This document shows positions 1-64,000 of a stretch of 64,000 nt of DNA, one piece after another. A model generated the notes under the pieces. The model had not been told where the DNA came from. It did not search any database and worked only from the letters and a program-made list of their open reading frames with translations. The DNA is from Pavona decussata (Eukaryota). Location: positions 2,108,001 through 2,172,000 of the forward strand of contig CDRNST010000091.1 in assembly GCA_977016875.1 (NCBI GenBank). The letters are read 5' to 3'. The translations under genes were made by a program, and so were the position numbers. How positions within the stretch are numbered: position 1 is the first letter of the stretch; the number at the start of each line of letters is the position of its first letter.

Positions 1-784
1 TGTTGTGGTGAACAGGTTTGTTGAGCCATCTGTGCTGGAAAAACTACATGTATCCACAGCACTATAATTATTTGGTCCTAATCAATTTGGTTCTGATAAG
101 AGAAAGTAATTACAAGAGGACTAGTTATAACAGTTCTGTATACATGTAAGTCACCTATTTTTGGCAGAAATTGTTATATGAGAGCAGTAAGAGGGTAAAT
201 GTTGTTTGAGCTTATTATTGTGTGATGTATTAAACTTTTACCTTGACCTGGTGCAGTCAAACATAAAAATTATGCAGCCTTGTTATATCCATTATTTTAT
301 AAATGCCAGTCTTTCTTAGCATGCGTGACTCTTTAACCTTCATTAAAATGACCCAATAATAATTACATTTTATAATCTGACAAACCTCAAAGGTAATCCT
401 CTTAGCACAGTATATCTTCCATTGACAGCTTTTAAGAACTTGTTGAGAAGTTTTTGCTTTCTTCAAACAAATCTGAGATGATCTGTGTAATGATTTTGTG
501 TTTTCTGCAAGCACATTTTCTGGAGAGTTCCATTTAGTCATGCAGTGCAGTATTAAATGCAATATGCGCAAACAGTCACAGAAAATAGACAAAACAAGAA
601 ATGACCCTTGAAGAAAACCATTGACCTGTAGAATTCATGGAATGCTTAATAAAAGTCAATTAACCTAAGGATTTTAAGATCATATGATACCTTTTATGGA
701 AGGGTTTTCCAAGTGTTAGAACTGAGCCATACTGTAGCTTTTCACCACTGAAATCTGTTCTTTGGTGGAAAAAACTCTTTGCAG

Positions 785-811
785 TTTCTCTTTCGAATTT
801 TATGGCAAATG
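785..811 (+). CDS. Candidate 27-nt phase-0 microexon or end of an alternative first exon (FLFRILWQM)
   Basis: ctctttgcag| acceptor and perfect ATG|gtaagt donor; phase matches the exon at 2991. Confidence 0.3.
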
Positions 812-860
812 GTAAGTGTTTGATAGTTGTGGTTAAAGTTCATTATTCAGAAACAAATCG

Positions 861-954
861 TGTAATCTTTGTGAAGAAAGAAATCTTCTAATTTTTGCGA
901 AGAAACAAAATCTTGTAATCTTTGTGAAGAAAGAAATCTTTTAATCTTTGTGAA
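861..954. repeat. ~26-27-bp tandem repeat, ~3.5 copies
   Basis: recurring taatctttgtgaagaaagaaatctt. Confidence 0.8.
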
Positions 955-1039
955 CCTGGATTGTGTTAGAAATGTTTGGTGACATATTGTACAATTTTGA
1001 TTCAGCATGATTAGAGTATGCATGACATAAATGTATATA

Positions 1040-1427
1040 CAGTCGAACCTCGATTATCCGGACCTCGATTATCCAGACTTTTTTCTCTGGTCCCAATTTT
1101 TTCATGAATATTAATTAGTTGTAATCTTGAAAACTAAAAGTCGCAAGAAGCCCAATAATCCTTTCAAAAGTCTGTTGAAACAGCGTATTATCCTGGGTAC
1201 TTTTCAAAATTTGCAAGTGCAACGAGACAATACCTGAACTTAAAGTTTTTATTTGTAAATACATTACAGGCTGTGTAGATTTCACAATTAAAATGATGTT
1301 TTCTTTGCTGTACCCTTTTGTTTACATTTCTATCTCATTAATATTCATATTTTCGATTATCTGGACTCTCGATTATCCAGACTTTTTACCGAGGTCCCGA
1401 CGAGTCCAGATAATCGAGGTTCGACTG
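1040..1427. mobile_element. Tc1/mariner-pogo-type MITE
   Basis: TIR CAGTCGAACCTCGATTATC(C/T)GGAC at both ends; TA left flank, TG right; subterminal cgattatccggac repeats. Confidence 0.85.
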
Positions 1428-2990
1428 TGCTGTAGATAGTAAGTTCACAAGAGTTATGTTATAGAATGCCACATCCTGAATGCCACCATGCATTTATGAT
1501 ATTTAGGGTTTAAACAATCCTGTATATACCAGGTGTTAGTGTATTTTGGGGTATACACTACATGTAAATGAATATATTTTTTTGGCATCATCACAGAGAC
1601 GACAACATACATGAAGTTGTTATAATACCAGTATCAGTTCTGAATTTGGTGTTCTGTGAAATGCTCCAACCGGCTAGTAAATATGCTCTGAAATAATGTC
1701 AACCTGTTCAATTTAAAACTATATTTTTGTAGGTGTAAATCTCTTTGGTGTTTTCATGTATTTGTTACAAGTTCAATGACTTATACTTGTGAATGAAAGT
1801 GATGTTTGGAAGTATACAATAATTATTGTTTTTGTTATGTTGTTTTTTGTACTGTGGTCCTCTGCACAGTCTAAAATTTTAACAGCATATTGAATTTTAA
1901 TATTTGTTTAAAAATTCCTCAAATTTCATTGATCATGCATGTTATGTTAAATATGATTCGATAAAATGCTAATATTTGGTGAAAAAGCAATGTTTGAAAT
2001 CACTTAACCTTGATCCAATGTTAATTTTTTGGTTAAATGCAATTAAATCTGGATTCTATCAAACTTCTTCAATTGGTTGAGGAATGTTAATTGCAATGCA
2101 AATGGCTAAAAATAGCTTGATATCATGTCATTAGTAGGACCTTGGGGGTATTGATGAATCATAACAGCAATTTCCATACTCCAGTTATCATGCATACATT
2201 ACATGATATGGAACTTACACCTACCATTTTTCTTTAATCAATGTTTGAAAATTATGCTATTTAAAAGTTCACATAAAATATCCTTCATTCAAGGCCCCTG
2301 CAGTCTTACACTGTTTTGCAGCGTTAGATGAAATTGGTTTGTTTGTTTTGTTCAAACACCCTTTCACATTATGTAGAGTTCATTGTTTATATAATAAGAC
2401 AGTAAATATTATTGCAGTCAATTTTTGGTCATTTATATAATTATCAGAGGCAAATGTTATCAGCTGAAGCCAAATGCTGATGCTGATACCACTTGTTGAG
2501 GCCTTTTAATTATTCAAGATTAATCACTGAAGCTGTGTCCACAAAGATATCAATCTCAAGAAATGCTAAATGTTGTATTCTACCCCCCTCAAGCCTCAAT
2601 CCACTCTCTCCAAAAATGGTCCAATTGTGTGAGGGAATTGAAAGCTTGTGCTTGAACATAAATTTTTGATCCTGAAAACGAAACCTGCTTTGTTGAAAAA
2701 ATATAATTGTTTTCTCTTAAAATTATTTGAGAACCAGAAACACAAAACTGTTTGTCAGAATGAACGAAGTAAAAGTTTTACTTATTAGGGGTTGAATTTT
2801 TCATGGTAGTTTACATGCAGTGGGGTGAAGAAGGGAAAGCTGTGCTTGATTATAGAGTTAATGCAAAAGTTAAGATTTAGTAGAGAGCTCTTATGGTTTA
2901 CCAGATTTTATGCTAATGTTGAGTTATAGTTATTTTTGAAGTGTTATTGTTCTACTGACAGTGAGTTTGATTTTGCATTTGTCTGAACAG

Positions 2991-3344
2991 TTCTCTGAGA
3001 AAATTGATACGACACAAGATGAAATCAGCAGGGTCCTTTTGGCGGAAGATGTCACCTCATCATCATCATTACTCCACCAACATCAAGAGCTGAGAAAAAG
3101 TGTCCTGGAATTATCAATGCAGACTTTATCCAAAGGACAGGCACTCCTAGACAGATTACGCGAGGCAAGCACACATGCAGACATAAACAACCAGCATGCG
3201 ACCAAAGTGGCATGTTACAGTGTTGAGCGTATTCTGGAAGCTTTGCATCATCGACGACAACAGCTTGATGAGCAATGGAGGGAGAGGAAAAAGGTTCTAG
3301 AACAGTGTATCAAGAGATGCAAGATTGATGAAGAAATACAAAAG
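2991..3344 (+). CDS. Exon 1 (in window), spectrin-like repeat
   Basis: gaacag|TTC...AAG|gtatgc; FSEKIDTTQDE...EQWRERKKVLEQC; 354 nt, phase 0-0. Confidence 0.9.
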
Positions 3345-6300
3345 GTATGCTAGAGGGCTGTTACTAATGTTGCATTTTTGGCAGGGGGTGGGTGGTGAGG
3401 GTAGAAACCAACAAAACTGAAGAGCTGTAGGTGACGGAGTTACAACGGTACAAGACAGATCTTGTGTTTTAAAAAGGTTTTTGAAATTTAACTTGTGAAG
3501 GTTCCTTTTTCATTTGTTGCCAATGGAGGAGAAAAAGGAAAAGAATGTATTTAATATTTATTTTTTGTTTTCATTTAAACCAATAGTAATAAAAAGTTAT
3601 TTATACAGGAACATCCAGTTTAACTTAGCTAGAGTAGTTTAAGTGGAGTCCTGTGACACATGTAGTTCATACAGTCATGGAAAGTCATGAAATTTGAGTT
3701 TTTTTCCAAAATTGTTTTTTGCTGATGGTTGAAAAGTAATTAAAGGAAATTTAGGAAACTTTGGGTCAAGCATCAAAACGTTCAGCCAGACAGCTGTAGC
3801 AGCTGTCAATTTTGAAGTCATGAAATTGGATTAAAATTCAAGAAAACATCATGGGTGCCATTACCACTCCTAGTGAAAGCAGGGGGAACCATCTCTGTAC
3901 ATGTAAGTCTGTCAACAATGATGTTATCACATGGTATGGGCCAGTGAGAGTTTACAAGTGGTAATCTTGCCATTTGTAACAGATGGGAAGCACAGTAGAA
4001 TTTATTTATTATATGAGCAAATTTGCTTGAATCACATCGTAACATATAAAATAATTTCATTGTTTGTTATCACAGATCACCAAGTGGCTGAATGAAGATG
4101 CAGAGGATTATCTGAGCTACAAAGAATATGGAGACTCTGCAGCCTCAACTCAAGTCCTGCTTGATGAACATGCCAAGTTTGAAGAAGCAGCCAAGGTAGA
4201 TTTACATGTATACATCTGGCCCCAGTTGTTCAAAGAGCAGATAACTGTACCAACTGGATAAGTCGCTATCCAGAGGAGCTAAATGTACTCCAACCAATGC
4301 TTTTGGCAAGTTTTCCACATACATACTGTATGCTTCTACTCTTCCACAAATTATAGGGCAATCAGGAGAATCTTGCACACATTTTTATCTGCCAGATAGC
4401 GAACTATCCAGTGGATAAAATTATCCGCCCTTTTAACAACTGGGACCAGTTTGTTGTTGTTTACTCTTTGCAGTGGAACATTGATTTAATGAAGTGTCAA
4501 GGGACTAGAGAAATTGCTTTGTTATATAGCTTCTGTTCCATACATTTTTAAAGGCCGGGATGGAGAATATGTTTCGTTATACCGAGATCTTTGATATGTT
4601 GAAGTTCATTAAATGGAAGCTCCACTGTATCAGCTTCTGGTGGTGCAGTGGTTATCTTGTTGGGCTTTTGATCAGCGGAAGATAGTTTAGATACAGTATA
4701 TTAGAGGTTGGCCTCTGAATTGGTTATTTAGCGATGACTAGAAATGCAGATTGCAGTTTTGTGTAAATGGAACTAGATTGTTTTGCTCGTTCCAGTGGAA
4801 AATTTCCAGTAGAAAAGGAGTGCCTGAAAATGTAGTCCTGTTTTCGCAATTGGTCATTCTGAATGGAAATTTGTGTTCCAGTGATATGTTATTCATCACT
4901 GCTCCACTTCCTGGCCTTTAGCTTTCATGGCCAAGCCAAACTTAGTCTCATTTCAAATTACAGTTTCTTTGTTCTTCCTAAAATGGAAATTCCCAACCAA
5001 ACATTTTCTATGAATAGTAAACAACCGTTGACTCTCTCCACCCAGGTGTATAAATAGTTACTGGTGTATGATTATGCAAACGTACAAAGAATTAAAATTT
5101 ACCCTCCTAGTTACTGTATTTATCTTGAGTGTTTGATGCTGTGCACAGGATTCTGATATGTACTTGCAGTCAGCAAGTAGTTTTTATAATTATCCTTTTA
5201 AAATGAGCAAAACTGGTAAAGGAAAGTAGTTGGCAAGTAGATCCTGTTTTCAACTTCGGTTTCTTTCATATCAAAATTAGGAAAAGGAGGAGGCTGGACA
5301 TAGACTGGCACGAGAAACGGAAAAACTTGTGCATGGCGACTTTGCTGACATGCAAGACACACAAGTCAAGATAACCCAGCTTCAGACAAACTTGCAGTTA
5401 TTGAAACAACGTGTGGATGAAAGAAAGAAGCTGCTATTGGAGACGTTAGCCTATTACAAAAATAACAGACGAGTAAGTGATGGCCTTTGCTTTAAATGCA
5501 TGCAATGATCAGCTAATGTGCATGAAAGTTAACGTAGATTGCAACTTAATTCCCTGAGAACACAACCTGGCCACACTCCAAACAAGAGGCAGCATGGCCT
5601 TGTGGTAAGAGAGGAAATACAGGTAACAATTATGGACCAAGCCCTTAATCTCTCTGCCTTCGGCTACAACAGCTGTAGATGGATTCAGTTGTAACTATAT
5701 GCGTGACCAACTGTATGGAGGACTTAGAGCTGTCACTAGTAATCATCAGTTGCCTTTTGAAGCCAACAACTGCAGTGAAGATGGCTGGCTACTTTTAGTT
5801 TATGGCCAGCTACTTTTAATTATTAATTTGTGGAGCTGGCTTCTTCAAACCTGCATGACCGTCCTGTGGACTAGTTAACATTCTATCCAGTCATAGCCAT
5901 AATGCTCAGGGACCAGACCACCATGAGAGGAGTACAATATCTGACACACTACATGTGTGCCTCCTGGTCTCTCTCCTTTGACGATCCTTGCAGTGGGAGA
6001 TGTAGTACTCCTACGATCGTGGACAGAACTGTTAAGAAATTCTTAGTCAATGTACAAGTTTGGGTGCTAATGTTGTGATACATCAACAACACAGCCCCCC
6101 TCCCCTTCACCAATTTTTGTTGGTCTGTCACTGAAAGAAAAGGCGGGGCCATAGTCTGGCCTTCAAAACAACCTTGAGTGGGGGCGGGGGGGGGGGAGGG
6201 GTGTGAGGAGAGAGATTGAAGGTTTCCTATTCTCCAGATGGTGTTTTCCTCAAGGGAGATTGAAATGTACAGGGGATATGTGCAAAATTTGCATTTTTCT

Positions 6301-9300
6301 CCTCTAGTTTTGCCCACAATTGTACATGCGTAGATGCTTCATGCTGCAGAAACCGGGTGTGTGAGCCCAGTGCAGTGTTTCAACTTGTGACCCAGAGAAT
6401 GCTGGCTTCCTGATGCAGCAAATGGAATGATAATTAAAAACTTAAGAAGATTTGGAGAGATCCATGGATGTCTAGATTGACCTCTTAAAATAATTTATTC
6501 ACTCCCTGACTTTGTAAGTTATCTGGAATGCTGCATGTGTGGCGTAAGTGCAACTTAAAGATTTTCCCATTTCTTGGTTATGTTATTTTGCAGGCTCTAA
6601 ATAAACTTAATGAAATTGGTGATAAAATAACAGAAGAGAAGCTGACAGTTGAAGATCAGAAAGAGCTTTATGGAGCAATTTACGCAGCCACGGCAACACA
6701 GCTGCGAGACGGAAAGATGTTACAGGAGAAAATGGCAGATGTCAAACAAAAACCAGTGGTGGTGAGAATGTATGAAGAACTGCAAGAAAAAAGCACTGCT
6801 TTGCTTGTCAATGTGGAACCGGATCCTTCTACAAAGGAGATTGAAGATGTAAGAAACATCAAGACTTTCATATGCTGGAGCAACCAAATTGATACGCGCA
6901 GCAAATTTCTTTGTTGTGATTTATGGTCATGATTCATGTGATTCGGTCACCATATGCATCATGCATGCTACAGTGAGTTTTCAGAAAATGAAGCAATTGA
7001 AAGTACTTTTTCATGAAATGAATATCAATATGCTTTGTGTTGTTTGTGTTCTGTGCCTGCAGGTGTACAACTGGATAAAGAATGTGGGGGATGACTTTTT
7101 GGTTAACAATACAGTGATGGGTGATTCTGTGAAAACATCACAAGAGTTCTTGTATTTGCACAAAGAGCTTGACTCAGAAAAGGAGGTAAGATGTGCAATC
7201 ACCTGTTGTCAGCATTATAATGTTCTGATCTGCTGGGTGCTCATTTCAAGACCTTTTTTGGGTAGAGGGATGGGGGTGGGTTTGGGTGAAGGAAGGACAA
7301 CAGACAAAGAGACAGAGGAGGGTGAAGGGAGTAGGATTTATTTCAATTTTACATTACTTATAGCAGTACAGGAGGAAAGGTTTATTCCAGTTTGTTCTTT
7401 GAACAAGTTACCCTTACCCTGGGACATTATGAGTCCCTTGTTCAGGTACTTAAATTTAGTTTTTCTTTAAGCCGCTGTTACACTGGGCAATTTTTCTTGC
7501 AACTTGTCTCGCAATCTCGTTGAGCCGTTGTGGCGCAAGTTGCACAGATCATTGCATAGTGTAACATACATGTACCCTGAAATTAACCTGTCTCACAACG
7601 CTTTTGTTGCAGTCACCGTTGCACAAAGTAGAACTGACTTCTACTTCTGGCAACGGTTACGGCAAGAAAAAAATTGCGAGACATGTTCATTTCAGGGCAC
7701 GTTACACTAGGCAACGATTTGTGCAACTTGTGGGGCAACAAAATTGCAAGACAAGTCGCAAGAAAAATTGCCTAATGTAACAGCTCCTTTAGAGTAACTG
7801 GTACATGGCACCAAAACTTTCTTTCCCAGGGCAAAAGTTGTGCACACCCACCTGATGGCCATTTTGTCATGTCATCTCCTCATACAAGAAACTTACCTGA
7901 CTGTACTCCACATTGTCTCTCGCACTCTACCTAGATGTGTGAATGGGTACTGGTGAAAAAATGTAGGGTGGGCAGAACCCTACAATGGCTTAGTACCCCA
8001 TCCAGAGGAGAGCAGTAATACTCCTAAATGTAGTTGCATTAGGCTTTTTACAACAACTGTCAAAATCCTGTGTGCTGATTGGCTCATAGCTGTAGTCTGT
8101 AAGCATACAGACAATGAAAATGATGTGAGATGTAAAGTGCTTGCTTTTCAATGGAAAAGGCCAATTCCGCTCATACATTTTCCATGTTATTGTAAAAAAC
8201 ATGTTGATAGCTGTTTTCTTGGCATTGAAACCACTGACCTTTTGCTCATGGTTCCACTTCAGTTTTCACATTTTTTTACAATGTTTTTACAGTCTTCATT
8301 TCACTTTTATTTTTGACGCTACCTCGTAAAGATTACACACACCATGATGGCCAGCGGTGTTCATTGATTTTAAAAACTCCGGAAGTGGCTGTCCCTGGCA
8401 ATGTCCCAGCTTGTTGTGAAAGAGTATATACCGTAGAAAACTGCCATCACTTTGCTAAAATGAATCTGGGTTATGCTTTGGTTTTATAGACCACATGTGG
8501 GTTTGGTTTGACTTGTCCTTACCTGCATGTAGATGACTACTGAGGTTATTTTTGTGAGCCTTAGGTGCATGTGCATTATAGTGCACTGAATAGAGATGTT
8601 AATGGGGATGATGGTGATCGTTTCTTAATTAAAATGCCATATTAAGTTATTTTAAGACCTCTGCTTAGCTGTGGTTGATCTGCTAAATTAACCTTGTTGA
8701 TGTACTTGCAGCATCTGGAAGACACAGTGGCCAAGGCTCTTGATGTTTCTAAAGTTCGATCAAAGACAGACATTGGTAAGGTGCAAGACATCCAGGATCT
8801 CTGGTCAATCTTCACTGCTCGCCTTGAATACAGACTCACCTTGGGAAAAATGTATTTTGATTTCCATCGTCACAGACAACTGGTGAGTGTTTCAAGGGAA
8901 AGACTAGCTATCTTCCGCAATAAAATGGGAACCAAAAAGTGGAAACCATTGTATGAGACAGGTTTCTCAAGAAAATTGTAAGGGTGCATGGAATAAGGCC
9001 CTCAGTGACTTTTGATGTAAGGTCAAATTCTCCTTTTGTTTCACAAGCAAAAACAAGGCAATTTGGAAGGAGAATCTAGCAATCTATCACAAGTCACTTG
9101 GGGCTTTTATACAGGCACCCCTTCAATTATTGTAATCACATAATGGACAGGTGTAATTTCCAGAGATTTCCTAAGAAAAATGTCAGTAGTATTTAGCATG
9201 GTATGAGTATAAGATGTGGTGATGGCCCTTTATCATGAAGATGAACACGGATAAACTCAAGAGCTTTTAATCACACTACAGCAAGCACGCCATGTTACAA

Positions 9301-12300
9301 GACCATAATTTCTAGCGAGCCTAACCTCATATAATAGACACGAAATGTCTCTTAACACTGCATGTAAACACTACACTATATTCACCGAGCTACACACATA
9401 CCTTGTTATGTAGTTGATTTGCTAGGTTCCTATGTGACGTGCATCCTGCATATTGCCAGGATCGGCAATGCCAAGTTTCCTCTCTGCTGATTAAGAGAGA
9501 AAAAATGGTAAATTCCTGTTTGTCTGACTTGGTACTACTGTATCTCTACAGCTTTTTGGCAAACTGGATGAACTGACAAACCAGTTAACAAGTGATGAGC
9601 CCAAGGAGAATGTTGATGCCTCTCCAGCAATGCTAGCTCGGCAGGAGCAGCTGCAGGATGCAATCCTTTCAGCTTCTGGACAAATGCAGAAGGAGTCACA
9701 AGCTTTGTTAGATGAACTCAGAAAAGTAAGTGCTGGGGTAATTTAGTGTCTCTTGTCAAGTGTGATTTTAGAGATGAGAGAATTTGTTCTCTGGCGATTG
9801 ATATTAAGGGTGCTCTCCATTTGTCAGAAGTGTCCGACCAGACCAGTCAGTTTGTAAACTGAATGTTCTAGTTTCAAGTTTTATCCTGGTCCTTTGAATT
9901 TTTTAAGAAAAAGTGCAATAGTGCATACCCTTTTTGGAGTGATTATTTTTCAAAATTTTGCAGTACCATCCCTTCAAAATGACAAATATGATTTAGAGAA
10001 TGGCTGGTCTGGCCAGTCAGTTCTAGCAAATGTAAAAGCACTCTTAGAAAGTTTATGTGGAAGACATCTTCAGACTCATGCCTCTAAGGGTAGCTTTTGT
10101 TTAGGTCATTGAGTAGTCATTCTCCAACATGTCTTCTTTATTAGGATGTTCAAACCACTGACTCTCCTGGGTTTGATGACGTCATAACCAAAAAGTGGAA
10201 CATTCATCTGTTGAGTATATCTGGCTGAACTTAGTACACCATGAATCTAAGTTGTACACACTACTGTGTCAGGTCCATTTGTGACTAGCTTTCTGCACAT
10301 AGAGTGGAGGGACAAAAATGATCATTAGCAGCCGTGTAAAGTTGGCTACTTGCTACTTAAAGTCTGTAACGGTTAGAAAATTAAACCAGCAACACTTGCA
10401 TGAGAAATCCCCAGGGTGTTTCTGGCAGGGTTGTGGGGGTGGGGGGAGTTGGATGGTTTGGGATAAAACCTGCTTTGAATGGTGGTGGGGGAAGGGAATT
10501 GAAGAAGACTCTCCTAATAGGTCTAATGAGCCCACATTTTGCTTTCCAAGGAACCTAAAGAAGAGCACTTGGACAGGAGTGGAGCTGCTGATTGTATCCA
10601 GAAGTTCCTGGCCACCCTAGAGGCAAGGGTACATAAACTTGGCCAGCTGTGGACACTTAGAGAAGAACAACTCCACAAGAACAGGCAGCTTAATGCTGAG
10701 TTTGTTCAGTTTGAAAAAGACACTCGAGAGGTGAGTTTTTTTTATACTACCTAAAATATTTGATGGCTGTTTCTCCTGCTACTTAAGTTGTTTTGTGCCA
10801 TGTGACAAAACATTACATACAACATTAGGTTCCAGGAGAACAGTAAGGGGTAGGAAATGGTTGGTTCGACAATGCTAGGTAATTGCTTTGGCTACAGTAT
10901 ACATACAAGCTAGTTAGTTAAATGCAGAATACACAGGGCACAACGAGAATGTTTGAGGAAATTGATCAGTCCTTAGCTTGCTTGAAGTGTCAATGCATCA
11001 TCATGCTGCCAACCAACATTTATTTTGCTTCTGTCATGTCAGGTCATTTTGTGGATCAAGGAACAGAGTGATACATTTTTCCCTGTCAAAGTAGACTACA
11101 GCTCCCTTCCAGCTGATCCACGAGAACTGGAGGACAAGCTGAGAAGATTCAAAGATGCTGCCAGGGTAAGTTGAGGACAGCAATAACACAGAAGAGTAAA
11201 CTCATTATTGATTGATGCTTAACTAAGGCATAGGTACAGTGCAGTTCTGCTTTACCTTAAGGTGGCCGAACACAGTTTGCGCGCGCTTTACAAATTCTGT
11301 TAGTGATGCTATTAAGCGCGTGCTAGGGTTGTGGTACGCAAATACGGGGGTCGATAAAGTGATCCCTCTCTCCACGTGAAATGAATAATAAAGTTAACTT
11401 TTGATCCTAAATAACTAAGTTTCTCGTTTCTGGACTCTTTTTCTTTTCTTTCCAAGAAAAAAAATCATTTAACAAGACCTTTTGCATGCTTTTCATCTTT
11501 GCCATGAAACCCAATTAAAGCCACGCATGCGCATTTGACCAAAAATTGTGACTGGTTGTTTTCGTGGAAATAAACTGTTTTCTAAGGAACCACTCATTAG
11601 AATTTCGTGACATTTGGCATGAAAATAGTTCCCTAAAAGCGTAACTCGCCTACAGAGAGAAATCTAAATCTAACAGAGGGTATCTTTACAAAACATTAAA
11701 ATGCAAAATCAATATTTACAGGAGATCTCTCGGTTAAAATTACATGAAAGTAGTGCAACCTTGTCAGTGTTTTGTGAGTTTTTCTGGATACAAAAAATGG
11801 AAAAAATCTAATGAGTACATTTTCCACAAATAAAGGAAACCTACTATTTATGGACGTTTAATAGTTCGCTGCATTGCCATGGAAACGGTACTTAGATCAA
11901 CAAGACGTACGAAAATACATTCCTTCTTAGTTAGTCTTACACCATACCAATTTTGGGCGTCCAGAAGTACATAGTTTCCAAATAAAGTCTTCTAACACCT
12001 GTACACTAAAAAACTGTATTCGGCCACCATAAGACCTTGTCTTCTTATCCTTTTCAAACACATTCTATGAAATCTCCAATAATTGGAGATTATTATTTGC
12101 ATATTCTTGTCAGAATAATTATTAAAATGCTGATTGCCGTGGATAAGCAGAATAGAAACAACTATGAAAGAGTAGAGAAGGATTTTAAACTTGCTTTTAA
12201 TTTATTGGTGAGCTTTGGGATTGGTGGTTTAAGGAAGGTAGGGCTGCTGCCTTCAGATGCTGTAAAAAAGCAGCAACAAAGGTACCCATAACAACAATGT

Positions 12301-15300
12301 ACAGCTACAAGTTCACCCACCCACCAAACCTCCCACCTTGGGAAGCGTTGCTGTTGCGAGGCCATCCAGGCATGACATGTAACAATATTTAAGAACAAGG
12401 TCACAAAGCAAACACCGCATTTTAAAGCAGAGGTCTACAACATTCACAAGCAGCAGATGCAACATTATTTTAGCCAAACATGTAGGCCTGTGAACACTCT
12501 AAAGAGCTACAGCGTACATCACATTTCACATAAGCTTTTCCTTTCACAATAAAATACCGAATATGTGCCCTACTACTGTGAGCATGTTTTAAAGTTTTGG
12601 TGGGGACTAAATGGAACAGTGGGCTTATCATATTTTTTGGTAGCTCTCTAAGGCTGTCACATGAAGTGAAACCTGCTCATTTCACGTTCCTATTTGTCAC
12701 CTCCATTTCACTTTCAAGAACAGCAAGCACCACTTACCATGCATGCACACGTATCTTTCTGCTTATTCTTATTAAATGCAAGCAAGAAATTTTGATTTTG
12801 GTTTATAGCAAATTAAGTGTTTGTCTATTCTTGTTCCTCAGCGCACAGATGAAGATGTCCAATCTCATCTACAGGCTGCAGAACAGCTCTCTGAGGCAGA
12901 AGGTAGTTACAAAGCAGCCATCAGAGTCATCACAGATGAACTGCAGATTGCATATCAGAGATTTAAGACCCTTCTTGCAGATTACGAGGTGCTCTTGTCC
13001 ATGTCAGCAACATTTTACACAAGTGTTGAAAAGGTGAGTTGAGGTCTGTTTCTATCTACCTAAAATTTGGTGATTTTTCTCTAATTGACATGTGCTTTGT
13101 TTGAAGACTTGGAATTCAGAAAGAGCAGTGACGAGAACTTACACATGGCGAATTTGTTGTTGTTTTTGAAATTTTTAGTGTTCTTTTCAAAGCTCTTCTA
13201 CCTCGACCACTGGTTAGTGTGATTTCAATATTTGAGAACTGACAAAAAATTCAACCCACATAAAAAATTTTAGCATTTATTCTTGGATATTAATCCATGC
13301 CAGAGGCACACACATCACTGTGTCATCAACCTTTTTGAGTTCAAGTTTAGATATAATAGATTGATTTCTACATCTGGAAGGAATGGTTAAAGCCCAGTGA
13401 TATGACTTTTTAATTCCAAGATTAGTGTTGAATAAGTTACACTTTTAAGTGTTCTCAACACTGATTTCCTTCGCAGCTTCTGCAAATGATGGATGACATG
13501 ACCTATGGAATACAAAATCAGCCTCTTCCAAGAGATACAAACAATGCACAGCTCCTGCTTCAAGATCATCTTGCCAACTACCAGACAGTCCAGGATCTTT
13601 ACAACTTCACCACTGTGAATGCCCAAGATGTGCTGAGCCGGGCAGCCACGTCATCTGCGGTCTCTGTGTCCCGCGAAGAGATCAAAGGCTTCCTTGAAAA
13701 GTCAGAAGGGAGACATGACGAGTGGCGTAGCCTTTGGGAACATCATAAGGACAAGCTGGAGGAAAGTGTCCGCCTGTGTGAATTTGAACAGGCTATCAGT
13801 ACGGTAGGTTTTCATGGTTTGGTTTTGAAACAAAAACCATTTAATGGAATGAATGTGTCACTGACTTCATGTAGCATGTTCGAGTTTATAATTCCTTTGA
13901 TATCATGACTGTGTCATTTGGTAACAGTTTGGCATTTGTAGGATAGGGTAGTCATCGCCCTTTCATTTTACGTTCAAGTCCCAGCCTCGTGGACCATGGT
14001 GCTGAATTATGAGACATCTCTATGGCAGACGCAATCTGGAAGAGCACTGAGCTCTGGGAGTCATACGGATGTTTGAGCTTCCTCCTGCACCATACCTTTA
14101 ATTCACAGAAAGGAAATACTGTACTATGATAAACGAGATGTATTAGATGAATGCACTTTCTTAGTCAAAGTAATTTTGCTTCTTTGCTTTTCTTTTGTAG
14201 GTCAATCTTACTATTGAGGAACACACTCGGGAACTGCTGGCTCTCAACCGAAAATTTGGTGTCACTCTGCTTGATGCTGTTACTCTGCTGCAAGAGTCAG
14301 ATGCATTTCTAGAATCAGTCAAGGTAGGAAGGAAAATTGAGTAACCATAATATCAAGCGTTAAGCATCTTCATCCAATCACTGTAAACCCCTCCTGCAAT
14401 AATACATGTTCCTTGAAATGTATGTTTGAGAAAGCTGATACCTTTGGGATTGGTTGCACATGTGTGTACTGATGTTTATTCATGTTCATGGTATGGATAC
14501 CTTTAATCTAGATGTAGCTCTAAGTACCAAGTGAAAAGTAAGTTGACAGTTTTGACTTCATTCTTGCAAGAAGTGAGTATTGAGAATTGAGTTTAGCATC
14601 AAGAGTCAGTTTACTTGAAACTGTACTTGATTTCCTGTACTCCATTCGTGTGAAAAGAGCTCAAGCAAAATATCTTGATTACTCATGCAAGGTTGAAGCT
14701 TTGAGAAAGTTATTTATGCTTTCAAGAGAGACCAACAACATTGTTTGCCTAGAGCACCACAACTAAATTTGTAGGTTTTGGTACACACCATGGGACTTGT
14801 CCCCACTGTGTGTAAATGATGGGACCTTTTGGAGAGTTCTACAAAACTATCCTAGGGAATGAGCTCACATGTGAGGGGACTTTTTGATGGGAGAGAATGT
14901 TTTGGTCTGCAATTGATATATTTTTTATTTGATCGCAAGGGTTTGTTCCACAAAGTAGATGTAATTGTTTGTAATTTGTAATTTAATGTAATGCAATTTA
15001 ATGGCAATGTAATTTGTTTGTGTTTAAGGGCAAGTTTATGGTAATCGACCTCATGATTCTGTGGAATGGGTCTTGCTCCCCCCAAAAAGATTTCAGGGTC
15101 AAAATGGTTGAATAGCTTTACCTGTATGTGATTTAAACCTGCAATCATTACATTGTTCTCACAGCCTGCAGATAGAGAAGTTGGTAGACTGGTTGATGAA
15201 GCAGAAAAGCTGAGGCAGATAAATCACCATGATGCGCCTGCTATTATGCGGCAAGTATCTGCAATGGAGTCTCGCTGGCAGAGATTTCTGTCCAGGATGG

Positions 15301-18300
15301 AAGACCACAGAACCATGCTGGAGGCATCAATTGAATTCCATCAACTTTATGAACAGGTCTGCTTAAGATATTAACTTTACCTCAGCATACTGTTTTTTGT
15401 AGCCTACATTGCAAATTCATGTTTTGTGGATTCCTTGTTTGACAGTTTTCCCAGGGTAATTTGGACTGGAAAATATTTTGTACTCAGAGTCATCATAGTC
15501 AATCCAAAGATTCTCTGTTGTACTTCCTTGTTGTACTATAATTACTCACAAAGAGTGGGGAAGGTGCCGATGAGCGAGCACTTCCCTTGCACCAACTTGG
15601 CCTGGGTTTGATTGGCAGCACGTATGATAATTATGTGGATTGCGTTTCGTTTTGGTTCTCATCCTTACTTCCTGAGTTTTTTCTGTGACATTCTTCATTC
15701 CCACCACTTCACAAAAACAAACAAAACAAAGCAAACAATATTTCTTTAATTTTTAACAATTCAATCTGTGATCTGAGGGTTGTTGGTTAGTCAGTTGTCC
15801 AGGGACTCCCAGTTGGCTTGATAGTTCAGTTGGCAGAGCACTGCACCGGTATAGAAGAGGTCATGGGTTTGAATCCCATTCAAGCCTGAATTTTTTTTGC
15901 AACTACTTAAGTTGTGTTCATAACTACAATGGTCATTCACTTGTTCATTTTTTCCAAGGACTGTTACATTGTAATAATATTACTGTTACCCTAATGTGCC
16001 ATGCAAGTACCAGTAGTGCTTTCAACAGCCCAGGATTACTGTAAACAGTAACTTTTAACACAAAACTATGAATCCACTTAATCTGTTTTGTAGCTTGTCA
16101 CATTGTATAATGTGCAGGGTAATAAGTTCTCTCACATCAGGTTTATCTTCTTTCTTGCAGGCTTCAGTTTGGATCAGTGACAGTGAGCACTTTGTGAAAA
16201 CCACACGAGATGGAGCAAAGAGATGCAAAACTGAGGAAGAAGTTGTAGATCTTCTTGACATGTTGGAAGGCTTCGTAAAACCAGGCCTCAACAAGCAGGA
16301 AGCCCGACTAAAGAAACTGGCTGAACTCTCTGCTAAGCTCACTATGGATGAACCTCGTTACAAAGCCAAGGACCTCATGGCTAAACAGAAAGAAATTGCT
16401 ACCAAGTTTGATCTCATGGACAATGATCTTTTCCGTTTGGCAGAGAGACTCAGAGAAAGGAAACAAAGAGGGCTGCCTCCTAAGGTGAACATACTCAAGA
16501 CAAGTTATCATTCTAAGGCAGAGGTCAAAGACATAACTGTCATTTGCATGTTTTCACTGCTGTGAGCAAAATGTTGTAAAATTTCAGACTGAAAAGATCC
16601 ACGAAGCAAGGAAGGAGAATCTAAGAAAATTCTATCAGCATTCTTTCTTGACTTGAGTAGTCAACTTGAAACACTGGGAGTTGATTCCTAGGCTAAAAAT
16701 AATTAATGTTTAATCTATTTTCTATGAAATAATGGTTGACCCTTGGTTAGAGAAAGAGTCCTGAAAGCATGAAAGTTTTGAACAGCTTTTATTTATTTTT
16801 TGCGGGTGTTTTATTAACTTTCATGTAATCCTTGTTCTGTTAATTGGTTTCTCTTAGGCAGAGGAAGTTACATCAGAAAGCATTGAGGCTTATGAGAGAG
16901 AACTGTCAGAATCAGCTCCTGTCTCAGCAGAATATGGGAAACCAGTGCGGGTGAATGTCCTGTCATCTTTCATTGATGGTGTACTGGGTAGCAAGAGGCC
17001 AGGTGATCGAGAAGTGTTTGAAGAGGCCGGGCCAGCCAAACGTCCTCAGGTGTCTGTCAGAGTCAGGTCCGATACACCAGTAAGCTTAGAAACTGAACAG
17101 AAGATTGCACCCATCATCAAGTCAGAGATCCAGGGATGGTTTGAAGGTGGCAAAGCTGTAAAACCTGCTGAGATCCCAGAGCACGAAATTCTGGTTCACA
17201 TTAGTGAAGATACCAAGAGAGAACCCAGTGAAATGGCTTTGGCTCCTTGGGGTGCTGAAGTGGTGAAGAAAGATGTCACAGTCACCTCATTAGGGCCATT
17301 TGTTAGCAAAGACATTGAAGTTGAAACAGCTTTGCACACAGAAACACATCGGCCAACCTCGTCAGAGCAGGCTCAGCTTGTAAGGAAGAGGGTGTGGAAG
17401 ACAACGACAAGGGAAACCACCACCAGCATTAAGCAAGAGACAAGAACTGAAGTTGAGATGCTGGTTCCAGAAAAACCTGAAATGACATCAAATCTCTATG
17501 TTTTTGGTGCATTACCACCCTCTGAGAATCTGAATGTGGAGGTGAAGTCCAAGACATCTGTTGAGAGCACACCCGATACCATGGACAAGACAAGCCCCAA
17601 AGAAATCAGCAAAGTTGAAAGAGAAATGCAGACTGCCAATGAGAACATCTGCAGGAGGATTGAAGAGTCCGTGGCGAGTAGTCGTAGGCCGTAAGTACAC
17701 AACACCCTCTAAACGTTTTCCTAAAAAAAAAAAAACATTACCTGCTGTGGGTGTTTCTTAAATGCATGGTTTCGATTCTACACTTTCTAGACAACTTGTG
17801 ACTACAGGTACAATTAACCCTCGCTATAACAGACATCCAACGGACCACAACAGAGAAAGTCCATAAGAGCGGGAGGGTTTTTCAGTCATTCTTATTCCCT
17901 GAGACTTAAATGCTGTCCGTAATAGCTAAGAGTCCGCAAGGTAGGAGTTTACTGTATGTGTTAAAGTGGAAATATGGATGTCACTCCCTGAACTTATGCA
18001 CCAGTAGTTACAGTTTGTTTCCAATATTCTCATTCTGTTTACTTCATGCCGCAACTTTCGTTTTATTTCTTAGATTTGAACTAAAAAAACACGCTGAGAT
18101 TCTCATTCCCCAACATGCTGGTTCAGTTCTGATCTTCACTCCTCCTGGCACCCCGAGAAGAGACTCTGGCCCATGTATTGACTCAAGTCAGCTCACTAAT
18201 GGCCATGCGGGTGATGTAGACCAACCAAAAGTGGAATCTGAGGTGCATCTTATGAGGACGCCCCAGGACTTTGATTTTGGTGCAGTAGAGCTGACTATTC

Positions 18301-21300
18301 CCTCTCCTTTTGTGAATGGGGAAGTGCCTGACTTGGAGAAAGAAGCTGCTCTGCAACGAATGAATGACATCACTGGCAAATTGATTGAAAGTGAGGAGAA
18401 ATACTTGGATGATTTGAGATCTCTTGTTGAGGTATGGAGTTTGTTAGTTTTGTGCAACCAAGTTATGCACATAAAGTAATGCAACTGCTATTTAAGCCAA
18501 TGGCATGCTAGGCTGTAAGGTAAGGTAGAGGTAAATGTAGAGTAGGGATGTTTTCAAGCGCTATTAACGTCAAGTGACAAAGGAAATTTTACTCCTGCTG
18601 GATAGGATGGTAGTTCACCCTATGACCTTGTCCTTCAGCATTTTGTTAGCATTTTCTTAAACTTCGGCAATGCCCATTTAGGCCACATAAACACCACTAG
18701 AGCTTGCTAGGGGTCAGTAAATATGGACCATACCAAAATCATCAGATGTTTTCTATTTGTCAGGTCAGGTAGCTGACCTTGTCGGGTTTTCACCAAGACC
18801 CCTCCCTTATCTGGAAAACTGTGGTCTGGTAATGAGACAGTTAATGGTTTGTATCTCTAAATTCTGGTATAATAATCAAGTCAGTCATTTCCTTTTTTTG
18901 CAGGATTACATCTATCAGCTTCCCAAAACTCCATCCGAGATTTCAGACAACAAAGACACCATCTTTGTCAACTCCGAGGACATCTTTTTCTTCCACAAAG
19001 TGTATGTTAATTTTGATTGACAAGCAATTTAGGATCCTTTACTTTTTAATTGGACATTTTTAAGTAACATTTATTAACACATTATGTGAAGGACTATATG
19101 ATTGTGTTCTCAACGCAATGTATGCTGTCAGTGAATGTTTTTAGTTTTCATCAAGTCATGCAAAGCAATAATTTATTTACTCCATTTGATCATCTCTTTT
19201 GGGAGCAAAGTTAAAGCATAGCAGTGAGAGTACTCCCATCAGTTTGGCCAAGGTTGAGTCCTCTTCTAAAAATCATTTATGTCACTGAATTGGTTTCTGT
19301 TGGTTCTCAATCAATTCTTTGCCGTGTTCTCTATTTGGGTTGCCATGTTCTCTTTCCTCCATAAAAACAAACATTGCTGAATGCCAGAAATCCAAGGGTG
19401 TCAGGTTTGTGAACCATAAGACTATTAATTTGAATACTTGCCTTATTAATTAAGTTAACTACTACAATTTATTTTCATGTGATTATTTACAGTATCTTTT
19501 ATGATGAGCTGAGTAAGTGCAGAGGAATTCCTTCAGATGTTGGCCAGGTGTTTACAAAAAGGGTAAGACAAGATGACTCATCAAAAATTGCAGCAATAGT
19601 TGTTTTTGTAGAGTGGTTTTCAGTCGAAGGTGGAGAGTAATTTCCCTTTACTTCGGTTTTGCCTTACTGTATTCTGTGATTTGTTAGTGAAATGAACACT
19701 TTCTCAACTGATGAGGAGCAAAAACAAAACCAAATTGTGACTTGCTTTTACGTGCTGTACATGTGGTGCAGTGATAATGTTGTATAAGTTATGTCTGTGG
19801 TACTTATCATTTAGAGGGAAAACCTGGAAGTTCCGGGCTGGGATGCGTTGTTCCATTTGGGACATTTCTGAAATTATGGGCTCCAGATCATGAAGTCATG
19901 CACTTTTACTGCTCCTTTTGGGATTTGCAGTTGATGCTGAAGCATTTTGCATGTTGTCCATCTTCTGTTGGGACAGGCTAAATCATTTCACATTCATGCC
20001 GGAAATTCAGGTTTCCATAGGATCTGAAACGATCCTAAAATCAGCCAACAAAAATTCTGTAGTCATTTGGACACAAATGTCTGAAATAATTTGCCATTTT
20101 CTGCTTCAGTGGTCATGACCACTGAGGATTACAAAAGGTAGAGCCTTGTTCCATCCCTTGTTATCTTTTGTCTGTGATCAACTGGGATCAATGTTGATGG
20201 TGCAATCGTCTATGAAAGGACTGGTTTTGTTTGCGCGATCGAAATTCAGAGCAGGGTACATAAGTAGTTCATAATTGGCCATTTCTATCATCATGAAAAG
20301 TATCCAGAGAGATTAGGTCACTTTTTTTCCAATCATGCATTCACAATCCCTTGCAATTATGATATGGAACATGTCTCTGCAATCATCCACAATTCGCAAA
20401 ATGAGCAGCTCCCAGTTGGCTTGATAGCGTAGATGATAGTCAGAGCACTGCACTGGCATCACAGAGGTCATGGGTTTGAATCCTGTTCAAGCCTGAATTT
20501 TCTCAGGCTTTCTTTTCACAACTGCATATTTAAGTTGCATTCGTCACTATGACGGCCTTATTTTTTTTTTTATCTCTGATCCTGTGATTGTTTGGAAACA
20601 TACGGAAATCAGGGTAATATATGAAAGGTAGATAACAAACTCAACTCCTATCTGTGATTTTGACGTTTTTCTTAGCAGTGCCATCCAATTAACTTACTTC
20701 TAATCTACTGTATCTCAATTAATGCCTAATTCTGTCTTTCGTTTTGTTTCCCTCTAAAAGGAAAACGAGCTTGACAGATACATCACCTTCTGTGATGGAA
20801 AAAGTGACTCAGCTAACTTTATAGAATCACATCCTAAGGATTTCTTCAAGGTAAGATTTGATTAATCAACTTAAAAAAGTTCATCTCCTTCTTGTCGATA
20901 TCCCTAAGAATTCAGTAGTGTGCGAGGACAATTTCCTCCAAATGATAATTGCCTTATTTTCATCACATTTCTGATGACATTGATAAAGTCAGTAAAGCGT
21001 CATTAGCTCCTTTTGTTAGTATCCCGTTGTTTGAGTAATTAGAAAGCAGGTCAGACTTGGAGACAGAAAGGTCAAAGGCCATTTTTCTATTGAGATAATT
21101 ATGTCATTTGTGAAGATAGACTACTTGTCTCAGACAAATTATCCGTCTCAGGTGCATAACTGGTCCTGTTGTGAAAAGGCTCTTAGCGTTAGAGCCTCTT
21201 ACCTGCTTAGGATAAGATGGATAAAGAGATAAGTAACCTAAAAAATTATTTCTCATTAAGGAAACAAACATCTATATCAGGTGTTACACTAAGACGAACA

Positions 21301-24300
21301 AATTGTCTGTGTCACAGTGTTAGCAGTTTATAAGGTAGAGTGTTTCTTACATTTTCATTTTCAACTCTGTAGAACTGTGAGGAAGCAGCATCTTGTCATC
21401 CCATTGAAGAACTTCTGGATCGTCCTGTTGAGCGTGTTTTAGAGTACAGAGCATATCTCACTGATCTACTGCAGTGTGCTCGTAAGGCTGGTGTTGATAC
21501 GCATGACCTGGAGGTACTGCTTTTACGAATTGAAACCCCCTGCTTGCGTGATGTGCCTTTGTCTCTAGGCTTTCTTGGTTTTTCCTATTCTCCAGTTTCT
21601 TTTACTCTGTGCTTTTCGTTTATTGAACTAAGTAAGTGTTAATTTAACATCTGCTGAATTTGATGTTCTTGAGAAGAGATCTTAACCCGGTGATGACATC
21701 ACAAAAGCTGGGAAATTATGAGATCTGATGAGATATTCGAAAAGAGTGTGCTTAAAAATGCAAACTTGCCGAAAATCAGCATCTTGCTCATTTGGGGATG
21801 AGGTGTTGGCTCTTTTATGCTTGGATGACTCCATACGAATCCTTCTAATTTTACCTTAGTTCTTAATGAGAAGGATCTGTTTAGCAGAGCGTAAAAACGC
21901 CAATGCATTGATTTTTGTCAAGTTAGCATTCTTTATTATGCTCTTTCAGAATATCTTATAAAATTGCACATCAAAAATTTAAGTAATTGTGATGTCACAC
22001 TTGAGCACTCTATGGTTGCATAAAAAGACAGTAGTTGTCTGTGCATCATTCTTCTTTACACCAACCAAAAGTTGAAAATGGCGGTAACAAGTTTAATAAT
22101 CTATGCATAGTACTGTAAAGTTCCAAATGTAAGCGAGAGCTTGTATTTGTTGAAAGAACTCTTCAAAAGGTTTATTTTTGGAAGGGGCTTGTTTTTCCTT
22201 TTTGTTTAAGGGGTATATGGGAGGGAAATTTGTATTTCAAGAATTTGTTGGGCGTGTTAACGAAAAGAGATTTGTGTGCCGACGTTGCGAGCATTAGCCG
22301 TTTGTCAGAACAAATCCAATTTGCTCTGACACTCGAAACATCAGCACTCGAACCTGAGTGAGAACCTCTTTACAGTCAACACTGTTGATAAAACCAAACA
22401 TTTGCTTCTACTCCCGAGATTCTACAAGCATACTTTGTGGTGGGCTTGTTTTTGGAAGAGCTTATGTTCAGAATACTACGGTATTCTTGCTGAGTGTTTT
22501 CCTTGTGCCACGAAAGATTAAAGTGAGAACACTATCTTTGTCTAAACAGTCACAACCATGTTGCTTATCTTTCTTTCTTTCTTTCTTTGCTTTTCTTTTC
22601 AGGCTGGAAAGGAAGTAGTAGATCGCCTTTGGGCCGAAATTACTCAGCAGACTCAGTAAGTTAATGCTTTAAGAAAGCTTTCAGATACACATTTTTACAT
22701 GATTGATACTGGGGTATAAACCAAATCTCAGTACAGTGATCTCTCGACTTTCACTCAACAGATGTAAGATTTTTGATAAGAAGTCCATTTGATCAACATG
22801 CAATGACAAGCAGTATTGTATTATAGGGGCAGTGGCTGGAGTTTTTTCATTTAAGCCAAAGGAGTGAAGTTTTCTTAATAACAGTTCTAGGGTATGAGCT
22901 CCTGGAATATTCCAGAAAATTGGAAATCTAGAGGATTCTATTGTAGGGAAAGTATCATGGGTTTTTGATATCTTTTGTTAAAAATGATGAAATAGGATTT
23001 TCAATCAGCTGCCAAATAATTCTAGAATGGCGAGAGAAAAGAAATCAACTCAATTCGTGAAAGGAACAACTCGAGATCTGTTCTAGCGCATTTTGGAAGC
23101 AAAAATGCGAGAACTTGAAAAACATTAGCCTAACATTTTTCAAGTTTCAATCCATACCAGCCTACTCTGTCTCTGGCCAGAGGCACTAATCGACAGTTTT
23201 ATTGCACTGGGGTGATAATTTATAACAAACGTGACAATTATTTCGTTGTTTCTGCTGACAGACAAACATTTTTGGGTTTTGAAATGACAGTAAATTTGCG
23301 TGATACTTCCCCTTTAAGTTGTTGGAACTCACGGATGATTCGTGAAGACGTCCCAGGATGAGATGTATCTTTAGGGATTGTATATACCTCTGGCTTAGAA
23401 ACATCAGGATTCGTTGTTAGTTTAGGAGACCTTCATGAGTCTGGCTCCTACATATTTATTGTTACAGTTGAGCCCCTCTTTAAGTGGCCACTCTATTGTA
23501 GATGGCAAGTGGCTATTTTATATGGGGTCATTGAAAAATAATATAAGGCGTAGTAGGAACGTCACTACTTGGACAAAAAAAAAATGTTGGTTTGTGACAG
23601 GTGTTGCATGTATTATACAACCTGTTATTCACAACTTTCAGTGTCGTGTATTCTCTGATTCGTTGCTTGAAAGTGGTTTGACTGTAATTGAATGATTGCA
23701 ATTAATTTTTCAGGTTTGAGATCCTTGTTACTGAGACACCAAAGGAGGTTGAGCTCTGCGTTGCATTACAAGATTTCAGAGACGAGCTGAACAACATCTG
23801 CCTTCAAAAGGAAGACACAGTTTTGGTCCTGGATCGGGTTTCATGCCCAGGAATGTACAAGGTTGTCAGGTTTAGATCTGATGGGTCTAGGGGCGATGAA
23901 GTCTGGGTGCCATCATCAGTTTTACGGCGCAAGAAGTCAACAGCTGAAATTATCATGCCAGCTGAGTACACGGTAAAGCTCAAGTCAAAACCTGGGCCTA
24001 AACTACCAGAGGAAATTGCAGAAATGACCATGCCTGCTCCTGAAAGGGAGGTGGTTGTGGAAATGTCTCCAGTTGAGCTAGCACCAGCTCCAGCTGCCCC
24101 TGTATTTATCGTGCCATTGGAAAATCAGACGGCAACAGAAGGCCAACCAACACAGCTGGATGTCCGTGTTTCTGGCATCCCAAAGCCAGAGGTGTCATGG
24201 ATTAAAGATGATCGCCCAGTCAGAATAGGAGAGCGTATCCATGCTCAGAAGAAAGGAGATTTGTTCAGTTTGAAAATATCAGAGGTTGATATTGAAGATG

Positions 24301-27300
24301 AAGGGACATACACTTGCCAGGCAACAAATGCAGCTGGGACAGCCACGTCTAAGGCAGAGCTAAATGTTGAATGTAAGGGAATCAACTTCTTAGGATGTGT
24401 GTCATATGTGGTAACTGACCAGATAGGTTGTTTAGTCAGTTTGCAAATGGAAGGTGCCACTTTTTTTTTTACTTCGTTTTACTAATTGTTCTGAGTGGTT
24501 ACCATGTTATTGAATGACCAGTTGGCCTGGCCAGTTTGGACAAAATTAATGTTAAACTCAACAGGTCAATATTTTTCTGTTTAGTGCTGTGCATTCCTTT
24601 TGGAACACACTGTTGGTCGAAAACTGAACAAACAATGTGACTCGATCCACGCGAAGTTATTTGTTTAATTATTCCACTTTTAAATACCTTCTATCGTTTT
24701 TAGCGTTCCTTTCTATTTATCAGTCATGCTATTATTTTCTTATATTGTTTAGATGTGAATATCTTATAGTCAGTATCTCATTAGTATTTTCACAATTATA
24801 TATAAGCACATGCTAATTTTTACTTCTCATCTTGAACTTGAAAATGACCGTCGGACGGTCGAAACGTCGTTTTCTTTTAGCGTTAACTTTCATAGGTAAA
24901 TCCAGTTCCCCTAAACCCATAAATTATTGAGAGCGCACTTTGCTGGGGACTTTTGAGAGTTTTAAATATAAAGACACCTTAATGACTTAAAGGATAGCTT
25001 GTTTTTCTTTGTTTGATTTCAGCTGTTGAGTCAGAGGGAGAACCAGAAGTGGAGGAACCACAGATCACTGTGATTAAGATGTAAGAACATTTTGCCAACC
25101 AGGAGTTGCATTCTAATTAATATATTTTGATGCTTCTTGTTCTAATTCCAAAAGCAATGAGTTTTCGCAGAGCATTGCTTGAAAGAAAGAAAATAAAATG
25201 CTGATTTTTGGAATTGTTGTCATCATGGAGGACACTTAAAAAGTCAATGTTATGGAGCCTTTGTCGTTTAAATGCTAAATAGATAGGGTGCTAGGGAAAG
25301 ATAGCCTTGGGACCGTCAGAGAAGAAGGACTAGAGCCTTGCATTCATGATTTAAGAACCTTCTTACTGTAGTAATGTTGCAGATGCCCCCTAATTGGAAC
25401 TGTGTAAATCATTTATTTTCTACAAGATTTACATTTCACATCCATTTTGTTGTATCATTTGCAGAGCCCGAAATCAACAACCTCCGACAGTGACATTAAC
25501 AGGAATAGATGGGACCGACTTCCAACCAATCCAAGTTCAATTTCCTCAACCTGATGAGATTAGTGCATCTGAAATCCATGTGATGACAGAAAGTGTCCCC
25601 ACAGCTCGTCGACGATCCATTCCTCCAGAATTCTCTACTGAGCTAGATGACAAGACTATAGAGGAGGGTGATTCTGTGGAGATGCAGATCTTCGTCACTG
25701 GCACACCTCCACCCGAAGTGATATGGTACAAAGATGACCAACCAATTACAATCTACCCACACAGACGATTCCATGCAATGAGAGAGAATGACATCTGCAG
25801 CTTGGAGATCAAGGATGCACGATGCAGTGATGAAGGAAACTACACATGCAGAGCTAAGAACACTGCTGGGGAAGTGAGAAAGTCATGCAAACTAATTGTT
25901 AAGCAAGTTACACCAACTAGCCCTCCAGCTTTTGTAAAACAGTTGAAGGATGTGTACATTGTAGAAGGTTCGTGTACTCGGTTTGATGTCAAAGTCACAG
26001 GAATGCCAGAACCTGAAGTCACCTGGTATAAAGATGGGCAGCCTTTGAAGCAAGACAAGCACATTGAGGTCATCCATGATGAAGATACATCTGCGCTTAT
26101 CGTTATGTATGGGAAGCCAGAAGACGCAGGTGATTACACATGTAAAGCTGTAAATGATGCTGGAGATGCAGAATCATCAGCACATCTGCACATCTCACCG
26201 TTACAATTACCTGCTAAATTCACCTCACCAGTAGGAAATGTTGAAGTGTCTGAGGGAGAACCAGCAAAGCTTAAATGTACAGTAATTGGAAGGCCTGATC
26301 CAAACATAACATGGTTCAAAGATGATCAACAGCTCCACGAAAATAATAGGTTCAAAATGAAGGTGACCCCAGACAACACTTGTATCTTGACCATACAGAA
26401 GTCCGACATGGATGATGAAGGAACTTACACATGCACAGCGACGAACTCAGCTGGTAAAGATACCTGTTCAGTGAAATTAAAGGTCAATGGTGAGGGCAGG
26501 GCGCCAGAGTTCACCAAAGTCTTGGAGAATGCTGAAATACCAGATGGTAGTCCAGTGCGTTTTGAAGTTCATGTTCAGGGAAAACCAACTCCATTTGTAG
26601 AATGGCTCAAGGGAACAAAGGTCCTCAAACCAGGTCCACGGTTTGAAACTCAGACAAGTGAAAACTCGCACACATTTGTCATAACAAACTGTAGAGATGA
26701 TGACAGTGGGACTTACATGTGCAAAGCCCAGAACAAGTTTGGTACCGCTACTTGTGATGCAACACTCATTGTTGCAGAAGACACTGTACCCCCAAGGTTT
26801 ACAAAGAAGCTGTATGACTCAACGGCAGATGCTGGCAACACTGTAGAGTTTTCTGTCAAGTACATTGGCAGCCCGGAACCAAAGGTGAAATGGTTTTTGG
26901 ACGATGAAGAAGTTTCTGAAGATGATGAGGGCATGGACATTGAGACTGAGCCAGGTTCATCGTTACTTGTGCTAGAGGACATAGCACCAAATGATTCTGG
27001 GCAATACAAATGCATCATTACCAACATTGCAGGAAAGGCAGTAACAAGTGCACAGCTCAAAGTTGTAGAAGAAGGGGTTAAGGCTACACCGAAGATACCG
27101 ACTGAAGTTGTGAAAACTGTGGCTCCATCAACTGAGAAAGAGCCAAGTGGAAAACCGCCAGTGTTTCTCAAAAAACTGGTGACTCTCCATGCAGTTGAGG
27201 GCGATGCAGTTCGGCTGCAAGTGATAGTCGATGGAACACCAAAGCCTACTGTCCAGTGGTTTGTTGAGAATGATCTTGTGCAAGAAGATAGGCATACTCA

Positions 27301-30300
27301 TATCATTCATGAGGGAGATATGCACGCTTTGGTAATTACCAAGACCATCCTAGATGATGAGGCAGAATACAAGTGTGTGGCAGAGAACTCATTTGGACAG
27401 GTAGAATGTACAGCTGAACTGTTTGTTGATGAAGTCACCATTAAGCCCGAGTTTGTTAAAAAACTTAACCCACTTGAAGTGGAAGAACAAAGTGATGCCG
27501 TGTTCCAAGTACAAGTGCTTGGAAATCCAGAACCAGATGTTTTGTGGTTTAAGAACAATATCCCCATTCATCCAGGTGGCAGATATGAAGGGAAAAAAGT
27601 AGAAGATTTACACACACTCATCATCCATAAAACAACACCGAAAGATTCTGGTGAACTGAAATGCCAGGCTAGGAATGATGCTGGTAAAGCTGAAAGTGTT
27701 GCTCCACTGCTTGTGAAGCCAGTCACCGTAAAGGAAATGTTACAGGCTCCCTCATTCATTAAGAAACCTCACGATGCACATCTCATTGAGGGAGGTTCTG
27801 CTTCCTTTGAAGTCCAAGTGGATGGTACACCCAAGCCTACTGTCACATGGTATACTGAGGAAAATGAAGAAATACCGGAACGAGGCCACATCCGCTGTCT
27901 GCCTAATGGAACTTTAGTCATTGACCAAGCAGAACTTGATGATGAAGGCTTATATAAATGCATTGCTTCAAATAAGGCTGGAGACGTATCTTGCAAAGTG
28001 GAGGTGTTTGTGGATGAAGTCACCAGTAAAGTGGATGAGATTATTGAAGAAATTCCAGTTTCTCAGAAAGCTGTAGTAGAAAGTGAGATTCCCATTGAAG
28101 GTTTACTTGTAGAGCCAACAGAGAAAGCGACACCACCAGAAATAACAAGGAGGTTAAAAGATGTCAAAGTAACAGAGGGTGATACAGCACGATTTGAAGT
28201 AGAGGTCACTGGAAATCCCAAACCTTACGCTCATTGGGCAACTAATGGTGCAGAGATAACAGGAAACGAAGAAACAATTATGGAAACCAGCGGTGACACT
28301 TACAGGCTTATTTTGAAGGATGTTGTACCAGATGACGAAGGAGAGTACACATTCACGGCAAGAAATGAAGCTGGTAAAGTGTCGTGTACGGGAAAGCTGT
28401 CAGTCCAGGAGAAGATTGTAAAGCCATCTTTCTTGGATGCTCTCAAAGACATTGAAGTTACTGAAAACAGTGATGTGCGGCTGGAAGTTCGCGTGCAGGG
28501 GACGGAGCCTGATATTGAGTGGTACAGAAATGGTGTTGTCGTTGAGGAAACAACATCTCGAACAGAGTTCGTTGAGAATGAAGAGAGGGGAAGCTATGCA
28601 TATCTCATTTATGGTGCCACAACAGAAGACCAAGGCACCTATCGGTGTACAGCAGTAAATGAGGCTGGTGAAGCATCTTGTGAAGGAAAGTTGACTGTTA
28701 GAGAAAATGTTATTCCTCCAAGATTCATACAGCGCCTTGAAAACAAAAAGGCTGTTGAAGGGAGTGATGTGAACTTGGAAGTGGAGGTCAGTGGAAGGCC
28801 CAAACCAACTCTAAGGTGGCTGAAAGATGGTACTCACGTTGCTCCTGATAGTCATCTTCAAATAGACACAGAAGGCCGCATTCATACGCTGTCCATTACT
28901 CGGGCCAGACCATCTGATGGTGGCCAATACAGCTGTGTTGCATCCAACAGCGGTGGTAGAGATACCTGCTTTGCTAATCTTGAAGTTGAGAAAGAGATGC
29001 ATGCTCCAGAATTTGTTGTCCAGCCAGAGGGAGTACAGATTGTCGAGGGTGGCCAAGCTCAGTTCGAAGCAGTTGTTTCTGGTCTACCAGAACCAGAAAT
29101 TGAGTGGTCTAAAGATCGAAAGCTCATACGAGACAGTCATCGTTTCAAGCTCGAGTTTGATGGAAACAGATCAGTTCTTACCGTGAAGGGTGCAAAACAG
29201 ACTGATGATGGAGAATTCACTTGTACAGCAACAAACAAAGTGGGAAAAGTTTCTTGTACTGTAGAACTAGTTGTTGAAGAAGCAGTTGTTGCTCCTGAAT
29301 TTGTGAAGAAAATGAACAGTATTGAATTGTGTGAAGGCGACTTGGCCAGATTTGATATCCGTGTCAGTGGAACTCCTCAGCCAGAAGTACAGTGGTTCAA
29401 GAGTGACAAATCTTTGGAGGGAGATGAACGCTATGAGTTCCTCTCAGATGATGACATGCATTCTTTGGAGTTGTCAAATTGTCTTTTATCAGATGGTGGA
29501 ATTTACCGTTGCACTGCGTCAAATGAAGCTGGACAGACAACTTGCAGTGCAGAACTTATTGTCAGCGAGAAACCTATCCCTCCAGTGTTCACAGACGAAC
29601 CAACGTTTCCCGAGATGATGGCAGAGGGTAGCGATGTTGTGCTAGAGGCCACTGTTAGTGGGAAGCCTGTGCCAATTGTAGAATGGGTGAAAGATGATGC
29701 TACTTTACAGAACGGTAGCCATTTTAACATCAAGGCCGAGCATGGCAAACACACATTAACCATCTCAGGTGCTGGCCCTGATGACTCAGGAGTTTACAAA
29801 TGTGTTGCAAATAATCCAGCTGGATCATCCATTAGGACATTCAATGTAAACATCAGAGGTAAGAATTTTCTTTAAGCTTTTACCAGAAACTGTGTTAGTA
29901 CATCTCATTGACAATGTCAATAAGTTAAACAGAAATGGCACCTCTGCAGTCATTCTTGTGCCATGCTTGATTTCTGAACATAGCAGGATGGCATAGAGCC
30001 CTTGCGGTAATGGCAGTTAACCTTTCCAAAGTTCAAAACACGATTTGATATGAGAATTTCTAAACGTAGTTGTGGTGATGTGGTAGTCAAGCTGTTAGCG
30101 GGTGATGTGGAACGTCTGACCTTAAGGCTGGTGGTTCAAATCATGGTCTTTGCTATTAGGTCATTTGATTTGATGAGAAGCTTTGCTTCACATTGTCTCG
30201 CTTTGCCCAGCTGTAAACCAGCAAACAATTACGAAAATATAACAATGTGCAGGAGGTAACTAGTGATTGTCCGGCACTAACAGCTGACAATCATGACCCT

Positions 30301-33300
30301 TCTGCTTGTCCAATCTACTCAGTTAATTACGTGCAGACTTGATTTTACATTTTTACAGTGCATATGTGATGGAATCACACAAACCATCGAACTAGCCCCT
30401 TAAGTGTAGCCCTCTCTAGTGCTGGACTTTGGGAAGGCCTATTTCAGTATCATACGTGATAGTGCTAGTTAATTCACAATGACTGTATATCACTGTAACT
30501 GCTCCAACAAATATTAACAGCATCAAACTTTAAGCTTCAACTTCAAGGCCTATTACAGACTGCCTGTTCGCAATAACTGCTTGATACTAACAGTTCCACT
30601 GCAATTACATTCCTGTAGCAATCTATTTAAATAAATTGCTTTGATCAACGCCGGGGTATTGGAAACGGTAACTTTTCACTGCTGTGCACTTTTGTGAAAT
30701 GTGGATTAATTTTTTACTTTGTTCTAGCAGGATGTAGAAATAAGAATGCTCACTGTTTCTTACTGCAAGCAAGATAACTTTGTTAAGGCTAGTGAAAGAT
30801 GAAGATGCCCTTGAGTTTTGAAAAATGGTCATTACCTGTTTAGCTGGCTTGTGCTAATGTACTAATCAGTTACTGTGTTAGTTCATGTAAGCTTTAGCTA
30901 TACTGTAAAATTATTAAAGACTGTTTCTTGTAGGTTATTTAATTCTATTGTGTTCCTCAATGTGGCTTCTGGAATTTTTGTATCAAATAATGCTTCTTAA
31001 GTAAGGGATGTGTCCTTTTGTACAAAGGATGATGCTGTTTAATCTAAACTAATAGTGCTGGTAGTAGTATTCTAAAAGCACAATTAAATTGAAATTTTTG
31101 TGCTTTTTTTCTCACCTTTATCTCCTCCTACTTCTTTCTTGATCAATTGTGCCTTTCCGTGTTTTTATTTTAATGCAGACGCTAGCATAAGTTTTTGGGC
31201 ACCTTCTTAAATCTCAACTAATGCACTTGGCAGAAAGGAATTCATCGACTGTCTGAAGAAGCTGCCTTTATTGTAACGTGTGGGTATCATTTAAGGGTGT
31301 GTTACATGTATGCATCTTATTCAGGTCATTGGGTTCCGTTTTTAGTTCAATAATGCATTTCCTTGCTGTGAACTTTAAAACCAAGGTTGTCAAATCATCG
31401 AAGAAATATTGTTTCCTTGTAGCTGGTGTTTGTTATGTTTCTGAGTGCTGTGGTGTAGCTCAGCCAATGCCTATTGTTGGTAACACTGTAACACTGTACG
31501 TCATCTGCTGGCTGCCAGATTTAGCTATGCAGAAATGCTTTCATCATATTCTGGAAGAATTCCCTTACATTGTGCCTGGTTTTGATTGTGAATCTAAAAA
31601 TGCGCTCATACATACATCATACGTGGAGTTCTCAGGCAGTTGTTGGAGTGAGGTATGCAGATGAGAGCTTATCTTTGCTTCTTCAATGCGACCAACCTAG
31701 ATGCACATACATTATATGAAAGATGTTTCCCTCGTACTTCATACGTGCTCTCATGCAGTCACTAGAGTGAACTACGCAGATATCTATTTTCACATGTGGA
31801 AGACATTTGCTTGCATTTATTTTTGCATAGCTGGAAAGCCCGAAGGACGTGGACCTGAGTTTGTGAAGCCACTGTGTTCACCGCAAGCAGTTGAAAACTC
31901 TCCAGTTACTTTGGAATGTGAAGTGATTGGTTCCCCTGAAATATCAATTGAATGGCACAAGGATGATTCTCGAGTAAGGCAGACAACCCGTGTTCGCACA
32001 GAGTTTGATGGTAGAGTCTGTCGGTTAATATTATTACGTGCAGAACTAGATGATGAAGCAGATTACAAGTGCATTGCACGGAATGATTTTGGGATGGCAA
32101 CAACGGAGTGTGAACTTCTCATAGAGGAGGACCACTGTGCGCCCTTGTTTAAAAAGAAAGCAGAGAGTCAGACAATAAAAGTAGGTCAAGCTGTGACTTT
32201 TAGCGTTCTTGTAACTGGAAGTCCACCCCCTGAAGTTGACTGGTTTAAGAATGGAGCAGGGATAAATGATAACGGGAGATATGTGATTAAAGAAGATGTT
32301 GACCATGGGAAATTCTCTCTCACTGTTGCACAGGCCACGTGCGAAGATGGTGGAAGCTATAGGTGTGTGGCTTTCAATGAAGTTGGCGAGGCTTCTTGCA
32401 AGGCAAGTTTAGATGTTGTTCCTCTGTACAGGGAAATTGAACCAATTATTGAAGAATCTTTCAAGACCGAGATAGAAGTACCATTTAAGAACCAGTTCAA
32501 TGCAGATATGGCTGAACCATTTAGCATTCCTGTTGAACCACAGACTAAACTCGGAAAGAAGAAGCTTTCAGCAGCTAGAGAGGGCCCACTGTTTGAAGTC
32601 AAGGATGGTGAACCTCCCCACTTCCTTGAATTGCCTGAAGGATGCAGGCCCTTTGAAGTTAGTCCTGATGGTGATGTAAAACTGGAAGTAAGAGTCAGTG
32701 GCAAGCCCCATCCTGAAGCAAAGTGGCTAAAAGATGACAAGCCCATTCCAGAGAGTACTAATCTGTCATTTCACAGTAATAATGACAGGCACACATTGGT
32801 GATCAAGGGACCCACTCCAAGGGAAAAAGGAACGTACGTGTGTGTAGCAACAAATGAGTATGGAATTGCCACCAGAAGTTTTGATGTCAACATAGAAGGT
32901 TATGCAGACTGGGTGATGCCCTCTTTCTTAGAACATTTGGAAAGTCCTTTTCAAATTTCAGGTGACGGGAATGTGACCATGGAAGTTAAAGTTACGGGGA
33001 ATCCAACTCCAGAAATTGATTGGACACGGGATGATCAACAAATAGAGGCAAGGGATCGCATCCAAGTTTTCAGTAAAGGAGACAACGTTTATAGCTTGGT
33101 CATCAGAGGTGCCCAGCCGGAAGATGAAGGGAAGTATACTTGCACAGCAACCAACCCAGCTGGAAAAGCTATGAGAACATACACTCTTAACATAGGTGGA
33201 ACAAAAGCCAAACCAGTTGGTCCTGTAGAAGAAGCAGTTGCCCCTCCCAGAGTTTTGGAACTACCAGAACATGGACCATCATGTAATGTTACAGATGATG

Positions 33301-36300
33301 GAGATGTTAAGCTGGAGGTTCGTTTTAGTGGCCAGCCAGAGGTTGAGTGGTCAAAGGATGGAAATGCCATACAAGAGAGCAACCACTTTCAGATTCAGTC
33401 GAGGAATGCAGTACATACAATGGTTATTAAGGGTGCCACTCCAGATGACAAAGGTCTGTTTAAATGCACAGCTTCAAATAAAGCCGGAATGGCTTGGAAG
33501 ACATTCACGGTGGATTTTGACGGGAAGCAGGAAGGGCCGTCAGCAGGCGTGCCTTCCGACCTGGAGAGACCTTTGTTTGTTGAGGATGAATCTGTTGTAC
33601 CATTTGAAGTAACTGATGAAGGAAATGTCAAACTAGAAGCTAGAGTACAAGGCATGCCCCAGCCGAAAGTAGAGTGGGACAAAGATGAGGTTCCTCTGGA
33701 AAGTAATGAACATGTCATCATCAACGCCAAGGATGATCTGCATACCTTGGTGATTCAAAGTCCAACAGTAGATGACAAAGGAACATACACTCTTACTGCC
33801 AGAAATAAAGCTGGAGTTGGAACTCGTGCATTCAATGTTGAGATTGAAGGTAGCTCATGTATTTTATCGTCCTTGCTACGGTTTCGTTTTCTTCTAAGGA
33901 TATTTTGCGAGGGGGGTGGGGGAGGAGCAGATGAATCCGGGCTTTTAATGCTGTATGTTGTAGATTTCTTTGTTTTAAATGTGTTTGTTACTGTGTATAA
34001 TTGGGTCCTTCACTCTAATATGAGATCCATACTACCTACTTTCAGACGTGCCTACCATTACAACCATCAACCTCTAGTTAATCAGGCACTCGTCTTTTAA
34101 CAATAAATGGACTAACAGCTCTAACATAACTTACGTAACATGTTGCTTAGTTCAAGTGTCATCTTTACAATTGAACCTGCATGTCACAGGTGCAAAGCCG
34201 GTCAGCTTAGTGCCAGAAATCACTAAAGAACTGGAGGAAGTAGAGGTTCTGCGAGGACAACCCATCCTACTCGAATGTCACGTCTCTGGTGCAACTGATG
34301 CCCAAGTGAGATGGTTCTGTGATAACACCCTTATTACAGACGATGCACGAATATCAAGTTCATTTGATGGGACAGTTTGCACCCTGTCCATTGAACCATC
34401 AATACTGGATGATGAAGGAGAGTACATGTGTCAAATAGAGAATGACAAAGGTGTTGTGTCAACTGCTACAGAAGTACTTGTTGAACAAGGAATGGCACTC
34501 CCAATATTTAAAGACAGGATACAGAATCTGAATGTGACTGAAGGTGAGAATGCTTGCTTTGATGTCCGCGTTGTTGGAAACCCTGAACCAGTCGTGGAGT
34601 GGTTTAAAGATGGTGTGCAACTGGAAGATGAGGGTCGTGTGATGATTATAGATGATGTTGATGACAATGAGCCCGAATTATTCTCACTGGTAATTGAAAA
34701 TTGCAAGCCTTCTGATGCTGGGGAATACAAGTGTTTGGCCATGAATGAAGCTGGGAAAGACGCTTGCACTGCGCAGCTTGTTGTGAACTCTATTTCTGAC
34801 TCAACAAAGATTCCAGATGCTGCTGAAATCCCCTTGGTCTTCACTGAAGGCCAGGATGTTACTCTAAAGGCTTTAATGAGCAAGCATCTCACCATCACTT
34901 GGCTAAAGGATGATGAACCCATCAAACAGAGCAGTCACTATGATATTGATGCTAAAGAAGGTGTCCACACCCTGACAATTAACAATGTGACACCCGACGA
35001 CTCGGGGGTTTACAAGTGTGAAGCCACTGATGACAGCACAAGCACTTTCACTGTCACCATTAAAGGTAACTAACTAACACTAACTAGCAGTAACCAGCAC
35101 CACCTTAGCACTTGCGCATTTATGTTGTGTAGTAGTTTGCATTGGTAAGGAATTTAACCATTTTCTACACATTCAGTTATAAGATATGTTTCTCAACTAT
35201 ACAAATTGATAAAGAGAGAGAACCAACGTGTAGTTTGGTCTTTATGAGTATGGGACTACAGAGAATATATCTGACTCTTAGATGGCCGTTCAACAAATAC
35301 GTCTCAGATGCTGTATCCACTTAGATACAGGGACACTCATGGTCACTTGGCAACTTGTGACACATGGCTTGCCTTGAGTGTCCTTGTAGCTCAGAGGTTA
35401 GATCATCTGACTGGTAAGCAGGAGGTCATCTGTTTGACTGCTGTTGCGGACTCAGGTTTCACTTTGCATTTCTGAGCTCTTGACAAACTGAATGCAGTCT
35501 TCTAAAAATAAGGACGAAATTTTTGTGATGCCAGTTGCACTGTTGAAGGAAACTAGAACAAAGGTTTTACTGATCTTAATGTTTATGATTTTGTTTCTCC
35601 TGTTTCTCACGGCCGAACCAGACTAAGTAATCCTTATAACCTTAAAACTCCTGTATGTAAAACTAGCACTTTTCAGGCCTCTTACTTTAATCGTATTGTT
35701 AAGCTCTGGAACTATATCTGTAAATTATCACCCCCTACCAGTTTTTCAACTACTGCTTCCTTCCGCAACTTTGTTACTGAGCACATGTTTCACCTTTTGC
35801 AAAATCACTTTGACATATTCTATCCCTGTACCTGGTCAATTGTACGATCCTGCTCCTGCCATCCCTAGTTTTTTTTAGCGTCTTTTGGTTGTTTGTGTTT
35901 TAATTACTATTAATCATGGGAGGTGCCTCGCATGGGTCCTCGCGTCCCGTTCGCACCTGCCCTTTTGACCTGATCACTTTTCACGTATTTTTCATTTCTT
36001 TCTGGTTGTTTAATTTATTGTATTTAACATGTGTGATGGTCAATAAAGCTGTTAAAAAAAACAAAAACAAAAAAAAAAAAAACAAACAAACAATCCAGAA
36101 TTGGCAGTAGTGGAATATTGTTTCTGCTGGGGAAGCTTATTAAATCTCTCTATAAACTCGGTCACCTAGTTCTTTTAAATAAAAAAGAATTTAATTGGCT
36201 AAGAATCAGTGTTTCTGAGTTTAATTCATCTGCACAAACCTTATTATTAAACACCAAAACCAGTTTGTTCTTTATTTTACATGGACATTAGACTAATGAA

Positions 36301-39300
36301 ATTGACAAAGTCCTCAGGGTACAGCTGGTTTCATCTGTTTTCCATTTTGCATTTGTTTTTCTTTTATTTGGTTTGAACTACAAAAGTAATTCTTGGAGGA
36401 CTCCAAACATGAAAATAACATTTTTTTCTGTGATGTTTTTTGAGCGTAATGTTGTGAGGTTGCCTAACGTAGTTTTTGAAGGTCATGTTTACCCTAAAGT
36501 AGGCCGTTCCCCCCCCCCCCCCCCCGCTACACAGTGACTGCTTTCAAAGACACATAGGAGAAATAAATATCCCGTTAATTGCAGTCCCATTGCAGTTTAA
36601 AAATTTTCTTTTATACTGTACTATGCTGTGGTTATTTCATTTTTAGACAAAGATTCAAAAGATGGTATTAGACCTGAAGTTACACCAGCCACCACGCTTG
36701 TAGAAGTCACTGAAGGAATGCCAGCCAAGCTTTCCTGTAAAGTGTCAGGAACACCACGTCCAAAAGTTAATTGGCGTAAAGAGGGGGAGCCCGTGGAAAC
36801 AGACAACCGTGTAACCAGTGATATCAGTGAGGGTGTTTACTCACTTTGCTTTCGAAGTACTGTTTTGGATGATGAGGGTGAGTATGAATGTCAAGCGCAG
36901 AATGATCTTGGATCAGCAAAGTGTACCCTGGAACTTCTTGTCAACGAAATTGATGTTGGTGAGACTGAAAGTAAACCAGAATTCGTGGAGAAAATGAAAG
37001 ATGTTAATGCCTTTGAAGGAGATTCTCCTAGCTTCAGTGTTAAAGTCCAAGGCAGTCCAAAACCAGAAGTTCAATGGTTTACCTCTGACAAAGAGATAAC
37101 AACGAGCGGACGATTTGTGGTGGAGTCCTTGGGTGATGACCTTCACGCTTTCACTATCAATGACTGTGAGACTAAAGACAAAGGGAGGTACAAATGCGTT
37201 GCATCCAATGTGGTTGGAAAGGCAGTTTGCTCAGGGGCATTGTCAGTCAAGGAGAAGTTGATCCCACCCCAGTTCTCCGAACAACCCAGTGAGGTGCCGA
37301 TGCAAATTGACGAGGGAGGTGACATAACACTGCAGGTTGATGTGACGGGAAAGCCAAAACCTTCAGTGAAATGGTACAAAGATGACGCACCCATCAGCCG
37401 AACAAGTAGCAAGTATAAGACTGAGGTGCTAGGGGACAGGCACACACTGACTATTGTTGCTGCAACACCTGAAGATGCAGGAACCTATCAATGCAAAGCT
37501 ACCAGTCCTGCTGGGACTGCAACTAGAAACTTTAATGTCAACATAGAGGGTGAGTTTCTGTTTTCTTATTCCTAATCCCATTTTGTCCCAAGAGCACCTA
37601 AAATAAACATTTAGGAAAAATCCTAAATTTATATTGGAAAAAATGTGTAAAACGAACAGCACTGCAGAAAAGAACTACTGAAGAGCTTTTATTTGAATGG
37701 TTACACTTGAGGATTTCGTTTACAGACTCAAAATCTAGGTCCACCTTGTACAGCAAAATAAACAGCCCCACAGGGAAGTACTGCTCAGCAGCTTTCATTT
37801 GAATGTCCACACCGTTTAGACTTTAAGATAGGACCACCTTGTTCAGCGTAATAAACAGCACCAGGGAGAAGTAAGTACTGTTCAGTGTATTTCATTAAAA
37901 TGGTCGCACTTTAGGATTTCCTCCATAGACTCAAAAGTTAGAACTATCTTAAACGGCATAATAAAGACAACAACATGAAAGCGCTGCTAAAGACCTTTCA
38001 TTAAAATAGTCACACTTTAGGATTTCATCCACGACTCGAAATTGAAAACCACATTAAGGTTACCCAGTACCTTCAGAGGTGTCTCGCGTTTAAGCGATGT
38101 AGCGCGTCCAGTTTAAACTGTAGATACCTGAACCCCCATATCAAATTAAAGCTTATAGAGCTGGCTATCAAACTATACCAACGACCTCTAATTGCGAGCG
38201 TCCGTATCACCTTTTTAAAGCTACAAGTCAAAGTGAATTTTGTTTTTTGCTAATTTAATTTGCTCGTCAGTTTCAGGACCCAACGCGCTAAAAAAACATG
38301 TCTGCGTTTTGCCATATTCAATCGCAGTGAAAAGTTATAAAGCATTTTCGGAATAGGATGAAAAAAAATTGGAGTAATCGTACAAAAATCGCTCTCGGAG
38401 AAAAAATATTTCGAAAGAAAAAATTCGCAGACATGATTTTGTTGTTTATATGTTAAACTAGCTACTGTTCAAATTTGAAGGCCAACAAACAAATTCCTTT
38501 TGAGTTTTAGCTCTTTGAAGTGGCTCCTCCAAGTGAAAAAAATTTATTCGAGAAAACAGCGCTAAAAATTCGGCAATTCATTTTATTTCAAAATTCTTGG
38601 TTTAGTTGGATAGCCAGTACTATAAGCTTTAATTGGATATAAGGGTTCAGGTATCTACAGTTTAAACCGGACGCGCTACATCGCTTGGACGCGAGACACC
38701 TCTGAAGACACCTCTGAAGGTACCGGGTGGCCTTAAAAGTTAGAACCCCCTTGTACAGCATAGTAAACACTACAGGAAAAGCGTGGCTGTTAAAACGCAA
38801 CCACTGGATCTCGCGGACTTTAAAATAGTTGCAACATTCTAAGCTCTTTTACTCGACTCATTCTATACGGTCAGGTTGTTTTGAAGTTTGCATATTGCCC
38901 AAGTTTGGAATGAGTTACCTACATGTGATATTTCTACAAAAGAGGCAATCTTTGGGGAAAAATTTTCTATGTAGTCTCAAGTATTGCAGAATGTATTTTT
39001 CTTCTTCTAAAGCGTAAACAAATGTGCAAAAATCTCAAAGCTAAAAACATGCAAAACCGTTTGCCAGCCCTGAAGAATACACCTCCTAGGTATGACTTGG
39101 AGAATCTTTTTATACTCTTTTTTTATCACAGCCAAGCAACCTGAAGGTGAGTCACCCAAATTCATCCAGCCCTTGAAGTCTCAGGAAGTCATGGAGGGTA
39201 GTCCTGCAAAGCTGGAAGTTAAGATCTCTGGAGAACCAGAACCAGATGTCGAGTGGTTTAAAGATGAACAGCCAATAGAAGATGGAGGTAACTTTAGGAT

Positions 39301-42300
39301 TGAGTTTGATGACAGTGATGGTTGTACTCTCATCATCAACTCTGCTCGGCTTGAAGATGAGGGTCAGTATAGGTGTGTGGCGACTAACGAGTTTGGAAAA
39401 GCCATCTCTGAAGCAGAACTTTTAGTGACAGGTATGGTGATTTTTTATTGCAGATCTTAAATCTTGACTGGTCGTCCTGACTGGTTATTTTATACAGTAA
39501 CTTGGTATGTAGACTTGACCTGCCACCAGCTGACCTTTCAGCGTAAAACGTGAAGGATGAAGTATGACAATAGGCACATGTTGCACTTGCAGAAGTTTCA
39601 ATTTTATTTGCATTTTATTTGCCACAAACATTTGGTTCATAACTTGGATTTTTGCAGTTACACAGAGAAAAATAACTAAGCAGTGTGTGATTTGAAATAT
39701 TTCTGATTTAGCCAATGCAGTCTTCAATAGTCACACATCCGACATACCTTCTACAAACAACTTGTAAAATCTGGTGTACATCAAGTGTGAGCGTTTTCGT
39801 TTTTTAGTTAACTCTTCCACAAAACGGGTCTGTTGGACAACAATTGTTTTCCTGATTAAGTACAAAGGAGCAGAAAGAAATGGAGACAAGTTTCGTACAT
39901 TACAATGGCTTGCATCTTTGTTTTATAGAAGAGGAACAGTTGAAACCTGCTGAGGAGGAGGTGGTGGTGGAATCAAGTTTACCAGTTAGCTTAACACCAT
40001 TTGGAGAAATACAGCTTGAACTCCCCGTCAAGGAAGAAGATCTCCCTCCGAAGGAAAGCCGTGAGGTCTCAGAAAAGGAAATCCCAGAGAGCAAACCGAC
40101 ATTTGATGAGGTTCAGGTATTTACAGAAATAACCGCTAGGGAAGGATTTACGTTGGCGTTAGATTGGGACCATTGACTGCTCTGCTTGTAGGTTTTCCAC
40201 TAGATTTCTTTTCCATCCATGTTTTGTTGATTTGAAAAGGGCTATTAATATTAAGCCATCTAATACCAAATTGTCAATCATGTTCTGGATCTTTTCTCAG
40301 GGAGGTGGTTTTGCTTGTTTTGCTTGTATTGTTCCAACTGAGTCCAATGGTAGTTAAAAAGGGGATCAACAAAGTGTTCCTCGAAAGACCTGGAAACGTT
40401 AACCAGCCTTAAACGATTGATCCTAACCGTACTTGAGTTACAGTATTTATAATGGTACTGAATGTTTGGCGCTGAACCCACACTGTATTAGCTGAATGTA
40501 ATTATGTGGCTTTTGATTGTTATAGCTTCGTCTTCCTGGGCAAAGGGATGCACCCTTGATTCCTGACACCATATCTGCCCTAGAATACGAGCCAGTCCAG
40601 TTGACACTTCCAGTAACTGCTGAACAGGTACTGCCTGATTTTGTTGAGGTGCCTCAAGATGTGAAGATCACCGAAGGTGACAAAGCAGTGCTTACGGTCC
40701 GGGTCATTGGACAGCCAACTCCAAACGTTGTGTGGTACATAGATGATGAGCCAATTCATCCAGATGAGAGGATTTCTGTAGAATCAGAGGGAGACAAATA
40801 TCAGCTCATTATAAACGAAGCTGTGCTGGATGATGAAGGAATGTACAAGTGCGTGGCTAAAAGTGAGGCTGGGAAAGCTATTTGTGAAGTAGAGTTGCTT
40901 GTTGAGGGTATGTACAGTTTTCTTTTCTTCTTACACAATAATTATTGTACAGTGGGACTCCGGTATAAAAAGGGCCAAGGGACTAAGAAAATGTGCTTAA
41001 TGTTGTGTTTTCAGAATTAGAACATTGGAACTAGAAAAATCAGAGGGTCATACGCTGGACTCTCGCTGGGATAACTCAGATTTTCTTTTCTGGAGTATTT
41101 GTGCGTCGCTGACTGAATGATACATATGTAATTTATTCTCCAGGGTCCAGTTGTTCGAAAGCCGATTAACGCTAATCCATGATTAAAAGTTAACCGAGGT
41201 TTTTTTGTGCTCATTAAAAGCGGTTTAAAAACTGAGAGACAAAATCTTTGGTAGAATCTTTGATGATTAGTCATTAAATTCGGACCAAAGTTCACGTTAA
41301 TCCAGGATTAGTTTAATTGGGCTTTGAACAACTGAGCCCAGGGTTAACAAAACAACACAACATCACATTTCTTTCACGGAAACCACATTGTAACGAATTT
41401 GTAGGAGAACGACCAAAATGCTTGTAATTTTGGACTTTGGTTAACTATAATTTGATAATTTGAGATGTTGACAGAACTGACAAGAAGCAGAGGAAGTGGC
41501 GTAGATATCACTATAGTGCCCTCTGGTAACATATCATGACCTGTTGACAGCACTTGCAGCTTTTTACAATGAAATATCTTTGTTGAGCTTGATATTTATT
41601 TGAAGATTGGGGTAGATTTCAAGTTGGGGTTTCGTTATTGTTTTAACAGGAATTTCGTTATTCTAGGATTTGGTATATTATAGTTCTGTCCTATACATTT
41701 TACTGTAACATTGCCTGTGCTGAAAAATAGTGTTCATTATACCGGAGACTTCATTGTGAGGGTTCGTTATATCAGAGTTCCACTGTACTTGTCATTTTGT
41801 AAATGTTAATGCTTATGAGATGCATTCTGTGCAACAGCTCACAATTCATGTGCTCAGTCAAATTCTTAAGAAAAACATGACAAATAACCAGTTGGAAGTG
41901 TTTGTCAGGCATGCAGCTTTAGCTTATATAAACTTCCAGTTTTTCCCAATTTCCCTCTTGCGATTTTATTCTTAAATTCAATTACAGAAATCAAAGAGGC
42001 AGTGGAAGAAGAACCTCGTGGCCTTCAAATTACAAAGGAGCTAGAAGACGTCGAAGTTGATGAAGGGGAACCTGCCACGCTTGAGGTGTGCTTTGTCAGT
42101 GATGCCCCGACTACTGTTTCATGGGTGAAGGACATGCAGCCAGTGGAAGAGGGCAAGAGAATAAAGATTATCACTGATGACCATAGTAGCAAAATAATGA
42201 TCAAGAAAAGTGCTGTCAAAGATGAGGGGCTGTACAGGTGTACGCTGCAAAGCAGTGATCGGGAATTGAGCAATTCTGCTGAGCTCATAGTTGAAGGTGT

Positions 42301-44318
42301 GTGCCATTTACTTCTGAAATCGTTTTGACGATAGAGGTGGGCAGCAGGGTTTTCCAGTGTATAGGTGGCAAAGATTGTGAAGAAGTGGCTGTTGTGGTTT
42401 AATCCTCATGTGAAAGAATGTTGTCAACCATGAGAGCAGATGCAAAAAAAGTTAATGTTTTTTTTAAATGCTATGAACTGTATTTATCATCACGTGTGAT
42501 TATGGAATTCTCTTAAAGGGGCATTGACACGGCAATTTTGCTGTATTTTGATCAAAACTGCTTGAAATGTTTGACAAAAAGCCGTTTGTTATCATGAAAT
42601 TGCTCTTAGATCATCGGGAAGAAAATATTAACGAATTTCTCCAAGGAAGAACTAACTGTAATCAGGTTTTAGGGATTTCTCTATAATACACAAGAAGAAC
42701 AATTTTTTCAAGTTGCAATCCATTTTCACCCTAGCCATCCGCAGCCAAACATAATTAGTACTAGTTTCTGTGTGCTAGTAGGGTTATTGTTAACAAAACT
42801 GAGCCATTATTTTAACGATTCCACCGATTCTAATATGCTTTTTCGCCAATCAAAATGACAGGAAAATAGGTGACACTGCCCCTTTAAGATTGAAGTCAGG
42901 GCGGTGAGTGAATTCGCTCTTACTGAAAATGCTGGTTGTGATAATCAGCGGATGAGCAGTTGGGCATTTGGAATTCAGAACCAAAAAAAAGCTGATGGTT
43001 TGAGTTGCTGTCACAGTCTATGCGTAAAGGGGTTGTGTCTTATTGCTTTATTTTTGTTTTATTCACAGAACCATCAGATGACGAGAAAGTAATGTGAGTA
43101 ACTTGCGGCATTTCCTATTCAAGATTATATTCTTTCAATTGCACACCTATACCCTAAACCGTAACACATAAATACCCCCTCTGTTTTTCCCCCCTCTTTT
43201 CGGGACACTTAACAGGAGCTGTTTTTTCAATAGCAAGGGGGATGAGAGTGCAGCAAACCCGCAACTTTATTTGTATATTCCCATTTTAAGATGAGCATTT
43301 TTTCAGTCGAGCTCTGGCTGCCTGAAACTTGCGATAGTGCATGAAGGCACCAGGTTGCTATGGAGGGGGGGGGGGGGGGTATAACTTCAAGAGAAATTGC
43401 TTTTAAATTAGCCAAATGCCTTATGCCTAACCTATGATGCAAGCAACAGTTCACGTATTTGTCAGCAACAGGAGAGCTTCATGTTTTCGTTAAGGCCTGC
43501 TTACACATGCAATTTTGTACGCAGTCGCTCAAGCTCGTAAATCACAAGTGTAAACTAGTGGCAATTTCAGTGTGACCTGGGTTTAATTTGTCGTTGCGAT
43601 ATTGCAAAGGCATGTTTGAAACCATCCGGCAAACACGGCAAATATTGCAATTGAATCATAGCCATATTGCACTGAAATTGCGGCTAGTTCAAACATCGCC
43701 TCTGTAAACGCCCCTTTAGAGTGCGAGATATTCTTTCTCTTATCAGACTAAAGAAGCCAGTCCTGGTTCAGAAATTTGCCGATCAGAGCATCACAGAGGG
43801 GGAAAAGCTTGAGCTGCGGATCAAATACATCGGTTCAAAACCAGTTACTGTGACGTGGTACAGAGACGATGAAGTGATACAGGCTGACGATCGCTCTAAA
43901 TTGCTCTCTGATGATGACATCCATGTACTTCGAGTAGACCCAGTAGAAATAGATGATGAGGCTATTTACAAATGTATTGTCAAGAATCAAGCAGGAAAAG
44001 ACCAATGTGAAGCTGAGATCTTGGTTGAAGGTACTGTATCTCATATTTAAGGACGGTGCCCCGTAACACAGGAGTATTTTTTCACAGTTGCGGGAAAGCA
44101 GTTGTTAGTATGGGCTACTGTAATCCAGAAAGAAAGGTGGCGGTAGCGGGAAATTCTTTAGAGATAATTAAGCAGTGATATTGTATAAAGCACCAAAATA
44201 CAAAGGAATGTATGGCGTTTCTTCAAAATTGAAGCTTTATTATCTGTGAAAAATGCATGGTTACCCCAAATTTTCTTTTTGGAAACCAAGAGCACTTGCT
44301 AAGTTCTGCTTTCTCTGC

Positions 44319-44356
<38 letters not shown>

Positions 44357-47300
44357 GGCACCACCCACAGGAAATCCAAGTATCTTCAGATGCGTAGGAC
44401 ATAAGCACAGTGACAAAGTAGGCACCATCCTTAACTGTTTCGCTTTCTCGCCGGGATTCTACTTTTTGAGTCTGATGGATACTACAATGTTCTTGTGGTA
44501 TTGTTCCATGCTCAAAATTTGAAGAATACGTTCGGTGCTGTTTGTATGTAGGTGGTAGCCAACACATTTAGATGTATAAATAAGTATTGAAGAACTCACA
44601 GAAATGGAATGAATTCCCATAAGGATGGGGAAAGTGTACAGGGGTGACCTGTGATCGACTAGCATTACTTTCAGGGAGAGTAGCGATTTTTATATCTGTT
44701 TTATATGGCAGAAGCCGAAGATAACTGCTGTAAGCACAAAGGCCTTGACAGCGTCCTTGTCTGCGCTTTTATACCACCTTTTAACACAGCCCAATTGATG
44801 GTAAAAAGTACGCAAACACTTTCCAGCCTTGGAAACCTAACTTTATAATAGGAATGTTTGGTAATGTCTTGATCGACGTGTTGGTGATTGGCAAAAAGCA
44901 GATTAATTTAGAGTCAGAATCTGAATACTGTGGACACCTTTGTAAAACGGTGAAGAGAAATAAAAGATGAATTGTTTGTGAAGGAAATAGCCAGGGCCCA
45001 GTTGTTCAAAGCCCGGTTAAGCTAATCCTGGATTAACGAGAATTTTGATTCGAGTTTAATTACTAAACAATAAAGATTCTTCCAAAAGATTTTTGGCCCT
45101 CAGTTTTTGCTTCGACGTTTCTTTACCTTAAGCTCAAAATAAGCCATTAAAACCATTTTTATCGAGCGAGAGGAAAACGTCGATTAACTTCTAATCGTGG
45201 ATTAACGTTAATCGGCTTTCGAACAACCCGGCCCAGGTGACTCTTTTAGTTTCCATTTGTTCGCATTTCCTGCAGCTTGAGCTCTCATTCGATGAGCAGC
45301 TGTGGAAATTGGCAGATCATCGTTAAATTAGAGTGTCCATAACGCATTGATTCACACTGTAGCTGAAGCTATGATTAACGCGAAATTACCTTATTGTGAC
45401 ACGTTATTTTTATTTAATTACAGATAAACCTGAAGAAGAGGAAACGGATTCAGGCACCAACGGTAATAACCTTTGCCTTAATAAGTTATACGGTTAAGCC
45501 TTTTCCAAGCGACTCCTTCCCAACCTTAAAATTTTCAGAAACGTTCGTTCTCTAGGAGAGCTAAAGTTTCGCATGGGAAGTCACAAGCGAAGTGGCTTGA
45601 CTAGAGAAAGAAAAAAGGAAATTCTGTATCGGGCAGCTGGCAACTGTCTTTTATAGACGGCAGCTATAATGAAGATTACCGGCTTATCAGAATTTGAATG
45701 TTACTAAAAGACGACAGGCAAAGGAGAAGTTCTTTGGTTTACGAATGGCGCTTCTTCTTGTGGAACCTCACGGAGGTTTATTATTGTGCGTTAGAAATTG
45801 AACCCTGATAGCCCATTGGTTCCCTTCTTTTTGGGGGCTTGGAGGGAGGCCTCAGAAAAGGGGCGTGGGAAGGGGTCCCAAGATATTTCAGCTCCAAATA
45901 GAGAACATGAGAATTTCAGCGATATATTCGTGGTATAAAAATATTTTGAGATATGTTCAGAAACGTTTTATAAGTTGCTCCGATAGCAGATTAAATTTGT
46001 AGTGCAGTGTTTTAAGGTGTGTAGTGCAGAACAATTTCAAAGTAATATGTCCGTATTCACAAAAGGTATTCAATTTGTTTGTGTCGAATGTCTTTGCAAT
46101 ACAATGCAATACTTTTGTTAAGTGTTTGTGTATTTAGCATTACAGTTAATTTGTACCATTGGCTTTGATCTAAACGTAATTGATTTACCCTCAAGAAAGT
46201 CATCAAAACCTTGCCAGTTATTTTAGGTCCCCCATAAATTCTTAGGGCAATATTTGATAGACATGCCTCTTTGGAACCAACTTGGCTAACAAAGGATGCT
46301 CTGTTTATTTTATTTTGTTTTTATTTTTTTGCAAATCAGATCAAAGACCCTACTTCATTCAACCATTACCAGAAGAGGTGGAAGTTCTTGAGGGTGACTC
46401 CACTCGGTTGGAATGCCGCGTATCACCAGGAGCTGACGTAATGTGGTACATAGATGAGGAAGTGTTGCAGGAGGATGGTAGAGTCACACTTGAAAACGAT
46501 GGTGATGTTTATGCAGTTGTCATATCTCCCACGGAATTAGATGATGAAGCAGAGTACAAGTGTGTCGTACAGAATGAGTTCGGTAAGGTGTCCTGTAAAA
46601 CAGAGCTGATCGTTGAAGAAGGTGTGACCATGCCACTCATCAAGGAGCCTCTAAAGAACCTGGATGCCAGTGTAGGTGATGTTGTTAGATTTGATGTGAG
46701 GATTACAGGAGACCCAGAACCCATGGTGGAATGGTTCAAGGATGGAAAACAACTTGAAGACGAGGGACGTGTAGTCATTATTGATGATGTTGATGATAAT
46801 GACAAGGAGTTGTTTTCATTAGTGATCGAGGGTTGTCAAATGGAGGATTCTGGCACTTACAAAGTTGTAGCAATGAGCGAGGCTGGAAAAACCGATAGCC
46901 AGTGTGATTTGGTGGTTACTCGTGCCACTGTCCCACCCGAGTTTAAGGATGAAATTGAAGAGGTTTGTAGTGCATTTTATTGTTCAGTCAGGCCTCGCCA
47001 TTTCTCCTCTTCTGTTCGTCTTGCTCACAAAAAAATGTATATGAGTTAACCCTTGTGAAAATTTGAAAGCGCACTACCTTTCATTTGATCAGTAAACCAA
47101 ATTATTTCTCTTAAGATAAAGGACTGAAAGATGTAGATAATGGTTAATTTTGTCATGAAAAGAAAACTTTCTCTTCGAGTAAACTTTTGTCTAACGGTTA
47201 TTATTTTGCTCCCTGGTATCAGGTGCCTTTGGAAGGTTCCCAAGGTGACAACATAACAATGGTTGTGCATACAGGCCGCCTTCCGTCACCGACTATTGCC

Positions 47301-50300
47301 TGGTACAAAGATGAAGAACCCATCATTTCAGACTCGCATCTAGAGATCTCAGAAGAACCAGACCACTGCCAGCTGTTGGTTAAGAATGTGACGCCTGGAG
47401 ACTCGGGGACGTACAAGTGTGTTGCGTCCAGTGTCTTGGGCAGCATAACAAAGAAATTCCTTCTCAATATTGAAGGTAAGTTTAATGTGTCTTTGGGATC
47501 ACCAGTTTGTGAAAAAGTGCCAAATTGCACCTATGGAAATGATGCAACACTCCAGCTTAAGAATAACTGTGGAACCAGCAGGGCCAAGGGAAATTACTGC
47601 TCATCAACTTTCATTTAAGGTGATTCCACTGAATTGCATTGCGCATCCTTGCTGCGCATAATTTTTCGCGTCATTTAGCGTGCGCATGAGCGCGCGCACG
47701 CACAACATTGCGGGACTTCCTTGAGGTTAGGCTCGGCAGGAAAATAAATGGTCCTTTTCTTCTCAACGAGCACGGTGACCCCCATTTTTTATTCAAGGAA
47801 ATTAAAGAAAATACGACTCTCTAAGTTATATGCCAGTTTCAATAATTTTTCATTATTCAATTTCAAAAAATTTTTGTGGAATCACTACTACGATCAATTT
47901 TGGACGTTTCGCGGGAAGCGTACAACCGCTCGAATGTCCCCTATTATGCCATGGGATTAAGTTATTTAGCCACTTTATGGCGTTTTACTACAAAGTTACA
48001 GTACTGTTATAAGAAAAATGCTAGTATTTCATTGTCAGTACTAACTTTCTGGAAGTAGTGGGCACTTCTCGCTGAAGACTAGCTCTTTTAATATTGAGGT
48101 CACATGCCTAGAAAATAGTGAGATACTACAGCCCTCTAGGGTGAAAACAAGCACGGTGACCCCCTCTTTTTATTTTATTTTTCTGATGTACTAGATGTAC
48201 TTAACATCTGTAGAGATTTTCAAAACATTCTCATTACAAACGTTCTTTCGATGGAATCACCTTAAATAGCCGCCATTTGCAGTCTCACAAAACTGCCACA
48301 GAGTACTTGAAGTATAGAGTCGCCTTGTACACTTCAAAAAACTGCATCACAGGGAAGCACTGCTCAGTCAGTTTAACTGATTTCATCCAAAGACAAAAAA
48401 CCTTGTAGAGCGTAACACACAACGCAAGAAACTGCATCCGTAGTTTGGATTATTTTATGGCTAACAATGAAAAACTTTACTTTGCCACATAGGGTCAGAA
48501 CCAAGGGAAGAAAAACCTATAACCATTTCTGAGATGGCTGAAGTAGAAGCCTCAATACCCATTGAGGAAAGACCTGTGCTTGATATAACTGCACCTGTCT
48601 TCACAAAGAGGATTGATGATGTTGCTGTTGATGTTGGCGAGGAGGCACGCTTTGACGCCAGAATCCATGCTGTACCAGACCCTGAAGTTGAATGGTACAA
48701 AGGGTCACAGAAGATCTTGGATGAAGGGCGGTTTGTTCACATTGATGCACTTGAGGAAGACCTGTTCACGCTTATAATTGAACACGCTGAACCAGGTGAC
48801 TCTGGTCAATATAGGTGTGTTGCATCAAATGAAGCTGGAGAAACGACCTGTGAAGCTCAGTTGACTGTGAAAGGTACAGAGGCAGCTCCAGATACCCCAA
48901 GTGAACCAGAAATCTCAGTCCTTGATGTCGGTGAGGGTGGTGAGGTGAACTTGAATGTAACGTTTTCGGGACCCTCCAAGCCCACTGTGGAGTGGCTTAA
49001 GGATGATAAACCAGTGCGCAAAACAAGTAGACTTGACACGAAGGCCAAAGGAGACACTTACACTCTCAACATCAAAGAAGCTGTTCCTGGTGATTCTGGT
49101 ACATATACTTTCAAGGCAACCAGCCCTGCGGGGGTGACCATAAAATCTTTTGAAGTAAACGTGCAAGGTATGAGAAGTTCTTAAAGACTAATGTTGTACC
49201 GTGAAAATCCGAATATACTGGTAAACTCCTCCGAAAATAAGCTTCCCAAATATAAAGCTATCAAATCTTAGACGCAAGCATCCTTCCAATAACAAGGCCG
49301 CCCGCAGAAAAGCTTACGGACTATAAGGGCTAGCTGTTTCAAGGAACTTTTAATTGTTTGAAGCGCTTTCAATTGTTAAACCCAGTCAATTTCGCAAACA
49401 CAAACTTCTGTACTATAATAAGCCCCTCCACAAACAAACTGGCCCCGAACATAAGCCCCTAATAAGTAAGGAATGAATCAGACATTTCTGGTTTTTGATA
49501 ACCCTTGTCAAAAGGAGTTGATTTGAATGATTGCTCCGTGCCAAGGCTCTTGTCTAGCAGGAATTCCAAGCTTCCTAAAGATCTATTTGGCATAGAGAGG
49601 AATCAAATCGAATAAAATCTGTTCTTCTGCAGTGCAAGTCAGTCTTGTTGGAGTAAAAGTTTTAATGTTAAAATCGATTTGCACGGTAGACAATGACTAG
49701 AATTGCAGTCAAATTCGACGTCTTTGTGGTAAGTGGCCCAAGCAATGAATCTGAAGTACCCATATCAGTGACTGCACCTCCTTGGGCATAATTCAGCTGT
49801 TACTACTATATTTTTGATTGCCTAAGCAGCTGAGGTAATGAACAGGATCACTTCTTTTGGAAGGAAAGACAACATTTTGTCGATAACTATCGCATACAAA
49901 CAGATAGACAAGCCAAGTAAATACATTAATTAACGTTTACAAATTCTTACTCGTTAATTTTTTTTTACACAGAAAAACCTGAGCAAGGAGAACTCCCCCA
50001 TTTTATTGAACCACTGAATACTGTAGAAGTAACAGAGGGATCCAGCGCAACTCTAGAGTGTGTAGTCACAGGGAGACCAGAACCCAACATAACTTGGTTC
50101 AAAGATGACACTAGCGTGGCAGATGAAACACGATACAAGACACGATTTGATGGAGAACGCGCCACATTAAAAGTCGCAAGCACTGTACTAGAAGACGAGG
50201 GTGAATACAAGTGTGTAGCTGAAAATACTTTTGGTTCAGCAACTTGCTCGTCAGAACTTCTTGTCAATGAAGCCAATGCCAAGCCCCAGTTTGAAGAGAA

Positions 50301-53300
50301 AATGAAGCCTGTTAATGTTACGGAAGGTGAACCAGCAACATTTTCAGTGAAAGTGACTGGCAATCCCCCTCCCATCATTGACTGGTTTCGGGGCAAGGAG
50401 CAATTGGAAGATGAGGGACGAATTGGAATGGAAGACAATGAAGAAACAGGGATCTACTCGCTCACCATTAAGGACACGGTCGTGGAGGATGCTGGCATGT
50501 ACAAATGTGTAGCAATCAATGAAGAGGGTGAGGTCTCTAGCAAGGCAGCTTTGGCTGTCAAAGAGCTCATCACCGAGCCCACATTTGAAACCCAGGAAGA
50601 TCAAAGACCTGAAGAAGCTACTCCAGTGAAAGTCGGAGAAGGTGATATTGTGAGTCTTAGTGCAGTTGTCAAAGGAAAACCTCTCCCTACTGTTGACTGG
50701 TACAAAAATGATGAGAAACTGCGAGAAACTAGCCGTTTGAAGATGGATGCCAAAGATGGTGAACTCTCTCTTATAATTTTGGAAGCGAAGCCTGATGACT
50801 CTGGCCTGTACAAGTGTGAAGCAAAGAACAAGGGTGGTAAAGCTGAGAAAACCTTTGACGTCAATGTGCAAGGTGCCTTAGAAATTAAGTTACGGTTTTT
50901 TAGTTTTCCAAAACATTGTGTAGCTGACTATTGTTTTAAAAAGTTCGGTTTGCAATTGTTTACGACTTTCACCAAAGTAGGTTGTTTACAACGAGAAACA
51001 AGCAATCAGTCTAACACACCCAGCCTCCTACCACCAACCAACCAACAGAACAATTAAGAACAACAGAAACTGGATAGTGAAGACTGAATATGCCGATATT
51101 ATTTTTAAGTGGTGTTACCAGCCAAAACAAACAAACAAACAAACAAACAAAAATAAAAATAAACGAACAAAATTTCATTTAGGTATTTTTTTTTTCTCTC
51201 TAACGCCTGAATGTAGAATCCGGTATATAAGAAACACGCATTAAGCTACTTATTTTGTTGTTTATATGTTGAAGGCCAAAAACCTGAAGGTTCTGCGCCA
51301 GTGTTCACAGAGTTACTGCAGCCAGTGGAAGTTGTGGAAGGTTCTCCAGCCAAACTTCAGTGCAGACTGAGTGGTGTACCAGAGCCAAGCATCGAGTGGT
51401 TTAAAGACAGCGAGCTTGTAAAGGAAGACAAGAGAACAAAGATCCGTTTAGACGGCGAGTTGTGCAGTTTGAAGATTCTCTCAACGGAGCTTGGAGATGA
51501 GGGTGCTTACAAGTGCGTTGCCAAGAATGAGTTTGGGTCTGCCTCCTGCGCTTCGGAACTCCTAGTTAACGAGGCAAACAAGAAGCCAGAGTTCATTGAA
51601 AAGATGAAGCCTGTGAATGTGACTGAAGGAGAGGCAGCCCGCTTTGATGTCCGAGTTGAAGGTAATCCACTTCCAGTTGTGGACTGGTTCAAAGGCAAAG
51701 ACAAGATTGAAGATGAAGGACGCTATGTGATGATGGACGATGAAGACGAAGGCAGGTTTACCTTGATTGTCGAGGAGACAATTCCTGTAGACGCAGGTAC
51801 CTACAAATGCGTTGCTACCAATGAAGAAGGGCAGACATCCACCAAGGCTGCTTTAGCAGTGAAAGAGAAAATGATTGAGCCTCAGTTTACGGACGGAGAA
51901 GAAAGTGCGCCCATAAATGTGACAGATGGTGATGAGATAAGCTTAACTGTAAACGTCAAAGGGAAACCAGATCCTACTGTTGAGTGGTACAAAGATGACA
52001 AGAAGCTGAGGAAAACTAGCAGGGTGAAGATAGATGCAATTGGCGATAAGTTTTCACTGGTTATTTTGGATGTCACACCCGAAGATTCTGGCAAGTACAA
52101 ATGCGAAGCTTCCAGCAAGGCTGGCACTGCAACTCGCATGTTTGATGTAAACGTAGCAGGTATGGAGTTGGTGTTCACTTAGGCGATTTATAACTCTAGC
52201 ATAAAGAGGGTTTATAAGAACTTCGATTAAACAAAGCGGTCACATTGGAACAATCAAAACACACTGCAGAACTCTTTAACTAGAGCATAACCTTGATTAC
52301 ATGTTTTTTTTCTTCATAACTAACTGAAAAAGGAGTGTCTCGATCTTCGATTGATTAGGACATGTTGAATTCATTTTTGAGACAATTTTAAAACATAAAG
52401 AATTACTTACTCCAGGCAACGAAAAAACCGCTCAAGTTAGCAAGCTGTTTGATGGTTGAGTTGTTTTAACTAAGGAATCGCGAGGTTTTGTTGCGGAAAC
52501 TGGATCAGGAAGAAGCTTGTTCCAGACCAATGTATAGTGAATTTGATTTTTAGAGTTAATATCATATCTTGGTTTAGTTTGCCGTTTGTTCTTGTTCTAT
52601 TTCGAGGCTTTTACTTTGGTTCTAGAATATCAGCTGACAATTTTGTAATTTGTAAAACTGCCAGGTGTTATTCTTAGATGCTGGCCAATGTTTTTTTATT
52701 TGTGCAGCTAAGAGTCCAGAGGGCAAAGCACCAGAAGTAATCAGGCCTGCAGCGATTGTTGAAGTTGAAGAAGGCAAACCAGCTAGGATAGAATGCCAGA
52801 TAAGTGGGCAGCCCACACCAAATGTTGAATGGTTTAAGGACAGCGAGAAAGTGAAGGAGACGAAGCGCATCAAACCTGAAAGTGACAACGAAATATTCTC
52901 TTTGAATTTTAAGGAGACTGAACTTGACGATGAAGGTGACTACAAGTGCGTTGCTCGTAATGAGTTTGGCAGTGTGTCAACCGAAGCTGAATTGCTTGTC
53001 AACGAGGCTGGTAGCAAACCCGAGTTCGTGGAGAAAATGAAGAACGTCAACGTTCAGGCTGGAAAAGAGGCCAGGTTTGATGTGCGTGTTTCTGGGTCCC
53101 CACCGCCAGAAGTTGACTGGCTGAAAGGAGATGAAAAGATCGAAGATGATGGCCGGTTTGTCATTGTTGATGGTGAGGCCGATGGGCTTTTCTCATTGAT
53201 TATTGAGGAGGTAAAACCAGAAGATGCTGGAAAGTATGAGTGTATTGCATTCAGTGAACTGGGCGAAGCCTCTTCCAAGGCTAACCTGGCTGTGGAAGAA

Positions 53301-56300
53301 GTCCTTGTTGCTCCTGAGTTTGCTGTAGAGGCTGAGAGTGCTCCAGTCGTAGCTGAAGAAGGAGGGGATGTAACATTGGATGTTGAGTTGAAGAAAGCGC
53401 ACCCAGATCCCCAAGTAGAGTGGTTTAAGGATGACAAACCAGTTAAGGTAGATGATCATTTGGCTTTGGCTGACAAAGATGATTTGCATTCGCTGTCAAT
53501 AACAGGAGCCACCCCTGAAGATTCTGGTTTGTACATGTATAAAGCTAGCAGCAAAGCTGGTTCCATAGAGAGGACCTTTGATGTGCAGATTACAGGTATT
53601 GTTTACTTGAAGTAGCACATCCTAATAAATAATAATAAACTTTATGAACGTGCTGAAGTCATAGAGGTTTACTTGTCGGGGACGCATGTTACATTCTGAT
53701 ATGCTGAAGTACGTTCTTACAGTGTATGTTACAGATAGTATGAGTGCATAACGATGTGTTTACTTGCTTAGTTACGATGAAATGCAAATGAGTTAGTTAA
53801 AAAACAATTGTGGCAGTAGCCAATATCAGAACATGTCTATACGTTAATTGCAAGGTTTGAGATAATTACCTTTGCAAACATCGTCCTTGGTTAGGTCTTT
53901 TTGATAAATGTTGTCTTTAATGGCGTCTGTCAGAGATTGATTATTTTTCTCACCATGGGTGCATTTAAATCAGAAGCGCGGTCCAAGGGACCGTAATGAG
54001 TGTTTCCATACCTGACAGTGTCCAATCCACGATGGCCTTTGTAAATTTTATTGCCTTTTGGTGAGTGTTTTTGCTTTTTACCTTGCAGCAAAGCAACCGG
54101 AAGGTACAGCCCCTCAGTTCACAGAAACTTTACAACCAGTGGAGGTAAAGGAGGGAAGTGCAGCCAAACTCCAGTGCACAGTGACAGCTGAGCCACAAGC
54201 AGTTATTGAATGGTTCAAAGATGGAGCAAAAGTGAAGGAGAGCAGACGGGTGAAAGCAGAAAGAGATGGAACATCTGTTTGTTTGTCTTTCAAGGAGACT
54301 TTGCCTGGTGACAATGCTGAGTATAAGTGTGTGGCTACAAACGATATTGGGTCTGCCTCTTGTTCCACTCATTTAACGGTCAAGGTTTTATCTAAACCGG
54401 ACTTCAAGGACAAAATGAAAGCGGTTGAAGCAGTTGAGGGTGATTCGGCCACTTTCGACGTCCGTGTGGCTGGTTATCCTGAACCCACCGTAGAGTGGTT
54501 TAGAGGAACAACAAAACTGCAGAATGATGGGCGCTTTGAGATCAAGGAAATCAAAGAGGAAAATCGGTTCACTCTTGTAATCGGAGACGTTAAACGTGAC
54601 GATACTGGAATGTATAAATGTGTGGCGTCAAACGAAGTTGGCAAGAACACGTGCCGAGCTGACCTCAATGTGAAGGAGAGGCTGTTTGCCCCTGTATTCT
54701 CTGAGGAGCAGTCAGATGCCCCCATTACTGCGACAGTAGGCGATGAGGTGAGCCTGGATGTTACGGTCAATGGAAAACCCAAACCTGATGTTAAATGGTA
54801 CAAGGATGACAGACCACTGCGTGAGAGCAACAGGCTGGACATCAAGGCGCGAGGAGACAAATACTCTGTGGTGATTCTCGGGATCAAACCAGACGATTCT
54901 GGAGTGTACAAGTGTGAAGCAAAGAGCAAGATGGGTACTGTGACCAGGACATTTAATGTCAGAGTAGCAGGTATTTACAAATTAGTTTTCCTCCTCGTTT
55001 TAGAGTTCGAGGAAAACTGTTTTTCTCCCTTTGGCCAACATCTGTCCCTCTGTTTCATAAATGCAGTAGCCTTTAAATCATTGTGGTAATCGCACTGTTC
55101 TTTCTCTCTTTGGATTGTGTAAACAGGAAACCATCACAGTTTATGTGACGCAACGAGGAAATGTCTTATGGATGAAGGACTCTCGCTTAAATTCATCCCC
55201 AACGGAATATGAATCTTAGTATTATTCACTCAGCTGCGAGGGGCTGTCATGACAAGCCATTTTATTCTTAGTTCTTATGTATTATGGTGGTTTCTATGGT
55301 GTACCATCTCCGCCAAAAAACTAAATTGTCACCCAACATTCAGCTTAAGAGATCAACATCAGACTTTATGATGTCAACGTTGATCCCCAAGTAAATCAAG
55401 TTCCAACTTTGCAACATAACGTCCGACAACAGGAATCAACTTTCAACTTAAAAATGTGTCCTTAGAGTTTATGCGTAAATTACCGAGTTCACGAGTTTCC
55501 AACATCGGACTTTATTTTGATGTCGAAATTAGCACGGCACATTCCGACAGGAAATAGCACGGAGTGACAGGCCTGTTCGACCTCTAACAATGTAAACATT
55601 TTTGAAATGTATCCTCTTTATAGTTTTGCTCTGACAAGCACGTGTTCAGAGATTTTCCTTTTTTAAAGGAGATCAGTGGTGACTCTTTGAAGATTTCTCG
55701 TAGGAAAGGCTGGTTTTGTATTAAGTGCCATTTTTCCATCAAAACATGTTTGAGGTTGGGTGCTGATGGTTAATATTGTGTCAAGAAAGACAATGTTTGG
55801 GGGTGGTGTTGTTGGTTTTTTTTTTTTTTACTTTAATGCTCATGACCTTTCTGAAAATTTGACATCTGATAAAAATTTTTCAATCAGTTTCTTTGGGTAG
55901 CCTATAGCAAAGAGACGTCATTTAATTTTTTTTAATGTTTTCCACAAATGTTCTTTGTGAGAAGTTGCTCGTACAAATCTTAGGGCTTCGCCCTTAACGA
56001 TTTTTTTGGCTCCTTTTGGGTGGCTAGAGGAATCAAACAGCTCGTGAATGAAAAGATATTTCGGATTTCGTTTAAAGTTATTTGCTTAACGCGCAAAACA
56101 ATTTAACTTCGCTCTTGACTATTCCTTTCGACACGCGAGGCAACGCAGAGGTGGAACGTCACGCGACAAAACATGGTGACTCAAAAAAATGCGTTTCCAG
56201 GTTTTTTTCGAAAGGCTTCGCAATTGTCTGCGTGACCATGGGATTATCAAGAGACCTGGTATTATTTGGCCTTGCCCTCCTTGTATTTTATCTTGTTAAT

Positions 56301-59300
56301 CCATGACAACAAGTGTGCTTGCTTTGTCCGCTTTTTTAAGGGTTAAGTAATTGCGTCGTTTGATAGCGTTTAATGTTCGACGTTCTTTGCGTGACAAGTT
56401 TGGTTTTGGATTGGCTATTTGTATCTCCGCAATTTGTTTTTTGACCTCTTCAAGAGATGTTTCTATAGACAGTGTGACTGATGGTTGAATTAGTGGATCC
56501 CAGTTTGGTTTGATATACACTGTAGAAGGGATGAATTGTTTATTTTGCCCGTGGAAGATGTATCTGAGGCACATTCGTCTTGCAAAATGTCTGAAATTCT
56601 GCAAGAGTTTGTGTCGGACTTATTTTTGTCTCCATAACGAATGAATGTAATTCAACGTGTGAGGTCCCCAACACTTCTCGCCGGCCTGTAGGTGCCACGT
56701 GCAGCAAGCTGCAAAGAGCTATGACGAGAGCGAGGCAGTGCTACAGAATGATGTCATTTATCATATCCTATAATTACTGGCGGATTTAGGACGCAACTTT
56801 GAACTTTTTGATGTGACGACAACGTCGGACTTGAGCTAGAAAAATCCAAAAATTGCTTTACAGTTTGTCGGGATGTGCCGCCTAATTTCGACATCAAAAT
56901 AAAGTTCGATGTTAGCGCGTATTCCTTAAAAACCTTTGAAGTTGGTTTGTATCGGTATGTTGTCGAAACCCATGCACATTGTAAAGGTGAAAGTTGATTC
57001 ATGTTGTCGGACGTAGTTGGATATTGATTTACATTGCTTGGTGATGGTGGTCGTTGCTTGATCCTTGTTAGCCTGCAGTGTAAAAGCTAATAACTTCTTT
57101 TCTTTATTCCAAATTTCTCTTTACAGCCAAAAAACCTACAGGAACAGCACCAGAAATCACAAAACCTCTGGAAAATGTCACCGTTGTTGAGGGTGAACCA
57201 GCAACCCTTGAGTGCGAGCTGAAGGGAGAACCACAGCCCAACATTGAATGGTTCAGAGATAGTGAGCAGGTCAAGGAGTCCAAGCGCATTAGTCTGCAAT
57301 TCGATGGCAAGCTTTGTTCTTTGTCTTTAAAACCGAGTGAGCTTGATGATGAAGGAGAGTACAAGTGTGTTGCACGTAACGAACTCGGAAGTGCGTCGAG
57401 CACAGCGGAACTACTTGTGAATGAAAGCAACAGGAAACCAGAATTTGTAGAGAAGCTTAAAAACATCAGTGTTCAGCCTGGAGAGGAAGCGAGGTTCAAT
57501 GTGCGGGTTATTGGCTCACCACCGCCAGAAGTTGATTGGTTCAAAGGAAAAGAAAGCCTTGAAGATGAGGGTCGCTTTCTTATGGTGGATGATGTAGAGG
57601 AAGACCTGTTTTCGTTGATTATTGAAGATGCCCAACCAAGTGACAGTGGTGAGTATGAGTGCGTTGCATTCAATGAAGTTGGCGAAGTCTCATGCAAGGG
57701 AAACCTGGTTGTTGAGGAAACTCTCGTTGCACCCCAAGTTATCGATGAAGTAGAAGGTGCGGCACCCATGCTTGAAGAAGCAATCATGGCACCCAAGTTT
57801 GCTGAAGAAGGGGAAAGTGCACCAGTTGTGATCGAAGAAGGAGGTGATCTCAGTTTAAGTGCAGATGTCAAGGGACGGCCAACACCAGATGTTCAATGGT
57901 CGAAGGATGGTCAGGACTTAAAGAGCAGTGAACACTTGGATGTTGGTGAGGAGGATGGCAAACACACACTGTTGGTCAAAGGCGCTACTCCTGAAGACTC
58001 TGGGGTTTACAAGTGTCAGGCTACCAGCAAGGGAGGTGTGGCTGAAAGAACGTTTGACGTACAAGTGATAGGTACCTTTATGTTTTGTTGTTTGAAGTTC
58101 GATAGCGTACAAATGTCGCAACGTTTCTAAACTTACCACTAAGGAAAACAGTATTGGTGGGTAGAATGCGTAGTAGTTTTCACCCGAATTACCAAACGTT
58201 ATGATTTCACAGGCTCAAGAACAACTTCTACATTCACTGACACTCTGGTACCACCGTGTACCGGAAAATAGACAGTACAACAGAATAGCACTCATTTTAA
58301 ATGCCCACACACTTGAGGGATTTTTACAGGGTCAGAGATACGCCTGTGGAATTTGCAGTAATTGAGTCTGGCGTCTTCCCTTCCCCTATGCATCAACCGT
58401 AAGTAGGAATAAGTCAAGCGAAGGTAGTCAAGGTACTTTTAGTAATGGTTAATTTTCATGCCTGGTTTTAAAACTGCAGCTAAGAAACCAGAAGGGACAG
58501 AGCCAGTATTCACAGAACCTGTTCAACCAGTCGAGGTCAAGGAAGGCAGTGATGCCAGACTACAATGCACTGTCGAAGCGGAACCCAAACCCAATGTTGA
58601 ATGGTTGAAGAATGGCGTTCGCGTGAAAGAAAACCGACGGGTGAAAGTAGAAATTGACGGGAAAGCAACTTCACTGACGATCAAAGAAACCAGGACGCCG
58701 GACCAAGGAGAATACAAATGTGTAGCGACAAATGTTGTAGGGTCATCGTCCTGTGCTGCCACCTTAACAGTCAAGGCCATTACCAAGCCAGACTTCAAAG
58801 AGAAGATCAAGACAAGTGAGGTTATGGAGGGAGACACTGCGAGGTTTGATGCTCGAGTGACTGGGTATCCTGTGCCCGAGGTGGAGTGGTTTAGAGCAAC
58901 AACCAAGCTGAAAAATGATGACAGGATTGAAGTGACACAGGACAAAGATGACGATGTTTACTCACTTGTAATCAGTGACGCTAAGCGGGAAGATGCTGGA
59001 ATGTACAAATGCGTGGCTTCAAATGAAGGAGGTAACTGACGCAATATTACGTTACAGTCACCCTACGTCACGCGTGACCAGTATTTCCGAGAGTGAAATG
59101 AACATACGAATTCCTCTTTGTTAATGTCCGGCATTTGAATGGAATATTGAAAATTTCTTTGGAAATCATTCCGAAAAAGACGCGTTAAGTGGAAAAAAAT
59201 TTAAAATATTCGGTAAACATTTGTGCTTAATACTGTGATGATAAAATGAAAGAATGAAAAAAATCATAGCTTTATACGGTCAATAAACAAGGGAACTTTC

Positions 59301-62300
59301 TACGTGAACTCTGAAATCTCGCTGGCGATGTTCAAAACTGACATATAAATTTCAAAACTTTGTCACGCGTGACGTAGGTTCACTGTACCACTTTCGCTTC
59401 TTATCGGATGCTAACAGAACTTAAAGAGTAAGCAATTGTCAAACGTTTGATGGAAGCGAAATACATGTATTTGCTGGTCTTTTGACTTACACAATGTTCG
59501 AAGCTATCGAAACTCAGTTGGCATGGTATTAGATTACGCACAAATCCTCTGTTGGCGTCAGACGAGAGGCCATCGTATTAACAAGCTGTTAGACTGTTTT
59601 CAGTCCCCTGTGTTTTTATGTGATTTTCTAGATAGTATATGTTTTCCATTGGACTGCAATCATCTTGGTTTGTTGGGGACAGTGTAACCTGGGGAGAGGG
59701 CCAGAACTACCAAGGGGGCCCCTAGTCAGGTTGCTTAGCGTGGCGGAGGAGGGGAGACAACTAAAATATCTCTCTCCCCACGTCGAGCCCTCTTTGGCGC
59801 GCTCCCCAAGTTGCGCTCGTCAGGATGGCGGCAGTGCGATCGAAGCATACTACTACTACACTGTAAACAGCCCAACAAGCTGTTTTCTATTGTGTTTCTA
59901 GGTAGGCAAAATCTCCATTGCTGTTAACCCTTTCTGTTGTAGGTAAAAACACATGCCGAGCTGACCTCACCGTGAAGGAGAGGCTGTTTGCCCCTGAATT
60001 CGCTGAGGAGCAGTCGGATGCCCCCATAACAGTGTCAGAAGGTGGAGAAGTCAGCCTGGATTTAACAGTCAATGGTAAACCCAAACCTGATGTGAAATGG
60101 TACAAGGATGACAGACCACTGCGTGAGAGTAACAGGCTGGACATCAAGGCGCGAGGAGACAAGTACTCTGTGGTGATTCTCGGGATCAAACCAGACGATT
60201 CTGGAGTGTACAAGTGTGAAGCAAAGAGCAAGATGGGTACCGTGACCAGGACATTTGATGTCAGAGTAGCAGGTATTTACAAAGTTGTTCCGTAATCTGT
60301 GACTACACGGCTGGTAACAGTTACAAAACAGCATTTCCTTCGTTTCGTCTTAAAGTTCTAATGGTCTTGTTTGAAATGACCATCGCCGTGTTCATGCACA
60401 CGTCCTACAGTTTTAGTCTCCATTGTTGTATTCACATTTTACCAAGGTCATTCTTAATTAACTAGAGAGACTTGATATCTCCAACCCAAGATGCCGGATA
60501 CTCATACATGTAATACTGTCAACTCCCATTGACTGTTATTCTCACATACTTGCAGAAGATTGAAACCAGAAGCATACCAAGTTTTAGTTGGAAAGGACAA
60601 TTTTTCAAAATACTCTTCTTTTACTGAGTTGAGGATTTTATTCACTGACTCGACTTGCGACTTCCATTTTTTGAGTCAAGATTTTTTTCTTCTTATTAAT
60701 ATTATTCTTTATTTACGCACAGATTCTAATTGACAAAATGTTGAACTTACTTAACCTCAAACACCTGTGCAATTCATCGTCCTTAATAAGATTTCAAAAA
60801 CGGAGGGGGAGAGTTGGAGCGGGGGTGGGGTGGTACTTTTTTTTTTGGGAGTGAAAATTGTAAGTCCCGTAATTCTATGCGTGACTGTTGTATTTCTCAT
60901 TTCATTTCTTAGCTGAGAAGCCAGCTGGAACGGCACCACAGTTTACGCAGCCTTTAGAATCAATGGAAGTCTCAGAAGGGACAACTGTTAAACTCACATG
61001 CAGCTTGAAAGGAGTACCTCAACCAACTATTCAATGGCTCAAAGATGGAAAGCCCCTGAAAACTAGCATAAGGGTGAAGGACGAGTTTGATGGGGACGTC
61101 GCCGCTTTGGTGTTTTCCGAAGTAGAGCTTGACGATGAAGGTGATTACAAGTGCGTTGCGCAAAATGAGTTGGGTTCTGCATCTTGTACTGCGGAGCTTC
61201 TTGTGAACGAAGCTGGTGTGAAGCCTGAATTCACTGAACCAATGAAAGACATTGAGGTAGCTGTTGACGACGAAGGAAGGTTTGATGTGCGCGTATCTGG
61301 CGTGCCTAAGCCATCGGTGCAGTGGTTCAAGGGAACAAAGAAGATCGAAGATGAAGGCAAGTTCTTGTTGATGGACGATGAAGAAGAAGAAGACCTGTTT
61401 TCTCTTGTCATTGACCAAGTTGCCTCTGATGATGTCGGCACGTACACTTGCAAAGCGGCTAATGAATCTGGGGAGGTGAGCTGCAAAGCTGAACTACAAA
61501 TGCAAGAGAAGATGGCAGCTCCTGAATTTGCTGATCAAGAGGAAAGCGGCCCGATCACTGCTCAAGAAGGAGACGACGTAACCCTTAATGTTACTGTGAA
61601 AGGAAAGCCAAGCCCACAGATCGAGTGGCACAAGGACGATAAGCGTCTGAGGAAGACCAGCCGTCTGGATGTCAAAGAACGGGGAGATAAGTTCTCTTTG
61701 GTTATCTTAAAGGTGACACCTGACGATTCTGGTTTGTACAAGTGTGTGGCAAGTAGTAAGGCTGGAAGTGTTACAAGAACATTTGAAGTCAACATTGAAG
61801 GTATGTCCCAAAGGGTCATCAACCCATGCAATTTGTGATGCGATCTTAAGGACGGTTTTTAAGCACTATTCACAATCATTTCACTCTGACTTTGAAAGGC
61901 TGTGTAGTGGAAGAATGTTGCTTGGTATGTGAAGAAAAAGTGAACATGTCGGAAGACAATTGTGTGCACTCCGCTGCACTTAAGTCTTAAATTTTTCCAA
62001 AAACTATATATTCATACAACCATTGTATGTCCTTTTGATACTGCTTCCTTCTAGAGAGAGTGGAAAGTTCCCTTTGAAAGGTTGCTCCAGCTACTGTTCT
62101 TTAACACTTTTTGTTTGTGGGTTTTTTTGCGGGGGGTAGGGAGGGGGATATATTGTCAAACCTGTTGGATAAGTAATTACCGTGTAGAAAGAAAATTTTG
62201 CGGGAGTTTTATTTTGCGGATTGGCGAGTTTTTGTGGTTTGCGGGAACAAATATTTGCGGTTCGCGATGACTAAAAGTTTTGCTGGGAATTAATTTTTGC

Positions 62301-63897
62301 GATGCTCTGTTCAAATAGCAGAGCATTTAAGTGGAAGAAACCTTAATATTTTTAACTTTTATTGTACGGTATGTTGAGTCACAGTTCACTCTACTTACAT
62401 ATTAGAGACATATCACTGGAGTACCTTACTGCGTAAAGGGACTGAACAACATCAAAACAAAACAAAAAGCCTATCTGGCCTAAGATGCACAACCGTATGA
62501 ATGTTCGAATTACCGTAGCTGAAACCTTTCTAGGCATACAGAGGGGCTTTCGAGTGAAAGATGTAGCAAGTATACAACTTTGAGACCTAACTGGGAGAGG
62601 TCTGCTAAAATGCAAAACTTTGCCCTACAGTAACACAATGAGGCAGACTCAGCCGATGATATAAACACTCTTGTTCAGTTAGTTTCAAGTGTTGAAATAA
62701 CTTCTGTGCAGGCCGCTGCAGAAGCGCCAATAGAGCATGGTTGGTCTGTTTATAAGTCCAATGTATATCGCCCCAGTGGCGCAGATCTATTAAAAGTGGA
62801 GTTTTTAATTTGACTAGAGGGAGTTAATTTTTGCGGCGTTTTATTTTGCCGGTGTTTATTTCTGCGGGAACTAATTTTTGCGGATCGGGGTCAATCCGCA
62901 AAATCCGCAAAAATTATAACTTGCAAAATTTTCATGCTACACGGTACCAGCAATGTTATCAACCACCACTTGGGAGTAATAATATTTGTAAAATTTCTTT
63001 AAGGTAAAAAAGCAAAAAAACCCAAAGGAAAAGCACCAGAATTTACACAACCTTTGAAAGCAGTACAAGTTGTAGAGGGCAATCCTGTCAGGCTAAAATG
63101 CCGCATGGTGGGCACACCTTTACCTACTGCCGAATGGTTCAAGAACGGAACTGAAGTCAAACTTAGCAGTAGAATCAAAGCTGGCATCATTGGCGACATG
63201 TGTCAACTGTCTTTCACTGAGACACAAGTGGATGACAGTGGAGATTACAAATGCGTGGTTCGCAATGAAGTCGGATCAGCGTCTACCGAAGGTGAACTCA
63301 CTGTCACTAAGCCTGTCTCGGCACCTGAATTTAAGTTGAAACTGAAAAATGTTAAAGCAAGTGAGGGAGAACAGGCTCAGTTTGATGTGAAGGCGGCTGG
63401 AAATCCTGAGCCAAACATTGAGTGGTTCCGTGGAACTCAAGCGATCAGCAACGAAGGACGTTTTACGTTGAAATCTGGTGAAGCGGACGAACAGTACTCT
63501 TTAGTCATCGATGATACAATTCTAGACGATGCAGGTACTTATAAATGCGTTGCGTCTAACTCGGCAGGAAAAGCAACTTGTCGGGGAGAACTTGAAGTCA
63601 GCGGAAAACTTACGGCTCCAGAATTTGTCGACGAGCTGGATGAAGCTCCAATAACTGTTACAGAGGGCGAGGAAGTGTCTTTGCCTGTTACCATTCGTGG
63701 AAAACCAGCTCCGGATGTTGAGTGGTACAAAGATGAACTTAGTGTTAGAAAGTCATCAACTATTACCACGTTTGTAAAAGGAGATCAATACACATTGTAC
63801 ATTTACAGCGCTAAGCCTGCTGATTCCGGTGTGTACAAGTGTGTGGCGAAGAGTAAAATGGGCACAGCAACACGGACGTTTAACATCAAAATAGAAG
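2991..63897 (+). CDS. Giant spectrin-repeat / DH(RhoGEF-like) / SH3 / 60x I-set Ig protein (Trio/Kalirin-like head, titin/UNC-89/obscurin-like tail); partial at both ends, 47 exons, ~7,900 aa in window
   Basis: All exons are GT-AG with consistent phases. The summed length is 23,695 nt in one open frame. Motifs: spectrin-type helices with W, DH (LIESEEKYLDDL...IFVNSEDIFFFH...RPVERVLEY), SH3 (ALQDF...WVPSSVL) and I-set Ig (P.F...G.P.P.V.W.K....D.G.Y.C.A.N..G). Confidence 0.93.
4076..4195 (+). CDS. Exon 2, spectrin repeat first half
   Basis: cacag|ATC...AAG|gtagat; ITKWLNEDAEDYL...YGDSAASTQVLLDEHAKFE; 120 nt. Confidence 0.9.
4216..4449. mobile_element. MITE with (G)GCCCCAGTTGTTCAAA termini, probably Harbinger-type
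   Basis: ctggccccagttgttcaaa ... ttttaacaactgggaccag inverted ends; internal tggata/tatcca palindromes. Confidence 0.7.
4471..4627. mobile_element. Degenerate Tc1/mariner-type MITE
   Basis: cagtggaac...gctccactg|ta termini. Confidence 0.6.
5281..5472 (+). CDS. Exon 3, spectrin repeat second half (not in ORF track)
   Basis: ttag|GAA...CGA|gtaagt; EKEEAGHRLARETEKLVHGDF...VDERKKLLLETLAYY; 192 nt. Confidence 0.9.
6594..6848 (+). CDS. Exon 4, spectrin-like
   Basis: ttgcag|GCT...GAT|gtaaga; 255 nt, phase 0-0. Confidence 0.85.
7063..7185 (+). CDS. Exon 5, spectrin repeat first half
   Basis: ctgcag|GTG...GAG|gtaaga; VYNWIKNVGDDFL...MGDSVKTSQEFLYLH; 123 nt. Confidence 0.9.
7471..7787. mobile_element. 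Harbinger-like MITE with ~45-bp TIRs
   Basis: gctgttacactgggcaatttttcttgcaacttgtc matches the reverse complement at 7743-7787; taa left flank, ttt(a) right flank. Confidence 0.8.
8712..8882 (+). CDS. Exon 6, spectrin repeat second half
   Basis: ttgcag|CAT...CTG|gtgagt; DLWSIFTARLEYRLTLGKMYFDFH; 171 nt. Confidence 0.9.
8982..9120. mobile_element. Short hairpin MITE
   Basis: gggtgcatggaataaggccctcagtgactt ... aagtcacttggggcttttatacaggcaccc. Confidence 0.65.
9552..9725 (+). CDS. Exon 7, spectrin-like (not in ORF track)
   Basis: ctacag|CTT...AAA|gtaagt; LFGKLDELTNQL...SQALLDELRK; 174 nt. Confidence 0.88.
9807..10044. mobile_element. Harbinger-like MITE
   Basis: agggtgctctccatttgtcagaa ... ttctagcaaatgtaaaagcactct with TA-rich flanks. 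Confidence 0.65.
10551..10730 (+). CDS. Exon 8, spectrin-like
   Basis: ttccaag|GAA...GAG|gtgagt; LGQLWTLREEQL...FVQFEKDTRE; 180 nt. Confidence 0.88.
11043..11165 (+). CDS. Exon 9, spectrin repeat first half (not in ORF track)
   Basis: gtcag|GTC...AGG|gtaagt; VILWIKEQSDTFF...LRRFKDAAR; 123 nt. Confidence 0.88.
11261..12028. mobile_element. Non-autonomous TTAA-targeting DNA transposon (Kolobok-like)
   Basis: ttaa|GGTGGCCGAACACAGTTT ... AAACTGTATTCGGCCACC|ataa. Confidence 0.8.
12842..13033 (+). CDS. Exon 10, spectrin repeat second half
   Basis: cctcag|CGC...AAG|gtgagt; 192 nt. Confidence 0.9.
13477..13803 (+). CDS. Exon 11, spectrin repeat
   Basis: tcgcag|CTT...ACG|gtaggt; EWRSLWEHHKDKLEESVRLCEFE; 327 nt. 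Confidence 0.9.
14201..14323 (+). CDS. Exon 12, spectrin repeat first half (not in ORF track)
   Basis: ttgtag|GTC...AAG|gtagga; VNLTIEEHTRELL...FGVTLLDAVTLLQESDAFLESVK; 123 nt. Confidence 0.88.
15165..15356 (+). CDS. Exon 13, spectrin repeat second half
   Basis: tcacag|CCT...CAG|gtctgc; MESRWQRFLSRMEDHRTMLEASIEFH; 192 nt. Confidence 0.9.
15806..15950 (+). mobile_element. tRNA-derived SINE, copy 1
   Basis: ggcttgatagttcagttggcagagcactgcaccggtat...gggtttgaatcccattcaagcc (degenerate A/B boxes) with a tail shared with the 20409 copy. Confidence 0.8.
16161..16484 (+). CDS. Exon 14, last spectrin-like repeat
   Basis: ttgcag|GCT...AAG|gtgaac; 324 nt. Confidence 0.9.
16858..17690 (+). CDS. Exon 15, E/T/S/V/P/K-rich low-complexity linker
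   Basis: cttag|GCA...CC|gtaagt; 833 nt, phase 0-2. Confidence 0.87.
17811..17954. mobile_element. Degenerate Tc1/mariner-type MITE
   Basis: ta|caattaaccctcgctataac ... gagtttactg|ta. Confidence 0.55.
18074..18431 (+). CDS. Exon 16, linker plus first helix of DH domain
   Basis: ttag|A TTT...GAG|gtatgg; QRMNDITGKLIESEEKYLDDLRSLVE; phase 2-0. Confidence 0.88.
18904..19001 (+). CDS. Exon 17, DH domain
   Basis: tgcag|GAT...AAA GT|gtatgt; DYIYQL...IFVNSEDIFFFHK; phase 0-2. Confidence 0.85.
19201..19430 (+). mobile_element. Old SINE remnant
   Basis: degenerate tRNA-like head gggagc...gcagtgagagtact and tail ttcctccataaaaacaaacatt; recognised by eye only. Confidence 0.4.
19493..19562 (+). CDS. 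Exon 18, DH domain (not in ORF track)
   Basis: ttacag|T ATC...AGG|gtaaga; IFYDELSKCRGIPSDVGQVFTKR; phase 2-0. Confidence 0.85.
20409..20560 (+). mobile_element. tRNA-derived SINE, copy 2
   Basis: ctcccagttggcttgatagc...agaggtcatgggtttgaatcctgttcaagcctgaattt, homologous to 15806. Confidence 0.8.
20761..20850 (+). CDS. Exon 19, DH domain (not in ORF track)
   Basis: ctaaaag|GAA...AAG|gtaaga; ENELDRYITFCDGKSDSANFIESHPKDFFK. Confidence 0.85.
21373..21513 (+). CDS. Exon 20, DH domain CR3 (not in ORF track)
   Basis: ctgtag|AAC...GAG|gtactg; PIEELLDRPVERVLEYRAYLTDLLQCARKAGVDTHDLE. Confidence 0.87.
22113..22481. mobile_element. TA-flanked MITE containing a nested Penelope-type palindromic fragment (22281-22400)
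   Basis: ta|ctgtaaa ... actacgg|ta; internal tttttggaagg repeats; gacgttgcgagcattagcc...gtcaga / ctctgac...ctcgaaacatcagc. Confidence 0.55.
22603..22655 (+). CDS. Exon 21, last DH helix (not in ORF track)
   Basis: long (ttct)n tract, tttcag|GCT...CA|gtaagt; AGKEVVDRLWAEITQQT; phase 0-2, needed for frame. Confidence 0.82.
23714..24372 (+). CDS. Exon 22, SH3 domain plus Ig 1
   Basis: tttcag|G TTT...GAA T|gtaagg; ELCVALQDF...VLVLDR...EVWVPSSVL, then APVFIVPLE...AELNVE; phase 2-1. Confidence 0.9.
24621..24970 (+). mobile_element. 5'-truncated Penelope-like retroelement 3' end
   Basis: encodes KLNKQCDSIHAKLFV*, like the end of GIY-YIG PLE ORFs; followed by cttgaaaatGACCGTcggACGGTCgaaacgtcg. Confidence 0.65.
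25023..25080 (+). CDS. Exon 23, 58-nt linker exon (not in ORF track)
   Basis: tttcag|CT...AT|gtaaga; SVESEGEPEVEEPQITVIK; phase 1-2, required to join exons 22 and 24. Confidence 0.85.
25465..29858 (+). CDS. Exon 24, 4,394-nt giant exon with 14 tandem I-set Ig domains
   Basis: ttgcag|A GCC...AGA G|gtaaga; ORF 25394-29875. Confidence 0.95.
31831..33849 (+). CDS. Exon 25, six Ig domains (A-B-C-C-C-C)
   Basis: gcatag|CT...GAA G|gtagct; 2,019 nt, phase 1-1. Confidence 0.93.
34190..35065 (+). CDS. Exon 26, three-Ig unit
   Basis: tcacag|GT...AAA G|gtaact; 876 nt. Confidence 0.92.
35385..35500 (+). mobile_element. Degenerate tRNA-derived SINE (second family)
   Basis: gtagctcagaggttagatcatctgactggt...ggaggtcatctgtttgactgctg. 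Confidence 0.5.
35570..36092 (+). mobile_element. 5'-truncated CR1-type LINE 3' end with poly(A) tail
   Basis: encodes GRTRLSNPYNLKTPVCKTSTFQASYFNRIVKLWN (CR1 ORF2 C-terminal SfFnR...lWN motif); AATAAA at 36042 and A-rich tail at 36055-36092. Confidence 0.75.
36647..37549 (+). CDS. Exon 27, three-Ig unit
   Basis: ttttag|AC...GAG G|gtgagt; 903 nt. Confidence 0.92.
37650..38800. repeat. ~100-bp degenerate tandem repeat, interrupted by a transposon
   Basis: recurring accttgtacagc-aataaacagc-ccacaggaaagtactg-ctttcatt-aatggtcacactttaggatttc-acagactcaaaa; related fragment at ~48340-48420. Confidence 0.75.
38058..38732. mobile_element. Kolobok-like non-autonomous transposon with ~125-bp TIRs and TTAA TSD
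   Basis: ttaa|GGTTACCCAGTACCTTCAGAGGTGTCTCGCG ... CACCTCTGAAGGTACCGGGTGGCC|ttaa; 12-bp duplication in the right TIR. Confidence 0.9.
39132..39431 (+). CDS. Exon 28, single Ig
   Basis: tcacag|CC...ACA G|gtatgg; 300 nt. Confidence 0.92.
39929..40116 (+). CDS. Exon 29, PEVK-like spacer
   Basis: ttatag|AA...CAG|gtattt; EEEQLKPAEEEVVVE...KEIPESKPTFDEVQ; phase 1-0. Confidence 0.85.
40526..40907 (+). CDS. Exon 30, spacer plus single Ig
   Basis: ttatag|CTT...GAG G|gtatgt; phase 0-1. Confidence 0.9.
41144..41338. mobile_element. Harbinger-like MITE with CAG TSD
   Basis: cag|GGTCCAGTTGTTCGAAAGCC ... GGCTTTGAACAACTGAGCC|cag. Confidence 0.8.
41475..41525 (+). CDS. Exon 31, candidate 51-nt symmetric microexon (ELTRSRGSGVDITIVPS)
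   Basis: tgacag|AA...TCT G|gtaaca; open, phase 1-1; weak pyrimidine tract; optional for frame. Confidence 0.5.
41988..42296 (+). CDS. Exon 32, single Ig
   Basis: ttacag|AA...GAA G|gtgtgt; 309 nt. Confidence 0.9.
42517..42883. mobile_element. Kolobok-like MITE with TTAA TSD
   Basis: ttaa|AGGGGCATTGACAC ... GTGACACTGCCCCT|ttaa. Confidence 0.85.
43069..43093 (+). CDS. Exon 33, 25-nt frame-bridging microexon (EPSDDEKV)
   Basis: ttcacag|AA...AT|gtgagt; phase 1-2, matching the phase-2 acceptor at 43747. Confidence 0.8.
43494..43714. mobile_element. Degenerate Harbinger-like MITE
   Basis: taa|ggcctgcttacac ... tgtaaacgcccc|ttta. Confidence 0.5.
43747..44030 (+). CDS. Exon 34, single Ig
   Basis: tatcag|A CTA...GAA G|gtactg; phase 2-1. 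Confidence 0.9.
44051..44430. mobile_element. Kolobok-like MITE with TTAA TSD
   Basis: ttaa|GGACGGTGCC ... GGCACCATCC|ttaa. Confidence 0.85.
44995..45233. mobile_element. Harbinger-like MITE with CAG TSD; same family as 41144-41338, opposite orientation
   Basis: cag|GGCCCAGTTGTTCAAAGCCC ... GGCTTTCGAACAACCCGGCC|cag. Confidence 0.82.
45424..45462 (+). CDS. Exon 35, 39-nt symmetric acidic microexon (DKPEEEETDSGTN)
   Basis: ttacag|AT...AAC G|gtaata; phase 1-1. Confidence 0.72.
46340..46962 (+). CDS. Exon 36, Ig A+B and start of C
   Basis: aatcag|AT...GAG|gtttgt; phase 1-0. Confidence 0.9.
47223..47475 (+). CDS. Exon 37, remainder of Ig C
   Basis: tatcag|GTG...GAA G|gtaagt; phase 0-1. Confidence 0.9.
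47619..48261. mobile_element. Kolobok-like non-autonomous transposon with TTAA TSD
   Basis: ttaa|GGTGATTCCA ... TGGAATCACC|ttaa. Confidence 0.85.
48493..49167 (+). CDS. Exon 38, two Ig domains (B-C)
   Basis: acatag|GG...CAA G|gtatga; 675 nt. Confidence 0.9.
49198..49465. mobile_element. MITE fragment (ta-ccgt terminus, ataagccc repeats)
   Basis: taccgtgaaaatccgaata; repeated ataagc(c/t) motifs; only one end visible. Confidence 0.4.
49973..50872 (+). CDS. Exon 39, three-Ig unit
   Basis: acacag|AA...CAA G|gtgcct; 900 nt. Confidence 0.9.
51275..52159 (+). CDS. Exon 40, three-Ig unit
   Basis: ttgaag|GC...GCA G|gtatgg; 885 nt. Confidence 0.9.
52708..53595 (+). CDS. Exon 41, three-Ig unit (acidic type)
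   Basis: gtgcag|CT...ACA G|gtattg; 888 nt. Confidence 0.92.
54089..54970 (+). CDS. Exon 42, three-Ig unit (basic type)
   Basis: ttgcag|CA...GCA G|gtattt; 882 nt. Confidence 0.92.
55391..57030. mobile_element. Foldback element with ~160-bp imperfect inverted arms (55391-55549 / 56866-57030)
   Basis: aacatcggactttattttgatgtcgaaattag and acgtccgacaacaggaatcaactttca recur as reverse complements. Confidence 0.75.
55560..56700 (-). mobile_element. Decayed, internally deleted Penelope-like retroelement
   Basis: ORF 56296-56604 NLSRKERRTLNAIKRR...KKADKASTLVVMD (pre-RT region); downstream minus-strand remnants VKGEALRFVR and PNLKHVLMEKWHLIQNQPFLREIFKESPLISFKKGKSL; RT core missing. Confidence 0.75.
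57127..58071 (+). CDS. Exon 43, three-Ig unit (acidic type) with duplicated linker
   Basis: ttacag|CC...ATA G|gtacct; 945 nt. Confidence 0.92.
58480..59031 (+). CDS. Exon 44, first part of a split three-Ig unit (basic type)
   Basis: ctgcag|CT...GGA G|gtaact; 552 nt. Confidence 0.88.
59055..59385. mobile_element. Tc1/mariner-type MITE with TA TSD
   Basis: ta|CAGTCACCCTACGTCACGCGTGAC ... GTCACGCGTGACGTAGGTTCACTG|ta. Confidence 0.85.
59590..59874. mobile_element. MITE with 9-bp TSD (MULE-like)
   Basis: acaagctgt|TAGACTGTTTTCAGT ... ACTGTAAACAGCCCA|acaagctgt. Confidence 0.75.
59943..60272 (+). CDS. Exon 45, second part of the split three-Ig unit
   Basis: ttgtag|GT AAA AAC...GCA G|gtattt; 330 nt; 552+330=882, the length of paralogous exon 42. 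Confidence 0.9.
60913..61800 (+). CDS. Exon 46, three-Ig unit (acidic type)
   Basis: tcttag|CT...GAA G|gtatgt; 888 nt. Confidence 0.92.
62180..62944. mobile_element. TA-flanked non-autonomous DNA transposon
   Basis: ta|CCGTGTAGAAAGAAAATTTTGC ... GCAAAATTTTCATGCTACACGG|ta; subterminal ttttgcgg repeats. Confidence 0.85.
63004..63897 (+). CDS. Exon 47, three-Ig unit (basic type); gene continues beyond window
   Basis: tttaag|GT...GAA G|gttagt; 894 nt. Confidence 0.9.
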
Positions 63898-64000
63898 GTT
63901 AGTAAGAATGTTTGTAAGGATATCAGCGCTTGCACTTTATCCTTCCCTCACTCCCCTAACTGGCTTCCCCTTTGGACCCCACCCATTATACCATATGCCC

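Follow-up and report, generated by a model that had tools for sequence, protein, structure and literature searches.

Connectitin and Its Relatives

Hanashima et al. (2025, J Mol Evol, PMC12198301) propose that SESTD1, CCDC141, and titin were once a single gene, connectitin, itself a paralogue of TRIO/KALRN. They report connectitin to be present in cnidarians and placozoans, i.e., in Aurelia, Hydra, Acropora millepora, Nematostella, and Trichoplax (with accessions XP_044172413.1 and XP_029213098.1 for A. millepora and XP_048579265.1 for N. vectensis). Its domains are described there as a Sec14, more than ten spectrin repeats, many Ig domains, RhoGEF/PH/SH3 modules and, in the coral and the sea anemone, three kinases. 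In trees of Sec14 and of kinase domains connectitin is sister to Trio/Kalirin rather than within it, a placement which for A. millepora is taken from the text of that paper (PMC12198301).

Titin has been thought to be absent from cnidarians, and a double origin of striated muscle has been argued for on that ground (2017 review, PMC5253434). The same review describes cnidarian orthologues of obscurin/UNC-89 as broadly expressed rather than muscle-only (PMC5253434). We infer that those orthologues are the same gene as the locus that is described here.

The Locus as a Probable Coral Connectitin

The window, that is, the whole 64,000-nt stretch of Pavona decussata DNA that was analysed, represents, with considerable confidence, the middle portion of the connectitin orthologue of this coral, which is one very large cytoplasmic scaffold gene. 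The assembly comprises 602 Mb in 1180 contigs, the window lies on contig C91 at 2108001–2172000, 200 kb of flanks were taken in, and the window itself is free of any N run. Part of it is represented in coral metatranscriptome runs. Coordinates are given throughout relative to the window, with negative values lying upstream of it.

The locus was modelled whole, in a splice-aware manner, as about 126 exons that span some 165 kb and encode ~12,800 aa. The model was trained on Ig codons, reproduces seven of seven RNA-supported exons and, after one local correction, yields a single stop-free chain. In the N-terminal part of the modelled protein are found, in order, a Sec14, ~12 spectrin repeats (SESTD1-like and then CCDC141-like), a linker, a first DH domain (DH1) without a PH, and an SH3. 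There follows in the middle a main array, in which ~77 I-set Ig domains are separated by short PEVK-like linkers. The C-terminal part then consists of SH3, SH3, DH2, PH, SH3, Ig, Ig, kinase A1, Ig, kinase A2, and kinase B. As modelled, the modules follow the order of Trio/Kalirin, except that an Ig array of titin/obscurin type stands between the first GEF-SH3 and the second GEF modules and that there are extra kinases.

An initial annotation, made from the letters of the window, had placed both gene ends outside of it, and domains are indeed found upstream as well as downstream on the same strand. The positions by which that annotation had delimited its parts (2991, 16484, 25465, and 63897) are all exon ends in the splice-aware model. 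Against its estimate of more than 7,900 aa, about 7,700–7,800 aa are found here within the window. Its derivation of the gene from a Trio paralogue gains support from a Kalirin-like Sec14, from SESTD1-/CCDC141-type spectrin, and from a DH and an SH3 that are spliced to the I-set array. The annotation had pointed as well to a possible match with a connected ancestral gene of SESTD1, CCDC141, and titin, and had doubted its own novelty for that reason. Such a gene exists in print, as connectitin (Hanashima et al. 2025, PMC12198301), and the doubt was justified, connectitin having been published for corals and sea anemones in that year. This Pavona decussata locus accordingly corroborates what has been published and is no new discovery.

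Of the features by which connectitin may be recognized, Sec14, Ig, RhoGEF/PH/SH3, and three kinases (A1, A2, and B) are found at this locus, which differs from those published in coming from another assembly and probably from another coral species. The DNA described here is another connectitin member, one that adds an exon-level map and transcript evidence and leaves the published picture unchanged. Particularly, what is additional relative to Hanashima et al. 2025, as compared apart from Figure 7 of that paper, is the exon anatomy, the splicing of DH1 to SH3 and Ig as seen in a contig, and the location of a PH-less DH1 between spectrin and Ig.

The gene is like vertebrate titin, SESTD1, and CCDC141, and like CG15822, Zormin, and Sallimus of Drosophila, in its Sec14-spectrin, its combination of spectrin and Ig, its long Ig array, its PEVK-like linkers, and its MLCK-type kinase. 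It is unlike them in that what are three separate genes in those animals are, as modelled, fused parts of one coral gene. It is unlike titin, too, in having no Fn3, in having DH and SH3 modules, in having three kinases, and in having a three-Ig repeat unit. That is, the Ig-Fn3 super-repeats, the long PEVK region, and the one kinase near the C-terminus by which a titin/connectin would be identified are not what is seen here.

The Sec14-Spectrin Head

Upstream of the window, four collinear exon pieces have the Kalirin Sec14 structure 7ur2 as their best or sole match. These are −24941..−24717 (E 0.061), −19890..−19801 (E 5e-5), −19429..−19298 (E 0.002), and −18893..−18732 (E 8e-4), which cover residues 49–93, 99–121, 124–151, and 159–193 of that structure, respectively. 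Pfam CRAL_TRIO_2 reaches E 0.065 at best over this part. An upstream Sec14, which the initial annotation had proposed looking for, is thereby found. SESTD1-like spectrin exons (Spectrin_SESTD1, E 1e-9) follow, likewise upstream of the window.

Within the window, 14 phase-0 exons on the + strand, at 2991–16484, encode 880 aa of spectrin-type repeats that are stop-free and bounded by canonical splice sites in the splice-aware model, given one hand correction. The first five of these exons are found at 2991–3344, 4076–4195, 5281–5472, 6594–6848, and 7063–7185, the next five at 8712–8882, 9552–9725, 10551–10730, 11043–11165, and 12842–13033, and the last four at 13585–13803, 14201–14323, 15165–15254, and 16161–16484. 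A 7-nt exon with a split stop, at 8876–8882, was an artefact of the model and has been replaced by the exon at 8712–8882.

Pfam recognizes both ends of this head. At 2940–3350, i.e., over the first exon, DUF7799 is matched at E 3.4e-12, over its cut-off, along with Spectrin_7 and Spectrin_SESTD1, and at 16059–16562, over the last exon, Spectrin is matched at E 3.6e-6. In the Atlas this exon falls nearest to clusters of SESTD1-like and Kalirin-like spectrin, and DUF7799 is carried there by CCDC141 clusters, which serves as a lead only. The first exon starts at an acceptor site and has no start codon of its own within its open frame. Together with two weaker matches upstream of the window, these and the Spectrin_SESTD1 match noted above bring Pfam support for spectrin across the locus, in single-exon searches, to five exons.

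The 12 exons between the first and the last give no exon-level Pfam match. Sizes of 123 nt and 192 nt recur among them, and 123 plus 192 nt corresponds to 105 aa, which is one repeat. Because one such repeat is split over two exons, single exons escape the Spectrin profile. A helix-A tryptophan pattern is present as well, as judged by eye, and it is by exon periodicity and by eye that these middle exons may be described as spectrin-like.

From Spectrin Repeats to Ig Domains

The last spectrin repeat is followed, ahead of the DH, by a linker exon (16858..17690, +) of 277 aa, acidic and Ser/Thr-rich, which matches no Pfam family. In other corals it is conserved as an open frame, at 30–66% identity, inclusive of a Thr-rich basic motif, and an exhaustive profile search using 16858–17691 returned pieces of open frames that are short and in all likelihood come from other corals, without any full-length model. 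Between the spectrin repeats and the DH1 of Trio there is nothing that obviously corresponds to this linker.

The first DH (RhoGEF) domain spans 18074..22655 (+) and is made up of six exons, at 18074–18431, 18904–19001, 19493–19562, 20761–20850, 21373–21513, and 22603–22655. The initial annotation had named a DH domain here, and this is borne out by collinear RhoGEF profile fragments (positions 5–24 and 120–170) on the first and the fifth of these exons and by the best solved matches of the fifth, which are the DH domains of ARHGEF25 (p63RhoGEF), Trio, and Kalirin, at E 4e-4 to 7e-3. When the RNA-supported exons are joined, a DH-sized stretch of ~185 aa results, as judged by eye and from the two profile fragments. 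No PH domain follows, the RNA-supported frame going straight into the SH3. By eye, DH1 (within 18345–23950) appears to have a lysine in place of the conserved acidic residue at the start of its first helix, and DH2, at ~85.36 kb, keeps the usual acidic motif. Going by these residues, DH1 may be catalytically impaired.

The next exon (23714..24372, +) holds a divergent SH3 (~23740–23950), a Pro/Glu-rich linker, and Ig1 (24102–24368; Pfam I-set, E 4.5e-26), and is conserved at 72–91% in other corals. The SH3, which had also been proposed by the initial annotation, is probable, the evidence being weak but concordant. That is, the profile SH3_KALRN is matched at E 0.057, the top solved structure is the Kalirin SH3 1wfw at a non-significant E of 0.31, and all ten of the ten best named Atlas clusters are SH3. 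AlphaFold gives a pLDDT of 49 for the piece alone and of 56, as an all-beta model, upon inclusion of 12 coral orthologues. With Foldseek, nearly all of the top 50 weak rows for that latter model are SH3, all at E>0.4.

That these exons are joined is seen from the contigs of four public runs, which were aligned to 18000–23999, with RNA continuity covering that stretch. Contig X1-1 (run X1; 6,825 nt) skips six GT..AG introns, and covers all six DH1 exons as well as 23714 onward. Contigs from runs X5 and X7 show the same joints, such that the joint of 22655 to 23714 is found in three runs. The RNA nature of the runs is a guess, but as introns are missing from the contigs, these derive from RNA. 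The joined frame is open, without a stop, through an unstructured lead-in, the DH, the SH3, the Pro/Glu-rich linker, and Ig1.

Further reach of these contigs is a matter of arithmetic rather than of alignment. Contig X1-1 extends 876 nt upstream of 18074, a length that fits the 833-nt linker plus the end of exon 16161–16484, and contig X5-4 extends 1206 nt upstream of the same point, which is long enough to include that spectrin exon. Downstream, X1-1 extends about 4.85 kb past 23999, i.e., into or through the giant Ig exon described below. As the spliced contig joins linker, DH, SH3, and Ig exons, head and tail form one transcript. The single unbroken spliced frame that had initially been claimed for 2991–63897 has RNA joints from 18074 to beyond 23999 and is otherwise a same-strand model. 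Included in the latter is a putative exon of 58 nt (25023..25080, +), present in the model only, without which the Ig1 exon and the giant exon would not be in frame with each other.

Introns in this part of the window carry tRNA-like elements and a repeat. A tRNA-like element at 15815–15887 scores 47.7 bits with Rfam tRNA and is read by ARAGORN as tRNA-Thr GGT. Another, at 20418–20494 (34.7 bits with Rfam tRNA), lies in a bin of very high contig depth in four of four runs and could be either a SINE head or an expressed tRNA. An intronic repeat at 22800–23400 shows extreme contig depth in every run, with many loose ends, and probably represents a transposable element of high copy number whose transcription occurs elsewhere. 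Two interspersed repeats are found toward the ends of the window, each with at least 40 scored copies in the genome, these being one of ~390 bp at 1038–1432 (copies at 83–94% identity) and one of ~447 bp at 62500–62947 (89–99%).

The Ig Array

On the + strand of the window, over 24102–63893, an iterated profile search whose seed was a single domain of a 1493-aa open frame identifies 60 I-set domains, at domain E values of 1e-19 to 1e-34. The same search finds zero I-set domains on the − strand of the window. Sixty is exactly the number that the initial annotation had counted, and Pfam I-set is matched on every large frame tested. With 20 more downstream, all on the + strand as well, the locus has 80 Ig domains in total.

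The 1493-aa frame belongs to a giant exon (25465..29858, +), which comprises Ig2 to Ig15 and short Pro/Glu/Val/Lys-rich linkers. Pfam delimits 14 I-set stretches in it, which are the same 14 domains as given by the iterated profile, and its best solved match is titin I65–I70, at E 3e-91. Open frames of the same size are present in other coral assemblies, at 46–96% identity to this exon, and its best named non-coral relatives, which are 22–30% identical to it, comprise unc-89-like, hemicentin-like, titin-like, and obscurin-like proteins. What word-indexed protein searches recover are genomic open frames that are read through introns, and hence indicate exon conservation rather than junctions.

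Exons carrying Ig16 to Ig36 follow at 31831..49167 (+), mostly of phase 1-1 and with a few non-Ig inserts, e.g., at 39929–40349. Over Ig37 to Ig60 (49973..63897, +) there are typically three Ig domains per exon of ~880–945 nt, and this super-repeat continues past the end of the window. A three-domain periodicity is evident also from identity among domains, which is 0.42–0.48 at lags of 3, 6, 9, and 12 versus 0.31–0.32 at other lags, and the three-Ig exons, spanning 49.9 to 66.9 kb, match those lags. As the Ig domains are 30–65% identical to one another, the array is old and is not an assembly artefact.

Two departures from this regularity may be mentioned. Ig48 (54709–54966) and Ig54 (60008–60268) are 93% identical, versus 55–65% for their neighbours, which points to gene conversion in recent times, or else to part of the three-Ig super-repeat having been duplicated. 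Ig53, unlike what is found with other three-Ig exons, is split by an intron (exons 58480–59031 and 59943–60272).

The B-strand cysteine is kept in 26% of the Ig domains and the F-strand cysteine in 89%. Judged from sequence, this pattern is that of intracellular muscle-type I-set domains. Linkers between Ig domains are short and PEVK-like, at 32–98 aa, and the longest PEVK-like linkers are found between Ig domains just past the end of the window (72592–78325), where they are of 50–69 aa, consist to 58–68% of Pro, Glu, Val, and Lys, and show Pro-Lys repeats. No Fn3 was matched in any scanned frame of the window or its flanks, and there is thus no A-band type super-repeat.

The Downstream GEF Module and Kinases

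Past the window the main array runs on for another 17 Ig domains, to 82.9 kb, with three further Ig domains at 98, 106, and 123.6 kb. All of what follows is on the + strand. Two SH3 domains lie downstream of the array, at 83.6 and 84.4 kb, followed by DH2 at ~85.36 kb, the start of which is matched at E 0.0035 and which has, by eye, the usual acidic motif in its first helix, and then by a PH (SOS1_NGEF_PH, E 1.4e-8). A third downstream SH3, at 95.8 kb, is followed by two Ig domains.

Three kinases complete the gene, the first at 108.9–111.2 kb over several exons, the second at 124.0–124.8 kb, and the third at 131.3–135.1 kb, again over several exons. The second is complete (E 1.7e-74), shares its exon with an Ig, and is nearest to MYLK4, twitchin, DAPK, and titin kinases. 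When compared by eye with the supplementary alignment of PMC12198301, kinases 1, 2, and 3 share distinctive motifs with the Am_CON_A1, A2, and B rows, respectively, and not with Am_TRIO. Of the Fn3 and kinase domains that the initial annotation had suggested seeking downstream, kinases are thus present, three of them, and Fn3 is absent from the frames scanned.

Open frames flank the locus on both sides, one of 911 aa at −32983..−30251 (+), without a Pfam match, and one of 1131 aa at 178070–181462 (−). These may represent a transposon or neighbouring genes.

One Transcript or Several

The Sec14/SESTD1-like part, the window, and the kinase part have been joined by a model that was forced to a single chain. 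The locus might instead consist of overlapping transcription units rather than encode an obligatory protein of 12,800 aa, an arrangement which is compatible with there being one gene and which we view as a serious if less favoured possibility. The products in that case would be a SESTD1-like one (Sec14 plus the first spectrin repeats), a CCDC141-DH-Ig one, and an obscurin-like Ig-GEF-kinase one, as may be compared with the isoforms of Kalirin/Trio and with the later bilaterian split.

Pertinent to such an arrangement is the ratio of observed to expected CpG, which is 0.45–0.62 over the Sec14 exons (−24 to −16 kb), ~1.0 from −16 to −4 kb, and ~0.3 from −4 to +20 kb, and which then climbs slowly to ~0.9 by 70 kb. 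This looks like two successive gene-body methylation domains, and the drop from ~1.0 to ~0.3 near −4 kb, which speaks for overlapping units, could mark an internal promoter. Long introns are found, too, on both sides of the exon at −2678..−2487. In KALRN, furthermore, three internal promoters match the starts of SESTD1, CCDC141, and titin, and the A. millepora kinase B comes from a different accession than A1 and A2 (both as given in PMC12198301), so that the one-gene model is not uniform even in that coral.

Running counter to separate units, the pattern of phase-0 spectrin exons of 123 nt and 192 nt is unbroken across the supposed boundary, the exon at 2991–3344 begins at an acceptor and is without a start codon of its own, and a contig joins the linker, DH1, SH3, and Ig. 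In Nematostella all three kinases are in one accession (PMC12198301). A single connectitin gene remains the reading that is preferred here.

A more specific proposition goes further, and we would consider it rather unlikely. It is that the full, collinear Trio module order has been kept, with the Ig array between GEF1-SH3 and GEF2, and that the CpG reset near the junction of SESTD1-like and CCDC141-like parts is an internal promoter.

Other Readings of the Locus

A quite improbable reading is that solely the Ig/GEF/kinase part is one gene, that is, an obscurin/UNC-89 orthologue in keeping with the cnidarian naming of 2012, with the spectrin/DH head being a separate gene upstream. The C-terminal two thirds does have the obscurin/UNC-89 layout, i.e., a long I-set array, then SH3-DH-PH, Ig, and paired kinases, and outside of corals the giant Ig exon has unc-89-like, obscurin-like, and titin-like proteins among its best named relatives. 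Obscurin/UNC-89 orthologues have also been reported in Hydra, Clytia, and Nematostella (PMC5253434). The coral gene, however, has three kinases, and its DH1 exons are spliced in three runs to an exon in which SH3 and Ig1 stand together. Contigs X1-1 and X5-4, furthermore, reach far enough upstream of 18074, by length, to include the spectrin exon at 16161–16484. The spliced contig joining DH1, SH3, and Ig likewise argues against the separation of head and tail into two genes, which the initial annotation had named as the outcome that would overturn its claim. To our knowledge, obscurin/UNC-89 has neither a Sec14-spectrin head nor an N-terminal DH-SH3 module. Here a DH-SH3 and a linker are spliced onto the array from upstream, with a Sec14-spectrin head preceding it on the same strand, which is not the makeup of obscurin/UNC-89.

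Less credible still is that the locus is simply the ordinary Trio/Kalirin orthologue of this coral. Module order is shared, i.e., Sec14, spectrin, GEF1, SH3, GEF2-PH, SH3, Ig, and kinase, and the best solved matches of the Sec14, DH, and SH3 pieces are Kalirin or Trio structures. But Trio has one Ig and one kinase versus ~80 and three here, and it has DH1-PH1 and DH2-PH2 tandems, whereas the coral gene lacks the first PH. The coral gene differs as well in having ~77 Ig domains between its first SH3 and GEF2, in having two SH3 domains before DH2, and in having spectrin repeats of the SESTD1 and CCDC141 types, and its kinase motifs fit Am_CON rows and not Am_TRIO. A. millepora has a separate Trio gene, according to PMC12198301. 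Genome-wide family searches with RhoGEF, CRAL_TRIO_2, SH3_KALRN, and Spectrin_6 identified no Trio paralogue in this assembly, and the same searches missed the present locus. A CRAL_TRIO_2 locus on contig C36 showed no similarity to the gene model.

That the Ig array belongs to an extracellular adhesion or matrix protein (hemicentin-/DSCAM-like), misjoined by modelling or misassembly, can be dismissed with scarcely any reservation, for although hemicentin-like proteins, contactin, Robo, and DSCAM are among the weaker matches of the Ig exon, and although the runs that hold 97% of sampled words are perhaps the assembly's own source and hence not independent support, the Ig array is connected by RNA to DH and SH3, titin is what it matches best among solved structures, about three quarters of the Ig domains lack the canonical disulfide pair, and no other extracellular modules occur in the frames scanned.

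Possible Function and Significance

By analogy with known giant proteins, the product of this connectitin gene may serve as a filament or ruler. The Ig array would then be an extensible or spacing filament, as in the titin I-band and in obscurin/UNC-89, which the Sec14-spectrin head might anchor to membrane or cytoskeleton. Within epitheliomuscular cells the second GEF module could provide for local Rho signalling, and the kinases, which are of MLCK/twitchin type, could provide for signalling that is linked to stretch or to Ca-calmodulin.

For the family as a whole, the fused Sec14-spectrin-GEF-Ig-kinase gene that is modelled in this coral lends support to the idea, put forward in 2025, that one Trio-like paralogue gave rise to titin, obscurin, SESTD1, and CCDC141, and the locus adds, in another coral, transcript-level support for the join of head to tail along with a detailed exon map. 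Should the CpG reset indeed be an internal promoter, then the promoters along which the gene later split in bilaterians, into SESTD1, CCDC141, and titin/obscurin, would already have been present inside one ancestral gene, and this locus would represent a living system in which such a promoter-guided split could be tested.

What the first reader, a model, noticed from the sequence alone, without database searches (positions are those of the whole stretch)
18345..23940. PH-less, probably catalytically dead DH domain spliced straight to SH3
Seen: six small exons (four absent from the ORF track) build a full DH domain. Its last helix (AGKEVVDRLWAEITQQTQ) runs within ~12 aa into the SH3, and I found no PH exon in the adjoining introns. 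The CR1 'EL' is KL, the CR3 'KPVQR' is RPVER, and the usual helix-6 Asn is absent. Known: Dbl-family DH domains almost always have an adjacent PH domain, and these regions contact the GTPase switches. Inference: this is a pseudo-GEF kept as a structural or binding module.
Basis: partly seen in the sequence, partly recalled or inferred. Interest (0 to 1): 0.7.

Follow-up and report, generated by a model that had tools for sequence, protein, structure and literature searches.

The report
PH-less, likely inactive DH in coral connectitin
A giant coral muscle-type protein (the recently named "connectitin") has a Rho-GEF-like DH domain joined straight to an SH3 domain with no PH domain and without the usual catalytic residues; it is kept under purifying selection, so it is probably a non-enzymatic binding or structural module.

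Summary
Spliced RNA contigs give the exon chain ..18431 | 18904-19001 | 19493-19562 | 20761-20850 | 21373-21513 | 22603-22655 | 23714.. with GT..AG borders. No exon lies between the last DH exon and the SH3 exon. Five of the six exons match Trio, Kalirin, p63RhoGEF or UNC-89 DH domains at collinear positions. A structure model confirms the SH3 fold, with Kalirin SH3 as best match.

No PH domain is present. No PH HMM hits the intron's open stretches. In five other coral genomes the same 53-nt exon is followed by an intron of only 219-893 nt, with at most 67 open codons.

The CR1 Glu is Lys, the CR3 Lys is Thr, KPVQR is RPVER and the helix-6 Asn is Thr. Among corals the Glu site varies (K, R, T, E) inside an otherwise conserved motif. 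dN/dS of the DH exons is 0.07-0.20, so the domain is kept.

The gene is the cnidarian "connectitin" published in 2025, a TRIO/KALRN paralogue. A second, canonical SH3-DH-PH module lies about 20 kb past the window's end. PH-less and inactive DH domains are already known (9 of 74 human Dbl proteins lack PH; BCR; perhaps obscurin).

Verdict: real, well supported, moderately interesting. Loss of catalysis is inferred, not shown.

The parts
15132..16562 (+). Spectrin-repeat exons upstream of the DH (15132-15371 and 16059-16562)
   Evidence: Pfam Spectrin E=1.1e-5 and 3.6e-6
16858..17691 (+). Long linker exon between the spectrin repeats and the DH, probably disordered
   Evidence: Open frame; 52-87% identical in coral orthologues; only exon-sized fragments found in the protein library
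18135..18161 (+). Conserved FTPPGTPRR motif (PxxPxR, a possible SH3 ligand or proline-directed phosphosite)
   Evidence: Nearly invariant in the coral orthologues (FSPPGTPRR in L004; two show PPGS/PPDT variants); function is inferred
18336..18431 (+). DH exon 1 (CR1); the invariant Glu is replaced by Lys at 18378-18380
   Evidence: RNA joint 18429/18431>18902/18904; alignment to p63RhoGEF positions 5-36; donor GTATGG
18904..19001 (+). DH exon 2
   Evidence: RNA contigs; 48% identity over 25 aa to a millipede UNC-89 DH; conserved in corals
19493..19562 (+). DH exon 3
   Evidence: RNA joints; Kalirin DH positions 64-84
20761..20850 (+). DH exon 4
   Evidence: RNA joints; Kalirin/Trio DH positions 90-115
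21373..21513 (+). DH exon 5 (CR3): RPVER at 21421-21435; Thr in place of the CR3 Lys at 21460-21462
   Evidence: Pfam RhoGEF E=0.0047; p63RhoGEF E=4e-4 and Trio GEF2 E=6e-4
22603..22655 (+). DH exon 6 (last helix, 53 nt); Thr at 22642-22644 in place of the helix-6 Asn
   Evidence: 53 nt in the RNA records and joint 22655>23714; splice sites; same 53-nt exon in five other corals
22656..23713 (+). Intron between DH and SH3; no PH exon; holds a high-copy repeat at about 22950-23350
   Evidence: Skipped in all RNA contigs; no PH family in 18 open stretches; repeat depth about 2e4
23714..23945 (+). SH3 domain of Kalirin type (strands at about 23751-23930)
   Evidence: AlphaFold2 mean pLDDT 75.8; the 50 listed Foldseek matches are SH3 or SH3-like folds, best Kalirin SH3 1wfw; weak sequence hits
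24099..24368 (+). First I-set Ig domain, in the same exon as the SH3
   Evidence: Pfam I-set E=4.5e-26

Best explanation
This is the first Dbl-homology (DH) domain of the coral 'connectitin' gene. Connectitin is a giant TRIO/KALRN paralogue built of SEC14 and spectrin repeats, then this DH, a Kalirin-type SH3, a long run of Ig domains, and further downstream a second SH3-DH-PH module.

Shown: the domain is encoded by six small exons and is spliced directly to the SH3 exon. It has no PH domain in any of six coral genomes. It carries substitutions at the three residues most important for nucleotide exchange (CR1 Glu to Lys, CR3 Lys to Thr, helix-6 Asn to Thr). It evolves under strong purifying selection.

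Inferred: it no longer catalyses GDP/GTP exchange. It is kept as a folded helical module at the junction between the spectrin rod and the Ig chain. There it serves protein-protein binding or mechanical coupling. It may bind a Rho GTPase without exchange, or work together with the neighbouring SH3 and the conserved upstream PPGTPRR motif.
For: EXON CHAIN AND JUNCTION: direct DH-to-SH3 splice in RNA contigs.

DH IDENTITY: collinear DH matches exon by exon.

SH3: fold confirmed.

NO PH: no PH family in the intron's open stretches. The genome-wide six-frame PH and RhoGEF scans listed no candidate in the window. The same exon-level Pfam scan does detect the PH of the downstream module (PF22697, E=1.4e-8), which serves as a positive control. 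Orthologous DH-to-SH3 introns are 219-893 nt, with at most 67 open codons and a stop right after the donor.

CATALYTIC RESIDUES: substitutions seen in alignments to p63RhoGEF and Trio GEF2. They persist or vary across corals; the Glu site is K, R, T or E within a conserved motif.

SELECTION: dN/dS of 0.07-0.20 for the DH exons.

LITERATURE: the CR1 Glu and CR3 Lys are important for catalysis, and BCR is a 'pseudo-GEF' (PMC5727386). Trio-subfamily GEFs rely on their PH, and obscurin showed no activity in vitro (PMC10118190). Gene identity comes from PMC12198301.
Against: Pfam scores are below the family cut-off for every single exon.

The helix-6 Asn equivalence rests on spacing, not on a scored alignment.

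One divergent coral (L004) keeps the CR1 Glu, so the loss is not uniform.

Some PH-less DH domains are active GEFs. Bud3 is one example (PMC4085707; that it lacks a PH is from my memory); Tuba and ARHGEF10 are further examples from my memory.

The RNA runs are labelled RNA only by guess, although spliced contigs can only come from RNA. X1, X2 and X5 are one sample.
Confidence: 0.7

Rival explanations
1. It is an atypical but active GEF. On this reading the PH-independent DH uses other residues, or the neighbouring SH3, to catalyse exchange on a particular cnidarian Rho-family GTPase.
For: The fold-defining motifs are conserved under purifying selection. L004 keeps the CR1 Glu. Some non-canonical DH domains are active, for example Bud3 (PMC4085707).
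Against: Three key catalytic or contact residues are replaced together. The Glu position drifts K/R/T/E among corals, which an active site would not tolerate. Trio-subfamily DH domains are poor GEFs without their PH (PMC10118190).
Confidence: 0.18
2. It is a decaying relic of the TRIO/KALRN-like ancestor with no present function, on its way to the complete loss seen in bilaterian CCDC141.
For: Bilaterian counterparts (CCDC141, zormin) are described with spectrin repeats and Ig domains only (PMC12198301). The catalytic residues and the PH are already gone.
Against: dN/dS is 0.07-0.20. All six exons are intact, in frame, ungapped and of identical length in six coral genomes. The exons are spliced into long transcripts.
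Confidence: 0.04
3. The missing PH is an artefact. On this reading a PH exon exists but is used only in an isoform not sampled, or was missed by the scans.
For: Only contigs from one sample were laid. Exon-level HMM scans are weak for short exons.
Against: Orthologous introns of 219-384 nt in four corals cannot hold about 100 codons. No PH hit appears in any open stretch. The same method does find the PH of the second module.
Confidence: 0.02

Closest known systems
Cnidarian 'connectitin' (SESTD1-CCDC141-titin connected gene; Hanashima et al. 2025, PMC12198301)
   Same: Spectrin repeats, numerous Ig domains and an SH3/RhoGEF/PH group on one strand of one locus; a coral. First-stage notes place SESTD1/CCDC141-like exons just upstream.
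   Different: [quoted passage not shown] It does not describe this first DH between the spectrin repeats and the Ig chain, its lack of a PH, or its changed catalytic residues. The figures could not be read here.
TRIO / Kalirin GEF domains with their SH3 (Trio subfamily of Dbl GEFs; also p63RhoGEF/ARHGEF25)
   Same: These give the best sequence matches of the DH exons and of the SH3. The order spectrin repeats, DH, SH3 is shared.
   Different: TRIO and Kalirin have DH-PH tandems with an intact CR1 Glu, CR3 KPVQR/LLLK and helix-6 Asn. Here the PH is absent and all of these are replaced.
Obscurin / UNC-89 SH3-DH-PH
   Same: A giant Ig-rich muscle protein carrying a Trio-subfamily DH. Human obscurin DH showed no GEF activity in vitro and was discussed as a possible pseudo-GEF (PMC10118190).
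   Different: Obscurin has the order SH3-DH-PH and keeps its PH. That arrangement matches the second module of this coral gene (L008), not the DH of the finding.
BCR DH domain and other 'pseudo-GEFs'; PH-less Dbl proteins
   Same: These DH folds lack the CR1 Glu and CR3 Lys and have no detectable activity (PMC5727386). Nine of 74 human Dbl proteins lack the tandem PH (PMC8305018).
   Different: BCR keeps its PH. The human PH-less members belong to other subfamilies, and three of them carry a BAR domain instead. None is a DH fused directly to an SH3 inside a spectrin-Ig giant.

Membership tests
Dbl-homology (DH / RhoGEF, PF00621) fold | About 180-200 residues with CR1, CR2 and CR3 in order, recognisable by profile | tested here: met
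   Five of six exons hit DH domains at collinear positions. The total is about 183 codons.
Dbl-homology (DH / RhoGEF, PF00621) fold | Score above Pfam's gathering cut-off (27.6 bits) for the whole domain | tested here: inconclusive
   Only single exons could be scored. The best is exon 5 at 17.6 bits.
Catalytically competent Dbl GEF | Invariant CR1 glutamate | tested here: not met
   Lys in the window, aligned to 'sELvETE' of p63RhoGEF. It is K, R or T in other corals and E only in L004.
Catalytically competent Dbl GEF | CR3 KPVQR motif and the Lys of LLLK | tested here: not met
   RPVER, and AYLT in place of LLLK. The same pattern is seen in all corals.
Catalytically competent Dbl GEF | Helix-6 Asn | tested here: not met
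   Thr in the window and L001, Arg in the other four orthologues, at the 14th residue after DLE. The equivalence is by spacing.
Catalytically competent Dbl GEF | Measured nucleotide-exchange activity | not testable with these tools
   Needs a biochemical assay.
Trio subfamily DH-PH tandem | PH domain directly after helix 6 | tested here: not met
   RNA junction 22655>23714. No PH HMM hit. Orthologous introns are 219-893 nt.
SH3 domain | Five-stranded SH3 barrel | tested here: met
   AlphaFold2 mean pLDDT 75.8. The 50 listed Foldseek matches are SH3 or SH3-like folds, and the top one is Kalirin SH3 1wfw.
Connectitin (PMC12198301) | Spectrin repeats, then many Ig domains, then a central SH3/RhoGEF/PH group in one locus | tested here: met
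   Spectrin. Ig exons fill the window and continue to C91:2190951. SH3-DH-PH in L008. That all parts sit in one transcript is not shown.
Connectitin (PMC12198301) | N-terminal SEC14 domain and C-terminal kinase domains | not tested
   Both lie outside the window. SESTD1-like exons upstream are reported only in first-stage notes.

The most novel reading that the evidence does not exclude
The DH-SH3 pair is the surviving trace of the TRIO/KALRN GEF1-SH3 unit inside connectitin, and it records a stepwise decay. The PH was lost first, together with the CR3 Lys and helix-6 Asn (already true in the most divergent coral, L004). The CR1 Glu was lost later within scleractinians. The whole unit was lost in bilaterian CCDC141 and zormin. 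In corals it has been taken over as a non-catalytic module at the spectrin-to-Ig junction. There it may sit clamped between the conserved PPGTPRR motif and the SH3, or hold a Rho GTPase without activating it.
Probability: 0.35. Interest if true: 0.55.

Novelty: new member of a known kind. Interest (0 to 1): 0.35.

Why it matters
The finding gives a clean, naturally occurring example of a DH domain that lost its PH partner and its catalytic residues, yet stays under strong purifying selection. This occurs inside the gene proposed to be the ancestor of titin. It adds detail to the TRIO/KALRN-to-connectitin story and offers an intermediate between a working GEF and the GEF-free CCDC141 of bilaterians. 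It also supplies a natural comparison for the open question of whether obscurin-type DH domains are pseudo-GEFs, because the degenerate DH and a canonical DH-PH sit in one locus. It is not a new kind of system.

Tried and rejected
1. My first guess for DH exon 4 (20949-21035) was wrong. The RNA joints place it at 20761-20850.

2. The search of protein representatives with the linker exon returned only exon-sized fragments and no full-length model.

3. The search for homologous proteins was run three times: with the Ig exon, the SH3 part and the E1 part. It returned only single-exon ORF products from coral genome contigs. So no spliced orthologue protein was available for Pfam, structure prediction or superposition.

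4. Exon 2 gave only a chance hit (Pygopus) in the PDB search.

5. The genome-wide six-frame PF00621 scan did not list the window's DH exons at all. That shows how degenerate or short they are; it does not show that they are not DH.

6. I considered whether the gene is obscurin/UNC-89-like with the order SH3-DH-PH. I rejected this for the finding's DH, because that order belongs to the second module in L008.

Full report
WHAT IS THERE.
The window is a 64-kb piece of a coral genome, G000:C91:2108001-2172000 on the + strand. Exons of one giant gene on the + strand fill it from end to end.

- Spectrin-repeat exons lie upstream of the finding (Pfam Spectrin E about 1e-5 to 1e-6).
- A 278-codon linker exon follows at 16858-17691.
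- Downstream are long Ig-domain exons, including a 1493-codon open frame at 25394-29875.

EXON CHAIN.
I laid Logan contigs of four runs on 18150-24120. Three runs of 'organism A' hold long spliced contigs (6825, 12072 and 666 nt). Their joints are 18429>18902, 19001>19493, 19561>20760, 20848>21371 and 22655>23714. All are GT..AG once the tool's stated shifts are applied.

- The tool dropped the 21513>22603 joint row because of a simple repeat at 22559-22602.
- That joint is still fixed by the records' own coordinates: exactly 53 nt separate the 21371-21513 piece from the 23714 piece.
- The splice sites were read directly: TTTTCAG|GCT at 22603, CA|GTAAGT at 22655, and TTTTTCAG|G at 23714.
- The codon map is E1 ..-18431, E2 18904-19001, E3 19493-19562, E4 20761-20850, E5 21373-21513, E6 22603-22655, E7 23714 onward.
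- The 12-kb contig runs more than 6 kb of mRNA upstream and 4.7 kb downstream. So the DH sits in long transcripts that link the spectrin and Ig parts.
- Caveats: X1, X2 and X5 are one sample, and the runs are labelled RNA only by guess. Spliced contigs can only come from RNA. The fourth run (a coral metatranscriptome) gave unspliced contigs of a relative and adds nothing on splicing.

IS IT A DH DOMAIN?
The joined protein was never built, searched or folded. Each exon alone is weak, but the hits are collinear on DH domains of one subfamily.

- E1 matches p63RhoGEF (2rgn_B) residues 5-36.
- E2 matches a millipede UNC-89 DH, 48% identity over 25 residues.
- E3 matches Kalirin DH residues 64-84.
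- E4 matches Kalirin/Trio residues 90-115.
- E5 matches p63RhoGEF 136-172 (E=4e-4), Trio GEF2 (6e-4) and Kalirin (9e-3), and Pfam RhoGEF positions 120-170 (E=0.0047).
- The six exons add up to about 183 codons, the normal DH length.
- E2 gave only a chance hit in the PDB search.

THE SH3.
Sequence hits are weak: SH3_KALRN at E=0.19 and Kalirin SH3 1wfw at E=0.1. I therefore aligned the exon with 14 coral orthologues (A1) and folded it.

- AlphaFold2 gives mean pLDDT 75.8 and a strand pattern typical of SH3.
- The 50 listed Foldseek matches in the PDB are SH3 or SH3-like folds, and the top one is Kalirin SH3 1wfw.

NO PH DOMAIN. Four lines of evidence agree.

1. The RNA contigs splice 22655 directly to 23714.
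2. Eighteen open stretches of 22 residues or more on the + strand of the intron gave no PH-type Pfam family at E up to 10; the two largest stretches of the preceding intron also gave none. The only hit in the DH-SH3 intron was a faint hAT-transposase match. Bases 22950-23350 of the intron are a very high-copy repeat (depth about 2e4).
3. A six-frame scan of the whole genome with PF00169 listed no candidate in the window.
4. I fetched the orthologous loci of five other coral assemblies (L001-L005).
   - All DH exons and the SH3 exon are present in the same order, ungapped. L001's locus is cut before E4.
   - E6 is 53 nt in every genome and ends in GT[AG]AGT, with a stop right after the donor.
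   - The intron to the SH3 exon is 893, 384, 326, 241 and 219 nt, with at most 67 open codons. That is too little for a PH of about 100 residues.

Positive control: the same exon-level Pfam scan finds the PH of the gene's second module (PF22697, 35.3 bits, E=1.4e-8).

CATALYTIC RESIDUES.
- The p63RhoGEF alignment 'vlsELvETEkmYvdDL' against 'ditgKLiESEekYldDL' puts Lys (18378-18380) at the invariant CR1 Glu.
- 'KPVQRimKYQLLLKDFL' against 'RPVERvlEYRAYLTDLL' gives three changes: Lys to Arg, Gln to Glu, and the CR3 Lys to Thr.
- The helix-6 Asn is the 14th residue after the DLE/DLQ motif in p63RhoGEF, Trio GEF2 and UNC-89. The coral has Thr there, and Arg in the other four orthologues. This last equivalence is by spacing only.
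- PMC5727386 states that a CR1 Glu and a CR3 Lys are important for catalysis. [quoted passage not shown]
- PMC10118190 shows that Trio-subfamily GEFs depend on their PH, and that obscurin's DH had no activity in vitro.

COMPARATIVE SIGNAL.
- The CR3 and helix-6 changes are shared by all corals.
- The CR1 position is not fixed. It is K in most, R in P0151, T in P0152-P0155, and E in the most divergent locus L004. The flanking LIE[ST]EEKYVDDLRSL is conserved.
- Drift at the one position that active GEFs never change argues that catalysis is no longer selected.
- The domain as a whole is selected. Nei-Gojobori dN/dS, summed exon by exon, is 0.07-0.20 for the DH in the unsaturated pairs. The SH3 gives 0.05-0.24.

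WHAT GENE IS IT?
First-stage notes on neighbouring windows call the upstream part SESTD1/CCDC141-like. That led me to PMC12198301 (Hanashima et al., J Mol Evol 2025).

- The paper names the connected SESTD1-CCDC141-titin structure 'connectitin' and identifies TRIO/KALRN as its ancestral paralogue.
- A weak RhoGEF candidate at C91:2193367 led me to L008 (C91:2192001-2202000).
- L008 holds an SH3 (Pfam E=4e-4), a DH with a canonical CR1 (ILGELVESERQYVNDL, RhoGEF E=0.0035) and KPAQH in CR3, and a PH.
- Ig exons on the + strand fill the gap from the window's end to that module, and continue beyond it.
- So the finding's DH is the first, degenerate DH of a protein that also carries an obscurin-type SH3-DH-PH. 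That both lie in one transcript is likely but not shown.
- The paper's text does not mention a PH-less first DH. Its figures could not be read, and its supplements hold nothing on this.

HOW IT MOST LIKELY WORKS.
Shown: a conserved, expressed, PH-less DH fold joined by a short linker to a Kalirin-type SH3, lying between a spectrin rod and an Ig chain.

Inferred (about 0.7): it no longer exchanges nucleotide and is kept as a binding or structural module. Possible roles:
- holding a Rho GTPase without activating it;
- docking another partner;
- forming a clamp with the SH3 and the near-invariant upstream FTPPGTPRR motif (18135-18161). This motif fits the class II SH3 ligand pattern PxxPxR and also a proline-directed kinase site. 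Both readings come from my own knowledge and are untested.

Rivals:
- an atypical active GEF (about 0.18);
- a functionless relic (about 0.04, contradicted by dN/dS);
- a missed PH isoform (about 0.02).

NOVELTY.
PH-less DH domains and inactive DH domains are both known. Nine of 74 human Dbl proteins lack the PH, and seven of 20 tested showed no activity (PMC8305018). BCR (PMC5727386) and possibly obscurin (PMC10118190) are named examples. The gene itself was published in 2025. What is new is the description of this particular domain and its graded decay among corals, so I rate it a new member of a known kind, of moderate interest.

LIMITS.
- No full-length or spliced orthologue protein could be retrieved; all database hits were single-exon products.
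- Therefore no whole-domain Pfam score, no structure of the DH, and no superposition on a GEF-GTPase complex was obtained.
- The species behind L001-L005 are unnamed ENA assemblies. Only corals were compared, so when the PH was lost within Cnidaria remains open.

Noticed in passing
G000:C91:2192225-2200780 (L008:225-8780), about 20 kb past the window's end: A second module in the order SH3-DH-PH, with a canonical CR1 Glu (ILGELVESERQYVNDL) and a PH exon scoring PF22697 E=1.4e-8. Ig exons on the + strand connect it to the window.
   Followed up: partly
window 18135-18161: The motif FTPPGTPRR is nearly invariant across the coral orthologues, about 65 residues before the DH. It fits the PxxPxR SH3-ligand pattern and a proline-directed kinase pattern. 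It is a possible intramolecular partner of the SH3 behind the DH.
   Followed up: no
window 18378-18380 and orthologues (P0149-P0159, L004:5133-5363): The position of the invariant CR1 Glu is K, R, T or E in different corals, while the neighbouring residues are conserved. The most divergent locus, L004, keeps the Glu.
   Followed up: yes
window 23714-24390 versus L002:6443-8288, L003:7591-9318, L005:6136-7766: SH3, linker and first Ig form one exon in the window (continuous in the RNA contig up to 24120) and in L001. In three other corals they are split into four pieces. This indicates intron loss in this lineage or intron gain in the others.
   Followed up: partly
window 22950-23350: A very high-copy repeat, abundant in RNA contigs (depth about 2e4), sits inside the DH-SH3 intron. 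A faint hAT dimerisation-domain hit lies beside it. The repeat explains why this intron is 1058 nt here and 219-384 nt in four of the other corals.
   Followed up: partly
window 20350-20550 and 15772-16041: A SINE-like repeat whose translation reads ..RGHGFES.SSLNF.. occurs twice in introns of the gene. Contig depth reaches about 1e5 in the coral metatranscriptome run.
   Followed up: no
L005:23198-24479 (- strand): A Ty3/PEG10-type gag-protease open frame (a retrotransposon) lies downstream of the orthologous Ig exons in another coral assembly.
   Followed up: no

Follow-up and report, generated by a model that had tools for sequence, protein, structure and literature searches.

An Ig-only A-B-(C) super-repeat in a cnidarian connectitin gene: a probable titin spring-like segment

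The question raised by this locus is what a long run of immunoglobulin (Ig) domains, arranged in recurring groups of three, does for the giant protein that contains it. The window, a 64,000-nt stretch of Pavona decussata DNA, had been described in a first-pass annotation as holding three-Ig exon cassettes that might form a molecular ruler for the ~14.3 nm myosin crown spacing. A profile derived from the window found exactly 60 I-set Ig domains in it, the number originally counted, with 48 of them within 29010-63897. The array consists of 16 A-B-(C) units of I-set domains on the + strand at about 28,990-63,897 plus two exons beyond the window end, so that the extent of 29010-63897 first assigned does hold the array but leaves out its continuation. 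Most A-B-C units are single exons of 876-945 nt that are bordered by AG and GT, comprise a multiple of 3 nucleotides and have phase-1 introns at both ends; sizes, phases and motifs were as described. At a phase-1 junction the codon consists of G with two bases from the start of the following exon and encodes Ala or Gly. The end motif TF.V.(I/V).G. was present, but its final G is the intron GT read through.

The features are given here in their order on the + strand. In the first A-B-C unit (28991..29858) the domains are E1.12-E1.14, the final three of exon E1 (25467-29858, 4,392 nt), which ends at a phase-1 donor. These three domains were called A, B and C by class HMMs built without them, with margins of 14, 22 and 42 bits. 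The variant unit E2 (31831..33849) contains six I-set domains, an A, a B and, after an E/P-rich linker of about 62 residues, four C-type Ig domains; the class HMMs called them A, B, C, C, C, C, and the four C domains group together within the C clade. The cassettes E3 (34190..35065, 876 nt) and E4 (36647..37549, 903 nt) follow, both phase 1-1. At 39132..44030 the array is broken by the four single-Ig A-like exons E5 (39132-39431), E6 (40584-40907), E7 (41988-42296) and E8 (43722-44030), where the acceptors of E6 and E8 are the least certain. Each has one I-set domain with a weak class margin, and each has an ortholog in L035 with 73-92% identity and a dN/dS of 0.05-0.14. The same stretch includes a conserved candidate linker exon of 188 nt (39929-40116), which encodes no Ig domain and is rich in E, P, V and K.

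Beyond the break, a unit of 876 nt in total (46340..47475) is cut by a phase-0 intron into E9 (46340-46962, A and B) and E10 (47223-47475, C). E11 (48493..49167) has a linker, B and C and is without an A domain. The cassettes E12 (49973..50872, 900 nt), E13 (51275..52159, 885 nt), E14 (52708..53595, 888 nt), E15 (54089..54970, 882 nt) and E16 (57127..58071, 945 nt) come next, the last of which has its B-to-C linker lengthened by an insert of 20 residues. The second divided unit (58480..60272, 882 nt in total) is cut by a phase-1 intron within domain B; E17 (58480-59031) encodes A and most of B, and E18 (59943-60272) the final strand of B, then C. The DNA of E18 is 92% identical to the 3' end of E15. 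The window ends with the cassettes E19 (60913..61800, 888 nt) and E20 (63004..63897, 894 nt). Downstream of it, cassettes of 879 nt and 876 nt were located at L025:664-1542 and L025:1985-2860, which would be window positions 64664-65542 and 65985-66860. The array is therefore not uniform, with E2, E11 and the interrupting E5-E8, and its longest unbroken run is that of the last 10 units, E12 to E22, of which E21 and E22 lie beyond the window.

Transcription was followed in RNA contigs from four runs of four studies, in which E11 through E16 were all included and gap-free. GT..AG joints were observed for E12-E13 (50872/51275), E13-E14 and E14-E15, with an intron depth of zero, and loose contig ends connected the 3' end of E11 to E12 and E15 to E16. 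In-frame skipping of cassettes, as had been proposed, is possible by phase, but no skipping joint was seen in the E11-E16 contigs of the four runs, which drop rare forms. The 7.4-kb RNA contig of run X5, which starts at E4, is 282 nt longer than the exon model between E4 and E12; the 188-nt linker exon accounts for part of this, and 94 nt are unplaced.

Judged from its sequence, the array makes up the middle, poly-Ig part of a cnidarian connectitin gene; this gene is related to titin and obscurin/UNC-89. Connectitin was described in 2025 as a titin/obscurin relative of cnidarians and placozoans (Hanashima et al. 2025, PMC12198301). It is a fused SESTD1-CCDC141-titin-type gene of non-bilaterians that encodes spectrin repeats, RhoGEF and SH3, many Ig domains and kinases, with a SEC14 domain and >10 spectrin repeats at the N-terminus (PMC12198301). 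Upstream of the array, the window contains spectrin-type repeats (PF25075, E 3.4e-12; PF00435, E 3.6e-6; PF24915, weak). RhoGEF fragments (E 0.0047 and 0.033) and SH3_KALRN (E 0.049) were also found upstream, all under the Pfam cut-offs when the exons were scanned singly; no PH domain was found in the same exon-by-exon scan. More Ig exons follow downstream, and 60 kb downstream on the same strand lies a protein kinase frame (Pkinase, E 1.8e-75). With numerous Ig domains between spectrin, RhoGEF/SH3 and kinase parts, the predicted gene context matches the connectitin architecture of PMC12198301. The published account is limited to domain cartoons and a phylogeny and makes no mention of the three-Ig super-repeat, its classes or its exon structure.

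The three positions correspond to three distinguishable Ig classes, and here the first-pass annotation was borne out. The mean identity was 0.44 between domains of the same class and 0.30 between different classes, with 0.31 for different classes in one exon, and 0 of 10,000 label shuffles matched the observed class contrast. Average-linkage clustering into six groups gave three clusters and three singletons with all 36 labelled domains correctly placed, and class HMMs built from 12 units classified the held-out units correctly. In a tree the classes formed three clades, each mixing three genomes (39 of 39 domains for B, 30 plus 1 for C, 43 of 44 for A). The absence of the B-strand Cys, which had been taken as a mark of class C, was confirmed there but is not confined to it, since class B lacks this residue as well. 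Class A has a cysteine triad in the B, F and G strands. Class-specific residues are conserved across paralogs and orthologs, for example F23, G40, D46 and G48 in class B and S71, S80, K81, T88, F89 and V91 in class C.

The order of the classes follows a strict grammar. About 180 transitions were counted over five genomes without a single A-to-C step; only one of the 57 A-to-B steps has an intron, and all 39 C-to-A steps are intron-bearing. The A-B junction, ELLVNE..KPEF, is nearly invariant in sequence, fixed in length and conserved far beyond the domain average. The B-to-C linker varies in length by up to 63 residues, and in the orthologs of E16 the site of its insert holds 20-63 additional residues. 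From C to the next A, a conserved Pro-rich linker spans the splice junction.

Orthologs were found for individual cassettes. E12, E13, E14, E15, E16, E19 and E21 each have orthologs of their own with 66-96% identity, as compared with 45-64% to the next-best cassette of the window; for E12 there were 16 orthologous open frames at 66-96%. The exon grammar of L035 is identical, including the E9/E10 and E17/E18 splits. The dN/dS was 0.121 for A, 0.115 for B and 0.114 for C, at a dS of about 0.9, and was equal across the three classes and the single-Ig exons. The comparison of the coding sequences indicates that the cassette duplications are old and that purifying selection has since maintained each cassette on its own. 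More distant relatives retain all three classes (A, B and C), yet their exons are of two kinds, AB and ABC: the two take turns in L033, and L034 has a row of five AB-only exons. The breadth within Cnidaria was covered by four ENA contigs. In a search of representative proteins the longest listed match had 7,754 residues, and none of the matches listed had more than two A-B-C units.

The E13 unit was chosen for folding. AlphaFold gave an extended three-Ig rod with a pLDDT of 94.7; with a pTM of 0.69, it is only moderately certain how the domains are oriented to one another. The pLDDT was 97 at the A-B junction and 82 at the B-to-C linker, the least confident internal part. The best fold match was the titin I67-I69 fragment (290 columns, rmsd 7.4 A), and for all three classes the best sequence match was titin I65-I70 of the elastic I-band. 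A horseshoe-type arrangement of the Ig domains fitted far worse, with an rmsd of >20 A, and was rejected. In kettin-type modules about 35 residues separate neighbouring Ig domains; the linkers of the array are too short for such an arrangement of Ig and long linker, which was rejected as well. A feature search of the ESM Atlas gave generic Ig or titin-fragment clusters only. No Fn3 domain was found in the array, and none of the 150 best Fn3 matches of the genome lies on this contig (C91). With the class HMMs, the A-B-C periodicity was absent from the top 150 giant-protein matches.

The array is probably an Ig-only segment that works like the spring super-repeats of the titin I-band, an extended rod or tether with flexibility between its segments; this reading draws on the analogy with titin. 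It would have arisen as an exon block with an obligate A-B pair, usually followed by a third domain C, was duplicated in tandem many times over, and the three-fold periodicity would be first of all the footprint of this block duplication. The short A-B linker of invariant length would make A and B a stiff pair, the variable B-to-C linker may act as a hinge, and C would be tied to the next A by the Pro-rich linker across the splice junction. By analogy, redox-dependent stiffening through the class A cysteine triad is conceivable. The symmetric phase-1 exons would permit tuning of the length by exon skipping, although none was seen. Against the elastic rod, the top-scoring named relatives of the cassette profile are UNC-89 and obscurin, and these are M-line scaffolds; descent with ordinary purifying selection would also account for the conservation of the classes.

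The other readings account for part of the same evidence. In the thick-filament ruler each A-B-C unit would equal one myosin crown level of 14.3-14.5 nm, and the array would set or read the register. An extended three-Ig tandem of ~13 nm comes near to 14.3 nm, and together with the conserved position-specific classes under purifying selection, the ten uninterrupted units from E12 to E22 and the extended rod-like model this counts for a ruler. The titin A-band, however, spans 43 nm per 11 domains on the thick filament, which is 3.98 nm per domain, so that three domains would reach ~11.9 nm and ~3.6 would be needed for 14.3 nm (PMC7427331). The model supports an extended triplet, and a length of roughly 12-13 nm is plausible for it. 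Moreover, the unit is not fixed, given its 876-945 nt, its B-to-C inserts of 20-63 residues and the AB-only exons of L033 and L034, and the register is interrupted inside the array by E2, E5-E8 and E11. These variations, the elastic I-band Ig domains as closest solved relatives and the lack of Fn3 argue against a fixed 14.3 nm ruler, which we consider highly improbable. We also give little credence to a wider proposal, in which A-B-(C) would serve a titin relative of pre-bilaterian age as a filament-docking module repeated at regular intervals, and would predate the Ig/Fn3 super-repeats of the titin A-band and be independent of them. With Ig domains alone it would lay the giant protein in register along myosin or actin, and the ten units would be a template for length or register in the muscle cells of cnidarians.

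A periodic scaffold that lacks the precision of a ruler is possible, though unlikely. Here the A-B pair or the whole unit would dock a repeated partner, such as actin or another protein of the filaments or the membrane skeleton. Titin Ig pairs and kettin Ig-linker modules serve as docking sites. The obligate A-B pair with a linker invariant in length and nearly so in sequence would fit, as would the class-specific residues that persist in paralogs and orthologs, and several interactions of titin use adjacent Ig pairs (PMC2196875). The dN/dS, however, is the same for the three classes and the single-Ig exons, and kettin-type linkers of about 35 residues are absent. We know of no partner for an A-B or A-B-C unit, and this also counts against a scaffold. 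The classes might, finally, be nothing but lineages of one duplicated three-domain block, with no role for the position, so that any Ig domain would do. Their conservation can be explained by descent and ordinary purifying selection, without position-specific function; the classes are clades, as block duplication predicts, selection is uniform over them, and copy number and AB/ABC composition differ between lineages. Against this, the order was never scrambled over the ~180 transitions, with no A-to-C step and a single intron within the A-B pair, and the A-B junction is conserved far above the domain average. History as the whole explanation is therefore rather unlikely.

The elastic rod reading is best compared with titin itself, where the middle-Ig part of the elastic segment consists of Ig-only super-repeats with a lineage-dependent copy number (PMC12241362). 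Like these 6-Ig and 10-Ig super-repeats, the array has tandem I-set domains without Fn3, like positions that are more alike across units than neighbours are, block duplication with a copy number that varies between lineages, and symmetric phase-1 exons. The B/F/G cysteine triad in a subset of domains is shared with the titin I-band, where it is known (PMC5766482), and the modelled serial extension with short conserved linkers, among them the invariant A-B linker, would resemble the titin spring. The array differs in its period of 3, or 2 in AB units, instead of 6 or 10, in its unit that fills one exon where titin has one Ig per exon, and in the absence of a skipping joint from the E11-E16 RNA contigs of the four runs. 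It is also cnidarian, and its gene encodes spectrin repeats, DH and SH3 parts in addition. With the 7- and 11-domain super-repeats of the titin A-band it shares position-specific conservation over many tandem units, but those contain Fn3 and have a fixed domain count, whereas the array is Ig-only and varies in linkers and composition. Obscurin and UNC-89 likewise combine SH3 and DH, an Ig array and kinases, but the Ig domains of human obscurin form no super-repeat (PMC2196875), in contrast to the array.

These results add the detail of the array to a gene family that received its name as recently as 2025. A unit of about 295 residues with a high-confidence fold could be used to test the effects of linkers and disulfides on the mechanics of poly-Ig proteins. 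In vertebrate titin the spring is made of Ig-only super-repeats, whose copy number varies by lineage and determines how stiff the muscle is. A conserved super-repeat of another size in a cnidarian relative of titin and obscurin would place block-wise, position-specific Ig architecture before the bilaterians. This form would be marked by units of two or three domains, each contained in one exon, by the stiff pairing of A with B and by a cysteine triad like that of titin.

The exons of the array were delimited by splice-site inspection, which gave 21 exons, E0 to E20. From 23.7 kb to the window end, every long stop-free stretch lay on the plus strand and encoded tandem Ig domains. With a profile made from the window's own domains, 60 I-set domains were found in the window, 48 of them in the range 29010-63897, and Pfam likewise assigned these domains to I-set. 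The first-pass annotation had described phase 1-1 exons of 876-945 nt, and nine single-exon A-B-C cassettes fit this description (876, 903, 900, 885, 888, 882, 945, 888 and 894 nt). All nine had AG/GT borders, a length that is a multiple of three and a phase-1 intron at both ends. The proposed start and end motifs were present in the exons, but the final G of the end motif comes from translating on, in frame, into the intron's GT; after splicing, the junction codon consists of G and two bases of the next exon, giving Ala or Gly. Two units were split by one extra intron, which in E9/E10 separates B from C in phase 0 and in E17/E18 lies within B in phase 1. All searches and folds took the exons one at a time, so domain B of E17/E18 was treated as partial.

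The window corresponds to G000:C91:2108001-2172000, and two further cassettes were found on its downstream flank at L025:664-1542 (879 nt, E21) and L025:1985-2860 (876 nt, E22), followed by single-Ig exons only. With these added, the array comprises 16 units, namely 14 complete A-B-C units, E2 and E11. It is interrupted by four exons with one A-like Ig domain each, E5 to E8, and the last ten units, E12 to E22, form an uninterrupted run. Within E2 (window 32600-33849), an E/P-rich linker of about 62 residues is followed by four consecutive C-type domains, each preceded by a linker of 10-20 residues; here class C alone has expanded locally. E1 is one 4.4-kb exon with 14 Ig domains, and the first 11 (window 25467-28990) had no clear class and contained two E/P/V/K-rich linkers between them. 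A 1,442-residue open frame of another assembly (P0174) shares the E1 layout and ends A-b-C, showing that this large exon is conserved too.

Transcription was followed in RNA contigs from four runs of four studies, where the exons were covered and the intron depth was zero. GT..AG joints were observed at 50872|51275, 52159|52708 and 53595|54089, and loose contig ends connected E11 to E12 and E15 to E16. The joints and loose ends together confirm the exon borders from E11 to E16, with all cassettes included. No cassette-skipping joint was seen in the RNA contigs of the four runs, an assembly form that loses rare variants. A 7.4-kb contig of run X5 spanned E4 to E15 and exceeded the exon sum by 282 nt. 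Most of this excess is explained by a 188-nt candidate linker exon without Ig at window 39929-40116 (phase-1 acceptor, phase-0 CAG|GTATTT donor), which leaves 94 nt unplaced. P, E, V or K make up 59% of its residues, and its protein is 69% identical to the counterpart on L035, a contig of a related genome, with a one-codon indel. The X5 contig also joined 53595 to 54109 via 11 other letters where the window has 20 bases (54089-54108), which looks like an in-frame 9-nt length variant of another individual in the C-to-A linker at the E15 start.

The three domain classes were then compared. For 36 domains labelled solely by their place in the cassette, the mean identity was 0.44 for pairs of one class and 0.30 for pairs of different classes; neighbouring domains of one exon shared 0.31, and none of 10,000 label shuffles reached the observed contrast. 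Clustering by cassette position, as previously predicted, was borne out when the 60 domains were grouped by average linkage: a six-group cut gave three clusters and three single-domain groups, with all labelled domains correctly placed. Class HMMs trained on 12 units were applied to the units left out and read the E1 tail as A, B, C, E2 as A, B, C, C, C, C, E11 as B, C and both cassettes past the window as A, B, C. They gave no clear class for E0, E1.1 to E1.11 and the downstream single-Ig exons, and called C in none of these. Diagnostic residues were drawn from 79 cassettes, paralogs and orthologs pooled. Class A is marked by a strand B Cys together with F- and G-strand Cys, LDDEG and ELL, class B by FDV, WFKG and EDEGRF, and class C by TP.DSG, SK.G and TF.V; the earlier observation that C lacks the B-strand Cys held over the pooled cassettes. 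The cysteine triad of class A (strands B, F and G) is of the titin type (PMC5766482).

With E13 as query, a word-index search returned 187 open frames, and all 120 listed were A-B-C. E12, E13, E14, E15, E16, E19 and E21 each had a separate ortholog set with 66-96% identity, whereas the next-best window cassette reached 45-64%. Since each cassette is closer to its own orthologs, the duplications are old and the copies were not homogenised. A 345-bp tract of 92% DNA identity between the E15 3' end (window 54637-54981) and E18 (59939-60283) begins 4 nt ahead of the E18 acceptor and extends 11 nt into the next intron; it looks like a gene conversion or partial duplication, the sole exception among the diverged cassettes. 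The exon grammar of the L035 contig was identical, down to the two split units and the B-C exon. In the comparison with L035, at a dS of about 0.9, dN/dS came to 0.121 for class A, 0.115 for class B and 0.114 for class C. The AB|C exon split at E17/E18 was present there as well.

Three more distant contigs kept the classes but not the triplet: L036 had ABB and then eight ABC, L033 alternated AB with ABC exons, and L034 had five AB exons and then ABC exons. Successive AB/ABC pairs in L033:6445-20233 scored nearly equally, which suggests a five-Ig higher-order repeat recently amplified in that lineage. Domains from the window, the downstream flank, L033 and L034, 142 in all, were placed in a maximum-likelihood tree, which recovered class B as a clade (39/39, support 87), class C as a clade (30 plus E2.4, support 95) and class A as a near-clade (43/44 plus ten weak A-like domains, support 81). 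Across five genomes, 57 A-to-B steps were counted with an intron in only one, 13 B-to-A steps, 39 C-to-A steps, all with an intron, and no A-to-C step. By these counts, what is conserved is the obligate A-B pair, with C as an optional addition.

Upstream in the window, spectrin-type repeats and RhoGEF fragments were found, as was a weak Kalirin-type SH3 in the exon of the first Ig; scanning exon by exon weakened the RhoGEF and SH3 Pfam scores. Of all protein-kinase matches in the 602-Mb genome, the best falls 60 kb downstream, on the same strand and separated from the array by Ig exons (G000:C91:2232014-2232778, L031:14-778, plus strand, within a single 590-residue open frame); presumably it is the gene's first kinase. 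Cnidarian connectitin, named in PMC12198301, has SEC14, spectrin repeats, many Ig domains, RhoGEF/PH/SH3 and two or three kinases; an Ig super-repeat goes unmentioned there. A search of 1.84 billion representative proteins with the cassette profile ranked nematode UNC-89, fox obscurin and a crinoid titin-like protein highest. By the class HMMs, the A-B-C periodicity was absent from the 150 best matches except for four short fragments that look related to this gene. Human obscurin reportedly lacks a super-repeat (PMC2196875). The elastic middle-Ig segment of titin has Ig-only super-repeats of 6 and 10 domains, whose number varies between vertebrate lineages (PMC12241362).

The fold of E13 alone was predicted with a 79-sequence alignment and gave three I-set domains (mean pLDDT 94.7, pTM 0.69). 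The A-B junction, ELLVNE..KPEF, of near-invariant sequence and constant length, had a pLDDT of 97, equal to the domains, and the B-C linker was the weakest internal part with 82; this linker carries inserts of 20-63 residues in 11 of 11 E16-type sequences. The top Foldseek match was titin I67-I69 (290 columns, rmsd 7.4 A, TM 0.48), and horseshoe-shaped Ig folds fitted with an rmsd above 20 A. The model is therefore an extended rod. Among all solved structures, titin I65-I70 was the best match of the A, B and C profiles each.

The first-pass annotation had proposed a ruler with one A-B-C unit per myosin crown level. The position-specific conservation, the ten regular units and the extended shape are in its favour, but titin domains on the thick filament are spaced 3.98 nm each (PMC7427331); at that spacing three of them measure 11.9 nm, and about 3.6 would be needed to fill 14.3 nm. 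Moreover, linker lengths vary, the register is broken within the array, relatives have AB-only units, Fn3 is absent from the array, and the closest kin in solved structures are elastic I-band domains of titin. The ruler is thus very improbable. A periodic docking scaffold is unlikely, and a product of pure history, with no role specific to position, is rather less likely still.

On the best reading, the array forms an Ig-only super-repeat in a titin-family protein. That it arose when an A-B-(C) exon block was duplicated is close to certain, and its units have been retained one by one under purifying selection. The A-B pair may be stiff, with a hinge ahead of C, and class A has the titin-type cysteine triad (PMC5766482). 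The presence of a PEVK-like linker within the array is consistent with a spring. We infer a mechanical role, in which the array most likely works as a tether or spring, extended and segmentally flexible.

Follow-up and report, generated by a model that had tools for sequence, protein, structure and literature searches.

A U2-type, phase-1 intron in the giant, muscle-type coral gene connectitin (titin/obscurin-like) was probably gained once. It interrupts the F-G loop of Ig B, the second domain of one three-Ig exon, and its gain would postdate the duplication that separated exons 42 and 44 but predate the deepest split within our coral sample. The interrupted exon lies in a stretch of 64,000 nucleotides of Pavona decussata DNA (the window). 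Comparison with orthologous and paralogous exons indicates an intron that is old, lineage-specific and of single origin, rather than a recent gain.

Position of the intron in the gene

The coordinates of the exons, the intron and the features discussed below are collected in Table 1. The three Ig domains of exon 42 each give an I-set match, and the second of them, Ig B, covers residues 104-195 and corresponds to positions 1-90 of the PF07679 (I-set) profile. The same unit is divided between exons 44 and 45. Exon 44 has an open frame with one I-set match at residues 8-97 and a second that is cut off, and exon 45 has a match at residues 26-108. Contigs taken as RNA (see below) span 58478-59029 for exon 44, with joints on either side, and 59941-60272 for exon 45, with a joint to 60911. 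Searches were done exon by exon, and exons 44 and 45 were joined for translation and identity counts.

Table 1. Features of the split exon, its intron and the uninterrupted paralogue (positions in the window; a slash in a motif marks the splice junction).
Feature	Position	Strand	Description
Paralogue exon 42	54089-54970	+	882 nt, uninterrupted, three Ig domains
Exon 44	58480-59031	+	552 nt, phase 1 at both ends; Ig A, and Ig B as far as the F-G loop
Donor-side AGGTAA	59030-59035	+	AG/GTAAct; AG/GTAAG or AG/GTAAA in relatives
Intron	59032-59942	+	911 nt, GT..AG, phase 1, within Ig B
MITE1	59053-59387	+	element 59055-59385 plus TA duplication on each side; Tc1/mariner-type (Stowaway-like)
Single-copy intron core	59388-59579	+	sole match in the 602-Mb genome is itself
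Element 2	59580-59884	+	MITE-like repeat, old and degenerate; inverted ends imperfect
Acceptor-side AGGTAA	59941-59946	+	tAG/GTAAaa, GT AAA within Gly-Lys codons; YAG/GTAAGA in relatives
Exon 45	59943-60272	+	330 nt; G strand of Ig B, linker, complete Ig C
Gene-conversion tract	60068-60289, shared with 54766-54987	+	Ig C core, with 17 nt of intron downstream

A preliminary description of this DNA had stated that exons 44 and 45 together equal exon 42 in length, that the intron splits Ig B at NEG/GKNTC and that no other triplet has an intron here. All three statements hold: 552 and 330 nt add up to exactly 882 nt, the reading frame stays open across the junction, and the site falls after residue 184 of the exon 42 paralogue, in the interval between strands F and G. 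A survey of the F-strand motif over 184 kb of the gene found 68 Ig domains, and the frame closes in the F-G loop in only one of them.

Phylogenetic distribution and age

All 26 exon-44 orthologues found in other corals end at the same codon and in the same phase, in a word search that covered ORFs of at most 320 aa and that an intron-less orthologue in a longer frame could therefore escape. These ORFs (63-92% identity) stop directly after NE[G/A]G, and the next residue is K, E or N, corresponding to GTAAR, GTGAR or GTAAY. In the tree the exon-44 orthologues form one clade (SH-aLRT 98) whose sister is a group of 12 uninterrupted exon-42 orthologues. The exon-42 clade and all outgroup ORFs are uninterrupted. 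A single change explains the state of the intron on the tree, and the position of the split clade beside an unsplit sister therefore points to a single gain. The earlier proposal of a derived gain in one triplet is borne out in this respect.

The gain is old. Among the orthologues are loci with third-position identity of 0.54-0.66 to the window, where synonymous sites are near saturation and the introns can no longer be aligned with that of the window. Six metagenome loci, one of which (Ga0126343) is from the Cyphastrea sp. 2 metagenome according to a preprint (bioRxiv 10.1101/391565), retain the exon order 42, 43, 44/45, 46; their introns interrupt the same codon and measure 355-644 nt. We found no sign of a polymorphic gain: no intron-less joint was seen in the DNA examined, and 26 of 26 orthologues are split.

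Repeats at the splice junctions

The AGGTAA motif that the preliminary description had seen at both junctions is indeed there twice. It is conserved as AGGTAAG or AGGTAAA in relatives, and the direct repeat, which is 6 nt long in the window and 7-8 nt in four relatives' loci (L015, L016, L018 and L019), is in register at both junctions and coincides with the splice consensus. At the corresponding point in exon 42, NEVGKN is encoded by GAA GTT GGC AAG AAC and reads GTTGGCAAG, not AGGTAA; present-day uninterrupted paralogues have GTT GGC AAG or GCT GGA AAG at the site, without AG/GT. Among the donors of this gene, AG precedes GT in 11 of about 12 and GTAA occurs in about 2 of 12. For an exon whose first letters are GTAA, these frequencies make the chance of an AGGTAA repeat roughly 0.2-0.3. 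We conclude that the repeat is about what a consensus donor together with Gly-Lys codons would produce, and that it is not clearly beyond chance.

These figures bear on the alternative that survives best, namely that the founding insertion itself left the flanking AGGTAA (AGGTAAGA in relatives) as a true duplication, of the target site or from break repair, whose two copies were preserved because they became functional. Although the length of the repeat in the relatives and its register would suit such an origin, which also fits transposon-insertion and break-repair models of intron gain (review PMC3443670), we consider it unlikely. On one side of the intron the motif is the donor consensus, on the other an obligatory AG followed by Gly-Lys codons; AG/GT is nearly universal at the donors of this gene, and GTAA is seen at about 2 of 12. 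Conserved introns of Drosophila are just as often flanked by repeats as gained ones (repeats of at least 5 bp at 26% and 25%, respectively; PMC3443670). Furthermore, no inverted repeat joining the ends of the whole intron was found, the core has no further copies, and outside the splice hexamer the ends of the intron do not resemble the flanking exon. A more specific form of the proposal is slightly less likely still: that the 8-nt AGGTAAGA flanking the intron in several corals dates from the founding insertion as a genuine duplication, of the target site or of a staggered break, and was frozen through stony-coral history. Its two copies would have been kept by their function, one as the donor and the other as the acceptor and the Gly-Lys codons. 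If this were true, AGGTAAGA would be a rare case of an ancient intron gain whose trace can still be read, next to a sister exon of the same gene that lacks the intron.

Transposon insertion, tandem duplication and double-strand-break repair have been reviewed as routes to intron gain at proto-splice sites (MAG/GT; Yenerall & Zhou 2012, PMC3443670). The coral intron resembles such gains in its AG/GT site with the motif on both sides, the exact retention of coding length, the lineage-specific position and the presence of an intron-less paralogue. Unlike them it is old and fixed across corals, and no donor sequence, no duplication beyond the splice motif and no exon-derived ends can be demonstrated. 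Tandem duplication of a segment holding AGGT was considered as a source of exon-derived intron ends and set aside, as it left no alignment signal: local alignments of 60-nt ends in six species were no better than those of shuffled sequences, the lowest p value being 0.03 among 12 tests, and age may have erased any signal. Recent gains in Daphnia likewise have short direct repeats flanking the intron, of 6-8 nt in our case, but the Daphnia introns are polymorphic and young (PMC4202315), whereas the coral intron is in every sample and species examined. Since the intron is common to distant stony corals, what had been taken for marks of a fresh birth amounts to ordinary splice signals together with transposons that inserted later. 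The insertion or duplication footprint proposed earlier is not legible in an intron whose position is common to all 26 orthologues, and the sequence no longer tells which mechanism of insertion acted (transposon with target duplication, staggered-break repair or tandem duplication).

The uninterrupted paralogue and gene conversion

One alternative is that the intron was ancestral to the three-Ig repeat unit and lost in every other triplet. Gene conversion is active among the paralogous exons, and conversion or cDNA-mediated repair could in principle remove introns; even so, this history would demand many independent losses in place of one gain, given that 67 of the 68 Ig domains, the sister exon-42 clade and every outgroup ORF are without the intron. 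We regard ancestral presence as very improbable and a single gain as the better reading.

Exon 42 had also been put forward as an intron-less control within the same gene. It is uninterrupted, as claimed, but gene conversion with exon 45 is homogenising its last ~220 nt, so that it cannot serve as a clean control. Within the genome the shared tract is 97% identical at the nucleotide level and 91% at third positions; third positions match any copy in the Cyphastrea-group loci at 56-66%. In at least two coral lineages, gene conversion keeps the Ig C cores of the two paralogous exons nearly identical.

A BLAST match to the paralogue breaks at the intron, with 68% identity upstream and 91.5% downstream, and the window-lineage exon 42 has the exon-45-type sequence KNTCRADL after the site. 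Both observations would suit an intron that was born with, or bounds, a conversion between exon 45 and the 3' part of exon 42; the paralogue would have templated the repair of a break on one side, and filler DNA would have closed the other. This is a still less probable account than ancestral presence. The change in identity is best placed at exon column 677, not 552, which is ~125 nt downstream of the intron in both lineages; its support interval (512-691 in the window, 667-762 in L019) leaves out the intron site in the second case. The near-identity is confined to the Ig C core, where two lineages acquired it independently and much later than the intron. An intron-bounded conversion tract, which we had entertained, was withdrawn when binned identity profiles and the change-point analysis both put the sharp step ~125 nt downstream. 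The jump in paralogue identity is thus due to gene conversion within the Ig C core.

Contents and splicing of the intron

The two repeats within the intron had been described as intact MITEs. Of the two, MITE1 alone is reasonably intact and belongs to a large family; its inverted ends (26 nt) are 92% complementary. Its family has 2153 candidate copies in the genome, and those scored are 79-86% identical. The copies align with CAGTC...CACTG ends flanked by TA, the window copy having a ~21-nt deletion, and TA stands on both sides of MITE1 and of the other copies with aligned flanks (L004-L006). In its inverted ends, TA flanks, small size and high copy number MITE1 is a Tc1/mariner-type MITE; like Stowaway-like elements it has a TA duplication and CAGT-type ends, is ~330 nt long and non-coding, and occurs in thousands of copies. 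It is in no way unusual among them, and is a passenger of the intron. Element 2, on the other hand, is degenerate. Copies in its family match it at 67-80% identity (~72% in the longest matches) and form palindromes at other loci, its arms are weakly complementary, and its terminal 26-mers match at 19 of 26 positions, a score that random intron 26-mers reach at a frequency of 0.0002. An 11-nt direct repeat, AACAAGCTGTT, was rejected as a target duplication of element 2, as it belongs to the near-palindromic inverted ends. A structured RNA was also rejected, since an Rfam search gave two sub-threshold chance hits, both inside MITE1.

Neither repeat is found in the relatives' introns of 355-644 nt, and MITE1 is absent from L014-L019; both are later, lineage-specific insertions. 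Removing them (333 and 305 nt) leaves 273 nt, close to the ~280 nt given earlier. A search for introner-like copies of this remainder had been suggested. In the genome the core (59388-59579) matches itself alone and is therefore not introner-like; of the other parts, the nested repeats only have copies. The intron resembles introners (bioRxiv 10.1101/2020.10.14.339549) in carrying transposon-related DNA at a non-ancestral position, and differs from them in being, taken whole, single-copy in the genome, its repeats being nested later insertions and not the intron itself.

The 911-nt intron is spliced, and it is an ordinary U2-type (GT-AG), phase-1 intron. The junction 59031>59943, for which the preliminary description had proposed a check in RNA, is found in contigs of two runs from two studies (X5 and X6), which are Logan contigs labelled 'RNA?' that we take to be RNA because they skip three consecutive introns. 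The contig joint is placed at 59029>59941 (cut +2), with 911 nt skipped between GT and AG, and 6 letters fit either side of it; the same contigs also skip both neighbouring introns, which serve as internal controls. The joint is absent from DNA runs X13 and X17, and the intron-less form was not found in either. The intron begins with GTAACT and ends with CCCTTTCTGTTGTAG, with GT...AG termini and a pyrimidine-rich 3' end, and the RNA contigs place its removal at these exact sites; in relatives the ends are GTAAG or GTAAA ... TTTTGACYAG. Independent DNA also contains the intron, in contigs of a congener (organism B) and of a coral metagenome (X17) that continue from exon 44 into MITE1. Despite the two transposon-like repeats within it, a disrupting insertion or assembly artefact kept in mRNA is hardly conceivable in view of the exact, in-frame GT..AG joints in contigs of two runs, the intron in congener and coral-metagenome DNA, and its presence at the same codon in six other loci.

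Model and implications

We suggest that duplication first yielded the exon-42 and exon-44 lineages. Unrelated DNA would then have inserted at, or created, an AG/GTAAG proto-splice site in x-Gly-Lys codons of the latter, and selection would have kept both copies of the motif, one as donor and the other as acceptor AG with the Gly-Lys codons. MITE1 and element 2 entered the existing intron later.

To our knowledge, well-documented intron gains in animals are scarce. This gain is polarised by a paralogue within the gene and by 67 other Ig domains, which makes it a tidy, textbook-style example. Because the intron is old and fixed, it is uninformative on how introns arise, and its practical value is modest. 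It does carry a warning, that AGGT-type flanking repeats and resident MITEs are no evidence for a recent gain. For the corals themselves, the intron is a shared derived character of the exon-44 lineage in connectitin.

A spliced intron within one Ig domain

Connectitin is a cnidarian giant protein resembling titin and obscurin (PMC12198301), and from about 46 kb onward the window carries a plus-strand row of its exons, each encoding three I-set Ig domains (Ig A, Ig B and Ig C; translation, Pfam). The preliminary description held that one such triplet is divided between exons 44 and 45, that their summed length equals that of the uninterrupted paralogue, exon 42, and that the break falls in Ig B at NEG/GKNTC. 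All of this is borne out. The join keeps an open frame (...YKCVASNEG/GKNTCRADL...), and because Ig B of the paralogue occupies residues 104-195 (Pfam), the intron follows residue 184, where strand F gives way to strand G, and, in paralogue numbering, is 11 residues short of the domain end. It is in phase 1, as are other introns in the exon row.

Coordinates of the split exon, its uninterrupted paralogue and the intron repeats
Feature	Position	Strand	Description
Exon 44	58480-59031	+	552 nt
Intron splitting Ig B	59032-59942	+	911 nt, GT..AG
Exon 45	59943-60272	+	330 nt
Uninterrupted paralogue exon	54089-54970	+	882 nt
MITE1	59055-59385		Tc1/mariner-type; TA both sides, 26-nt inverted ends, ~21-nt deletion
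Element 2	59580-59884		old family, ~72% identity

The interval is spliced out, at the proposed junction 59031 to 59943: in X5 and X6, two runs that belong to different studies, Logan contigs contain a joint with GT..AG ends that skips exactly 911 nt, with six letters placeable on either side. These contigs likewise lack both adjacent introns, 58071-58479 and 60273-60912, and therefore derive from RNA. The joint is absent from two DNA-type runs, that of a congener with its own species label (X13) and that of a coral metagenome (X17), whose contigs read past the end of exon 44 into intron sequence and MITE1; X17 additionally spans 59824-60151. In one X17 contig, 223 nt of the intron that follows exon 45 are missing (60581-60805), with 7 other letters between; the sequence there is T-rich and of low complexity, and the two relatives differ by an indel.

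Two side observations concern neighbouring triplets. An upstream triplet (46261-47046 and 47148-47615) is apparently split close to where its third Ig domain begins, so that the gene would have further intra-triplet introns at different positions. Exon 43 (57084-58127) has about 20 more residues than other triplets in the linker before its third Ig domain (...LVAPQVIDEVEGAAPMLEEAIMAPKF), which looks like a small internal linker duplication.

Age and origin of the intron

A comparison of presence and absence among relatives, as the preliminary description had suggested, finds every recovered orthologue split. Searches were run exon by exon; a word search among ORFs of up to 320 aa, queried with exon 44, matched 59 of them. 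When the tree is restricted to columns that precede the intron site, a single clade (SH-aLRT 98) takes in 26 of these ORFs, which come from several independent assemblies and runs and share 63-92% identity with exon 44, and all 26 end directly after NE[G/A]G, followed by K, E or N (GTAAR, GTGAR or GTAAY). The sister clade holds 12 ORFs, orthologues of the paralogue exon, which are uninterrupted without exception, as are the outgroups; the intron state maps onto this tree as one change. A deep bifurcation recurs in the same form in the two paralogue clades, and one assembly is represented in each clade, via ORFs P0003 and P0019, whose contigs are equal in length.

Six metagenome loci, among them Ga0126343 from the 'Cyphastrea sp. 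2' metagenome (bioRxiv 10.1101/391565), retain the exon order 42-43-44/45-46, and their introns, 355, 413, 565, 632 and 644 nt long, match that of the window in codon and phase. Their nucleotide identity to exon 44 is 75-81%, third positions reaching only 0.54-0.66, and their introns can be aligned with each other and, with the window, only over the ~16-20 nt adjoining the acceptor. Given the conserved position, the low third-position identity and the largely unalignable introns, the intron is ancient, fixed and common to deeply separated stony corals.

No other triplet has an intron at this position, as had been claimed: among 68 Ig F-strand motifs in open frames (184 kb around the window), the frame closes within 12 residues only in this one. 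Together with the tree, this count makes one gain, postdating the duplication that separated exons 42 and 44, far more economical than many losses. In another triplet, the homologous F-G loop contains GAG/GTGAGG at ~50524-50532 (codons GAG GGT GAG GTC) in an uninterrupted frame, apparently a proto-splice site in the corresponding position that is not used.

Gene conversion of the Ig C core

The BLAST match to the paralogue breaks at the intron, with 68% identity before and 91.5% after. An initial reading of this step as conversion that ended at the intron did not stand up: the change-point is best placed at exon column 677 (support interval 512-691), and the interval for the paralogue pair of metagenome locus L019 (667-762) excludes the site. 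In the window, 60068-60289 and 54766-54987 are 97% identical (91% at third positions), the match extending 17 nt into the downstream introns, and the L019 pair (2249-2572 and 6078-6341) is 92% identical (77%), whereas cross-lineage comparisons reach only 56-66% at third positions, the segments differing by ~16% between lineages. What is real is that the Ig C cores evolve in concert, and the contrast indicates that conversion acted separately in both lineages. The pattern points to independent, repeated gene conversion, which neither copied nor erased the intron.

Splice signals and later passengers

The AGGTAA repeat at both junctions is real and conserved: relatives have AG/GTAAG or AG/GTAAA at the donor and YAG/GTAAGA at the acceptor, with 7-8 nt in register. 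Each half is explained by function, one as a consensus donor and the other as the obligatory AG plus Gly-Lys codons. Across the donors of this gene, AG precedes GT in 11 of ~12 and GTAA occurs in ~2 of 12; present-day uninterrupted paralogues read GTT GGC AAG or GCT GGA AAG at the site. In none of six species do the intron ends resemble the flanking exon beyond the hexamer, and in Drosophila flanking repeats are equally frequent at conserved and gained introns (PMC3443670).

Of the two MITEs described as intact, only MITE1 is reasonably so; its family has >2000 candidate copies in the genome (79-86% identity), and it is present in X13 and X17 and absent from the six metagenome loci (L014-L019). 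Element 2, whose family is palindromic at other loci, has ends matching at 19 of 26 positions and arms that are barely complementary. Without these repeats the intron measures 273 nt, in agreement with the earlier estimate of ~280 nt and within the range of relatives' introns. The proposed introner-like copies did not materialize, the 192-nt core between the repeats being single-copy in the 602-Mb genome; Rfam returned nothing meaningful for the intron. The interpretation in the preliminary description is borne out in part: the intron is genuine, spliced and gained once, but what were taken as traces of its birth are splice signals and elements that arrived later.

A regenerated donor-like motif at the exon join

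The window donor (59032-59037) is GTAACT, without the G at +5 (GTAAG) that is present in every more distant relative; the closest ORF, P0030 (92% identity), likewise continues with N (GTAAY). Joining exons 44 and 45 recreates a strong donor-like motif, AG/GTAAAA in the window and AG/GTAAGA in relatives L015, L016, L018 and L019, and exon 45's own donor is weaker (CAG/GTATTT). No joint using the regenerated motif is among those listed from the contigs, which drop rare forms. The arrangement is that of a recursive-splice site; were the motif used as a donor, exon 45 would be skipped in frame.
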